Notes under the pieces: model-generated
What the model was told of the DNA's origin: nothing
Databases searched by the model: none
What the model saw: only the letters and a program-made list of their open reading frames with translations
Shown: positions 1 to 41,050 of the stretch, piece by piece
Position numbering within the stretch: position 1 is the stretch's first letter
How the letters are laid out: each line of letters begins with the position of its first letter
Source of the DNA: Psammoneis japonica
Lineage: Eukaryota
Length of the DNA: 41,050 bases
NCBI GenBank assembly: GCA_008632985.1
Contig: QPGO01000118.1
Coordinates: 224,227 to 265,276, forward strand
Direction of reading: 5' to 3'
Translations under genes and position numbers: made by a program

Positions 1-2279
1 TTTTTTGATTTCTGACCGTGCTTGTGCCTCAGGTGTCGAAGCTGCTGATTGCTGACTGTTTTAGGCACAGTGCGACAGGCAAGATTGACAGTGCAATCAT
101 GATCAAAAGTCTCCATGATGGACAGTCGAGCACAATCCTCGCCACATGTCAACCCAGTTGTGCAGATCCGACTGGTCAGTTTGGACAGTGTTCTTTTACC
201 ATCACGCCTGAAATCTCTGTTGTCAGAATGCAGATTGTCTCTTGCTGTGTTTGTGTCTTCAAACCATGCCTGAATGTGACCGTGTGCCGAGAGTCTACCT
301 TGTTCTTCCATTGCAGCTGTGAAAGCGGAGGGTCTCCCTGTGTAGAATTCAAAATCTTTTCTGGGTGAATTCCTTTTTAAGTCCCATCCTGTCACTTCTT
401 CTGTGACGATTTCCAATGACATTTCGAATGCAAAAGCCGTGACACCCGGGCACTCCACACGAAGCTCGTTTCTTGCCTCAGCCTTTTCGGTCAATTCTTC
501 ATCCGACATTTCTGTCACATCTCTGCCTTTGTCGATGAGCATGTCCGTGTGAATTTGAACTAAAAAGGAATTGGCATCATCGGGGCTTGTCGTTAAAAAT
601 GCTCCAGGTTGTCCAAAGTGGTGTTGGCAGGTTTCAGCATTTCTTCTCATTTTTTTTGCTGCTTCATTTGCATGTGGAATAGATGCCGACACCACATCCA
701 CTGCACTTAAGAAACGATGTCCCAATGCGCAATTCCTGCGTTCACCGGTCTGTCTGTCACATGTGGCACGGTCGACGTCGTCTTGTGTCAGTTCATTTGA
801 GAATTGTCTGGCTTGATTTTTGTCTCTTACTTTCCATCCAGCACTGTGCACCATTCGTTGCTTCACAGTCAGATTGCACAGGGTCAGAACAAAGAGTTGC
901 TTGTGGAAATGGGGCTGAGAAATGTGGGCCAAGTGATCTGCACAATGTGCTAGATTTGCACAGTCGGCGAGACTCCCGTCTTCTTTCATTCTTGTTTCAT
1001 CAACACCGCCACGCCCATGAGGAAATTGCAGCAAGCAAGCACATGCCAGGTTGTCATCCTCAAAGTCACTGACTGATTCTTTCAAAAGATCAGCTTTGAA
1101 TTCAATGTCAAAACTGCTTGCAGCTGCATCGTGCACCAAGTCTTTGAAGCTGTCTAAATTACGTTGTCCACCAGTTGTTGAAGAAACGGCACCATCGGGG
1201 AAACAAACACTGCAGGACTCCGTGGTTTCAATGTTTGCATTTTCGCTTTCGTCTAAACTGCCATTGTCCACTAAAACTGGATTCTGTAAATTACTTCGCA
1301 CTTCCTCTAGATCGATGTCTTGATTCATCCAATTCTCGTGGTGATGGACAAGCCATTCTAGTGCTCTCATTACACAGTGAGTCCTGATTTTGTTCTTTTG
1401 TCTGGCCACTCGCCTTTGCTCTGGTGTCATTTTGCCGGATGCCAACACAACCACATTTTGATGAAGGTTCAACACGTCAAAGTGCATGGTGGTGCGGGCG
1501 ATGCTCTTTGTGTTTATCTTGCAATGGGAAAGACCACCTTGCAGTTTCTTCTGTTTGCCGCCGACAAAACTGAAGCAGCAGCCATGTGTTTTCACAGGTG
1601 TCAACAAAGCCAGTTCTGCTTCGGTAAGACACGATAATTCAGGTGGTGGTGTTCCAAAACAGCAGTTGTTTGCCATTGCGTGTGGAGGCATAGAAGCAGT
1701 GCAGAGACTTCTTTCACAAGGCCTGCAACAAGTGAATCCTTCAGACCTTCTGTTGTCATTCGGAACAACATGTCGAGCTCTTGGCAAAAGCAACAGGTCG
1801 GAAATCCATCGGCAATCCCGTGGAATGTGGTTGTCATCGATGCGATGACAATCGTGTGGGTCTTCCGACACTTGGTTCCATTCAGATGGAGTTGACAGGT
1901 GTCTGGCTTCTTTCAATTTGTTGATAGAAAGTCGAGCAGTCTGAGACGGTTTTAACAATCTGTCACACACCAAACAAACCCAAGGGACGCACTCGTTTCC
2001 ATTCCTGCAACAAAGCTTCTCAAAACGTCTGTTCACATTGTCTCGGTGCCTGGTGTTGCTGTCATCCACAAGACAGCTTGTAACGGCAGGCTCACACTGC
2101 GCAAAGATGAGTTGAACCAACAACGCAGCAACAGGTGCACACCAGACAACACGACGACCCATGAGACTTGCAATGAGAACAATCTGAGTAAAGTCAATGT
2201 GATCAATAGATGGCAGATGATCCGACCTGCAACTGGTGTTCCCAGTCACTGCAGGGTCCACTTCCAGTGTTTTCTGGAC
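1..2279 (-). mobile_element. Helitron RepHel ORF (DUF6570-like N-terminal region plus Rep/HUH motifs), hypermutated, runs off the left edge
   Basis: Manual translation of the minus frame (codons starting at 2279, 2276 ... 5) is open to the window edge. It is absent from the ORF track because there is no stop. Motifs: CRPCERSLCTASMPPHAMANNCCFGTPPPELSCLTEAEL, RALEWLVHHH, LLQFPHGRGG, FGQPGAFLTTSPDD (Rep motif 1), EEQGRLSAHGHIQAW (HUH motif 2). Upstream in-frame TGAs at 2282 and 2318 may be CGA->TGA. Confidence 0.85.
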
Positions 2280-3146
2280 TCAGCAGACGAGTGTGTGCAA
2301 CAAATCTTCAGCACATCAAGAGCACAATGAACAACAATGAGTGCGATGTGACAAATCTGCAACCGGTGTTTCCCGGTCTCTGCAGACTCTGCGACCAGTG
2401 CATTCTGGTCCCCGCAGATGTTGTCTCAGCTGCAACTGGTGATGCTTTGTGTCGAGATGGCTGGAGAGTCTTCCTTTGCAAAAGTTCAGATCTCATGAAA
2501 AATGAGGGTTGAAGCAAACTTCCGTGCATGATTGACGGACCCGACACATTGTAGATCACTCGTCTCGATTTACTTGACACATCATCGTTCGCTCGTGCGT
2601 TCTACATTGGGATGTGCTGCTGACAGCAGCGGCATCACACCGGTGAGGTTGTGAACGTCAGCGGGAACGACATCTTGTGGAAGTTCAATGTGCGATGATG
2701 CATCTCGCAGTTGAAGTCGGTTCTGCCCACTACGACCACACGACGTTTGTGCGACTGTGACGCCTCATGTCTCGATCTACTGCCAAGTGTAACAGATGTG
2801 TGTTGTTGCAGTGTATCCTCATGATCGGCACGTTCCTTTCATCCCACTTGTGAGTCATGTCGTCTCGCAATGCATGCACTGACATTGAACCATTCGAGTG
2901 AAAAGATTCCAAATTTTAGAAAGATTTCCAGCCACACCTTTCTTTCGTACAATTTTACGTAGCCTGTCATGCTGGTCCTTCTTTCCTGCGTCTCGCAGTG
3001 GAAATTGCACGCAACATGAGTGACGCACCCACACGACCGTCACTGCACGACCGCTGCTGTGTTGGCTCTTCGTGGGAGCTCAGTGACTGGTGACCTTGTT
3101 TTTGGCTCACAATTTTGTGCCAATCAACAACGCAAGACTTTGTAAG

Positions 3147-3340
3147 ATGGCCCGTAAAACGCGAGGTTCTACCAAGAAGTTGGGCGCTTCTCCAACCAAG
3201 AAACAGCAGTCTCCCGTCAAGTTTTCTGCTTCCCTCATGAAAAAAATTGCCCCTGCCAAGACCGTTGGTCTCAATGATGAAGACATGAAGGCCGAAGATT
3301 TGTTGGCCAAGACGGGCATCAAGGTTGAAGTCGGCGCTAC
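3147..3340 (+). pseudogene. Lys-rich ORF fragment (MARKTRGSTKK...), apparently truncated at about 3340
   Basis: ATG at 3147 with protein-like sequence up to about 3340, after which the frame reads the antisense of another ORF. No family recognised. Confidence 0.3.
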
Positions 3341-3488
3341 CTCCGCGGTCTACCTCCGTGGTCGCAGTTGTGATCGTTGCGTCACGCGGCGGTGCAAGAG
3401 ACGCTGGCGTTGCGGCAACGGTGCCTTCGATTTCCTTTGCAAGAGACGTGTCCTTTTCATGAGACGACGTTGCATCCGATTCCTCCAT
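3340..3488 (-). pseudogene. Possible 5' fragment of a host gene (MEESDATSSHEK...), divergent from the DUF1275 gene
   Basis: ATG at 3488 below a promoter-like region with normal TA content; low-complexity N-terminus ending at the 13-bp duplication at 3337-3362. Confidence 0.3.
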
Positions 3489-3991
3489 AGTGGTGTATAA
3501 CACAAAACACGGAGGTTGTCGACAACGACCAGCGGTGCACTCCATGAAAGTGACTGATGCTACGCCGCTCGCTAATGGCGAGAACCGCGAAACAAAACGG
3601 AAGGCGTCCGTCGATTGGGTGCAATAGCCCTACGGTAGTATGTACTGTATGTGTTATGTAGGATGCATACCAGACACATGTTCTTGCTGACGTCGTACAG
3701 TATGTTTCAACGAATTCTACTGTACAAATCCTACTTATTATGTAACCGTGGCTGGATGTGAGGAACTGCTGGATAGCCATTGTATGCCTTGAGATAAACA
3801 TACTAACATACCAGAAACAATCACGTACTTTGGACCATTCCATGTCGGAACTCTAAATAACGATGATGTTTCGGGTGAAGTGCATCACTTTTTTCGTTGC
3901 GTTGGATGGCCGGCCATCACTTTTTGTGGATGTTCGTTGCTTTCGCTCTCTCTGCGGTTCGTGCCGTCGCATTGACAGGTTAACATCCATC

Positions 3992-5209
3992 ATGTCACCA
4001 CCTCTCTATAATGACGACAAGAAGGAATGCTTCTCATCAGAGGATATAGAACAAGGCAACGAGAGCCAAAAGAGTTCCTCAAGCATAACGCATGATAATT
4101 CGTCCGAGTCGAGCCATCATACCAACAAGGAATCATCCTCGTCGACCAACACCAACAACGACAAGGTCGTCTGTCCTTTTAATGACCAATACTCTCATCA
4201 CGAGTATATTTTTGTTGTTTGTGCTGGATTAGCTTTATCGTTCAATTCCGGTTACATCAATGGCGCGTGTCTGTCGGGACTTTTAGTCGACACTCGTCAG
4301 TCGGTTTCGGCCTTTACGGGTGCCTACACGGTATCGGCTTTGGCCTTGGCGGATAGCAATGTCGATTTGTTTGGATTTCAATTCAGCATGATTCTAAGCT
4401 TTATGGCCGGTGCCACCCTTGCTGGCATCTTGACACCCAAGGCACAAGCGTGGCGTATTGCACCAACCTATGGACCAACCTTTTTGGTGGGTGGTTGCTT
4501 TCTCTTGATTGCCACGCTGCTCGCCATGTTGGACAGTGACGATTCAAAACGACTCTTTTATTTTGCGGCAGCCGCAAATGGAGTTCAGAATGGAATTTCG
4601 AGCATGTATTCGTCCAATCTCATTCGTACCAGTCACTTGACGGGAACGTCCACCGACATTGGCTTGCTCGTTGGACAGTGTCTTCGTGGAAATTGTAAAC
4701 AGCTTTGGAAGCTGCGCTTGTTGGTAGGATTGGCGACATTTTTTTGGTTGGGCGGAATCGTGTCCTTGTATGCAACTCGAAGATTCACAAGACAATCTCT
4801 CTTGTTTAATACAATCTTGTTCTTTTCGATTGGACTTGCGTTGGTGGTGTTTTTGAGCAAGGAATTGGGCATTAGCATGTGGCAAGCCACGTGGGGCTCG
4901 TGGAGTTGGCAAGAAGCCCTGCACAAGCTGAGTTTGTACACGGCCGATGGACGACCCGTATCGGCTGAATCCATGATGGATGTGTTTGACAAGATTGATG
5001 CCGATGGTAGCGGTACGATTGAAGAGGACGAGTTGTACAGCGCGTTGAAGGAGGCGGGATTGACACGATTGAGTCACAAGCGAGTCAAGGCTATGATGAG
5101 TGTGGCAGATGAGAATTCAGATGGACTGTTGTCTCGAGAGGAATGGAAGGAACTTGTCATGGGAACAGTGTCTGACAAAAGTGCCAATCAAGGACAAGCA
5201 GCACAGTAG
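3992..5209 (+). CDS. DUF1275/YoaK-like multi-pass membrane protein with a C-terminal EF-hand pair (copy 1, intact)
   Basis: Intronless 405-aa ORF. The ATG at 3992 was chosen by alignment with copy 2. Motifs GYINGACL, AAANGVQN, RTSHLTGTSTDIG, about 6 hydrophobic helices, EF-loops DADGSGTIEEDE and DENSDGLLSREE. Confidence 0.88.
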   Translation: MSPPLYNDDKKECFSSEDIEQGNESQKSSSSITHDNSSESSHHTNKESSSSTNTNNDKVVCPFNDQYSHHEYIFVVCAGLALSFNSGYINGACLSGLLVDTRQSVSAFTGAYTVSALALADSNVDLFGFQFSMILSFMAGATLAGILTPKAQAWRIAPTYGPTFLVGGCFLLIATLLAMLDSDDSKRLFYFAAAANGVQNGISSMYSSNLIRTSHLTGTSTDIGLLVGQCLRGNCKQLWKLRLLVGLATFFWLGGIVSLYATRRFTRQSLLFNTILFFSIGLALVVFLSKELGISMWQATWGSWSWQEALHKLSLYTADGRPVSAESMMDVFDKIDADGSGTIEEDELYSALKEAGLTRLSHKRVKAMMSVADENSDGLLSREEWKELVMGTVSDKSANQGQAAQ

Positions 5210-5519
5210 TGTAGTGTGAGCCAACACAAACGAGTAGAAATAATAGAATAAGGTTACCATGGCCCAGCAGTCTTGAGTTTAGTCTTACGTTGCAGTGGTC
5301 GCCTAGTCTGGAGTGCAACATTGTTGATGCTCAACAGCCGTTTCTTTGTGAAAAAGAGCTGGTCGTCACCTTCACTCCGTTCTGGAGGTCTGTTCAACAT
5401 GACAATCGCCAGGGCGATTGCCGTCTGTGGTGTCGCTCGCACTCTCTCTTCTTTAGGCTAGTGCACTCCCGTTGAAGTAGCCTTGGCGCGGCTAGATGCA
5501 TGAGCTTGACCTTGAGATT

Positions 5520-8500
5520 GAGCTCAAATCCTGTGAACCGGGGACTGCACTCCAGCTGGAGAGCTGCTGCAACATTCAGAGAAAAGCCTGTCCTCATGGC
5601 TGACCCCACCCAAACTGACCAAGGGCCATGACAAAAGATGCAATCCAACCAAAATCCAATTGCAAGCTGAAGAGAGCAAAGCACCAAGTTGGAAAGGCAT
5701 GATGAAGAGATCAAGGCACCAAGTCAGAGTGCCCTGTGTGCACTGAGGGGGGGGGAGCAAGCAGCAGCTCAGGTTGGTGTTCAGAGCCTCCCAGGATGCA
5801 CCACTTCCCAGTGAAGGTCCAAATGGAGTGAGCAGCGTGCAAAGTTGCTGGGTGCTGCCCAGCACCCATGGCCAACCCCCACATGCACTGGTGGCAGCAA
5901 AAGAGCAATGCTGCTCCCCAAACACACGTGCACATGCCATCAGCAAAATTGCACCATTGGCCGACCACACTCTGTGCACAGCAAAAATGATGTGCATTTT
6001 GGCAAAATCTCTGATGATTTTTGGCCATGTCAAACTCATCTTTTGACACACTTGCTCAGCACACAAGTCAACAAAACAAACACTGTGAGGACTTCCTCAT
6101 CTCTCACAGGTTGTGCAGTTTTTTGTGGCATGCTGCACACAGCATCCAAGCCACATGCCTGAACAATGGCTTGTGCCAAGCAGCTGCAAGTGAGAGACAG
6201 TTGGCTTGGGTGGGAAGGTGGGGGCATTTTCCTCAAAAAAACATCATGGCCTTTTTTTCTTCTTGACACACATGCCATGGAGTTTTGTGATGCCAGCCAT
6301 GGCCATGCAGGGTGTGTGCAAGTTTTCAATGAGAGGAGCAGGGCCCTTTGATCATGATTTTGGATGAGGAAACCTTGACCTGTGTGCTTCTTTCCCTCCC
6401 ATGGCATTGCAAGGGTCCACATGTTGCCTTCACTGTGTTGCTGTTGTTGTTCAAGAAGACATTGCATGACAACTCATTTGTTTGGTCATTTTGAGAATTA
6501 GATGGAACAAACACTGCCGGATGTGAGGGCATTTGAGCAAATTCAGCCTCAGTCACTGGAAGCTGGTGCAGTGCAACAGAAAACAAGTTGACATGGCAAT
6601 CAGCAGGAAGTCCAGAATTGTGAGTTGACTGGCCATGTGGCCTGCCATTTGGGTGAGACAGTGACAGGCTTGAGCCACCAAAACTGTTGAACATCTGTCT
6701 CACAACACCATGGCAGGATTTGCTTGGTCCCTCACAAACTGACCCTGGCTGCTGTGATGGGGTCAATTTGACACAAATCCTGCATGCTGCATTGCTGGCC
6801 TGTTCCAGGCAAAAGAAAACCATCCTTAGATTGTTGGGGTTGACAAAACAACTGCTGCCCCTGTTTTTGGGTTTGGAAAATCCTGGCTGCTCTGCTTTGG
6901 CTCAACCCCTGATTCCCACAAAATGTGGTGCATGAACTCCCTGAGCTTTGATCTGGGCAAAAGTTTGGTGAGAATGACACCCACCAGATTTGTGCACCCA
7001 TCATCCCATGAAAGCTGCATGACTCCAGCAGCTTGTGCCTCACGAGCCTTGTGACAGATGATCACATCATGCACCCTCTTCAGCACAGCTGTCATGTTGG
7101 ATTCTTAAAGACAGAAAACAATGGAGGGCCCCTCAATTGGGGCACCCAGCATGCAAAACTTGTGACACAAAGTTTCTGCAGGCTCTGCTGCAATTTTCAT
7201 TGCAACAAATTCTGACCCAGGTGTCAAGGACTCAATGGCATTCTGCTGTTTTGAGTGCCACAAAAACAATGACCCCAAAATTAAACCTTCTCATCAAGTG
7301 ACAACTGGCATGACCCACACTGACAACACATGCTGTGGTGACACTCTTTTCCTGTGCCCAGGAAAAATCATGCGAGACAGCTTTGGCTGCCCCAGGTCTC
7401 TGTTCTGACCAACCACGCCTTTGTCCATCTCAAATGTGCCTTCATTCAAACAAGCAAATGTGCAAAGCACAGCATCAACATGGCTCCTGACTCATGGAGC
7501 CACACCACATGGGGTGACAGAATTGAAGTTGGTGTGACATCACAGTCTTGATGCAGAGCCAAGCTTGATCATCCATTGCAGGACTGTGTTGTGGCCAATC
7601 CAGTGAAGGCCCCAGGCAGTGAAAAATGTGGCAGCAGCCACAGCAGAGCAGCAGCATGCAACCTCTTCAGAGGTGTGACAGTTGTGCTCAGAAAGGTGCA
7701 AAATTGTCATTTGCATGTGAAAAAGCAAAGTGTGCACTGAGTGAGCAATCACACTTTGTGAAGTTGGCATTTCCATCAACACACACACAATGCAATGGCA
7801 AAAAAGTGCATGTTCAACCCTTGTCAATTGATGCACTGCATGTCCCACCACATGCATGAATGTGTGTGCACCACAAGTCATCTTCAATGACTTGCTCTCC
7901 ATCATTGTGCCACTGTCTGGCCAAATGAGTGGTGTTTGTCTGCACTCATTGCCAAATGTTTTGTCCAGCAGGAGCTGCAGTGACACAAGCAAGTGATGGC
8001 CAACAGTGCTTGTCATGAAAATCAATCAAATGGCACAGTCAGTCATCACATCCCAGCCATTGCCATTCAAGGCACAATGCAGAGTGGAGAACAAGTTGGC
8101 ACAGCACAGCCAACAGGAAATCTGGAACTGCAGATTCATTGGCTGCATGTGGCCTGGCACTTGGTGACAGTGACAGGCTCACTCAAACAACCAAAACTGT
8201 CAAACATCTGTCTGATGGCCCTGCAGCATCATTTGCTTGCATTGGGTTGGCCAAAATTAAAAAAAAAATTGGTCAAAATTTTGTTTGGCTCATGCAACTC
8301 AAGAAAGTTGGCCAAATTTTCTGGTGATTTTTTGATGGACAGAGTGTGTCTCAGTGCTGCAAAAATTCACTTCATTGATTGGGCAAAATCAAGCATCCAA
8401 AAACTCAGATTTGTTAAAAACAAGTGCATGTGCAGCAAACACACAAACACAAAACTGAAACAATCACACACCACCCCAGTTGGGGGTCAACCAATCAGCA

Positions 8501-11457
8501 TCACATGTGCCAAGTGGCTGTTTCATTGCCTGTTAGATTTGTGATCTTCTCTGCCACAAGAAAATCTCAAGCCCTCTTCACTGCATTCTCTGGCAGCATG
8601 AATTGTGCATGAGGCAGTGCTCTTTGGCAATGTGCAAGTCTTGTTCAGGATGACACCCAAGTGTGTGAGGCTTGGCACTGACCTCACCCCTCCAACCAAC
8701 AACTCACACACAGCTGCTGATTGCATCATTGCCAAACCACTTGCCATGAAACAATTGGGGCTGTGCCCTGCCATGGCAAGTCAAGTGTGTTTTCTTTCAA
8801 AGCTGTGCTGTTTTTGGCTGCTTCTTCTCACTGCATGTTTGCTTTTTCTGGCAGCCTTCAGGTGCCAACAGGGCTGCCAAATGTTGGGATTTGCACACTC
8901 ACCACTGCCACCAGCACTTCAAGAAGTGTGGAACAGAGCAAGGTCAAGGGCACTCATTGCTGTCTTCACCTCATCTTTGTGACTTTGCAAAAAGAGCTTG
9001 TTGCGTGTTTTTGGGAGCTGCATGTTTTTCTCACTCTTGCCACAGATGTGCACAATGCACTGCCTGGGTTGAGTTGTGCTGTTTCTGTTGCAATCCAATC
9101 TGTTTGGTGCATGAGCAGCACCAAGACCAGCACAAGCCCTGCTGCAATGGCAAAGGTGCCCCCAGCAGGCCCAGTGCCTCATGCAGCTCTGCAAACACAT
9201 GCTGCACAGTGCAAATGAAGCAGTGTCAACTGCTCTTCTGCCACCTGGTCTGTTCCTTCAGGCAACTGCAACTTCAACCATGGTTTTGTTTGAGAGGAAA
9301 TGGGATCTTTGTTCTTGGACAGGTTGTCATTTGCAGTTTGCAGTTGAGGAGGGTTGCACCCATCATGGGAGGAAGCTGGGCCTTTTGAGGATGGCTCAGC
9401 ATGTGAACATCCTCCACTTTTGGCCACAAAGCAAAACACAAGAAGTGTGCTTGATGCACAAGGGCAATTGCCATTTGCCATTTGCCCTCATTGCACTTGC
9501 CAAGTGTTTCTGCGGGAAGCTTTGGAGGCATTGACAGAGCAGTGCTGCAAAAAACATGGATCCAGCCCTCTGTGGGCAATGTTGGACAATCCCGTCAACC
9601 ATGTGTCAGATGCTTTTGAAGTGTGCAATGGCAACAAGGGTCTCCATCTTTGTTTGCCAGTCAAGCCAGCCAGGTGGGTGTTGACAATGGCATCACATGT
9701 GACTGTCATTGCAACAAGGGGTCCGAAAGAGCACCTCATCTGCCATTTCCTGTTGGCATTTTGCTTGCCACCCTGATGTTGGCCATTCCCATGGCCAGTT
9801 GAATGGCTGAGAAATGTTCAAAGAATGATGCTGGACTCCAAGGACCTTGTGCCAAGCCACCTGGAACCCAAGCAGCAAACATCAAATGGACAGCCCTGCT
9901 CTCATTCATGCAATGGTGCTGGCATCTAAATCAGCACATGTGCCACAACTGACCTCCCCCCCTGGCTGCCAGTGGGGCAGCTCCCATTTCAAGATGACAT
10001 GCACCAGCATTGCCACATTGACTTTGCAGCCAAGCTGGACCAAGAAATTGATGGCAAAAAATGGGTGGTTTGCCAAGACAGATGCAGGCTGGCCATCCAT
10101 GTTGCATCTGCTGCAGCACTGAGAATGGTGCTGTTGGTCAGCACACTGTCTGAAACCCATCTTTCACTGTGAAGGAGCCAAGCACCAGAAAACTGATGCA
10201 TCACAGCACCAACATTCAGATGTGCAAATCTGTCAACAGTGTGTGCTGCACCAGCCACAGTGTGAAATCCAAGACCCAACCCTCCACTGTCTTTTGCAAA
10301 GCTGCTTCACATCTCAAGCATCGTGTCTTTGAGTCTCCCATGTGCTGTGGTGGGGAGAAGTTCATGAGTGGATTCCTGGCTCAGGGCCTTTGCAATGCAG
10401 ACACTGACATTTGTGCAATGACTGTGTGTGATGTGGGGGTGCATCTTTCCTTGAAATTCAATCTCAGTTGTCTCAAAATGACATCAACAAAGTTGATGCT
10501 CAGTGTCTGTGCTGCACCTCTCTGCTTTTTGTTGTTGAAACTCATGTGCTGCTGCTGTTGACCCAACAAGACTTGCCTCGGGAAGTGTTTGATGAAACTT
10601 TTGGTTGCTGCATCATGAAAATGATGCCCACCCTTTTCAAGGTCAAGAAACACAGTTTGCAGATGTTGCAGTCCTTCTGGCAACAAGGCAGCAGTCACTG
10701 CCTGGTCAAAGCAGAGAAACTCTCCAGGAAGTTGTGGAAGTCAAAGGTTTGGATGCAGACTGGTGTGTGTTCCCTCACATTTGGAAATGCAGTTTAGCCA
10801 AGCATTCAAGCACAGGAGCTGAACAGCTCAAAGCCTGGAAAGAAATTTGCAAGCTGCTTGTTGAAAATGTCAGAGTTGGAGCACCAACCTGACTGGAACA
10901 CACTTGGTTGCCATGAAGTCTCTCTTTGGTTTCCTGCCAAGTTGGGTGCCTGAAGTGGCCCTGCTGCTCATCAAGGGCATCAGCCCACCCAATGGACTGA
11001 GCTTGGAAAGCAAAATGAGATTGTCTGCAAAGACTCTGGTGTGCACTGCAGGAGTTCTTTTGCAGGGTGTTGACAGCATGCAAGATGCAGCCATCAAGAG
11101 TTGGAGTTTTGTGACACCTTGTTCAAGGATTTGGACAGAGCAGTTGTGCATTTGCCCAGTCAAGATTCACATGGACAGTGCAAGCAAATCATTGCATTTC
11201 TCTCCTTTGGTCACAAACAGTTGAAGTGGCACAAAGTGCAAGTTCTTGTCTGAACATTGTCCTTTGCAAAAACAGACAGCTGCCATCCCCTGTTGTTTTG
11301 CAGTCACCAGAGTTTCCCAGGAAGCCTTTGTTGCCTGAGGTGCAATTTGCTGTTGGCTGAAAAGTCAATTTGCTGCAAACCCTTGGCTGTGTTGGCTGGA
11401 ATGTCCTCCAGAAAGTTCTTCATGTGAAGCACCTGGAGTCAAGCAGAGTTGGACAAG
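5520..11457. mobile_element. Heavily degenerate repeat/TE block, almost free of TA and CG; right part probably continuous with the MULE at 18600-21443
   Basis: TG/CA-saturated sequence with no intact ORF. Its right end is joined to 18600 by the gypsy TSD. A possible Ulp1-like remnant lies on the minus strand near 9940-10220. Confidence 0.6.
6577..8213 (+). repeat. Diverged dispersed direct repeat, about 125 bp (6577-6700 and 8087-8213)
   Basis: Shared blocks aacaagttg, cagga, catgtggcctg, gacagtgacaggct, accaaaactgt and aacatctgtct occur in the same order. Confidence 0.65.
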
Positions 11458-11461
11458 CTGG

Positions 11462-11893
11462 TGCCCCATGCATGTGCCAGGCGCTGAAAAAGAAGATGTG
11501 TTACGACTTTGTCGTTGTGAAAATTATGAGCTGGTTTAGAGTAGAGAAAATGGGATCGTGTGAACAGGGAATCTTGCCAAATCCCCACTCGTTCGCATTT
11601 GGATCGCATCAAATCGATCGTGCGTTCGCATTGTGGATCGTGCGAATCAAGCCATCACGCGCCATGCACGAGTGATGTCATCGTGTGGAATCACGCCACC
11701 ATCGTGGGCCAGACGACGGGCTAGTGTGCTTCACACGGATGCTCTCTTGGCATCCTTCTGGAATTGCCCAAGACCCAGAGCCACGCCCTCCTGTGGTCGT
11801 GCTTCCCAGGCACGTGTTGACAACACTGCGTTGCCACGCACAAGAGGCTCATGCACGGTCTCGCCGTGTTGTCCAGCAGCGAGGCATGCTGCA
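11462..11893 (-). repeat. Gypsy 3' LTR
   Basis: Ungapped match to 18164-18595 with about 31 mismatches; adjacent PPT. Confidence 0.95.
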
Positions 11894-11922
11894 CACTCCC
11901 CCATGATCAGGGCCGTCAGGTC

Positions 11923-13743
11923 TCACTGGTGACAGGGTGCAATCTGCCGTAGATTGTGCGTGTCCATCAGCGCTCCGTTCTGGACATGCAACGTGCCGTT
12001 GTCACACACACGGACAACTCTGGCGGGTCCTGCATGGCTGTCAGAACTGCACTTAGAGGATTGTTCCTGTTTGATGAGTGCCAATTGCCCTGCGGTGTGT
12101 TGACACTCCTTGCGTTTCTGATTTTCACGCTTGTTGTTCAAGTGGATGAGCTTCTGCTTTCTGGTTTCTGTGCACTTCCACTTGGCACGATGGGCAACAG
12201 ACAAAACCACATCGCGTCCGAAGACCAATTGCATGGGACTTGCACGCGTGGTCGCATGTGCCACAGCTCCAATGGCGAAGGCCACTGTGGAGAGGATGCC
12301 ACTCCATGGGTCATCTTCATCCAGTTCCATGTCCTGTGCTGAAAAGGAACGCACCATGTTGCCAAGTGTCTGGTGCACACGTTCCACCATGGCATTCGCC
12401 TGTGGATTCCGTTTGCTTGTGGGTTTCTTCAAAATCCCGTGGTCATTTTTAATCATCTGGCTAAATTCTGCCACAAATTCTGTCCCACAGTCATAAACCA
12501 CCTGGGTCGGCCACGGACATCTGCATGGCCACGTTTGTTCCACGATGTTTGCTGCAACGTCTGCGCGTTTTGCAGACACTTCTTTGATCTCGAACCACCC
12601 GGTTGCTGGGTCAATCATTGTGACTGCCCACAATTGCAAAGTGTCCTTTCCGCGTCTTTGAATTTTGTGTGGCCCCATCACATCTGTGCACAGAGTCTCC
12701 CATGGAATTGTCTCTGCGACCTTTTCTGGCAGCTTCCCACAACGCTGCGTTCAGCGTTTTGTCTTCTGGCATCGATCGCACTTGGCGCATGTAGAATGCA
12801 CCGTAGACCTCACACCAGGCCAATGGAAGTGCTGGGCAATGGATGTTTCCATGCGTGTCTCACCTGGATGACACAGTGTCTCGTGGCACCATTCAGTTAG
12901 CGGAACCTGCAATGACTGTGGTGCTGCGATTTTGTCCTTATGACAGATCAACTGTCGTGATGACCCTCCCCCACGACATGCGCAAATGGAGCAGTCGGAC
13001 GAGTCCTCAGCTCGTGAGAGCAGGCGCTTGTCCTTTTGTTGTGCTTTTTGAATGCGCTTGAAGCCAACAGGCAGAGACATCTCATCTTGCGCGTCTGCAT
13101 TAAAAGCTTCATGCAAAGGACGACTCGATGGAGTGTCTTTTACATCCAGATTGGCCTCGGAAGGCAAGCTGGGTGCTGGTCGAAGAGAGCGTCAGCGACT
13201 GGGTTATGGGCACCCTTGACACAGCGTGGTTCGGGACCGCATTCTTTGCGTGTCAACCGCCAGCGCATGACGCGCTCGGCATTGAACACTTTGTGCGCAA
13301 GATTTTTATGATCAGCACACACAATCATGCGATGACCAAGGAGAATCGTTCGAAATTCTTTCAACGTCTCCACAATGGCGAGCAATTCTCTCTCCGTTGT
13401 TGCACAATTTAATTGCGCACCATCAAGCTTTCTGCTGTAAAAGGCGATGGGTTCATCATTTTGGGATGCAACTGCTCCCAATTGATGTTTAGAGGCATCG
13501 GCACGCATCTCAAAGGGTTCATTAAAATCAGGATGTGACAATGAAACATCATCCGACATCACCCGTTTGACGGTTTCGAACGCCTCATCTTCAACGGACG
13601 TCCACTCCCACTCAACAGTCTCGCTTGCGAGTCGTGTTGGCGGAGCCAAGACTTCAGAACGTCCAATCCACGTGTCGCAGCAGCAGCTCACCATGCCAAC
13701 AAATGAGCGCAGGTTGCGTTTGTTGGTTGGGGTCGCGATTCGC
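11923..13743 (-). pseudogene. Gypsy RNase H and integrase, frameshifted and hypermutated
   Basis: ADASKHQLGAV, IAFYSRKL, ERELLAIVETLKEFR, ADHKNL; integrase H..LCHPG, CAKCDRCQ, TMIDPATGWFE, NPQANAMVERVHQTL. Confidence 0.92.
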
Positions 13744-13747
13744 TTGA

Positions 13748-15058
13748 GAGGGCGGTCCAGAGATCGCCTGGCACACTTTTTGCATAGAAACCACACGAGA
13801 GCCAAGCACGTACATTCCTGCATGGACGCAGCACAAAAACACAAAGCGGCACTCCATCACGACTCCTCTCGACACACCACCTGACGACAATCCATCAAAA
13901 TGGCATCGTCCGTGTCTTTCTGTAGCTCCTCTTTCACTTGCCCCATTTCTCCAAAAGGGCCAGGGATGGCTCATGCATTTCTGTTGTGATGGAACAATGC
14001 AAACGCAAGTTGTTTTTTCACTCCAAACTCTCAGAATGCAGTGCAACATGTTGTCAAGGCGAACTCAGTGAATGTCCACTCCATGAAAACAACAGAGACA
14101 TGATGCCCCAGAAAAACAAGCTCTGCACTCCCATGACAAGTTACAAAGCCAATTGTTCTTTTGGGCTTGCACTCTTGTGCTGTTTTTGGAGACTTGGCAT
14201 TGTGCATAATTTGCCCCTACTTTAACATCTAAATGTGTTGCACAGGCTTAGCAGATGAGGCAAATGAGTCACATGTTTCTGTGTCACAAACTACCTTGTG
14301 TCTGTAAGACTCAATGCAAGCCATCATGATCGCCATGGCTCGTTTCTCTGTCGAACAAAACTGCGCATCACCTTCTGGAGGCACGTCAAATGCGCGTCAA
14401 AATTGCTCGACGACAAATCTGAGCTGCTGAGAGCTTGAACATCTTCAGACACCACAGACCCAAGCTTCTACATTTACCATGAAGTCATCCGGATGCTGCA
14501 TCTGTGACTTGGACTTGTCGTCAGACTGCCGTGGCCGTTGCAAGGTGGAAGTGACATTCAAAGCAAGCACTTCTCTCTCAGGGATGGCCCATGGCAAGGG
14601 AGACCCTACAGAACAAAACAACAATGAGGAAAGACAACACATGTGTAAGTTGAAAGAATGTGAGCGTACAAGCACTCAACGAAATGCACAGCATGAATGG
14701 TGATGCATGAGTTGCGTGTTGATGCAACAAAATCGGCGGTGTCAACACCAATCTTCAGTTCAAAATTTCACCATGATCTACCCATGTGAACCTGTGCACT
14801 CTCGAGCTTGTCACATACCTCATGCTATGACGTGTGATATTCCGTTGAGAGTACACTACAAAGTACCTCAGAAACAACCGCATTTTTGAAATCGGCGAAA
14901 CGCCATTGTCCGTGTTATTTTGCGTGTTGTTTTGCGTCGCGAGCCAGAAAACACACCCAAAAACTGTTCTACAGGGCGAAATGTACTGAATCTACACAAA
15001 TTTGGGTTGTACCAGGCCACGTAGAAAATGAACGGGCCGAGAACTGTGGTACGCCCAC
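13748..15058. mobile_element. 1.3-kb non-autonomous DNA-transposon-like insertion splitting gypsy pol
   Basis: Removing it restores KVDAI-K-RIATPT. Flanked by TTGA (13744-13747) and TTAA (15059-15062). Imperfect terminal inverted match: gagggcggtccagagatc vs gtgggcgtaccacagttc. Confidence 0.8.
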
Positions 15059-15062
15059 TTAA

Positions 15063-16356
15063 TGGCGTCGACTTTATTAGGCATTGGTCGCATTACGTCT
15101 CTGTTGACCAGATAACCCAAGTGTTCTAATTGGGTTTGACAGAAGTGAGATTTAGTTGCGTTAACTTTTAGTCCTGCTTTCTGGACCCTCAATAAAACTT
15201 CTTCAAGTTTGTTGAGGTGATCTTCACAGGTGCCTTTCGTCACGACGAGAAGGTCATCTAAGTACGTTCGAACGAACGATAGATCTTCAAATAAGCCTGA
15301 CATGCGTTCTTGGAAAATGTCTGGCGAATTACATAATCCCATGGGCAATACCTGCATCTCATACTTGCCCCACGGGAAGATGAGCGTGCAGAGCTTCTTG
15401 CTGTCAGTATCCAATCGGATATGATAATAGCCCATGTTTAAATGCAGCGATGTAGCCCACATAAAGCCTTCGAGCTTAAGTAGCATATCTTGGATATGAG
15501 GAATCGGATAAGGCAATCGCTTGATCCGTTTATTCAGCTCTCTGCAATCATTAATAAAGCGTACCGTTAAATCTTTCTTCGGTATGATAAATGATGGAGC
15601 TGCCCATTGGGATCGGTTAACGCGTTTGAGAACACCGATACGTACTAGGCGTTCTACTTCTTTACGTAGCGTAGCTTCGTACGCACGAGGTACTTTATAC
15701 GGACGAGCGTGGTATGGTTCTACGCCCTCCTTGAGTTGGATATGGTAGGGTTCTCCCTTCCATTCTCCTAATGTCCCATCAAATAAGGACTCATGGCGTT
15801 TCAATAGTGCCAAAAGGTCGTTTTGTTGAACTATAGAAAATCCTATTGCCTATCGCGTTATGTCCTCGAGGCAGGCCGGCGCGTACTTAGCGTCTAAAAT
15901 ACGCAAAATCCGGTCGGTTTCCGAATATAAGGCTTCTGGATCTTGAAGATAGAAGGAGGTTTCCACCGTAGCATCTACGTGCCTCATTGGTACTTCTCCA
16001 TTGACTAATGGCCACTCTATCATCTGTTTAGAGAAGACAATATCAATGCCTTGTGTCTCCAGAATGTCACGTCCAATAATCATATCGTACTTGCCCAACT
16101 TTCCGTTGTGTATGTGGACGGTATGTTTAAGTTCTGCAGTTTCGAATAATTCTGGTAACCAAAATTTAACGGTACAGTCGTTAGACGTACTGAACGAGCC
16201 TGCTACAGTAGTCCAGTTTGTCTCAGCCGTTGAATGGCTTCGCAGACGTTTACAGTATCGACTATCGAGTAAAGCACTGCTGGCGCCACTATCTAGCAGT
16301 GCCTTGATGGTTTGAGTCTTGCCCTTGCCATGTTTAGCATTCATAGCTATGAACAA
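15063..16356 (-). pseudogene. Gypsy aspartic protease and reverse transcriptase (one in-frame TAG at 15850-15852)
   Basis: ALLDSGAS, YDMIIGRD; RT WAAPSFIIPKKD, RELNKRIKR, LPMGL, TYLDDLL. ORFs 15850-16356 and 14992-15813 share a frame. Confidence 0.93.
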
Positions 16357-16950
16357 GATTGGAGTAAGATGAGTCTTTTTAAAACTCGTTTGCGGGATTG
16401 GCCTACAACACGTGTACGATGGTAATTCAGTTGTTCATTCATGCATTCATCCAATGTGTTAAAACTGCCTGCATCGTGTCGGCCCCCTTCTCAGGCGTCC
16501 GAATCTTCGGAATCACTTGACGCATTCGCACAACGAGCTGATGGATGGCAAGACGATTTGACATTCTGAATTTTTTTTGCACTGGAAACTTCGTGCGCGC
16601 TACACGAGCATCGCTAAAAATCGGCGACATGACGGCGGTGCGTTGTCGTGATGACAGCGACGACATCGACGTGTCCTGGAGTCTTTGAGCATTGTGGACA
16701 TTTAGATTGTTAAATTTGCGAACACATGAAGTCATGAAATGGACCAGGAGCAGCCTTCGTTCAATGCAAAACGTCACACCAACACTGACTCTGTTTTTTG
16801 ACTGTCATTTGATGCACTCAATTGTCGAACGATCATGAGCCAGTCCGGGCAGCTTTCTTTGCGCATTGATGTTCTTAAGAGCATTGTTGATGACGCTGTC
16901 AAGTGCACATTTTAAAGTCGTTCTGCAAGACAGTCAGAAAAATGTCATCG

Positions 16951-18102
16951 TCATCGTCGGCGTCGACGGCAATTTGTCGCGCAAATCGCAAAAAAAGCAC
17001 GACAGTTGTCTGTCTGACATTGCGCCACTGTGCGCTGGTTGTGCGAATGCCTCAAGTTGAGGTCGCGGAAGTGATCAAGCTCCTCCTCGCGTGCCTTGCG
17101 CTTTTTCTGAGCGTTGGCAAAGAACTCCTCGACCTTCGATCCGATGAGAGCACTGACATCTTCCTCGTTCCGAGGTTTTGCATTGGGCTTGCTGCCTCCG
17201 TCATTGGAATGTCCAGTCTTGACACGTTTCACGTGGTGCTTGAGCTGACGGCAATCCTCCGTATGATGTCCACAGTTAGTCCCGTGCAGCATGCATGACT
17301 TCTGGGTGTTCCGTTGGGTCGTGATCAACGACTCAGGATTGTCCGTTCTACGTCCCCATTTACGTGGAACCTCAGCATGTTGGTCCTGGTTGCCTTCGGC
17401 AAGCTCGACCTGCTCGATGCGCTTGCAGAACTGCACAAATTCGGCGACAGTGTGCGCCAACGGGTCAAAATTCTGCAGCGTCATGAACTTCTGTCATGCG
17501 TTCGGCACACCGCACTCGAACATGTCGCACAGTTCGTCATCAGGTGATGGTGCCGGTGCTTCTCCGTCCTCCATCACGGGTGGAAACTGAGAGACACAGC
17601 TGTTAATTTCAACAGCCCTCGCGACGCAGTCACGAGTGGAAACCTCTGTGGGCTTGCGCATGAAGCACCTCAGATGACGCTTCTGCAACAGTGCCGCCCC
17701 ATGTGGGAAGACACTTTCCTTTAGCTTCGCGACGCATGCTGCGCACGCAGCGTTGGTTTGGGATGCCTGCTTGTCAGCGGCATCATTGAATGATGTCAGA
17801 GCATCGCCCTGCAGCAGGTCACGCACAAGGGCAAATTTCGCTGGCCCGGTCGTGATGTTTTGTCCTTCGTGCACGCGATCCACATTGCGCAGAAAGATCA
17901 GGAGTGTCTCGCATGTAGCCGCAGAAAGGTGCGGAATGCCCATCTCGTGCGTTGGACTGTCCGGATCAGCGGGGTTGTCACGCAGCTTGAACGTCTGGCA
18001 CTCGCCCTGCTGCAGCTCTTTCTTCTCCGGCCGTGCGAACGGAATCGGCGGCTCAATCCGCTTCTTCATGGTCGTTTTAAGATTTGTCGGTCCTGCCAAC
18101 AT
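16951..18102 (-). pseudogene. Gypsy gag (internal TGA at about 17494; zinc-knuckle-like CMLHGTNCGHHTEDC)
   Basis: Two in-frame ORFs just downstream of the 5' LTR. Confidence 0.8.
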
Positions 18103-18163
18103 TTCGTAGTTTCGTTTCTGTAGATTTCGTCACCTCGCACAACATGCGGGAGTGACATCACTG

Positions 18164-18595
18164 TGCCCCATGCATGCACCAGGCACTGAAAAAGAGGGTG
18201 TGTTGCGACTTTGTCGTTGTGAAAATTATGAGCCAGTTTAGAGCAGAGAAAATGGGATCATGTGAATGGGGAATCTTGCCAAATCCCCATTCGTTCGCAT
18301 TTGGATTGCATCAAATCGATCGTGCGCTCGCATTGTGGATCGCGCGAATCAAGCCATCATGCGCTGTGCACGAGTGATGTCATCGTGTGGAATCACGCCA
18401 CCATCGTGGGCCAGACGACGGGCTGGTGTGCTTCACACGGATGCTCTCTTGGCATCCTTCTGGAATTGCCTGAGACCTAGAGCAACGCCCTCCTGTGGTC
18501 GTGCTTCCCAGGTGCGTGTTAACAACACTGCGTTGCCACGTACAAGAGGCTCATGCACGGTCTCGCTGTGTTGTCCAGTGGCGAGGCATGCTGCA
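18164..18595 (-). repeat. Gypsy 5' LTR
   Basis: Paired with 11462-11893; followed by TSD CTGG. Confidence 0.95.
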
Positions 18596-18599
18596 CTGG

Positions 18600-21443
18600 C
18601 ACCTCAGCTCTTCTGCAGTGTGCCAGCATGTCATTGCAATGCACTTCATTCAAGTTGTGAGCCCAGGTGGAGTGCAAGCACTTCAAGGCAGCTGTCTTGC
18701 ACCATCAGAAAGCAGCCCCAGGCAGTTGATCAGCAGACCCCAACTTTGCTCCCCACTCAGAACAACCACAGACTGTCCCATCTGGGTGTTGGTGCTTCTT
18801 GATCTTCTGGTTCTTTCTGCATGCACTTTGATGGTGCATGCAGAGCATGAAGCTGCCCACACACATTTCAGCATCAGCTTGTCCACTGGCTCCATGCCAA
18901 AGGTTTGATGCCAGGCAAACCCATGCTGCATGCATCCTGTGACTGAAACAAGCCACAAAGTGTGTGCTCAACCTGGGCATCAACAAATTGTGCACACTCT
19001 CAATCTCTGCCAACAACTGGTGCCAGCTCATCATTTTGGGCTCAGAGTGGGAACTGCTGAGCTGTCATTGTTCTCATTGGCATCATCATCCCATGCATCA
19101 ATGTTGCTGATTTGAGCAAAGCCAATGGCACCTCAGTTCATGACCAGCACGGCACATGTGACAGCCCATTGTGCACTTGGTCAGCAGAGCAGTTGTGCAA
19201 AGACAATGCCACATCACACAAAGCATTTCAAACAACTCTTTTCTCATTGTGGCAGAGGCTCTTGAAAATGACACATCAAGGTGAGGCAGTGCTTGTGAGC
19301 AGCATGGTGGTGAATTTTCTGAGGCAGAGCAACTGAGTGATTTGGTGCCAGATGAAAATGTTTCAATGGTCATTTTTCCACCTCAAACCCTTCTTTCTGA
19401 ACAAGCCCTCAGTTCTTAACCTCCACCCCCCTTTTGTGTGTGACAAAATTCTCAATTGGCACAAAATGCATGGATTGCATGCTAAAAATTCTCTCAGATC
19501 ACATGTCTTGAAAAGGAGAATGGTTGAAACAAGCTCCTCACACGCGCAAAAAGAGGGGCAAGTTCTCAGGATTTGTTTGGGTGATGGGGTTTGAGCTGGA
19601 GACATGATGATCATTGAAATGCAGCATCCATCCACCAAAATGTGTGGCGTGGTTCTGCCCCAAAAGGTTGAAAGTGACACTGCCTGTGTGATGATTGCAC
19701 ACCACTGCACAGTGGAAATGTTTGTGCCACGAACCTGCAAGCAGATTGTGGTGCACAAAGCCATCAAACTTGCCACTCAACTCCAATTTCATGACAGACA
19801 TTGTGTGGGCACATCTGATGCCCATTTGCTGATGCTCTGTGCTGTTGCAATGTGGGGTCCAGGAGCCATCAATGCAGACAATGAAGACATGCCCAAACTT
19901 GGGGAGTGCAGTTTGACTGGCATTGGTGTTTTTGCCATCATCATCCTTGCCTGCATTCACTGGGTGGTCATTTGTTGATGAGACACCCTCTTCTTTGTGT
20001 TTGTGGGCCAACCCCAGAAGGCTGTGGGTCTTGAATTGTCTTGTTCTTGGACAGAACATTGAACATCATCACAGCAGATAGATTTGCACCTCTTGTGTTC
20101 AAGATTGGCTTGCACTTGTTGAGGATGTGTGATCTGACATGGGTCATGGTGTTGACCATGTGGGGGCACTTCATGCAATGTGGCTTGACTTGGCAAAATG
20201 CTCTGCTGTCACCTTTGCATTGGGCTGCACTGCAAAATTCGGGGCACACATTTCCAGGCTGTGTGGTGGTGGTGGAGCAGTGGCCAGGTGACTCTCTTTT
20301 TCATTCCAAAGCTGGTGACCTGGTGGCTCAAGCTAGCTCAGCAGCTCCACTTTTTGAGGTGGCAAGCACAGCCCCATTCCTTGTCAAAAACCTCAACATG
20401 AATGAGCTCATGCATCCATGCCAGGGTGAAGATGGCCCACCCACAGATGCCTTGAGGATGTGCAAGAAGTTGATGAGCAGCACCTTGGACGCTGTCTCTG
20501 TGCCTCATTTTTGCTGCTGCTGGGACACATGAGTGATCACAGCCAAGCCTTGGTGGCACCAGGGAGATTGTCAAATGTCTTGGGCACACGGAGAGTCAAA
20601 CACATCTCACCCAAGCAGCATCACAGCCAAGAACCTTTCTTTCTCAACACATGCCACCCACAGCACATCTTGCTTGCACCATGGTTGGCAAAAACCTGGC
20701 TGTGGTGCTGCAAAGCTCATCTCTCTCTTGCAAGTCTCTGTCTTTGAAAGCAGCCATGTGGGCTGATTGAAGGGACCTCAGTGTCCAACAGAGCAGGAGG
20801 GGCCACTTGAGATGCCTGGTTTGGGCCAGAGTGTCCCGTCAGAAAAGTGGGGCAGGAGGCGCCAGGTGTCCTGGCAGAAAACATGAAAAGAGCCCTCTTG
20901 TGGTGGTTGGCACACAATTTTGCATCAACCTTCTTGCTGACTTGAGGCAAAAAGGCAGGGTGCAGTGGTCTCTTCTTCCCACACACCCTCTGAAACACAG
21001 CGCACACAGCCAAAAGGCAACAAAAACAAGTTGTGTCACATCAAGAGCACAGGTTGGGTGCTTTTTGTACCCTTTGGCACAATGCAACAACCACATCACA
21101 GTGCAGCTGCTCCAAGTCTCTTTTGCACCCCTTCCCTTTCTCAATTTGATGACCCTGCCATCAAATGGTGGGTCGTTGGGGGGTGGGGGCAGGAGCAGCG
21201 GTGAAGAAGACTCAAAAGGCGGCCTTCTTTGCCAAAATGCAGCCCCAAGCTGCACCTCCTGCACCCAAATGGCCAATGGCCCCTTTCTCATTTGTTTCAT
21301 TGAGTCTTCTGGGTCAATCTGAGCACGCCTCACCTTTTGAGATGTTTCTTGGTCTCGTCTTGGTGTGGAACACACCAGCTGTAAAAAGGTCGCGCTGGAT
21401 CCGGCTGCAATGGTGACGTGGCGTGACGTGGCGTGACGTGCCC
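18600..21443 (-). mobile_element. Degenerate MULE/Mutator-like transposase region
   Basis: Minus-strand SWIM-like remnant PKFGHVFIV...HCNSTEHQQMGIRCAHTMSV (about 19790-19900) and an ICGW remnant (about 20440). Terminal (gtgacgtggc)n repeat at about 21414-21440, where composition returns to normal. Confidence 0.55.
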
Positions 21444-21627
21444 AACAGGGAGGCCATTGCATGTTGCGACGGTCGGAAACGATGTTGTGAGTTCTTGATG
21501 GCTCTCCCTCACTTTTTTGGATTTTGCATGCTACTCCACAGTGTATTTAATTCTGCTTCGTTTGATTGACTGTACCGTCATACCGTACAGTACAGTGTCA
21601 TACTTTGGTGCCGGTGCAACATTCATC

Positions 21628-22874
21628 ATGTCACCTCTCTACAATGACGACAAGAAGAAATCCTTCTCATCAGAGGATGTAGAACACGGCAACAAGAGCC
21701 AAAAGATTTCCTCAAGCACAATGGATGATAACTCGTCCGAGTCAAATCATCACACCAATGAATCATCATCATCGCCGAGCAGCAGCAACAATGACAACAC
21801 GACCTTCTGTCCTTTTAATGCCGAATACTCTCATCACGAGTATATTTTTGTTGTTTGTGCTGGATTAGCTTTATCGTTCAACTCCGGTTACATCAATGGC
21901 GCGTGTCTGTCGGGATTTTTAGTCGATACTCGTCAGTCTGTTTCGGCCTTTACTGGTGCCTACACGGTATCGGCTTTGGCCTTGGCGGATGGCAATGTCG
22001 ATTTGTTTGGATTTCAGTTCAGCATGATTCTAAGCTTTATTGCCGGTGCCACCCTTGCGGGTCTCTTGACACCCAAGGCACAAGCGTGGCGCATTGCACC
22101 AACCTACGGACCCACCTTTTTGGTGGGTGGCTGCTTTCTCTTGATTGCCACTCTGCTCGCCATGTTGGATAGTGACGATTCAAAACGACTCTTTTATTTT
22201 GCGGCAGCCGCCAATGGAGTTCAGAATGGAATTTCGAGCATGTATTCGTCCAATCTCATTCGTACCAGTCACTTGACGGGAACGTCCACCGACATTGGCT
22301 TGCTCGTGGGACAGTGTCTTCGTGGAAATCGTAAACAGCTTTGGAAGCTGCGCTTGTTGGTAGGATTGGCAACATTTTTTTGGCTGGGCGGAATCGTGTC
22401 CTTGTATGCAACTCGAAAATTCACAAGACACTCTCTTTTGTTTAATACAGTCTTGTTCTTTTCGATTGGACTTTCGTTGGTAGTGTTTTTGAGCAAAAAA
22501 TTGGGCATTGGCATGTTGCAAGCCACGGTGGGTTCATGGAGTTGGCAAGAGGCCTTGCACAAGCTGAGTTTGTACGCGGACGATGGACGACCCATGTCGG
22601 CCGAATCCATGATGGAAGTTTTTGACAAGATTGATGCCGATGGCAGCGGTACGATTGAAGAGGGCGAGTTGTACATCACGTTGAAGGAGGCGGGATTGAC
22701 ACGATTGAGTCGCAAGCGAGTCAGGGCTATGATGATGTGGCGGATGAGAATTCGGATGGACTGTTGTCACGAGAGGAATGGAAGGAACTTGTGATGGGAA
22801 CAGTGTCAGATAAAAGTGCCAGTCAAGGACAAGTAGAGCAGCAGTTTAGCATGGGCCAACACAAACGAGTGTGA
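21628..22874 (+). pseudogene. DUF1275 + EF-hand paralog (copy 2); 1-nt deletion at about 22735 in the second EF-hand (real or sequencing error)
   Basis: Collinear with 3992-5209. Copy 1 reads atgatgagtgtg and copy 2 atgatgatgtg. The restored frame has CAG in place of copy 1's TAG stop and ends at the TGA that begins the LTR (22872-22874). Confidence 0.8.
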
Positions 22875-23216
22875 CAATGTTCATGTTTGCATGTTTTTAC
22901 AACAACATCGGACCTCCACGATTCAAGTCAGAGATCCAAGATTCGAACCCCGTGTGCGATGCTCAGTCTCGAATCCCGCGGAAGCCGAGTCACGAATGCG
23001 ATGTTTGTTCCTAGCTTCGCGCTTGTTTAACTTTGCGTTTCCTTTAGATGGCAGCTGCATCTGCTCATAAAAACTGCTCATAATCTTTCTAACGTACTGA
23101 TTATCACCTCTCAACTTTTGGCACAATAAAGTTACTGATTGATTGTTGTGTCGCAACCACAGCTTTTAATCACTGAAAGTGCAGACGAATCTTAGAATTC
23201 CGGCTACTTTCCCACA
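22872..23216 (+). repeat. Copia-1 5' LTR (345 bp)
   Basis: TG...CA; matches 29105-29446 with a few substitutions and two small indels. Confidence 0.93.
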
Positions 23217-23230
23217 CGCTTCCTCTGCGC
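23215..23230 (+). promoter_or_regulatory. Putative primer-binding site complementary to the tRNAi-Met D-arm
   Basis: CACGCTTCCTCTGCGC versus CACGCTTCCGCTGCGC, the complement of the conserved eukaryotic tRNAi D-arm (15/16); directly abuts the LTR end. Confidence 0.6.
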
Positions 23231-23290
23231 AATCTACAAGTTAAGTCAATCGATCTTAAGCTCTCGATTCTACTTTACTTTGCTGTCACT

Positions 23291-24804
23291 ATGGTCACGC
23301 AGACACGAACCGCGGCTGCTCTAGCTGCCTCTGTTGCAGCTCCCGCTGCAGCACCCGCTGCAGCTCCTACCACTGCTGCTGCTCCGGCAACAGCACCTGC
23401 TCCTGCAGCCGCTCCAGTTGCTCCTGTACCTCCCCCAGTCGTTCCTCCCGGTGCACCTCCAGGAGGAGGTGGCGGAGGAGGTGGAGGAGGAGGCGGAGGT
23501 GGAGTCCCACCAGGTGGAGTCCCGCCAGGTGGACCACCATTGGCACCTGTGCCACCACTGCCGATCTTCGCGTTGACTCCAGGTCAACACCGTCCCAACA
23601 ACTTCATCGACTACGGCACATCGCAAGGCCTCAAGCTTTGGAACGCCGCTACTGCACCGCTGCCGCACGAGTTCAACGGCGATTCAGAAGGTCTCAAACG
23701 GTTTTGTGAGACACTCAGTCAACGAGCTGCCGAGGCAGGATGGAAAACAGGGGCAGGAGACACACTCACCATTCCCGACGTGAATGGAACTCCACGAGAT
23801 CTCATCTCCGAGTACGGACTACTCACTCTACAGGATGTTAGAACCCACGCGAACACCTTCGCGAATCTGCGAATCTACCTACGAGACAAGCACAGAACAA
23901 TGTGCAGATGGCCGAGGCGATCTCTCAATCCCTTACGGAGGAGGCAAGAGACAAGATATTGGCTGAGATAGATTCCTACACGATCAATGGAAATCAAATC
24001 GGCACACTATTCTTCAAGCTACTTACGCAAAAGGCCATCGTTGACACACGCTCTACCACCAACTACTTCCGCGAGAACTTGTCAAGCCTGGATACCTACA
24101 TGGCGGCTGTTAACTCGGACATCGAAGAGTTCAACAAGTACGCCAAGCTCAACGTTGATGGACTCCAAGCTAGAGGAGAGCAGTGCGACGACCTTGTCAT
24201 GAACCTATTCAAAGGATGCGCCGCAGCTGCTGACGAAGTGTTCGTCAAGTACATCATGTTATACAAGGACAGGTGCGACGACGGTGAGGAATTCACGCCG
24301 ACGCAAATCATGACGTTGGCACTGAACAAATGTACTAACCCCAAGCGCGAGAAGAAGTGGGGAGCACCATCACCGGCTGAAGAGCAAATCGTCGCGCTTA
24401 CAGCCAAGGTAGACTCCATCAAGGATCAGAACCTTCAGCTATCTAAAGCTTTGAAGGCCAAGGCTGGTTCAACCAAGGAAAGAAGCACACGGTCAAGGAA
24501 GACCAAGACCACTCCACGTCAGAGACAGAAAGCGGACGAAGCCTGGAAGAAAGTCCCGCCTAAGGAGGACGCTCCTAAGAAGACAGTGAACGGTCACCAA
24601 TACTATCACAAGCGCGTCAACAATCGCGACTATCACTGGTGCCCACATCACACTGCTTGGGTCATACACTTACCTGATGATCCGGGCAACCAAGGCTGTA
24701 GACTCCGCAAGCAACAGTCTGCTCCATCCACAGACACGTCGGACAAGAAAGTCTCCTTCGCAAGTGCTATCTCTACCATCCTAAACGAAGTGGATCAAGA
24801 GTGA
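23291..24804 (+). pseudogene. Copia-1 gag with an Ala/Pro/Gly-rich N-terminus, frameshifted by an 8-bp duplication
   Basis: ORFs 23291-23971 and 23902-24804 join as FANLPTRQAQNNVQM once one GCGAATCT is removed; YHWCPHHTAWVIH knuckle-like motif. Confidence 0.85.
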
Positions 24805-27800
24805 CTGCTCTACAGGTTCACTCTGACACTGCTGCTGTCCTTGCAGATAGCCGTCACTGTGTCAGTGCTCCTGATAGCGGTCGCTGGCGTCATGAAATGT
24901 GCAGCACCGATCTGGATCATACTACTATTCATGATGCTATCCCTTCCTTCAGAAAAGTGTAAGCGCCTGTCACATGCCGTAATGACGCTGGGTGAGTGGG
25001 TCATCTCACATATCCTGGCTGAACTAGGCACAAGACGAGTTAAGACTTACCAGCGACGGCCAACGACGAGGTACTGCGCACGGTATCATACGTCGACGAG
25101 GCCAGGTCACCGCTCCAGAGTGGCCACCAAGAAGGCTCACTATGTCATTACGCGATACAAGACGGTTAGAGCGTACAACTCAACCACACCACACCGTCCC
25201 GAGCGAACGGAGCCCACTTACGATTCGGACTCATTCGTAATCGGTGTCGACTCGCATTCTTCCTGCACCATGTCCAACGACGAGGCACACTTCATTGGTC
25301 CTCTTCGCAAATCCAACAAAGTGGTACTCGGTGTCAAGGGCTACTTACGTGCTAAGGGAGAGGGAACAGTGCATTGGGCAATTGAGGACGACATGGGACG
25401 AGTGCACAGCATCAAAATTCGAGACGCGCTACTCGTACCGGACTTACCTCACTGTCTTCTCTGCCCGCAGCAATGGAGCCAACAAGCTAATGACCACACG
25501 CCAGAGCCTCACGGAACCGTATCTTGGACTAGGGACGACGGACTATTACTCATGTGGGATCAACGCAAGTATCATCGCCTGATTCCATGGTCCGCCAACT
25601 CTAACGTCGCCAAGATGCGCTCCGCACCCGGTTCAACAAATACCGGACCTTTGCAGCCGCTGTCGAAGAACAAACCGATATCGAAACTATCGAGCACGTG
25701 GCCTATCAAGCTCACATCATACCACCAGACGACGAGAGTATTGCGAATGATGACGAGGCTGCAATTGATACAGACGTCTTCAGAAGTCCATCCGAGACAC
25801 GTCCTTCCGAGACGCAAGACGCACGCAACACTACTGATGAGGATGCTCCTGTCTTATTTGAGCCAACAGACGGAGCAAGTCGTTCAGACTCAGACGAGGA
25901 AAACCTAAGGGATTTCACGACACCGGAGGTACAGCAGGACTTACCGGAACCCATCAACATCATACAAATGATGACGCCCTTGCTGCCACAGATGACCAGG
26001 GTGAACTATTGCGTTGGCATTACCGCCTGGGCCACATGCCATTCAAAATGATAAAGCTATTGGCCGCCCTAGGCATTCTACCGAAACGCCTTACAAAGGT
26101 ACACAACCCAAAATGTGCCGGCTGCCTATACGGTGCCATGACGAAACGACCATGGCGCTCCAAGTCCAAGCGGAACCGACGAATCCACTTGGCAACTTCG
26201 CCTGGAGAAGCCGTATCTGTCGACCAGCTCGAGAGTCCTACTCCTGGATTGATCCCACAGCTCAAAGGGAGACCTACGAAACAAAGGTATCGAGCAGCGA
26301 CAATTTTTGTTGATCATTTCAGCGGATTGGGATACATATATTGCAGAAAGGACTTACCTCAGCCGAAACGCTCGAAGCCAAGCACGCTTTCGAGGCATTC
26401 GCACGCCGGATGCACGTCCGTATTCAACACTACCACGCCGACAATGGAAGATTTGCTGATAATGCTTTCATACAAGACGTCAAGAAGCAACAGCAAACAA
26501 TATCCTATTGTGGGGTCAACGCCCACTTCCAAACGGCATCGCGGAGAAAAGAATAAGGGACCTCCAAGAGCAATCTCGGAAGCAACTCCTGCATGCAAAA
26601 GTGAGATGGCCAACGGCTATTGAGTTGAACTTATGGCCAAGCGCTCTCAGGAACTCAAACGAGATCAAGAATCACTTACCGAATCACGAGGACGGTTCTT
26701 CTCCGCTGGAACGTTTCTCGTCCGTCAAGGTCCAGCCTAATCTCAAACAACACCATACCTTCGGCTGTCCCGTCTACGCCTTGCACAACCGGTTGCAGGG
26801 AGGAGGTAGGCTGCCTAAGTGGGACCCAAGGGCAAGGTTAGGAATCAATTTGGGACCATCAACAAGACACGCAGGTTCAGTTACCTTGGTTTTGGATTTG
26901 CAGACCGGACTCGTATCGCCGCAATTTCACGTACAATTCGACGACTTCTTTGAGACCGTTCGCCCTTTTGCTGGGAATCCTTCTACATTCTCACAATGGC
27001 AAGGCATTACAGGTTTCAGACAACTCAAGACAAGGAGTACTTTCAACATCTTTGGGAAATCAAGTGACGTACCGGTTGAGGGATCAGTCCCTACCACAAC
27101 GGAACCACCTGAGCCGAATTCGGATGTCCCGTCTCAGCTGCTGCATCCTACTGATACGTCTACCACTGATGACTCATTTGATAATGCCCAACCGGATGAT
27201 GAAATGCTATACACGCCTCCAGATGATTCTGACGCACCATCTGAGCCACAGCGCACTATGGGTCAACCCAGTACCAGTAGGTCCGGCCGACAACGACGCC
27301 CGACCGAAAGGATGCGCGAGAGCCAACTACAACGGGCTCAAGGCATTGTCTCCTACAATGCAGAGGCAGAGGCATATTATGATGCGATGCACGAGGATGA
27401 TTACAAACTGCAGGACGATATGGACTCACCTATCTCTTTTCTGGCGAGCTCGGACCCCGACACCATGTACTTTGATCAGGCTATGCGTGAACCTGACAGA
27501 GACGAATTTATCAAGGCCTGTGTTAAGGAGGTCAATGATCATATTGAAAGGAAACATTGGATACTCATTCCAAGAGAGGACGTACCTGACGATGTTGATG
27601 TTCTCCCTTCGGTATGGTCTATGAAGCGCAAAAGAGATATTAAGACCCAAGCCGTCTACAAATGGAAGTCCCGACTTAATGTGCACGGCGGAAAGCAAGA
27701 GTATGCTGTCAACTACTTCCAGACCTACTCTGCCGTGGTCTTCTGGTTCACTATCCGGCTCCTACTGATCATTGCCATTCTTAAGAAGTGGCATACACGC

Positions 27801-29059
27801 CAAGTCGACTTCGTTCTGGCGTATCCGCATGCCGATATCGAATATGATATGTACATGGAGTTACCTGCAGGAATTGAAACAAAATGTGGCAATGGTAAGA
27901 CTCATGTTCTGAAGTTGCTCAAGAACTTATATGGACAAAAGCAAGCAGGGAGAGTATGGCAAGAACACTTACGTGATGGATTGTTAAGGATTGGTTTCGT
28001 ACAATCGGCGGTTGATGAGTGCCTGTATTTTCGTGGCAATGTCATTTTCATTCATTATGTCGATGACGGTATCTTTGCATCCCCTGACAAGTCTGCTATT
28101 GACAAGGCGATACAGGATATCAGAGATGAGAATTTTGATATTGATGATCAAGGCACTCTGGACGACTATCTCGGTGTCAACGTCGAGACACTACCAGACG
28201 GCAGAATGAAACTTACCCAACCTCACCTTATCAATCAGATACTGGAGATGGCCAATATTCCAAAGAGACTACCAGATAAGTCTACTCCTGCTCCTTCCTC
28301 CAAGATCCTCCACAGGCATATGAGTGAGCCTGCTTTCCAAGGGAGCTTTCATTACCGATCCATCATCGGCAAGCTCAATTTTCTGGAGAAGAGCACTCGA
28401 CCGGATATCGCTTACGCGGTGCACCAAGTCGCACGCTTTTCTTCCGATCCCAAGGTTTCTCACGGTGAAGCCGTACTATGGCTCTGTAAGTACCTAAGGT
28501 CAACCAGAACTGAAGGTATTATACTACAGCCCTCAACGGACAAGTCCCTTGAAGTTCACGCCGACGCGGACTTTGTGGGCAATTGGAATAAGCTGACTGC
28601 ACCCATGACGTCGGCACTTCCAAATCTCGAACTGGGTTTGTCATCACCTATGCAGGATGTCCGATTGTCTGGACGTCCAAGCTACAGACTCAGATCGCGC
28701 TCAGCACTACTGAAGCTGAATTTATCGCTCTTTCGGAAAGTCTTCGAAGCGCCATCCCAATTATGAACCTCATTCAAGAATTTATGGATCACGGTCATAA
28801 TGTCCCTTCCAAGACACCAGTCGTACATTGTAAGGCTTTTGAAGACAATTCTGGAGCATTGGAGATCGCGAGATTGCCTAAGATGCGTCCTCGGACAAAA
28901 CACTTCAACCTCACTCTCCACCACTTTAAAGACCATGTTCGCAAAGGTCTCATATCAATCCTACCAATTGATACGGCGGATCAGATTGCAGACATTTTCA
29001 CCAAACCTCTACCACAGAATCTCTTCGTTAAACACAGGAAATCGCTCCTTAAGTGGTAA
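24805..29059 (+). pseudogene. Copia-1 pol (PR, IN, RT, RNase H) with about five 1-nt deletions
   Basis: IGVDSHSS, WHYRLGH...CAGC, VSVDQL, HYHADNGRF, NGIAEKRIRDL, QVDFVLAY, LYGQKQAG, HYVDDG, TRPDIAYAV, ALSTTEAEF, FEDNSGAL, QIADIFTKPL. Confidence 0.93.
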
Positions 29060-29104
29060 GACGTTTTCGAGTCATCATTCCACCCGACATTGTTGAAGGG
29101 AGTG

Positions 29105-29446
29105 TGACAATATTCATATTTGCATGTTTTTACAACAACATCGGACCTCCACGATTCAATCAGAGATCCAAGATTCGAACCCCGTGTGCGATGCTCAGTC
29201 TCGAATCCCGCGGAAGCCGAGTCACGAATGCGATGTTTGTTCCTAGCTTCGCGCTTGTTTAACTTCGCGTTTCCTTTAGATGGCAGCTGCATCTGCTCAT
29301 AAAAACTGCTCATAATCTTTCTAACGTACTGATTATCACCTCTCAACTTTTGGTTCAATAAAGTTTGATTGATTGTTGTGTCGCAATCACAGCTTTTAAT
29401 CACTGAAAGTGCAGACGAATCTTAGAATTCTGGCTACTTTCCCACA
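29105..29446 (+). repeat. Copia-1 3' LTR (342 bp)
   Basis: Follows the PPT; matches the 5' LTR. Confidence 0.93.
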
Positions 29447-30294
29447 TCTCTACCTACATGACTGTAGTGTGAATGGCCAGTGTTCGGCCCTCTTTTGGAA
29501 AAAGTCGCCCTACGATCCACCTCAAGACCAGTGCTTTTGCATGCCATCCGTCGTTGGTAGCTGTGATCTTTTTCAACGTCTGCCCAAGTCTTCCCATGCC
29601 AACACATGGCCATCGTCATTTGTTGGTCGAAAGGGTACCAATTCCAAACTTCACATTGATTCTGCCGCGAGCTCCTTTTGGATGTACCTCATTTCGGGAC
29701 GAAAGCGCTGGGTCCTCTACGACCAAGCCGAACGGCCCTTTCTCTATGAGCACATTCAAACAAATGCCTTCATTGCCGATGTGCTCGCACTGAACAGCAC
29801 ATCTAATGCGGAGCACCAGTCCAAGATTTATGACTATTTCGATGCCACCTTCCCGTTGATTCGTACACAAGGCAAAGCCTATGAGATCGTTCAAGAAGCG
29901 GGACAGTTGATTTACATTCCACCCAATTCTCCTCATGCTGTGTGAGCAGCCCTTTTGTTCTGCAGCTGCATCTTGGAAAGCCTTCTGCAAGGCTGATCCA
30001 CAGGCATCCGTCACAAACAAGACTCGCTCAACCTTTCCATTGCCCCTTTTTCGTTCTTTTCGTTTCGTTCAGGGAAAACCTTGACGACGTGGTTGGAGTT
30101 GCCTTCAACAGCATGCCTCGAGCCGGTGTTGTGCAACACATTCATGAAGAAATTCATCATGAGCGGCGTTGTGATATGTCGAATTGTCACTTCGTTATTT
30201 GAAGGAAAACAAAAAGAAGAACGGCTTTAAGCCTGTCGAATCGGCAGATCCATTGCGCACCACTCTGGGTGAATTCACGGCTCAACACCAATGA
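29447..30294 (+). pseudogene. 5'-truncated JmjC/cupin-like 2OG-Fe(II) oxygenase gene with a GT-AG intron at 29942-30072
   Basis: WPSSFVGRKGTNSKLHIDS (HxD), SGRKRWVLY, QEAGQLIYIPPNSPHAV|ENLDDVVGVAFN, joined in frame by the intron. Probable frameshift near 30175; begins abruptly at the LTR end. Confidence 0.8.
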
Positions 30295-30349
30295 GGAGGA
30301 CATGTGTCGGCTTGCAGACAACAGAACAGCATTCATAATTCTAAATTTA

Positions 30350-32600
30350 CTTTGCCACATCCGGAATGTTGTCTCTCATTTTGAACTAAAAACAGAGTTA
30401 AAGAGCCCATTGAGAAGAAGTGGGAACAGCAGCAGGAGGCACAGAGGAAGCTGCAGAGGCGGAGGAGCAGAAGGGACGCATGACGAAGTGTGTGGGGCGA
30501 CGAGCAGAAGGGATGGGAGATGAGGTGGTGTGGAGGGAGGGAGGAGAGAAAGCGCAGAGCATGAGGGGGGGGGGGGGGGGATGGCAAGTGATGTTGCACC
30601 CGAGTGTTTGAATGGCCCACTGGGATGGAGAGGAGGAATGGCAAGTGCTGCCAAAGCGCTTGCTGGAAATGCGATTCCAGGCGAAATCAGCAGATGTGAG
30701 GAGCGGGCTGACAGAGAAGTTAAGGTGTGAAGGAAGGCCAAGCAGGAGGTGTCAGAGCTGCAAAGAGCAGAGGAAGAGGACCAAAGGGGTCAGGCTGGGA
30801 GCAAACAGAGGAGAGCAAAGAGGAAGCGATGGCAAAAGAAGCCGAGAGTGCCGAGGTGATCATCAGCAAAACAAAGGAGAAAGATGCCATCATTGTTGAG
30901 CAATGCAACAATGAGGGAGCTGTCAGATGAAGGAGTGGAAGGTTCAAGAAACTTTGATCTCAGGCTCAAGTGGTGTGCCTCAGTTCCAAACAGCAGGGGA
31001 AGAGGAACATCAGGCAGGCCAGAAGGAGGGCGAGAGGGAACTTGGGGGGGGGCGATGACAATGGTGTTGTGGTGATGGCAGGAGGGAGTGGAAAGGGAAG
31101 AAGGAGAGGGCATGGAGATGCCAACATTGGCGGGGTGGGGCGGAGGAGTGGGTGGCGGGTGGAAGGAGATTTGAAAGGGTCAGCATGAATGTCACTCTTG
31201 GAGGAGTGGCAAAGTTTTGCAAGGGGCCCCAAGGTGTGTTGAGATGCAACAAAGACTGTGTCACAAAGACCATTGGAGAGCTTGGACCAGTGGCAGCCCT
31301 GCTGGCAGGAGAAGGCATGGTCACCACAGGCATGACTGCAGGTGCAGAGCACACTGACAAGGAAGGGGGGAAGGGCAGGGAGGCAGTGCTTGCACTGGGT
31401 GATGACAGCACAGGCATCAGAGGCAAGGCAAGAGCACTGAAAATGGTGAGAGAAGGAGTGAAGAGGGAGACCAGTCAGTGGAGAAAGGAGAGAATGCAAG
31501 GAGAGACTTGCACACTGGGAGGAGCATTGGTGGAGGTGTGCTTCTGACAACCATGATGGAAATGGCACACCAGGCCAGGGATGACAGCAGATTTGACTGG
31601 AGTGGCCAAGGAAGAGCTGGAAGAAGAAGAGTTGGAGGTCAGGATGGAGACAAAGTGACAAAATGGCATGCAGAGGTGAGGGGTGGAGCAGGGATTGTTC
31701 CAGGAGGACAGGGAGAGCTTGGGGCTGCGTGTGTGTGTGGGGGGNNNNNNNNNNNNNNNNNNNNNNNNNNNNNNNNNNNNNNNNNNNNNNNNNNNNNNNN
31801 NNNNNNNNNNNNNNNNNNNNNNNNNNNNNNNNNNNNNNNNNNNNNNNNNNNNNNNNNNNNNNNNNNNNNNNNNNNNNNNNNNNNNNNNNNNNNNNNNNNN
31901 NNNNNNNNNNNNNNNNNNNNNNNNNNNNNNNNNNNNNNNNNNNNNNNNNNNNNNNNNNNNNNNNNNNNNNNNNNNNNNNNNNNNNNNNNNNNNNNNNNNN
32001 NNNNNNNNNNNNNNNNNNNNNNNNNNNNAAGTTGGCACCAAGGAGATGAGGAGAGGAAGGAACAAAGCAGTGTTGCTTCAAGAGCTGGGCTTGAGTCTGC
32101 TTGTCATTGGGAGGTGGGCAAGGAGTTTGTCAACCTTGTCAGAGAGGGTGGAGGACACATCAGAGAGAAAGAAGTTGGCAAAGTCTTTGGAAGAGCCAAG
32201 GGGCCAGCCAAAGAAGCAGATGCCAAAGGTGAGCTCAGGGTTGTGAGAGGGATCATTGGCAGGGTTGATGAGAGAGGAGGAGCAGCTCAAGGAGAGCTGG
32301 CTTGAGAAGGAGGAGAGCAGGGGTGGGGCTGACCACCAGGTTGACCCCAGTGATTGAAGCAAGGATCTTGGTTTTGCTCAGGTTGAGCTTGATGCCATTG
32401 GGAGCACCAAGGGCAGCAAAGCACTCAAGAAACCACAGGATGGTGGAGTGAAGCAGGAACACATGTGCATCGTCAATGCAGGAGAGCCAACAGAGAGGTC
32501 AGGGAGCAGCCGGGGGGGTGTCAAGGCAGCTTCTCCTGGTTCAAAGAGCAAAGGACAATGGTCCCATGTGTGTCTGCATGTTGGCAATTTCACGTGGTCA
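30350..32600 (-). mobile_element. Degenerate non-LTR retrotransposon (CRE/R2-like: RT, CCHC and REL remnants), 5'-truncated, spanning the gap
   Basis: CIDD (former YxDD, 32469-32480), FAALGAPNGIKLNLSKTKIL, GICFFGWPLGS, CGDHAFSC...NGLCD, RPANV-like remnant at about 31125. Confidence 0.7.
31745..32028. other. Assembly gap (284 N)
   Basis: Run of N. Confidence 1.
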
Positions 32601-33557
32601 ACCCCCACACATTTCTCCAAGCTCCAGCTCCATGGCTCTGGCGCACTTCCATTTTGAGAGCTGCGCGCATCTCTCTCAAGTGCCTGTCATTCCAGACCAC
32701 AGAGTGCCCAATTTTCAAGTGCCAAAAACAACAGCAAGGTGTGCAAGATCCTCTCTGTTGACAAAGTGTTGTGCAACAATGCTGCAGCCCAACTCACAAG
32801 CATGCCCTGCAGCAGAGGGTGATCACAAATGGGGCCTTCATGCTCAGGCCAACTTCTTGGCACTCTCATTCACCCATCATGCTGTGTCTAACCTTCTGGC
32901 ATTTGCAGTCACAACCACTGAGTGAAATCTTGCTCCTCACTTGCTCATTGCTTTTTTCTTGCCTCTCAGCAGCACAGGCCAGGTTGAGACAGCCACTGTG
33001 AGTGTGACACAGTGCTGAAGCCAAACACCCTGTGCTGGGTGGCAACAACCCAAATCCATCAAAGCATGTGATGTTTGGTGTGCTGTCAGAGCCATTGCCA
33101 AACAACAATGACAACACACCTGTTGATCCAGAGTTTCCAAAATGGCAATTGTGTGTTGTGTGTGTTGAGTGCATGTAAAATTTGCAATCTCAGCTTGCAT
33201 GCGTGACCTCACTCATGCCAAATTTCACTGGCCTGACTTTGGAGAAAACAGCATGCATTGTGCAATTGTCATTGAGAAGAACAAAACAAGAAATGGGAAA
33301 ATGGGTGAAAGTGCCATTGACATGTCATGCCACAAAGTGGGACACCTCAATCACATTGTCAAACCCTTTGCCACACTCAAGCATTGCCCATGCTGCAACA
33401 TTTGATGAGAGCTGATGTGAGACACTCATGGCAGTTGCTGCAGCCAGGAGAGCTGATGACAGCCCACCCCAGGCTCGCCCCCTGGCATGACTTTAACAAA
33501 GATCTGCAGGACAGTTGTGGTGAGCCCCATCATCAGTGCATCACTGTGAGTGATGGC

Positions 33558-33620
33558 TGGCATTGTGCACATTGTTCCAATGAAAATTTGGATGTTGAAC
33601 TCAACATTTGCTCCATGTGC
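33558..33620 (+). pseudogene. RanBP2-type zinc-finger remnant
   Basis: WHCAHCSNENLDVELNICSMC resembles W-x-C-x2-C-x3-N-x6-C-x2-C with one extra residue. Confidence 0.45.
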
Positions 33621-33899
33621 AGCCAGATGCGTCATGGCAAATGGGTGTGAATGACATTGATGGGGAGGGTTTGGAATTTGAGTGTTTTTTTTAGAGTTCA
33701 AACAGTGAAGCAGCTGCTGAAGTGTGGACTGTCAAAAGATCTCATCACCATGCAGCTCTTCCAATCATCCTGTGGGTGGTTCACCTGTTGTGGAATCTGT
33801 GGTTTGTGTCAACAACATTTCAGTGGCCGATGGCAAGTTGTGGATGTTGACATTTCAAGTGAAATGTGAGCTTTTGAAGGAAGCCTGAGTGTTTTGATG

Positions 33900-34035
33900 C
33901 ACACTCCTCTTGATTGATGTCTTCTGTGTTGCCATCTTCACATTCAATGCAAAACATGGGTGATCCAGTTGCTGCATTCTTTGTCATGCATTTGACAATG
34001 CCGTTGCAAGAACGCCCTTTAAAGTGCTCAGAAAA
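33900..34035 (-). pseudogene. Tudor-like domain remnant
   Basis: FSEHFKGRSCNGIV...FCIECEDGNTEDINQEE resembles K.F.G..Y.G.V...Y.I.YEDGD.ED, with Tyr->Cys changes. Confidence 0.55.
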
Positions 34036-34090
34036 TTGGATGTTCACTGTGGGTTTCCAACACAGGTCTTTGGCTGGCATCTTGCCATTT

Positions 34091-34608
34091 CCATTCTCAG
34101 AATCATCAGGACTGGAGAGCCCGTGCTCACTCTGGCTTGGACAAAGAGGAGGAGAAGGAAATTTCACCATTTTTTCCCAACTCTCAAGTGATCCACTCAG
34201 CAATGCTTCCAATGGCATGTCCCTTGCATGCCCTTTGACAGATCAGGGTTTCCATTCTTGGAATTGTCAGGACTGGAGAGCACACCCTCACTCTGGCTTG
34301 GAGGAGGAGAAGGTGAAAGAAAAGCCACCATTTTCTCTGACTCAGACAATCCATCCAGCAATGCTTGTTCTGATGGCATGCCCCTTGCATGCTTTGGCAG
34401 ATCATGACCTCCATTCTTGAAGTCATCAGGGCCAGAAAGTCCATTCTCACTCTGGCTTGGAGGGGGAGAAGGCAAAAGAAAAGCCTCCGTTTTCTCTAAC
34501 TCAGGCAATCCATTCAGCAATGCCCCTGATGACATTCCCCTGCACACTTTGATGGATCAGGGTTTCTGTTCTCAGAATCGTTGGGGCTGGAAAGTCCATT
34601 CTCACTCT
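34091..34608. repeat. Tandem repeat, about 160-bp unit, about 3.3 copies
   Basis: Units start near 34091, 34252, 34411 and 34566 (ccattct...ctcactctggcttgg...cagcaatgc). Encodes PSPPPSQSE repeats on the minus strand. Confidence 0.85.
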
Positions 34609-34789
34609 CACCCACCTCTGTTTAAACTGCATCATTTGCTTCATTTGCACACACAACCTGCTCTGCACCCGCCACTCTTCTCATTGCCAGCTGCAACAAA
34701 GAGTGGCCAGGCAAGGGAAATGAGGAAACCAAAGATGACACCTGAGGCTCACAAGCAAGCAGAGAGTCTGTTGCATCAAGTGACAATGG

Positions 34790-35065
34790 TGACAGGATTT
34801 GAACAGGATTTGGGTGCGCGCAAAATGTCGCGCACTATTTAGTTTGCCACGCACAGTTTTGTGTGCTTTAGTTCCACGCGTTCGCGCGCGATGCAGTTTG
34901 CTTTCGAGCCACAAGGCTCACAAGAATGATGACAGCAGCCCAATTGTGCTGACTTGCATGTCTTTCGGCTCCTGCAACGGTCTCTGAGTGGAGACTCATC
35001 TGCCATTTAGACAGCAGCAAGGAGTCATTGTTTGAATTCTTGCCATTTGCCTTCAATTTCTGTCA
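34790..35065 (+). repeat. Copia-2 5' LTR
   Basis: Matches 38973-39246. Confidence 0.93.
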
Positions 35066-35069
35066 GATG

Positions 35070-38000
35070 GGCAGCATTGCTGGCAACGACGTTCGCGTCA
35101 TTGCATGCACCTCTCGCCAAGTCGACGTTCAGGGCATTGACGACCATCAATTGGTGGACATCCCCATTGTCACCGCTGGCACCGTCATTGAGACACAGCA
35201 TGGTCCCGTTGTTGCCATCCTCCATCAGCACGCATGCACGGGAAAGGGCAAGACCATTCATTCCTGTGGCCAGCTCGAATGGCACAAACACGATGTCAAT
35301 GATCGCTCTGTCAAGGTGCCCAACGGCTTGCAGCGTGTTGCCACACCTGATGGCTGTGTCATCCCAATTGACATCAAGGGTGGCTTGCCTTGTGTTGCCA
35401 TGCGGCCCCACACTGACGACGAATGGGACACCCTGCCACATGTCATCCTCACCGGAGATGACACATGGGACCCTTCCGTCCTCGATCACTCTATCACTGA
35501 CAACAACCAGTGGTGCGACGTGATCTCGGACCCACAGGACGATCCCACTGCCAACCTGTTTGATGAGTGTGGCAACTGCCGTCACCATGTCGTTGTCAAC
35601 AAGGCTGTCATGTCTGCCTCCTTGTCTGCCGATCACGCGTCCGCCCTCGATGACCACCTCATTCCGAATGAAGACGTCTTCTACGAGTGTCATCTACACG
35701 CGATTGACCCCAAGGATGGTGACGTTCCGCCTCCGGAGCGCAATGTGCAGCCCACGGACCCCCCCTGCGAGTCTCTTTGGCCCCACTTTGGTTTCCAACC
35801 CACCGACACGGTTCGTCGTACTTTCGACTGCACCACGCAATGCGCCTGCATGCCCGCCGGCACGCACCTTAAGAAGGCCTACAAATCGCCCAACCCCGCC
35901 CTTAATGTGCACCGCCGCAACGAGCCCATCGCCACTGACACCGTTTGTGCCGACACCCCGGCCGTTGACTCTGGTTGCACCAGCGCCCAACTGTTTGTTG
36001 GTGCCGAGTCTACCATCACTGATGTCTGCGGCACCAAAACGGACAAAGAGTTTGTCAACACACTTGAGGATCAGATCCGTGAGCGTGGTGCTCCATCCAA
36101 ACTCATTGGCGACCGTGCTCAAGTTGAGATCAGCAACAAGGTGCTCGGGATTCTACGAGCCCTCTTTGTCTCCAGCTGGCAAAGCGAGCCTCACCAGCAA
36201 CACCAAAACTTTGCCGAACGTCGACACCAGACTGTGAAGTGCATGGCGAACACCGTCATGGACCGTTTCGGTTCACCTGCCCACACATGGCCACTGGCGC
36301 TCATGTGCATGTGCTTCATGCTCAACCACACAGCGTCCCCACGTCTCCACTGGTGCACGCCCCTCGACTCTCACTGGCTCCACCCCGGACATCAGCCCAT
36401 TGCTTCGCTTTCACTGGTGGGAACCCATGTGCTTCCACCTCGATGACTCCGATTGGCCGTCTGAATCCCATGAGTTGCGTGGACACTTTGTTGGGATTGC
36501 TGAGCATGTCGGCCACCAGATGATCTTTAAGATTCTTTCTGACGACACTCAGAAGATCCTCTGCCTGTCCAATGTACGTTCCGCTGCTGCCGATCCTTCC
36601 GTTCGAAACCTGCGTCTTGATCCTCCTGATGGGGAGCCACCTGAACCCATCATCAAATCTCGCCATGACGACAACCCCGTCGATTCACCTGATGGGGAGA
36701 TCAGGACACCCAAGGTGCCAGTCTTTGATCCGCAAGACATCATCGGATGCACCTTCCTCATGCAGCCACAAGAGGACGGACAACGCCACAGAGCTCGCAT
36801 CATCAAGGCCGTCGAAGATCACGACTGGAAAGTGAACGGCAACCCTGAGCTCACTAAGTTCATCTGCTCTGTCAACAACGATGAATACGAGGAAGTCCTG
36901 GCCTGCAATGACATCATGAATCACATTGAGCAAGAAGACGAAGACACTGCTGTTTGGAAATTTTGACGCATTGTGTCACACGAAGGACCTCTGAAGCCTC
37001 ATGACCCAACCTGGAAAGGCTCAAGCTACAACATTGTGCTTGAATGGGAAAGTGGGGAGATCACGTCCGAGCCTCTTGCCATCATCGCCAAGGACGGCCC
37101 TGTCACCTGCGCCATCTGTGCACAAGAGAACGGACTTCTCGACACTGATGGCTGGAAGCGGTTCCGCACCATCGCGAGGCGCCAGAAGAAGCTGTTCCGC
37201 ATGGCCAACCAAGCCAAGCTTCGCTCCTTCCACACTGCACCTCGCTGCAAGTGCAGACACGAAGTTCCCCAGAACTGCAAACATGCCATGTCACTAGACG
37301 AACGCAATGGCAACCGCAAATGGGGAGACGCAACCAATCTCGAGATGGACCAACTCGATGAATACGAAGTCTTTCATGACTGCGGGCCCTCCGAGTCTTC
37401 CACTCCTCCTGCGGGACACAAGAAGATCCGAGTGCACCCAGTGCACGACGTGAAACACGACGGCCGCCACAAGGCACGACTCACAGCCGATGGACACCTC
37501 ACGGACGTGCCCATCGACAGTGTCTGCTCCGGAGCAGTCTCCCTTCATGGCCTTCGGCTGATGATTTTCCTGGCCGAACTCAACGAGTTGGAGACATGGG
37601 CCACCGACATTGGCAATGCCTGCCTTGAAGCCACCACCAAGGAGAAGCTGTACATTGCAGCTGGACCCGAATTTGGCAAACTCGAAAGCCACATTCTTGT
37701 CATCCACAAGGCCCTGCATGGACTGCGCAGCTCCGGCCTCCGCTGGCACGAGTGCTTCGCTGACTGCCTGTGAGCTGAAGGTTTCTTCCCCTGCCACGCG
37801 GAACCTGACATTTGGATGCGCAGGAACGGCGACCACTGCGAACATGTTGCCGTTTGTGTGGATGACCTCCCATTGCCATGAAGGACCCTCAATCTTTCGT
37901 CGACACTCTCACGGAAAAGCACAAGTTCAAGCTCAAGGGCACGGGACCGATTGAGTTCCATCTAGGCTGCGACTTCTCCTGGGATCCTGACGGCACCTTG

Positions 38001-38920
38001 TGCCTGTCTCCGCGCAAGTGCATCGAATGCATGGTCGACAGCTGCACATGACTGTTTGGGGAGAAACCTGCCACCAATGCCCTGTCCCCTCTGGAGAAGG
38101 GTGACCACCCCGAACTGGACACTTCTGAACTGCTGGGGCCCGATGGCATTCAACAGTTCCAGTCTCTTGTTGGTTCCCTCCAATGGGCAGTGTCCCTTGG
38201 TCGAATTGACATTGCCACGGCCGTCATGTCACTCTCTAGCTTCCGAGCTGCGCCCCGTCAAGGCCACTTGGATCGTGCCAAACGTGTCTGTGGGCACCTC
38301 TCCAAGATGCGACACGGCTCTCTCCACGTTCGCACGGAAGAGCCCGACCATTCGGATCTCCCTGCACCGGCCTGTGAATGGATGCATTCCGTGTGCGGCA
38401 AAGCAGAGGAGATGATCCTGAAGGACGCTCCACCGCCCCTTGGCAAGTTTGTCACTGCCACCCACTACGTCGATGCAAACTTGCATCATTGCATGCTCAC
38501 CGGACGCTCTGTCATGGGAATGCTCCACTTCCTCAACAAATTCCCGCTGATTGGTTCTCTAAGAAGCAAGCCACCGTAGAGACTGCAACCTGTGGGTCTG
38601 AATTTGTTGCCGCAAGGACTTGTGTTGAGCAGATTGTCGACCTGCGCATCACCCTGCACTGCCTCGGAGTCCCGATCCGTGACATTGGTTGCATGTTCGG
38701 TGACAACAAGTCGGTTGTAGACAGTGCCACCATCCCGCACTCCAAGTTACACAAGCGACACACTGCGCCATTGTTCCACCATGTGTGTGAGGCAATTGCC
38801 TCTGGTTTCCTTGAGCTCCACTTCATCGAAGGCTCCCGCAACCCTGCTGACATTCTCAGCAAGCATTGGGGTTGCTCCCAAGTCTGGGACCTTCTCCGCC
38901 CCCTCATGTTCTGGAACTTC
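35070..38920 (+). pseudogene. Copia-2 pol remnant (partial PR, IN, RT, RH) with stops and frameshifts
   Basis: IAGNDVRVI, EPIATDTV, SEPHQQHQNFAERR, DVKHDGRHKARL, WATDIGNACLEA, KALHGLRSSG, VAVCVDDL, TVETATCGSEFVAAR, NPADILSKHW. Confidence 0.92.
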
Positions 38921-38972
38921 ATTCCATCCGAAGTCGAATCTGTTTCTGTGACTCCTCAAGCAAACTGGGGAG

Positions 38973-39246
38973 TGACAGGATTTGAACAAGATTCAGGTGC
39001 GCAAAATGTCGCGCGCTGTTTAGTTTGCCGTGCACAGTTTTGTGTGCTTTAGTTCCGCACGTTCGCATGCGATGCAGTTTGCTTTCGAGCCACAAAGCTC
39101 ACAAGAACAATGACAGCAGCCCGATCACACTGACTTGCACGTCTTTCGGCTCCTGCAACGGTCTCTGAGCGGAGACTCATCTGCCATTTAGACAGCAGCA
39201 AGGAGTTGTTGTTTGAGTTCTTGCCATTTGCCTTCAATTTCTGTCA
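38973..39246 (+). repeat. Copia-2 3' LTR
   Basis: Preceded by the PPT, followed by TSD AATGG. Confidence 0.93.
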
Positions 39247-41050
39247 AATGGTGTGACACAGGGATGAAGCCAAACATCCTGTGCTTGGTGGCAACAACCC
39301 AAATCCATCAACATCATTTTGAGTGCAAAAGCCAAACATCCTGTGCTTGGTGGCAACAACCCAAATCCATCAATGCATGGTGTGCTGTCAGAGCCATCAC
39401 CAAATGGTGGCTCTCTCCAAGTCTGTGAACACTGCAGCTTTTCCTTGAGTCTGCCTCCTGGTGTGAGCAAGGGCATGGGTGCATCTTGCTAAGATGGCAC
39501 ATCCCTGACATTCAGGTGCAGTTTCTGCACAGAGCCTGGCTCCAATGCCTTGTTGTACAACCCTGTTGCTCATGCCATGGTGCCAATGATTCAAGCAGAC
39601 AGTGCATTGCTGTCCATTGTCTTGGGTTGACAGACGCAGCGTGTGTGTGTGTTGCTCACTGAACAGCTGCAGGAACATGAAAAAAAAAAAAGAGATGCAG
39701 ATCTTTTGAAAAAGCAAAGTGTGAATCCAATGGAAATTTCTTTTGGGAGGAAGAAACAATGATGTGCTTGAAAATTTTGAAGCCACTTTTCTGAAAGAGA
39801 AAAAGAAAAGAGTGAAGCAAAGAGAGTGTGGCAATGAACCAGGAGTGTCATCAGGGCATTGTTGGTGTGACAGCATGCCAAAAGCAGCAGCAATGGGAAA
39901 GCAGCAGTGGCACAAATTGGGGCATTGTTGGAGTGACAGTGCACAGCGTCAAGCACGGGAAAACAGCGGCGACGTGCGCACGCGCATCGCTGCACTCTCC
40001 ACCATTGTGTGCTCTTGCACCACACAACAGAGGTCTCAGTGACACAGAATGGCAACCCTGTTTGTCACCTGGAAGCTTTTCATGCACAATTCGAGTTGCC
40101 ACAGCTTCAGCCCTTTGTCTCAAAAAATCCAAAGGGAGAGACCCTTTGCACACAGATGATTCGGCGCATCATGCTTTGCTCTTTGTGCTTCTCCACAGTG
40201 CAAAAAACCAAGTGTAGAGTTGTGGCTGGCACAACGTGACCCCTCCCAACAATGTCCCGAGCGCTGGTGTGACAACTTGCAGCACCTGCTAGCTAGAGTG
40301 GAGCTAGCTAGCTGCTAGAGTGGCAGCACCTGCCATTTTTGGCAACAGCCTTTTTTGCAAAATGCGCGATCGACCCACTGAATGGGGGCGTCTTGCTGGC
40401 GACCGTAGTTGAAGATGGTGAAGCTTACGTCATAGAAACGCCACCACACACTTTTTACTTATGAAACACCAAATGGCTTACTTAAGGACATGACATACGT
40501 CACCATCCACACTTTCGAACAGCACTCTCTAGGAGGGCCCTACTTTTCTACATACTGTACTGTAGTGACTGTCAATCACATACCGTACGGTACGACGATG
40601 ATGTCACAGCACACAACGCAGATAGAACTCAATATCCCAAATCTGCCGCACATCATTATTCTGTCTTCTTTCCTTCTGGTTGAGAATGCGATGGTGTTGA
40701 CCGATACTTCACCATGAGCACCGACAGAGAAGAAGCATACGCTAAACCTTGAATTTGAGGACGCCAACATATCATGGTACGTCTTTAAAAGGACGTTCAT
40801 CAGTCAATTACTGTACGAAGAACGTTGACTTGCATGTGTGTCCAGAGACACGACTGACGGAGAATTCTTTTACTTCATGCATCATCCCTTTTTTTAATCG
40901 CAGGCAGCCAATTTATGTTTCAATGGTTCTGACTTCGGTTCAGTGTGTATTTTTATTAATTGTCTTTGAATGTGCTAGACGGAATAAATTTGTAGAGTCG
41001 GTTTTACGACAGGCGGAGAGGAGTCTATGAAAAACGAATGCCGCCCCCTC

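Follow-up and report, generated by a model that had tools for sequence, protein, structure and literature searches.

Organisation of the locus

The window analysed here is a stretch of 41,050 nucleotides from the diatom Psammoneis japonica (assembly GCA_008632985.1, contig QPGO01000118.1, positions 224,227 to 265,276). It contains transposons, blocks of extreme base composition and two paralogous host genes, as listed below; TA values are observed/expected ratios (o/e), and classes A, B and C are defined in the next section.

1–3350 (−): Helitron fragment, class B, TA o/e about 0.15–0.3; Pfam DUF6570 and Helitron_like_N
3400–5400 (+): host gene a and unique upstream DNA; reading frame 3857–5209; Pfam DUF1275/YoaK membrane domain and EF-hands
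5500–11300 (no strand): class A block with hardly any TA or CG and a TG/CA value of about 2; single copy, without recognisable coding signal
11461–18596 (−): gypsy LTR retrotransposon, LTRs 11461–11894 and 18163–18596; class B except 14800–16450
14800–16450 (−): gypsy protease and reverse-transcriptase block, normal TA (o/e 0.7–1.25), inside the depleted element
18600–21100 (no strand): class A block upstream of host gene b, recognised by composition
21499–22794 (+): host gene b, paralogous to gene a with 88% amino-acid identity
22867–29446 (+): copia-1 LTR retrotransposon, LTRs 22867–23216 and 29100–29446; Pfam RVT_2, gag_pre-integrs and SH3_retrovirus
30400–34600 (no strand): class A block, called a LINE in the sequence-only reading; N gap 31745–32028; 159-nt tandem repeat 34087–34608
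34789–39251 (+): copia-2 LTR retrotransposon, class B, LTRs 34789–35070 and 38972–39251; Pfam RVT_2
39260–40050 (no strand): class A tail right of copia-2, with a 61–62-nt repeat also found at 33002–33062

Pfam supports the Helitron, gypsy (rve, Integrase_H2C2, RT_RNaseH, RVT_1 and RVP) and both copia assignments of the earlier reading, but its MULE and LINE labels gained neither Pfam nor tblastn support. The block at 5500–11300 gave no Pfam match, even with stops read as X, and no tblastn match; 18600–21100 likewise matched in neither search, and 30400–34600 gave no Pfam reverse-transcriptase match at E up to 5, the CIDD at 32469–32480 (−) being a short motif by itself. The class A blocks thus have no Pfam or tblastn support for a transposon identity. 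Gypsy, copia-1 and copia-2 all lacked a clear target-site duplication.

From contig depth, the Helitron is present in about 20–35 copies and gypsy (depth 9,000–32,000) in about 150–500, and host gene a (depth about 60) is single copy. The best relatives of gene a are diatom proteins (47–54% identity). Genes a and b are 89% identical in DNA, and transversions make up 75 of their 150 mismatches, an ordinary divergence spectrum.

Loss of TpA and its boundaries

Over the whole window, dinucleotide counts give o/e values of 0.29 for TA, 0.62 for CG, 1.53 for TG and 1.55 for CA. Three classes were distinguished: class A (5500–11300, 18600–21100, 30400–34600 minus the N gap, and 39260–40050; 13,005 nt), class B (1–3350, 11300–14750, 16480–18560 and 34650–39250; 13,483 nt) and class C (3400–5400, 14800–16450, 21500–30000 and 40200–41050; 13,004 nt). 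Class A contains 23 TA against 824 expected (o/e 0.028, z −27.9) and class B 134 against 781 (o/e 0.17, z −23.2), compared with an o/e of 0.65 in class C; CA/TG stands at 1.86, 1.53 and 1.20, respectively. The TpA depletion is therefore real and extreme, and the description of these sequences as nearly free of TA and rich in TG/CA is confirmed. The CG o/e is 0.09, 0.80 and 0.95 in classes A, B and C; loss of CpG from the most extreme TA-poor blocks had escaped the earlier reading.

AA, AT and AG are essentially the same across the classes, and TpA (in class A together with CpG) is alone affected. Neither AA/TT (o/e 1.19 and 1.14 versus 1.05) nor ApT is depleted, AG/CT shows no clear rise (1.07 and 0.91 versus 0.97), and GC content is slightly up (0.52 versus 0.48). 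The AA/TT and AG/CT values do not support the earlier proposal of Pol-eta-like error-prone repair changing WA to WG.

Within the window, and as proposed, TpA loss is confined to DNA derived from transposons and ends sharply where host genes or unique intergenic DNA begin: TA is normal at 3400–5400 (o/e 0.35–0.93 in 400-nt windows), unique DNA at 3400–3857 and beyond 40200 has an o/e of 0.6–0.9, and TA density resumes at 40215–40290. Most blocks in the proposed span of 1–40430 are indeed depleted, but copia-1 and the gypsy block at 14800–16450 have normal TA. Copia-1 (o/e 0.55–0.96) retains HYVDD at 28053–28067, and its reading frame is split into five pieces despite the normal TA. The gypsy block retains YLDD at 15253–15264, and the C-terminal part of the reverse transcriptase is present twice at its junction; this block may be a nested copy, a recombinant copy or an assembly chimera. 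TpA loss is element-specific or episodic, and follows no uniform clock.

Direction of change

The altered motifs quoted in the sequence-only reading all lie where it placed them: FPHGRGG in the Helitron (1005–1025, −; FPYGRGG in relatives), NCATTE in gypsy (13392–13409, −), GNACLEA (37612–37632), ALHGL (37711–37725), CVDD (37855–37866) and ETATCGSE (38579–38602) in copia-2, and the CIDD described above. Tyrosine accounts for 0.1–0.5% of residues in class B reading frames versus 2.5–3.5% elsewhere. The open 759-aa Helitron frame (3–2279) has a single tyrosine (0.1%), with 5.0% cysteine and 4.9% histidine; the copia-2 values are 0.5%, 4.4% and 6.0%.

When the Helitron was compared with 28 relatives, taking as consensus-tyrosine columns those with tyrosine in 40% or more, none of 13 such columns kept tyrosine (6 Cys, 5 His, 2 Phe), while tryptophan was kept at 6/6, histidine at 9/9 and cysteine at 9/11. 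Gypsy integrase, compared with 15 relatives, kept none of seven (3 Cys, 3 His, 1 Ala). The Cys:His ratios of 6:5 and 3:3 indicate that coding and template strands were about equally affected. These columns and the LTR pairs described below support the direction originally proposed, TA to TG or CA, equivalent to A:T pairs at TpA turning into G:C on both strands. When unrelated sequences were compared, small counts tentatively suggested a flank preference, with R-TA-Y the most and Y-TA-R the least affected; depletion of TAG ranks among the weakest.

Differences between copies

The gypsy LTRs are 92.9% identical. Their 31 mismatches comprise 14 in seven adjacent doubles (TG in one LTR opposite CA in the other), six of TA opposite TG or CA, six of CG opposite TG or CA, four other transitions and one transversion. 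The copia-2 pair has 25: ten in five such doubles, one of TA opposite TG, ten of CG opposite TG or CA, four other transitions and no transversion. CpG ancestors would be expected to yield only 0.17 and 1.2 doubles, respectively. Estimates of p_TA are 0.76–0.82 per copy for gypsy (p_CG 0.10) and 0.71–0.95 for copia-2 (p_CG 0.36), and non-YR columns differ at 5/196 and 4/138. Since the differences fall almost only at YpR steps and include TG/CA doubles, about 70–95% of TpA was lost after the copies separated, compared with a change of about 1.3% per site at ordinary LTR positions, so that, within the same LTRs, TA sites changed at about 100 times the rate of the rest; given 150–500 gypsy copies and an assembly gap, the two gypsy LTRs could stem from different copies, in which case their doubles date the mutation after copy divergence and not strictly after this insertion. 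Copia-1, at similar background divergence, keeps 13 TA in both LTRs and has two TA opposite TG (p_TA 0.07).

Variants among other copies are similar in kind. Among the best 40 of 294 by support, the Helitron and gypsy account for 36 and single-copy DNA for four; the 36 comprise 12 forming six adjacent CA/TG doubles, 11 TA/TG or TA/CA, four CG/TG or CG/CA, and nine that fit no such pattern.

Read contigs agree with the assembly. One spans 5823–11490 (class A) at a depth of 65.9 with three differences over 5.7 kb, and 18570–20000 is matched at a depth of 61.3 with one. The reads that confirm the sequence come from one sample, probably the source of the assembly, with an unrecorded library type and not from an independent platform.

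Occurrence in related elements

Two of 30 Helitron relatives have less than 1% tyrosine: P0140 (none in 1355 aa) and P0130 (0.8%, with 19 His and 11 Cys at 40 consensus-tyrosine columns). The same holds for 10 of the 127 gypsy-integrase relatives that are at least 150 aa long. Transposon proteins poor in tyrosine are also present in assemblies of other origin (ENA, JGI and Logan). All 18 metagenome gypsy relatives fetched have normal TA (0.57–1.02), and hence the signature is not general.

A probable targeted mutation process

Established here are the signature and its direction, the limitation to particular elements, and the fact that it acts on DNA once copies have separated. Taken as a whole, the observations are best explained by a targeted, DNA-level mutation of TA to TG or CA in diatom transposon DNA, a reading that we consider probable. 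A:T pairs of 5′-TpA-3′ would be converted to G:C on both strands after insertion, at about 100 times the rate of ordinary sites. No stop codon would be created; tyrosine codons would become cysteine or histidine codons, destroying the YxDD and FPYGRGG catalytic motifs, and TA-containing signals would be removed. A second, slower process would strip CpG, and the two together may leave old single-copy relics free of both TA and CG. Decay of 5-methylcytosine is the simplest account of the CpG loss, since transposons in diatoms carry CpG methylation; diatom CpG methylation by DNMT5a has been reported (PMC9998398). Such decay, turning CG into TG or CA, explains the CpG value of class A and the CG differences between LTRs. 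In contrast, it cannot remove TpA, about 80% of which is gone from class B at a CpG o/e of 0.80.

Repeat-induced point mutation (RIP) of ascomycete fungi changes C to T mostly at CpA, makes TpA and stop codons, lowers GC and is triggered by duplication. The process proposed here resembles RIP as a dinucleotide-specific transition hypermutation of repeats on both strands, which inactivates transposons and leaves a strong, sharp-edged footprint. It is otherwise a mirror image: TpA is lost, stop codons do not arise and GC is slightly up; moreover, the 89%-identical host paralogues have an ordinary spectrum. The earlier conclusion that neither RIP nor CpG decay accounts for the TpA loss holds.

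Of the possible enzymes, a DNA adenine deaminase of the TadA/ADAT2 kind, already suggested in the sequence-only reading, is a tentative candidate that we rate somewhat below an even chance. A-to-I deamination in DNA would yield A to G. The natural tRNA target A34, so far as is known, always follows U33, and the TadA substrate is U-A-C, which would fit the tentative T-A-Y hot motif. No deaminase of this family is known to act on transposons in any organism. Action on DNA has been described for amphioxus BjADAT2 (PMC10354150) and, as cited by Mettrop et al. (10.64898/2026.01.13.699255), for Trypanosoma ADAT2.

Alternative explanations

A different chemistry could leave the same signature: the thymine of TpA might be modified (5-hydroxymethyluracil or base-J-like, by a TET/JBP-type enzyme), or its adenine N6-methylated, with mispairing or mis-repair giving T to C. 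Since A to G on one strand is T to C on the other and TA is self-complementary, the chemistry cannot be assigned to A or T from sequence. 5-hydroxymethyluracil in dinoflagellates and base J at kinetoplastid telomeres occur at T before A, and the most extreme blocks have lost both self-complementary YpR steps (CG and TA), as two symmetric base modifications would do. However, class B has lost TA at a CpG o/e of 0.80, which uncouples one loss from the other; ApT, where eukaryotic 6mA is known to occur, shows no depletion; and strong mutagenicity is not known for 5hmU:A pairs. Base modification is accordingly an unlikely source, although less so than the explanations that follow.

ADAR-like editing of transposon RNA, fixed by reverse transcription and insertion, would suit the retroelements gypsy and copia-2, and the Discussion of the B. 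natans preprint notes that ADARs favour U before the edited A (10.64898/2026.01.13.699255). The idea is largely refuted and very improbable: the Helitron, a DNA transposon without an RNA intermediate, bears the same signature, both strands are changed about equally, single-copy relics are saturated, and the LTR pairs differ at TA-derived sites, where RNA editing would yield identical LTRs. ADARs also prefer a 3′ G, opposite to the weak depletion of TAG.

A sequencing or assembly artefact, such as modified heterochromatic bases distorting base calls, has as little chance of being correct. The sole run with this sequence is a single sample with no library type recorded, and in the assembly repeats have collapsed and a gap remains; yet independently built read contigs (k-mer depth about 66) differ from 5.7 kb of class A at only three places, copies of one family differ among themselves at TA-derived sites, and assemblies from other sources hold tyrosine-poor transposon proteins. 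The B. natans result comes from Illumina mutation-accumulation data (10.64898/2026.01.13.699255). Together, the affected Helitron, the equality of strands and the agreement of read contigs argue against both RNA editing and artefact.

Least credible is the absence of any targeted mutator (neutral decay, GC-biased gene conversion, or selection of elements against TA/UpA): normal parts are also mildly TA-poor (o/e 0.65), as in many eukaryotes, but the LTR data contradict it through the roughly 100-fold faster TA sites and a copia-1 spared at similar divergence, unchanged AA, AT and other W-containing steps oppose gene conversion, and destruction of catalytic tyrosines conserved in relatives opposes selection for function.

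Relation to Bigelowiella natans

The preferred reading, targeted TA to TG/CA mutation of transposon DNA, had been put forward as undescribed; this no longer stands, as a recent preprint reports, in its main text, that viral DNA integrated in Bigelowiella natans is hypermutated from A to G or T to C at TpA only (Mettrop et al., bioRxiv 10.64898/2026.01.13.699255). In mutation-accumulation lines, two viral inserts acquired 231 mutations, of which 230 were A to G or T to C, all at TpA, at about 1000 times background, and TpA-depleted coding sequences were enriched for reverse transcriptase and DDE domains. Both systems show near-exclusive A to G/T to C change at TpA, giving TpG and CpA, in foreign DNA only, and both are non-uniform, affecting some lines there and some elements here. 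They differ in that the rate was measured directly there and is deduced here from LTR pairs and relatives; the host there is a chlorarachniophyte (rhizarian); and mildly depleted giant-virus and virophage inserts (Rho TpA 0.45), the chief targets there, contrast with transposons here at an o/e of 0.03–0.17. The preprint's main text does not mention flanking bases, CpG or diatoms, and we found no report of TpA hypermutation in diatoms in the literature.

By analogy with B. natans, the process in P. japonica is probably enzymatic and may serve genome defence. The diatom would represent a second lineage with TpA hypermutation, and not a first discovery, B. natans being the one unrelated alga in which it was reported in 2026.

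Base composition and content of the window

The window carries a real diatom footprint of transposon-directed hypermutation, in which TpA is converted to TpG or CpA; in the oldest blocks this is joined by a loss of CpG, probably through decay. Along its 41 kb, sharply bordered stretches fall into three composition classes according to their observed/expected (o/e) ratios for TpA and CpG, the two depleted classes being distributed as follows.

Depleted composition classes, from dinucleotide counts
Class A: 5500-11300, 18600-21100, 30400-34600 and 39260-40050; about 13.0 kb
Class B: 1-3350, 11300-14750, 16480-18560 and 34650-39250; 13.5 kb

Class A contains 23 TpA against an expectation of 824 (o/e 0.028), is nearly free of CpG (o/e 0.09) and has a CA/TG o/e of 1.86. 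Class B has a TpA o/e of 0.17 with near-normal CpG (0.80) and a CA/TG o/e of 1.53, and class C (13.0 kb) has values of 0.65 for TpA and 0.95 for CpG. The TpA deficits lie far outside chance (z = -28 and -23 for classes A and B), and thus the near-absence of TA and the excess of TG and CA described in the sequence-only reading are borne out. The remaining dinucleotides shift little, with AA, AT, AC and AG all at 0.86-1.19 while TA stands at 0.03-0.17; the depletion is restricted to TpA, and class A additionally shows a separate loss of CpG.

Annotated elements and host genes
3-2279, minus strand: Helitron reading frame (Pfam)
11461-18596, minus strand: gypsy element with LTRs (Pfam)
22867-29446: copia-1, TA-normal (Pfam)
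34789-39251: copia-2, TA-poor (Pfam)
3857-5209 and 21499-22794: host genes a and b, two paralogues encoding a DUF1275/YoaK and EF-hand membrane protein (Pfam)

The Helitron, gypsy and copia-2 sequences are depleted, and the host genes and unique flanks have normal TA, with sharp TA edges at about 3400, 5495, 21500 and 40215. The depletion is therefore confined to foreign or mobile DNA, with host genes spared, although membership of class A in mobile DNA is not demonstrable. No Pfam family was found in class A among 108 reading frames of at least 110 amino acids, nor in six-frame translations with stops written as X at E values up to 0.01 (up to 5 for the region labelled LINE), and no tblastn match was obtained with 77 proteins from Helitron, gypsy and copia elements. 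For this reason the MULE and LINE labels given to parts of class A are unconfirmed. The CIDD cited for the latter is present at 32469-32480, as a motif only. A low-stringency self-comparison revealed no relation between class A blocks except for short repeats.

Repeats occur on both sides of copia-2. A 159-nt tandem repeat (34087-34608; 3.3 copies, 75% matches) lies directly to its left, and a 61-62-nt repeat at 39267-39382, directly to its right, is found again at 33002-33062. The likely target of the copia-2 insertion is therefore a class A element that was older and already carried repeats.

Direction of the change

An A:T→G:C transition at TpA changes a TAY codon to TGY or CAY, one product arising from each strand, and thus replaces tyrosine by cysteine or histidine. 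Every motif example quoted for this direction was located where it had been placed, including FPHGRGG in the window Helitron, where the consensus of its relatives reads FPYGRGG. When the Helitron frame is compared with 28 relatives, 13 columns have tyrosine as their most frequent residue (40% or more), and none of them retains it in the window; six have become Cys, five His and two Phe (Cys/His in 11 of 13). Other consensus residues are largely kept (Trp 6/6, His 9/9, Cys 9/11, Phe 16/22). Similarly, the gypsy integrase keeps none of seven tyrosines conserved among 15 relatives, with three Cys, three His and one Ala in their place (Cys/His in 6/7). Class B frames overall contain 0.1-0.5% Tyr, with elevated Cys and His, compared to 2.5-3.5% Tyr in copia-1, the TA-normal gypsy block and the host genes.

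Of the LTR mismatches, 30 of 31 (gypsy) and all 25 (copia-2) are transitions. By the tyrosine columns and these mismatches, nearly every change is an A:T→G:C transition, in agreement with the proposed conversion of TA to TG or CA.

This conversion creates no new stop codon, as TAA becomes TGA or CAA, and TAG becomes TGG or CAG. Heavily mutated elements can consequently retain very long open frames, such as the Helitron frame (3..2279, minus strand), which is open over 759 amino acids with a single Tyr. Frames are interrupted by stops only in sequence that has undergone CpG decay (CGA→TGA) as well, such as class A.

LTR pairs and the timing of mutation

The two LTRs of one element are identical at insertion. 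Those of gypsy are 434 nt long and differ at 31 positions; 14 of these mismatches form seven adjacent doubles in which one copy reads TG and the other CA (TG|CA), and six are TA|TG or TA|CA; the remainder comprises six CG|TG or CG|CA, four other transitions and one transversion. Between the copia-2 LTRs (282 nt), the 25 mismatches comprise five TG|CA doubles, one TA|TG, ten mismatches of CpG type, four other transitions and no transversion. A TG|CA double is read as an ancestral TA or CG in which a different base has changed in each copy. Given the CpG retained, only 0.17 (gypsy) and 1.2 (copia-2) doubles are expected from CG, and the ancestors were therefore mostly TA. The pairs thus differ at 13 (gypsy) and 6 (copia-2) TA-derived steps.

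Under a simple model, the share of TpA lost per copy is 0.76-0.82 for gypsy and 0.71-0.95 for copia-2, and that of CpG is 0.10 and 0.36, respectively. Among ordinary columns, i.e. those other than YR steps, 5/196 (gypsy) and 4/138 (copia-2) differ, or about 1.3% per copy. Setting a TpA loss of 0.71-0.95 against a change of about 0.013 per ordinary site, we estimate indirectly from the LTR pairs that TpA sites would have mutated faster by the order of 100-fold.

With some 150-500 copies of the gypsy family and a gap in the assembly, the two gypsy 'LTRs' could stem from different copies joined in a chimera; in that case the doubles would date the changes to after the divergence of these copies and not strictly to after insertion. 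None of the three LTR elements has a clear target-site duplication. Other copies of the Helitron and gypsy sequences in the reads tell the same story as the LTR pairs. Among the best-supported 40 of 294 variants, 4 fall in single-copy DNA and 36 in the Helitron and gypsy elements; 12 of these 36 form six adjacent CA↔TG doubles, 11 are TA↔TG or TA↔CA, 4 are of CpG type and 9 fit no pattern.

Flanking sequence context

Survival of TpA in class B relative to class C is lowest in R-TA-Y contexts (ATAT 0, ATAC/GTAT 0.05, GTAC 0.11) and highest in Y-TA-R contexts (CTAA/TTAG 0.52, TTAA 0.48, CTAG 0.45), and a multiplicative model with one flank per strand fits these values roughly. The product gain per 1000 is 16.5 for TGY against 3.8 for TGR, and 12.9 for CAY against 7.5 for CAR. 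All three informative single hits in the LTRs have A followed by a pyrimidine, and the codon data show seven Cys against four His after a pyrimidine, and three Cys against five His after a purine. The product balance, single hits and codon data lean towards a preferred motif 5′-T-A*-Y, defined by the base after the A, over a preference for the base two positions before it; this is a tentative assignment since the counts are small and class B is set against unrelated sequence. TadA/ADAT substrates have a context, U33-A34, that is similar to T-A-C and T-A-T. TAG belongs to the contexts changed least, a pattern from which ADAR targets differ.

Spared sequences

Copia-1 has LTRs that retain 13 TA|TA steps with two TA|TG, corresponding to a modelled TpA loss of 0.07 per copy. 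Their background divergence (5/187 non-YR columns, or about 3/180 without two columns past the LTR end) is similar to that between the LTRs of the mutated elements. Within the depleted gypsy element, a 1.65-kb protease/reverse transcriptase block (14800-16450) has normal TpA and an intact YLDD. The two host paralogues, 17.6 kb apart and 88% identical in amino acids, are unaffected at 89% DNA identity while the high-copy gypsy and Helitron are mutated; 75 of their 150 differences are transversions, as in ordinary divergence. Because copia-1, the gypsy block and the host paralogues are all spared, the process appears to be element-selective or episodic, and not general to the region or to duplicated DNA.

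Several further features of these sequences were observed. A C-terminal segment of reverse transcriptase apparently occurs twice at the gypsy junction near 13860-15000, pointing to a copy that is nested or recombinant, or to a chimeric assembly. Despite its normal TA and near-identical LTRs, copia-1 (22867-29446) has a coding region in five frames, interrupted by an in-frame stop (24802-24804) and by two or more frame changes, and is thus not an intact element either. The closest relatives of host gene a are diatom proteins with 47-54% identity (from Thalassiosira, Bacillariaceae, Nitzschia, Seminavis and others), which marks the window as diatom DNA. Similarity of copy b to copy a ends after residue ~406, and its different C-terminus alters the second EF-hand region; DNA similarity of the two copies ends at 22870, right by the start of the copia-1 LTR. 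Between the copia-1 3′ LTR and a class A block lies a reading frame with a JmjC/cupin domain (29400-29942, plus strand; Pfam E values 7e-10 and 7.5e-9), which has an intermediate TA o/e of 0.3-0.6 and may be a fragment of a host gene.

Alternative mechanisms

Specific results speak against each of five alternatives: polymerase eta mutagenesis, ADAR editing, gene conversion, selection and artefact. GC-biased gene conversion is disfavoured by the dinucleotide o/e values in classes A to C. Error-prone repair of the polymerase eta type, a candidate of the sequence-only reading, converts WA to WG and would need A→G changes at AA as well as at TA. The values speak against it: AA/TT is not depleted (o/e 1.19 and 1.14 in classes A and B vs 1.05 in class C), and AG/CT is not clearly raised (1.07 and 0.91 vs 0.97).

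ADAR hyper-editing fixed by retrotransposition would need an RNA intermediate and identical edits in both LTRs, but the Helitron is affected and the LTRs differ at their TA-derived steps. The signature is shared by a DNA transposon and the retroelements, changes are about equally frequent on the two strands, and single-copy relics are saturated; the process thus acts on chromosomal DNA, and not on RNA or a single-stranded replication intermediate. ApT methylation is rejected on the dinucleotide values (AT o/e 0.86, 0.93 and 0.96 in classes A, B and C). Fungal RIP is ruled out by its direction, as it changes C:G to T:A and makes TpA from CpA, whereas in the window TpA is destroyed and CA/TG reaches 1.5-1.9; the effect resembles that of RIP, but the direction is reversed.

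Sequencing reads and related sequences

The sequencing run of one sample contains the window sequence (0.89 of sampled words). Read-derived contigs have a depth of about 60-66 over host gene and class A blocks alike, and a single 5,668-nt read contig spans 5823-11490 with three differences. TA-free sequence is therefore present in the reads as single-copy DNA. The check on raw reads that had been proposed is answered in part: the reads do carry this sequence, but the run, of a library type off record, is probably from the sample behind the window assembly and not from an independent platform. A second, small run of the same sample, whose DNA or RNA kind is off record, covers 3336-5336 and 14008-18676, that is, the host gene and parts of the gypsy element, with no coverage of the Helitron or class A. 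Among the runs listed for the sequence, none is recorded as RNA.

ENA, JGI and Logan assemblies encode proteins of similar composition. Two out of 30 long Helitron relatives taken from public assemblies are poor in tyrosine, namely P0140 (0 Tyr in 1355 amino acids) and P0130 (0.8%). At 40 consensus-Tyr columns P0130 has 19 His and 11 Cys, and three controls keep 26-30 Tyr. Of the gypsy-integrase relatives of at least 150 amino acids, 10/127 have less than 1% Tyr (e.g. P0246, 0 Tyr in 606 amino acids), and P0157 is another long Helitron/gypsy 'protein' with no or almost no Tyr. Elevated Cys and His were also noted in the Tyr-free 'proteins'. Other environmental eukaryotes thus carry the same footprint. 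A single-protein scan of metagenome loci encoding relatives of the window integrase, used only as unmutated relatives, found normal TpA in 18 of 18 (0.57-1.02). Since Tyr-poor proteins exist yet these loci are TA-normal, the footprint extends to some other organisms and is not general.

Relation to known systems

The process had been put forward as undescribed, but mutation of the same kind is reported in the main text of a 2026 preprint on Bigelowiella natans (10.64898/2026.01.13.699255). In mutation-accumulation lines of this chlorarachniophyte, the mutation rate of two integrated viral regions is about 1000 times that of the rest; 230 of 231 changes are A→G or T→C, with TpA as the site of all, and they arise in some lines only (10.64898/2026.01.13.699255). 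Clusters in which TpA is low and CpA+TpG is high are also described, reverse transcriptase and DDE domains are enriched in TpA-poor coding sequences, and an ADAT2-like DNA adenine deaminase is proposed (10.64898/2026.01.13.699255). As it agrees in every feature testable from sequence alone, the window appears to be another case of this very recently described hypermutation in a new lineage. It differs from B. natans in its lineage and far deeper saturation, and its rate is an indirect LTR-pair estimate where that of B. natans was measured in mutation-accumulation lines. The main text of the preprint does not deal with diatoms, flanking bases or CpG (10.64898/2026.01.13.699255), and a search of literature on diatom transposon hypermutation, TpA dinucleotides and RIP yielded no diatom report of this footprint.

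CpG decay would fit as a second process in the oldest blocks, its footprint being the CG o/e of 0.09 of class A and the 6 and 10 CG|TG or CG|CA sites of the LTR pairs. Such decay fits the DNMT5a-dependent methylation of transposons in Phaeodactylum tricornutum; RID-related DNMT4 enzymes of unknown function are described in many diatoms in the same source (PMC9998398).

Implications

It is possible, if rather doubtful, that a dedicated defence enzyme is common to diatoms, chlorarachniophytes and the environmental eukaryotes with Tyr-free Helitron and gypsy proteins. This would be a natural adenine deaminase acting on chromosomal DNA, with a T-A-Y preference and possibly derived from TadA/ADAT2, aimed at silenced mobile DNA. 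If so, it would parallel RIP and APOBEC in the A:T→G:C direction, and together with decay through CpG methylation it would drive old transposons to DNA without TA and CG. As a naturally occurring A-to-G editor that acts on chromosomal DNA at a defined motif, such an enzyme would be relevant to base editing. The same signature in two distant hosts makes a comparative search for the enzyme feasible.

Mutated elements keep long Tyr-free open frames and older ones escape Pfam entirely, and therefore transposon annotation and gene prediction will be misled in such genomes; Tyr-free 'proteins' are already annotated as ordinary proteins in public metagenome protein sets. If confirmed genome-wide, the footprint would reveal in diatoms, which are major marine primary producers, a transposon-killing mutator comparable to RIP in effect but opposite in direction (AT→GC). 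Together with Bigelowiella, it would then make TpA hypermutation a recurrent eukaryotic defence and not a lone oddity.

Follow-up and report, generated by a model that had tools for sequence, protein, structure and literature searches.

Organization of the locus

The window, the whole 41,050-nt stretch of DNA that was analysed, falls into three states whose borders are sharp and lie at insertion sites: S0, comprising ordinary host genes and a young copia element; S1, in which TA is lost and CG kept; and S2, in which both TA and CG are lost. The S1 members are one Helitron, one gypsy and one copia element. The features are as follows.

1–3500, minus strand: Helitron-like DNA transposon remnant, S1 (DUF6570 and Helitron_like_N)
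3857–5206, plus strand: host gene, DUF1275 and EF-hand, S0 (Pfam matches)
5520–11461, no strand: S2 block, left part (9 TA, 14 CG; TG/CA approximately doubled; single copy)
11462–18595, minus strand: Ty3/gypsy element B, S1 (LTRs 11462–11893 and 18164–18595; high-copy family)
14761–16460, minus strand: unmutated S0 segment within element B (RT and protease ORFs)
18596–21250, no strand: S2 block, right part (5 TA; single-copy contig)
21499–22791, plus strand: paralogue of the DUF1275 and EF-hand host gene, S0 (Pfam; pairwise comparison)
22867–29446, plus strand: young Ty1/copia element C, S0 (ORF order gag, PR, INT, RT, RH)
30750–34784, no strand: second S2 block, left part (N gap 31745–32028; tandem repeat)
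34790–39246, plus strand: copia-like element D, S1, inside S2 DNA (LTRs 34790–35065 and 38973–39246; RVT_2)
39252–40200, no strand: second S2 block, right part (2 TA; by composition)

The DUF1275 and EF-hand host protein had 100 homologues, with a best identity of 54%; the named ones were all from diatoms, as were the copia homologues. The probable placement of the host among diatoms is based on these two proteins. A pair of direct repeats, 3982–5235 and 21618–22870, corresponds to the duplicated host gene and is not an LTR pair. The two paralogues differ at 98 of 1,250 sites, 35 of them by transversion. Element C, whose LTRs are 98% identical, served as an unmutated baseline. The Helitron-like remnant has normal CG but only 48 TA in 3.5 kb, and its 759-aa open frame (3–2279, minus strand), which carries DUF6570 and Helitron_like_N, contains 0.1% tyrosine.

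Element B encodes integrase, Integrase_H2C2, RNase H, RVT_1 (14995–15849) and protease (15853–16434) domains, and is flanked by the target-site duplication (TSD) CTGG at 11458–11461 and 18596–18599. The S2 sequences on either side of it formed one block until it inserted. Its summed contig depth was 2,000–32,000, versus ∼62 for single-copy DNA, and the family comprises hundreds of copies. Within element B, 14761–16460 contains 2–11 TA per 100 bp, versus 0–3 in nearly all of the remainder, where one bin reached 4 and another 5. This untouched stretch of 1.7 kb in a mutated element counts against the main reading presented below. Element D, with RVT_2 at 36967–37770, is flanked by the TSD AATGG (34785–34789 and 39247–39251).

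No Pfam match was obtained from the 31 ORFs of ≥90 aa in 5520–11461, and no similarity of S2 DNA to other elements was found, even when transitions were tolerated. The S2 sequence is reproduced by k-mer contigs from a public read run of ∼62-fold depth, which is possibly the sample behind the window assembly and hence not fully independent. One contig of 5,668 nt spans the 5520–11461 region with 3 differences, and a single-copy contig of 3,257 nt covers 18596–21250 with 6. Read depth over 5520–11461 was ∼62–70, equal to that of host genes. Duplicates within S2 DNA differ mostly by transitions: an internal repeat (6542–6726 and 8052–8239) by 42 transitions, including 10 TG/CA doubles, and 11 transversions. 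Between the copies of a ∼159-bp tandem repeat in the second block (34072–34608), transitions outnumber transversions 59 to 5, and 12 TG/CA doubles occur.

TA and CG are replaced by TG and CA

An exact count of 5520–11457 yielded nine TAs, at 6499, 6827, 7106, 7282, 8258, 8415, 8534, 9927 and 10795, where the mononucleotide expectation is several hundred. A sequence-only reading had listed these same sites by eye and placed all of them within TTA or TAA; the contexts are indeed TTAG (four), TTAA (four) and CTAA (one). Since 37.2% of TAs in unmutated DNA of the window lie in TTA or TAA, and only 14.9% in TTAA or TTAG/CTAA, the respective probabilities of this outcome (P = 1.4e-4 and 3.6e-8) exclude chance. 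The exceptions that it reported near 20078, 20334 and 21068 are also real (ATAG at 20079, CTAG at 20334 and GTAC at 21068). They lie in 18596–21250, which retains 5 TA; 39252–40200 retains 2. The reading did not mention that CG is just as absent as TA, with 14 CG in 5520–11460. The observed-to-expected ratio of TA per kb was 0.01–0.04 across 6001–11000; over the region, TA and CG were each at 0.00–0.06 of expectation and TG/CA at about twice expectation.

Across the window, TA makes up 4.38% of dinucleotides in S0, 1.03% in S1 and 0.17% in S2. The corresponding shares are 5.49%, 5.52% and 0.50% for CG, and 7.52%, 9.52% and 11.66% for CA/TG, such that the gain of CA+TG corresponds to the loss of TA in S1 and of TA plus CG in S2. 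The surviving CGs favour G+C-rich flanks (GCGC at 0.29 of baseline, TCGA at 0.018). At the protein level, tyrosine falls from 2.9–3.5% in S0 ORFs to 0.1–0.6% in S1 ORFs, and cysteine rises from 0.8–2.3% to 4–5%. In 86.5 kb of metagenomic sequence covering 13 related copia loci, TA depletion was not seen, indicating that TA loss is not a general trait; three of these loci (L010, L012 and L013) were depleted in CpG alone.

By arithmetic from the counts, the exposure of S2 relative to S1 is ∼2–2.5-fold according to slow-context TAs and ∼8–24-fold according to CpG. The disagreement between the two clocks, a further point against the main reading presented below, suggests that the TA process was episodic or self-limiting, or that CpG loss in S2 was accelerated.

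Survival of TA depends on its flanks

In likelihood-ratio tests against a baseline of other sequences of the same window, which are not true ancestors, flank-independent survival of TA was rejected in both S1 (p = 2.5e-12) and S2 (p = 7e-9). Three independent S1 elements reproduced the dependence, as did two S2 blocks. The proposal that TAs survive in TTA or TAA was therefore correct as to strong flank dependence, but too broad: the protected class is YTAR, comprising TTAA, TTAG/CTAA and, in part, CTAG. The share of TAs in YTAR was 17–21% in three S0 sets, 27–45% in the three S1 elements and 78–86% in the two S2 blocks. By contrast, TTAT/ATAA had no survivors in S2 versus 69 in the baseline, and TTAC/GTAA had one versus 58. 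RTAY is the fast class: ATAT had no survivors even in S1, versus 35 in the baseline, and the LTRs of the young element C have lost TA at just two sites, both ATAT. A four-parameter flank model described the data (lack-of-fit p = 0.52), with b(+1) values of 1.85 for T, 0.91 for C, 0.33 for G and 0.28 for A.

TA being palindromic, A-to-G and T-to-C chemistry are inseparable in sequence; similarly, a pyrimidine at +1 is not cleanly separable from a purine at −2. The product shares lean noisily towards +1, and 11 polarised sites from the comparison with another family-B copy were mixed.

The change occurred in DNA, in place and on both strands

In the LTR pair of element B, TA was kept in both copies at 2 sites, TA stood opposite TG or CA at 6, and TG opposite CA at 7; CG was kept at 26 and stood opposite TG or CA at 6, with 5 other mismatches. 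The respective counts for element D were 3, 1 and 5 for TA, and 9 and 10 for CG, with 3 others. Nearly all mismatches were transitions (30/31 in pair B, 25/25 in pair D). From these counts, we infer that the pairs had ∼22 and ∼14 TAs at insertion, of which ∼76% were lost per LTR. The TAs kept in both LTRs, described previously as tttag or attat, lie in TTAT and TTAG for pair B and, at all three sites, in TTAG for pair D. Another family-B copy, from a separate contig set, differs from the window copy at 13 sites, and at 10 of these it has TA where the window copy has TG or CA. The direction of change is thus from TA to TG or CA.

The occurrence of TG opposite CA in LTRs, arising after insertion, together with the TAs kept in another copy, indicates that the change occurred at the DNA level, on both strands and in place. 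Helitrons have no RNA intermediate, and the Helitron-like remnant was hit as hard as the retroelements, which also argues for a change in DNA. TG and CA were present at ∼1:1 and runs tests were mostly near 0 (z from −2.2 to +2.9), indicating that there are no strand-coordinated tracts. The change is restricted to transposon-type DNA; the host paralogues had no excess of the TA class and many transversions. As the S2 block is mutated yet single-copy, present-day repetition is not required.

The sequence-only reading had also proposed AA to AG as a minor class. The three AA/AG mismatches that it quoted are at 34806, 34915 and 35036 in LTR pair D. The class itself was not upheld. In pairs B and D, six of seven transitions outside TA and CpG were AA/AG rather than GA/GG, an excess that cannot be polarised (p ∼ 0.06), and the untargeted host paralogues had the same 2:1 excess (18/302 versus 8/269). 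Depletion of AA/TT was looked for in mutated DNA and not found (7.03% in S0, 6.55% in S1, 7.70% in S2). By arithmetic from the LTR and paralogue counts, TA outruns AA by at least ∼20-fold. Among the mismatches of pairs B and D, 1 of 56 was a transversion.

A candidate mechanism and its alternatives

On balance, we lean towards the reading that these are old, silenced mobile or foreign sequences of a probable diatom, altered by two near-complete, context-specific transition processes, the faster of which would be adenine deamination. The fast process converts TpA to TpG or CpA, that is, A to G on either strand; it alters individual sites of the chromosomal DNA in place, without strand coordination. 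It is limited to transposon or heterochromatic DNA, sparing adjoining host genes, and would be targeted by chromatin state rather than repeat homology. The slower process would be the decay of CpG to TpG or CpA, the usual fate of methylated CpG. Together, the two would generate the series from S0 (untouched) through S1 (TA gone) to S2 (TA and CG gone). The rate at TA peaks at RTAY (ATAT > ATAC/GTAT, GTAC) and is slowest at YTAR (TTAA, TTAG/CTAA, CTAG), so that TTAA and TTAG are the last survivors. A TadA/ADAT2-like enzyme would deaminate adenine in DNA to inosine, which is then read as G, a suggestion based on the match between the U-A-(C/Y) substrate preference of these enzymes and the rapid loss of TAY. 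A TadA-like 'UA(Y)' deaminase is thus a putative agent, and the candidate that fits best.

Thymine-directed chemistry would modify the T at TpA sites of silenced DNA, as when a TET/JBP-type enzyme oxidises it to 5-hydroxymethyluracil (5hmU), and the modified base would then be miscopied or misrepaired as C. This route fits all of the counts equally, T-to-C at RTA being indistinguishable in sequence from A-to-G at TAY. Moreover, 5hmU is enriched at TpA in dinoflagellates. However, 5hmU pairs mostly with A, and the authors of the Bigelowiella natans preprint discussed below read that precedent as adenine deamination, though equally without proof; we judge the thymine route unlikely. Pol-eta-type error-prone synthesis at WA, repeatedly triggered in methylated heterochromatin, such as by repair of deaminated 5mC, and writing G opposite T, appears improbable. 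It would account for TA loss and CpG decay in the same DNA and for the six of seven residual AA/AG transitions, and WA is a known A:T hotspot in somatic hypermutation (PMC6423074). Nevertheless, TA is far ahead of AA, AA/TT is undepleted, the AA/AG excess is equalled in untargeted host paralogues, and S1 elements lost ∼76% of TA with CpG little changed. Pol-eta also makes transversions at A:T, of which the LTRs hold a single one, and targets AA as strongly as TA.

We consider it very improbable that transposon transcripts underwent ADAR-like editing and were then reverse-transcribed, so that copies were already edited at insertion. The targets are mostly retroelements and the 5' U/T preference matches ADAR (bioRxiv 10.64898/2026.01.13.699255, Discussion). 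Yet TG opposite CA at the same sites in the LTRs of one insertion can arise only after integration, both strands are struck equally, the Helitron and a single-copy block are affected, and TAG is among the slowest contexts. ADAR acts on RNA and on one strand, and prefers a 3' G, TAG being its preferred triplet. As regards discrimination between enzymes, for which the sequence-only reading had proposed the flank rule, Pol-eta is disfavoured by the TA-to-AA ratio and scarcity of transversions, and ADAR by its opposite 3'-G preference; a TadA/ADAT-type 'UA(C)' preference fits. An artefact, be it miscalling of modified DNA (5mC as T, modified A as G) or collapse of repeats, is hardly credible. An N gap interrupts the scaffold that makes up the window, and a family of hundreds of copies makes local chimeras possible around element B, perhaps including 14761–16460; but the ∼62-fold contigs match the single-copy S2 DNA, the TSDs and nesting order are coherent, and random miscalls would not yield a flank rule or tyrosine loss. 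Similarly remote is the idea that no mutation was involved and that constraint on composition, or selection, had kept TA and CG scarce in foreign or specialised DNA from the outset. The lack of Pfam matches and of similarity to other elements is in keeping with it, but S2-internal duplicates differ chiefly by transitions with many TG/CA doubles, S1 elements show loss in progress with an established direction, and S2 has the composition that S0 would have if its TA and CG were converted to TG/CA.

Comparison with known systems

In print, TpA-to-TpG/CpA hypermutation is described only for B. natans, one unrelated alga. In mutation-accumulation lines of this species, 231 of 302 nuclear single-nucleotide mutations fell in two hypermutable integrated viral regions; 230 of the 231 were A-to-G or T-to-C, all at TpA, and ADAT2 was proposed as a candidate (Mettrop et al., bioRxiv 10.64898/2026.01.13.699255). 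The two systems share conversion of TpA only, to TpG or CpA, on both strands of DNA; restriction to foreign or mobile DNA, in which a single-copy region can be hit; clusters depleted in TpA and enriched in CpA and TpG, which in B. natans are enriched in reverse-transcriptase and DDE domains; and apparently episodic activity. They differ in that B. natans is a chlorarachniophyte (Rhizaria), whereas a diatom (a stramenopile) is the probable host here; that loss here is near total (TA observed/expected of 0.02–0.18, versus a rho of 0.45 in the B. natans NCLDV region); and that the targets are LTR retrotransposons, dated via LTR pairs, and a Helitron rather than integrated viral DNA. Two further features seen at this locus are the dependence on flanks (fast at RTAY, slow at YTAR) and the erasure of CpG coupled to that of TA; in the B. 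natans main text, the terms 'CpG', 'flank', 'LTR' and 'trinucleotide' do not occur.

Fungal RIP is likewise a genome-defence-like, DNA-level process that ruins transposons through dinucleotide-specific transitions. However, RIP changes C to T, mostly at CpA, creating TpA and stops, and requires duplicated sequence; here, TpA is destroyed, stops are removed and a single-copy block is mutated. Decay of methylated CpG, as in silenced elements of diatoms, plants and animals, converts CG to TG or CA, but accounts for the CG half of S2 only, as S1 loses TA with CG intact. ADAR and Pol-eta resemble the present process in making A-to-G changes with a 5' T/U preference; neither matches the LTR counts, dinucleotide shares, flank shares and AA/AG counts. 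TadA, ADAT2-ADAT3 and TadA-derived editors target A after U/T, consistent with the fast TAY: native TadA requires 'UACG', and 'UA' is found at TadA-8e sites (PMC12296453); in TadA-family structures, contacts are made to the +1 and −1/−2 bases (PMC3239186). The natural substrate of TadA and ADAT2-ADAT3 is adenosine-34 of a tRNA loop; activity on chromosomal double-stranded DNA and targeting by chromatin would be putative additions.

For the elements, the consequence would be that tyrosine codons (TAY) become Cys or His codons while TAA and TAG stops vanish: their proteins would be destroyed, yet long, empty reading frames would stay.

Composition states and nested elements of the window

In 250-bp bins, the window resolved into a eukaryotic transposon nest flanked by host genes, with three composition states separated by sharp borders: unmutated DNA (S0), DNA that has lost TA and kept CG (S1), and DNA that has lost both (S2).

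Composition states (TA and CG counts and positions from 250-bp bins; shares from dinucleotide composition)
S0, 3501-5500, 14761-16460, 21501-30000 and 40251-end: normal, ~10-15 TA and 12-17 CG per 250 bp; TA 4.38%, CG 5.49%, CA/TG 7.52%
S1, 1-3500, 11462-14760, 16461-18595 and 34790-39246: TA 0-4 per 250 bp in most bins (maximum 7), CG normal; TA 1.03%, CG 5.52%, CA/TG 9.52%
S2, 5520-11461, 18596-21250, ~30750-34784 and 39252-40200: TA and CG almost absent; TA 0.17%, CG 0.50%, CA/TG 11.66%

Genes and elements
3-2279, minus strand: Helitron-like open frame, S1
3857-5206, plus strand: host gene encoding DUF1275 and EF-hand, S0
11462-18595, minus strand: Ty3/gypsy element B, LTRs of 432 bp, 4-bp target duplication CTGG
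21499-22791, plus strand: duplicate of the DUF1275 and EF-hand host gene, S0
22867-29446, plus strand: young Ty1/copia element C, S0
34790-39246, plus strand: copia-like element D, S1, target duplication AATGG, inside the second S2 block

The largest S2 block contains the region singled out by the sequence-only reading (5520-11457). Between 6001 and 11000, each kilobase held 1-3 TA and 0-4 CG, and TG and CA stood at 1.8-2.3 times expectation. Element B was inserted inside an S2 block, indicating that 5520-11461 and 18596-21250 were formerly contiguous. The nesting order is S2 oldest, followed by S1. The origin of the S2 blocks was sought in three ways: no Pfam match was found at E<=0.01 among their ORFs of at least 90 aa, seeds in a purine/pyrimidine alphabet recovered internal repeats only, and transition-tolerant Smith-Waterman alignment of the S2 sequence S2a with gypsy B, copia C, copia D, the Helitron and the S2 sequence S2b revealed no similarity, scoring 41-55 against 44-52 for shuffled controls.

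In this one window, TpA erasure was confined to foreign or mobile DNA: the host paralogues and a JmjC exon were in state S0, and the borders were sharp. The two host paralogues differed at 98 of 1,250 sites, 35 of these being transversions. The long repeat pair at 3982-5235 and 21618-22870 represents this duplicated gene and not a pair of LTRs. The gene copies are tandemly duplicated, 17.6 kb apart, and bracket the transposon island; copia C starts exactly where the similarity between them ends. Copia C had no matching target-site duplication (ACGAG at 22865-22869, TCTCT at 29447-29451), which may reflect recombination between two copies.

Element B, whose family comprises hundreds of copies, showed further irregularities. 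A segment at 14761-16460 was untouched within the mutated element, with 2-11 TA per 100 bp, intact RT and protease frames and a sharp right edge near 16460. It could have arisen by gene conversion from an unmutated copy, by local protection or as an assembly or polishing chimera. RT lay ~1.5 kb from RNase H rather than adjacent to it (13680-15103), and a contig of a public sequencing run linked 13680 directly to 15103, omitting 1,422 nt. Positions 13960-14700 were CG-poor and had the lowest depth of the gypsy B family (2,268). This piece looks like an extra, older or foreign insert inside the element. Elsewhere, 30001-32030 had a strong purine skew (GC skew 0.27-0.48, AT skew 0.23-0.31), a run of 16 G occurred at ~30560-30580, an N gap spanned 31745-32028, and 34072-34608, within S2, carried 3-4 copies of a ~159-bp tandem repeat differing almost only by transitions.

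Direction of the change and where it acts

At integration, both LTRs of an insertion have the same sequence. In pair B, we found 31 mismatches, of which 30 were transitions; 7 sites paired TG with CA (TG/CA doubles), 6 had TA opposed to TG or CA, and 2 TAs were common to both LTRs. Pair D had 25 mismatches, all transitions, with 5 TG/CA doubles, 1 TA opposed to TG or CA and 3 TAs common to both. Overall, the TA class made up 31 of the 56 mismatched positions (12 TG/CA doubles and 7 sites with TA in one LTR). The remainder comprised 16 CpG-class and 8 other mismatches, with 1 in D unclassified. A TG/CA double is the expected outcome if the two LTRs convert one ancestral TA independently and on opposite strands; because elements B and D are not depleted in CG, that dinucleotide is the less likely ancestor. 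We infer that each LTR carried ~22 (B) or ~14 (D) TAs at insertion, a normal density, and that ~76% have been lost per LTR since.

Other comparisons gave similar patterns, and the dinucleotide composition of the three states agreed with this direction. A second polarisation, separate from the LTRs, came from the public run. A 244-nt contig of the public run, derived from another gypsy B copy, differed from the window copy at 13 positions, 10 of which had TA in the other copy and TG or CA in the window. The pattern described for Bigelowiella natans (see below), with changes almost exclusively from TpA to TpG or CpA, was recognised both in the LTR pairs and between gypsy B copies. Between duplicated segments inside S2 there were 42 transitions and 11 transversions, including 10 TG/CA doubles; a second set had 59 and 5, including 12 doubles.

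TG and CA products occurred at ~1:1 and were randomly interleaved; runs tests of their order detected no clustering of the kind expected of strand-coordinated mutation tracts. The Helitron, a rolling-circle element, was as strongly affected as the retroelements. Together with the divergence of the LTRs after integration, these data indicate that the process altered DNA in situ, rather than RNA prior to integration. Among contigs of the public run, the S2 block had a depth of ~62-70, like host genes and consistent with a single copy, and the gypsy B family one of 2,000-32,000; present-day repetition is therefore not needed. A base-calling artefact is argued against by one 5,668-nt contig that reproduces the S2 block with three differences, although the run may derive from the sample that was assembled.

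Dependence of TpA survival on flanking bases

The sequence-only reading had reported nine surviving TAs in 5520-11457, all within TTA or TAA, and this count was exact: the sites lie at 6499, 6827, 7106, 7282, 8258, 8415, 8534, 9927 and 10795, in the contexts TTAG (four), TTAA (four) and CTAA (one). Its exceptions elsewhere were also recovered, as ATAG (20079), CTAG (20334) and GTAC (21068), as were all the LTR details it quoted. Among the TAs of unmutated DNA in the window, the TTA/TAA contexts account for 37.2%, and TTAA together with TTAG/CTAA for 14.9%; nine of nine would then occur by chance with P = 1.4e-4 or 3.6e-8, respectively.

Survival of TA by context (TA per kb in S1 relative to S0)
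ATAT: 0
ATAC/GTAT: 0.06
GTAC: 0.11
ATAG/CTAT: 0.13
ATAA/TTAT: 0.14
CTAC/GTAG: 0.33
GTAA/TTAC: 0.39
CTAG: 0.41
TTAA: 0.48
CTAA/TTAG: 0.52

The dependence on flanks was real, but the protected class proved to be YTAR (TTAA, TTAG/CTAA and CTAG) rather than TTA/TAA; TTAT/ATAA and TTAC/GTAA have no lasting protection. YTAR accounted for 19 of 23 TAs in S2 versus 104 of 570 in S0. Its share was 19, 17 and 21% in host DNA, copia C and the untouched gypsy segment, respectively, 27, 42 and 45% in the three S1 elements, and 86 and 78% in two S2 blocks (chi-square, S0 versus S1 p=1.4e-9, S0 versus S2 p=7.8e-13; within the gypsy element p=2e-4; copia C versus D p=7e-4). Context-free decay was rejected by likelihood ratio in S1 (p=2.5e-12) and S2 (7e-9), and a four-parameter flank model fitted S1 (lack-of-fit p=0.52-0.87). 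Read as the 3′ neighbour of the edited A, the coefficients were T 1.85, C 0.91, G 0.33 and A 0.28; read equivalently as the base two positions 5′, the order was A > G > C ~ T. In the additive model TAY was therefore lost faster than TAR, and a purine at −2 fits equally; product shares lean towards the +1 pyrimidine but are noisy, and eleven polarised sites were mixed. Consistent with the fast class RTAY (ATAT, ATAC/GTAT and GTAC), just two TAs had been lost between the LTRs of copia C, each at an ATAT. Fast loss of RTAY and slow loss of YTAR, over a ~six-fold range, constitute a new fingerprint.

The same reading had proposed AA to AG as a minor class, which is unproven. Six of the seven transitions outside the TA and CpG classes in LTRs B and D were AA/AG, corresponding to 6 of 158 sites with 5′ A versus 1 of 144 with 5′ G. 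These mismatches are unpolarised, an equal bias was present in the untargeted host paralogues (18/302 versus 8/269), and dinucleotide composition revealed no depletion of AA/TT in S1 or S2. Such a class, if any, is at least 20-fold slower than that at TA.

CpG decay and the two clocks

Decay of methylated CpG is expected to convert CG to TG or CA and to lower CpG in silenced repeats, as observed (CG 0.50% in S2 versus 5.49% in S0). CpG-class mismatches numbered 6 in LTR pair B and 10 in pair D. In the S2 blocks 67 CpGs survived, and at these G+C flanks were protective (GCGC 0.29 of baseline, TCGA 0.018), unlike the rule at TA; these flanks fit spontaneous deamination better than a shared enzyme.

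Loss rates per copy since insertion were calculated arithmetically from the LTR pair counts. For pair B, they were −ln(1−0.77) ~1.5 for TA, ~0.10 for CpG and ~0.008 for all other sites; for pair D, ~1.4, ~0.3 and ~0.007, respectively. Accordingly, TA loss was ~5-15x faster than CpG loss and ~100x faster than change at other sites, and CpG decay was 13-40x background, a rate to be expected if CpG is methylated. TA erasure and CpG decay together lead to S2 as their end state.

The two clocks disagree: relative to S1, the exposure of S2 was ~2-2.5x by slow-context TAs and ~8-24x by CpG. Regeneration of TA by background mutation would account for about a tenth of the survivors only. The mismatch points either to an episodic or self-limiting TA process, in keeping with the B. 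natans lines, or to accelerated CpG loss in S2. Three metagenome contigs bearing related copia elements (L010, L012 at 6001-11000, and L013) had a CpG o/e of 0.07-0.4 and normal TA, indicating that the two erasure processes are separable in nature.

Effects on proteins and reading frames

S1 ORFs contained 0.1-0.6% tyrosine, down from 2.9-3.5% in S0 ORFs; Cys stood at 4-5% in S1 versus 0.8-2.3% in S0, and His was raised in the copia D and Helitron frames. The copia proteins of C and D shared 27% identity over 106 aa, too little for Tyr-to-Cys/His changes to be counted site by site. Because TAA and TAG are erased, long open frames persist in dead elements, such as those of 759 aa in the Helitron (3-2279, minus strand) and 497 aa in element D (34953-36443, plus strand). 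Gene finders would call long false ORFs in DNA with almost no TAA/TAG stops, and homology searches would miss elements with near-total tyrosine loss. Without masking of TA and CG sites, dating by LTR divergence would overestimate age about ten-fold.

Candidate mechanism and alternatives

Our best reading is adenine deamination at TpA by a chromatin-targeted candidate enzyme, together with methyl-CpG decay. Adenine in DNA would be deaminated enzymatically at TpA on either strand, chromatin state would direct the deamination, and ordinary methyl-CpG decay would proceed alongside. A 'UA' requirement mirrors U33-A34 of tRNA, and the edited A in the window has T on its 5′ side, as for a TadA/ADAT2-like enzyme. 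Native TadA depends on 'UACG' and TadA-8e on 'UA' (PMC12296453), and structures of the TadA family show that the +1 and −1/−2 bases are read (PMC3239186).

The sequence-only reading had suggested that flanks could discriminate between enzymes. Its interpretation is partly supported, and a deaminase is favoured over Pol-eta. Pol-eta acts on AA as well as TA and produces transversions at A:T. WA is its hotspot (PMC6423074). By contrast, AA/AG mismatches affected 6 of 158 sites in the LTRs while ~76% of TAs were lost, AA/TT was undepleted, and LTR pairs B and D contained 1 transversion among 56 mismatches; Pol-eta mutagenesis is accordingly disfavoured. RNA editing of the ADAR type would also convert A to G, on the transcribed strand and before integration. 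It is excluded, as the LTRs diverged after integration, TG:CA was ~1:1 and the Helitron was affected. ADARs moreover favour a 3′ G, which was disfavoured here (b(+1=G) 0.33 versus 1.85 for T and 0.91 for C, with a poor rate at TAG). The main rival is thymine-directed chemistry at RTA, which predicts sequence patterns identical to those of adenine deamination.

Relation to known systems

Full-text searches, including for diatoms, found a TpA-hypermutation signature in only one report, a 2026 preprint on B. natans. According to this preprint, mutation-accumulation lines gained 302 nuclear mutations, 231 of them in two integrated viral regions; 230 of the 231 were A-to-G or T-to-C, all of these at TpA, and only some lines were affected (bioRxiv 10.64898/2026.01.13.699255). 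The genome contains 124 TpA-poor clusters rich in CpA and TpG, and an ADAT2 homologue was put forward as the enzyme (same preprint). The main text makes no mention of CpG, flanks, trinucleotides or LTRs, in contrast to the flank rule and CpG erasure seen here. Fungal RIP, for its part, changes C to T at CpA in duplicated DNA and creates TpA, whereas in the window TpA was destroyed, CpA and TpG were created and a single-copy block was affected. The TpA erasure is of a kind described once before, now in a different, probably unrelated, lineage, in a saturated form, with a new fingerprint and coupled CpG erasure.

Several observations set the window apart from the B. natans genome and point to a probable diatom. 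The DUF1275 and EF-hand host gene had 100 homologues, at identities of up to 54%, and every named one was from a diatom; the named relatives of the copia element were from Chaetoceros and Epithemia; and the nearest cluster in a feature search was mostly Bacillariophyta. Related copia elements also occur at 13 metagenome loci (86.5 kb in total), where no 1-kb bin had a TA o/e below 0.41 and some loci were CpG-poor only, indicating that the trait is lineage-limited.

The RTAY/YTAR fingerprint can be compared with the 231 de novo B. natans events and with candidate enzymes. We propose tentatively, at somewhat under an even chance, that diatoms, or at least this lineage, defend themselves with a DNA adenine deaminase targeted by chromatin. 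Such a defence would mirror RIP: with a TadA-like preference for TAY, it would erase TpA from silenced transposons and, with methyl-CpG decay, leave DNA free of TA and CG. Shared by a stramenopile and the rhizarian B. natans, it would be an ancient eukaryotic immune module or one spread horizontally. If true, a natural conversion of A to G at a defined motif of chromosomal DNA would add to RIP and APOBEC a second and independent kind of mutational genome defence, and might serve as a natural source of DNA adenine deaminases.

Follow-up and report, generated by a model that had tools for sequence, protein, structure and literature searches.

Hypermutation at TpA is described by Mettrop et al. 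(bioRxiv 10.64898/2026.01.13.699255) in integrated giant-virus and virophage DNA of Bigelowiella natans. Among 231 de novo mutations scored in the two hypermutable viral regions of mutation-accumulation lines, 230 were A>G or T>C, all at TpA, with a de novo rate ~1000 times background and activity in some lines only (10.64898/2026.01.13.699255). The main text of this preprint reports that reverse transcriptase and endonuclease Pfam families are enriched among the depleted genes, a feature likened here to the diatom case.

The RIP process of Neurospora and other fungi also resembles the pattern described here. Both consist of dinucleotide-specific transitions on both strands of chromosomal mobile-DNA copies, and in both coding capacity is destroyed and divergence inflated. 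RIP depends on duplication, a sexual phase and RID-type enzymes. It changes C:G to T:A, mostly CpA to TpA, and enriches TA, whereas in the diatom the direction is reversed and TA is removed. In its direction, the diatom process is therefore unlike fungal RIP.

The analysed window is a stretch of 41,050 nucleotides from Psammoneis japonica, a diatom (stramenopile), whereas B. natans is a chlorarachniophyte. As far as the main text of the preprint describes it, the B. natans system shares with the diatom an almost exclusive A:T>G:C change at TpA giving both TpG and CpA, confinement to bounded stretches of integrated foreign DNA, and long-term TpA depletion with a gain of CpA and TpG. According to the same text, the targets in B. 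natans are viral, while here LTR retrotransposons are affected together with a Helitron-like ORF and anonymous DNA. The erasure seen here has come close to saturation (TA o/e ~0.02, versus 0.45 reported for the B. natans viral region), and the rates are inferred from an LTR pair rather than measured in lines. In the diatom, CpG is erased as well and a pyrimidine is preferred on the 3' side; the words trinucleotide, CpG, LTR and diatom are absent from the main text of the preprint. Literature searches found no published description of TpA erasure in diatoms, and the B. natans preprint was the sole match found. A second candidate report, PMC4504042, had matched on the word 'Tpase' and was discarded. 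The present locus extends the signature from one 2026 preprint to retrotransposons and to another algal lineage, one that dominates ecologically.

Differences between the gypsy LTRs

The gypsy element lies on the reverse strand. Its left LTR in the window (11462..11893) is the 3' LTR in element sense, and the other (18164..18595) is the 5' LTR. Both are 432 bp long, start with TG and end with CA, and the element is flanked by an intact 4-bp target-site duplication, CTGG (11458-11461 on the left, 18596-18599 on the right). A gapless alignment of 11461-11894 against 18163-18596 contains 31 mismatched nucleotides, which group into 24 events. These are seven CA/TG tandem doubles, three TA/TG, three TA/CA, four CG/TG, two CG/CA, two other A/G, two other C/T and a single A/C, the sole transversion (1/24). 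The original prediction had arrived at the same totals by eye (about 24 sites and 31 nucleotides), and its division into classes differs only in the four other transitions, split 3+1 there and 2+2 here. The 241 positions in YR steps carry 27 of the 31 differing nucleotides, and the other 191 positions carry four. The YR steps common to both LTRs are TG (41), CA (31), CG (26) and TA (2). When 31 random transitions are placed on the LTR, TG/CA doubles arise by chance with a mean of 0.41 and a maximum of 5, and none of 20,000 trials reached seven. Only five TA are left in each copy, against 22.4 (3' LTR) and 23.0 (5' LTR) expected from base composition.

These differences record that, after gypsy had inserted, chromosomal TpA was changed to TpG or CpA (an A:T>G:C transition at the A of 5'-TA, on one strand or the other); we give this reading a probability of about 0.9. 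The changes separate two LTRs of one element whose CTGG duplication is intact, placing them after integration as originally predicted, and they affect both strands: the TA-type singles are three of the TA>TG and three of the TA>CA type, with both products in each LTR. The pair is a natural experiment in which TpA erasure acts on integrated chromosomal DNA, on both strands. Each copy independently lost about three-quarters of its TpA. Changes on opposite strands of the two copies appear as TG versus CA, a change in one copy as TA versus TG or CA, and the same-strand change in both copies is invisible. A two-copy count model with TA origin (2 shared, 6 single, 7 double) fits the gypsy LTRs with a loss of p=0.76 per copy (0.59-0.88; goodness of fit 0.42), and it implies ~21 ancestral TA in the LTR, versus 22-23 expected from composition.

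It is very improbable that all of the changes began at CpG, with the doubles representing methylated CpGs deaminated on opposite strands and the TA alleles arising through a second C>T, as in RIP-like decay. The six CG versus TG/CA sites are of the expected type, and two of the seven doubles sit in YTAR contexts (C-TA-G, C-TA-A) that are disfavoured by the TA process. However, 26 CG are still common to both LTRs. With a CG origin (26/6/7) the count model predicts 0.15 doubles, and 0 of 5000 simulations reach the observed counts. A CpG-only origin is rejected for the gypsy doubles because seven of them are incompatible with 26 shared CG, and the earlier explanation of a double as one palindromic step struck on opposite strands agrees with the TA-origin fit. 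Methyl-CpG deamination, which also cannot remove TA, would account for the slower CG>TG/CA part (the six LTR sites; p=0.10 per copy in the count model) and for changes of Arg to Cys, His, Gln or Trp in coding parts. This component proceeds in parallel, roughly ten-fold more slowly, and we infer that it reflects the usual deamination of methylated cytosine.

Changes made before integration, by ADAR-type RNA editing, reverse-transcriptase error or cDNA deamination, are still less probable. The 5' U/T neighbour of the A that changes to G is reminiscent of the ADAR preference described in the main text of the preprint (10.64898/2026.01.13.699255), and an RNA-like run does cover parts of the elements. 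However, the differences lie between LTRs copied from one template and both products occur in each, as the original prediction had argued against ADAR and reverse-transcriptase error. Moreover, the surrounding non-element DNA shows the same erasure as far as the target-site duplication, one element contains a spared tract, and the strand affected follows TAY context rather than the sense strand.

TpA erasure runs at about ten times the speed of CpG decay and far above ordinary substitution, where the rate ratios are based on 4-5 ordinary substitutions. As an indirect estimate, the TA loss of 0.76 per copy stands beside a pairwise divergence of 2.1% at non-YR positions. LTR ages are overestimated, as anticipated, because the raw divergence of the gypsy pair is 7.2%, versus 2.1% at non-YR positions. 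In genomes of this kind, bias is to be expected in LTR dating, in the reconstruction of repeat families and in dinucleotide-based binning.

Ancestral state of the changed sites

Coding sites in gypsy were polarised against those 87 of 120 listed pol proteins that reach 950 aa. The internal region is composed of three parts. The first (11894..14778) contains integrase, RNase H (Pfam rve and RT_RNaseH) and a 1.3-kb insert, and has lost TA (33, o/e 0.18) but kept CG (134, o/e 0.74). The second (14779..16461), with protease, reverse transcriptase and the edge of the insert, is normal in both (TA 118, o/e 0.91; CG 91, o/e 1.10) and is referred to as the spared tract. The third, on the gag side (16462..18163), has again lost TA (16, o/e 0.17) and kept CG (134, o/e 1.13). 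Of 13 conserved Tyr in the mutated part, 12 have become Cys or His (Cys 7, His 5, Tyr 1), while the ten in the spared tract are Tyr 8, His 1 and Trp 1 (Fisher 0.0007). Conserved Cys (4/4), His (6/7), Trp (12/12) and Gln (10/10) are kept in the mutated tract, at 32 of 33 positions in all. TA>TG (16) and TA>CA (12) together make up 28 of the 51 unambiguous single-step changes there; within the spared tract the figure is 1 of 17.

The second mutated element, copia-2 (34789..39251, forward strand), is internally 5'-deleted. It has lost TA (31, o/e 0.14), and its CG is partly decayed (261, o/e 0.78). Compared with the 66 of 120 listed homologs that reach 1400 aa, its 36 conserved Tyr are now Cys 22, His 7, Tyr 4, Phe 2 and Trp 1, while conserved Cys, His, Trp and Gln are kept at 70 of 76 positions. 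The TA type makes up 41 of 91 unambiguous single-step changes, with TA>TG and TA>CA at 30:11. The second-largest class is CpG-type in both elements (6 changes in gypsy, 20 in copia-2), and A>G outside TpA is limited to five events in each. The presence of ancestral TA at 12 of 13 gypsy and 29 of 36 copia-2 Tyr codons is a further argument against an origin of all changes at CpG. The original prediction named two findings that would count against it, derived TA alleles or A->G changes confined to the sense strand. The outgroup comparison shows neither, and coding changes in gypsy fall on both strands (Tyr>Cys 7, Tyr>His 5).

Other copies of the family carry TA opposite TG or CA of the window at at least eight places among 40 of the 1179 variant rows. 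The 13 TA-linked LTR sites lie outside these 40, and their TA origin is drawn from the count model and the polarity from coding codons. No metagenome contig matched a degenerate 32-nt LTR pattern. Copia-1 proved unsuitable as an outgroup to copia-2: blastn found nothing and tblastx no more than 25-60% across short pieces. Nor could copia-1 serve as a control with the copia-2 homolog set, since the alignment was too poor (98/290 codons identical).

The copia-2 LTRs (34789-35070 and 38972-39251) differ by five CA/TG doubles, ten CG versus TG/CA, one TA/TG and four A/G. They had been described as sharing the gypsy pattern; the doubles are indeed present, but CpG differences dominate. A TA-only model (3/1/5) fits badly (goodness of fit 0.008), while a CG model (9/10/5) fits (0.16). 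Together with CpG-type changes at 13 of 55 conserved Arg in copia-2, this fit speaks for a CpG origin, and a CpG share among the copia-2 LTR doubles is possible.

Sequence context and regional extent

The mutated A tends to have a pyrimidine on its 3' side (5'-TAY), and it is this context that sets the strand. After a purine, Tyr>His and Tyr>Cys changes stand at 10:8; after a pyrimidine they stand at 2:21 (Fisher 0.0017). YTAR is over-represented among the TA that remain, and ATAT makes up 0/156 of these versus 34/505 in the baseline, which was drawn from sequence other than the mutated tracts (chi-square 60). In copia-2 the changes seem to favour the sense strand (Tyr>Cys 22, Tyr>His 7, P 0.008), which had been considered as an effect of transcription, an idea set aside since TAY context accounts for it. 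Strand-coordinated runs are not indicated in either of two tests (16 and 19 runs observed versus 14.7 and 17.1 expected; permutation P 0.76 and 0.84), and post hoc regional splits of strand reach P 0.04-0.05 at best. The addition of a third base to the motif narrows the search for an enzyme.

A young element, copia-1 (22867..29446, forward strand), has seven LTR mismatches and is essentially unmutated (TA o/e 0.66, CG o/e 0.94). As previously read, its 5' LTR has aatGtt and catGtt (22879, 22885) where the 3' LTR has aatAtt and catAtt (29112, 29118); both early changes are at ATAT. TA o/e falls with age from 0.66 in copia-1 to 0.14-0.18 in gypsy and copia-2 and to ~0.02 in the old blocks. One such non-genic block hosts gypsy (5501..11457, resuming at 18600-21250) and contains 0-2 TA and 0-3 CG per 250 bp. 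Another hosts copia-2 (30750..34788, resuming at 39252-40000), and on the 250-bp map it is likewise erased of TA and CG. The pooled old background of 13,116 nt contains 23 TA and 64 CG, compared with 1515 TG and 1541 CA (TG+CA 3056). CG o/e of 0-0.09 in these blocks fits decay of the methyl-CpG type (CG>TG/CA with CG depletion) as a minor component. Both decays, given time, leave DNA almost without TA and without CG, the state of the old blocks. Old DNA that is TA-free rather than TA-rich is contrary to a RIP-like second step from CpG. Among 40 ORFs from the erased blocks, a Pfam search matched none. Vanishing TAA and TAG stops are expected to bias gene prediction in such genomes through long false ORFs.

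The edges of the erased regions lie at ~5500, 21250 and 40250 on the 250-bp map. Genes at 3857-5209 and 21499-22794 have a TA o/e of 0.45, versus ~0.02 in the adjacent blocks, and TA loss is thus confined to bounded regions with the genes outside unaffected, as in B. natans. Within gypsy, TA are ~100 bp apart up to the left edge of the spared tract at 14779 (14667 to 14779) and mostly 10 to 50 bp apart inside it; at the right edge a 141-bp gap without TA follows 16460. The process works in sharp-edged tracts that ignore element borders, leaving 1.7 kb of protease and reverse transcriptase untouched. Alternatively, the spared tract could have been restored later, through gene conversion by a copy without the mutations. 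Read depth indicates hundreds of copies of the mutated gypsy family, and copia-1 stands at ~20-35 times single-copy depth yet is unmutated; erasure is also found in old blocks that are single-copy by depth.

The erased blocks are extreme, and strand-specific miscalls would yield an alternation of TG and CA. However, it is highly unlikely that errors of assembly or base calling at modified bases, with random TG or CA calls on one true sequence, produced the pattern. Logan contigs of a public run (X1), which may be the source data of the assembly itself and are therefore only partly independent, show 0 differences over 10500-11490, where the background passes into the LTR, and six over 18570-21826. 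The states also translate into coherent codon changes (Tyr>Cys or Tyr>His), and an N gap of defined size is present in the window, presumably typical of short-read scaffolds.

Possible mechanism and wider occurrence

We infer that the TpA process is enzymatic: DNA in silent chromatin would be edited as a defence, killing mobile DNA once it has integrated. The motif is compatible with deamination of adenine to inosine at 5'-TAY by an adenine deaminase, which is tentatively favoured here. A different chemistry with the same footprint seems less likely, in which the T of 5'-RTA is modified (e.g. by oxidation to a hydroxymethyl-uracil-type base) and read or repaired as C, or error-prone repair miscopies TA. 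Since 5'-TAY is 5'-RTA on the other strand, the context data fit a T target equally well. Thymine modifications exist in other protists, and polymerase errors occur at WA motifs. However, nothing in the sequence favours the thymine or the polymerase route, and the latter is expected to add transversions, which are rare (1/24 LTR events).

If adenine is edited, the wider and more doubtful suggestion would be an old enzyme defence spanning SAR (diatoms and chlorarachniophytes, perhaps wider), acting at 5'-TAY in silent tracts at about a hundred times background. Such a defence would need no duplication, would be a chemical mirror of RIP, and would reshape the dinucleotides of genomes. 

In support of the TpA reading beyond this window, 11 of 77 metagenome loci with related gypsy pol have at least 30% of conserved Tyr changed to Cys or His, while the reverse change occurs 0-2 times per locus. 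TA-free, CG-rich tracts are also present in these metagenome loci, at 4001-5500 of L063 and 1-1500 of L067.

Composition of the window

Across the whole window TA has an observed/expected ratio (o/e) of 0.29 and CG of 0.62, with TG/CA at ~1.5. Three composition states can be read from a 250-bp map. The normal state is seen in copia-1 (22867-29446, a young copia), in the genes, and in a tract at 14779-16461 within gypsy (11462-18595, minus strand, with 432-bp LTRs and the target-site duplication CTGG). In the second state TA is lost and CG is kept, as in the remainder of gypsy (TA o/e 0.17-0.18) and in copia-2 (34789-39251, TA o/e 0.14), an older copia with an internal deletion. A Helitron-like ORF (3-2279, minus strand) spans a 759-aa open frame that encodes DUF6570 and Helitron_like_N domains and continues beyond the window. 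This region also belongs to the second state (TA o/e 0.19, CG partly kept), and thus a DNA transposon is affected too. The window also holds anonymous blocks, and those receiving the gypsy and copia-2 insertions have lost both TA and CG. Pooled, these erased blocks (13,116 nt) contain 23 TA, 64 CG, 1515 TG and 1541 CA, and their borders with the elements are abrupt.

The window comes from a diatom. It carries two copies of a host gene for a membrane protein with DUF1275 and EF-hand domains (3857-5209 and 21499-22794), and every named relative of this gene is a diatom protein (top identity 54%). The two copies are 17.6 kb apart with a DNA identity of 84-91%, and each is open and has a TA o/e of 0.45.

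The spared tract of gypsy contains 118 TA (o/e 0.91); of its flanks, one has 33 over 2885 bp and the other 16 over 1702 bp. The left edge of the tract falls within a 112-bp gap separating the TA at 14667 from that at 14779, and its right edge within a 141-bp gap following the TA at 16460. The gypsy pol is split by a 1.3-kb non-pol insert (13749-15057) placed precisely at the RT/RNase H boundary (homolog residues 484/485). The insert contains no ORF of at least 110 aa, has no second copy within the window, and shows a family depth below that of the rest of gypsy. Since the spared tract crosses the junction of RT with this insert, its extent matches neither the domains nor the borders of the element. 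Patchy targeting may have produced it, or a later conversion.

LTR pairs and the direction of change

A gapless alignment of the two gypsy LTRs shows 31 mismatched nt, grouped into 24 events. These comprise seven tandem doubles (TG in one copy, CA in the other), six TA versus TG/CA, six CG versus TG/CA, four other transitions and one transversion, a recount that agrees with the original prediction save for the split of the four other transitions. Placing transitions at random yields 0.41 doubles on average, and seven or more were obtained in 0 of 20,000 trials. The sole transversion, at 18484, is one of the changes private to this gypsy copy relative to every other contig of the family; others include the T at 17494, by which the gag frame is closed, and CpG>TpG changes at 16113 and 17649. 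In copia-1 the LTRs differ exactly as claimed (aatGtt and catGtt versus aatAtt and catAtt). The copia-2 LTRs were said to show the same pattern as gypsy; five doubles are indeed present, but CpG differences prevail (10 versus 1 TA/TG).

The original prediction explained the doubles as hits on opposite strands of one palindromic dinucleotide. In a two-copy model, either LTR can lose an ancestral palindromic step independently of the other, with probability p and to either product, and sites are visible as shared, single or opposite double. For gypsy a TA origin (2/6/7) fits with p = 0.76 (0.59-0.88; goodness of fit 0.42) and implies ~21 ancestral TA, where composition expects 22-23. A CG origin (26/6/7) was matched by 0 of 5000 simulations, and CG alone (p = 0.10) predicts 0.15 doubles. 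The fit of the one model and the failure of the other argue that the gypsy doubles are TpA steps hit on opposite strands, leaving aside the ancestry of two of the seven, which lie in contexts poor for the TA process (C-TA-G and C-TA-A). For the five copia-2 doubles a CpG origin (9/10/5) agrees with the counts (goodness of fit 0.16), unlike an origin from TA alone (0.008); these doubles are likely a mixture of TA and CpG origins.

Direction was obtained from homologous proteins. For gypsy, the tblastn comparison with the element used 87 pol polyproteins (950 aa or longer) out of the 120 relatives listed, and 524 codons with at least 70% agreement among at least 30 homologs were retained. Of the 13 Tyr conserved in the RNase H/integrase part, seven are now Cys, five are His and one is kept, versus eight of 10 kept in the protease/RT tract (one His, one Trp; Fisher 0.0007). 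Other conserved residues are largely retained (Cys 4/4, His 6/7, Trp 12/12, Gln 10/10, Arg 19/24 with two Arg>Cys). Unambiguous single-step changes number 51 in the mutated part, with TA>TG accounting for 16, TA>CA for 12 and CpG-type changes for six; the spared tract has 17, one of them of TA type. In copia-2, compared with 66 homologs (1400 aa or longer) from the 120 relatives listed, 36 conserved Tyr now read Cys (22), His (7), Tyr (4), Phe (2) or Trp (1), while 41/55 conserved Arg are kept and 13/55 show CpG-type changes. At 35070-38929, immediately behind its 5' LTR, copia-2 begins at the equivalent of residue 580 in an 1859-aa homolog; the gag/protease/integrase part is deleted, and copia-2 is therefore a non-autonomous copy. 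Other copies of the gypsy family read TA in at least eight places where the window has TG or CA, and CG in at least two where it has TG (both from 40 of 1179 variant rows). Together, the fate of the Tyr codons and the TA in other copies indicate that TA is the ancestral state; the reverse, with TA derived from an ancestral CG, was considered and is contradicted by the outgroup comparison.

Chromosomal action, context and rates

Editing of RNA or cDNA can neither yield both-strand differences between LTRs nor erase the non-element DNA that surrounds the elements. Both are observed, in agreement with the claim that the mutations arose on both strands of chromosomal DNA after integration. An artefact was rejected because contigs from a public sequencing run (X1), which may be the assembly's own data, reproduce the window, with 0 differences at a background/LTR junction and 6 in 3257 nt of the right-hand block. 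The LTR pair, a natural before-and-after comparison, supplies proof that the TpA process acts on the chromosome. The earlier observation is real and its interpretation right.

Hits occur on both strands, and no strand runs were found among neighbouring hits. Surviving TA in mutated DNA is mostly YTAR, with CTAA at 2.7-fold and TTAA at 2.6-fold their baseline share, and ATAT accounts for 0/156 surviving TA versus 34/505 in unmutated sequence (chi-square 60, three flank classes). In the young copia-1 LTR the first two hits are both at ATAT. Retention alone leaves it ambiguous whether a 3' pyrimidine or a 5' purine (two bases upstream) matters, but polarised Tyr codons settle this: after a pyrimidine they have become Cys 21 times and His twice, after a purine 8 and 10 times (Fisher 0.0017). 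This outcome indicates that the changing A precedes a pyrimidine, the motif being 5'-TAY, which for the paired T reads 5'-RTA. The same context accounts for the apparent bias of copia-2 towards the sense strand.

Loss per LTR copy is 0.76 for TA versus 0.10 for CG. On these figures the TpA process outpaces the decay of CpG roughly tenfold and ordinary substitution by a wide margin, ratios that depend on a very small number of ordinary changes. Raw divergence of the gypsy LTRs is 31/432 (7.2%) versus 4/191 (2.1%) outside YR steps (TA, CG, TG and CA), which bears out the warning that LTR dating overestimates age.

Related systems and an antisense transcript

Full-text literature searches found no diatom report of the TpA process; the sole description found was a 2026 preprint on Bigelowiella natans. 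In mutation-accumulation lines of that species, two integrated viral regions acquired 231 mutations, of which 230 were A>G or T>C, every one of them at TpA, and the authors propose an ADAT2-like DNA deaminase (10.64898/2026.01.13.699255). The available text of that preprint contains no mention of diatoms, LTRs, CpG or a third base (10.64898/2026.01.13.699255). The present finding adds proof of chromosomal action, relative rates, caution in dating and the TAY context. Fungal RIP follows a similar logic with the opposite chemistry.

In metagenomes, 79 loci encode proteins related to the gypsy RT; the 77 with at least five conserved Tyr positions were scored. At 11 of the 77, at least 30% of these positions are now Cys or His (two, L063 and L064, resemble one element assembled twice); 40 show no such replacement, and the reverse change occurs 0-2 times per locus. 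L063 (4001-5500) and L067 (1-1500) contain TA-free, CG-rich tracts with sharp ends, and the same signature is found in other environmental contigs with distant gypsy relatives (L047, L073, L059, L018, L060 and others). These tracts and the Tyr replacements indicate that the process is present in organisms other than Psammoneis japonica.

Contigs from a second public run (X2) are cDNA-like, covering genes and elements and not the erased blocks. On the minus strand of copia-1 (23660-27972) they skip 14 stretches of 70-113 nt, 12 of which have canonical minus-strand splice sites (5' GTAAGT in eight, GTGAGT in two, GTAACT and GTACGT in one each; 3' AG). These introns sit within the plus-strand pol coding sequence. 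With no ORF above 147 aa, the spliced RNA is a non-coding antisense transcript, with multiple introns, of the sole unmutated element. Within copia-1, the minus strand carries 11 GTAAGT and the plus strand one; the minus strand of the rest of the window has none. A link between this transcript and targeting is speculation.

Two further features were observed. The region 30001-32000 is strongly skewed between strands, with a GC skew of 0.28-0.48 and an AT skew of 0.23-0.31 flanking an N gap (31745-32028), and a ~160-bp tandem repeat is present in three copies at 34072-34523.
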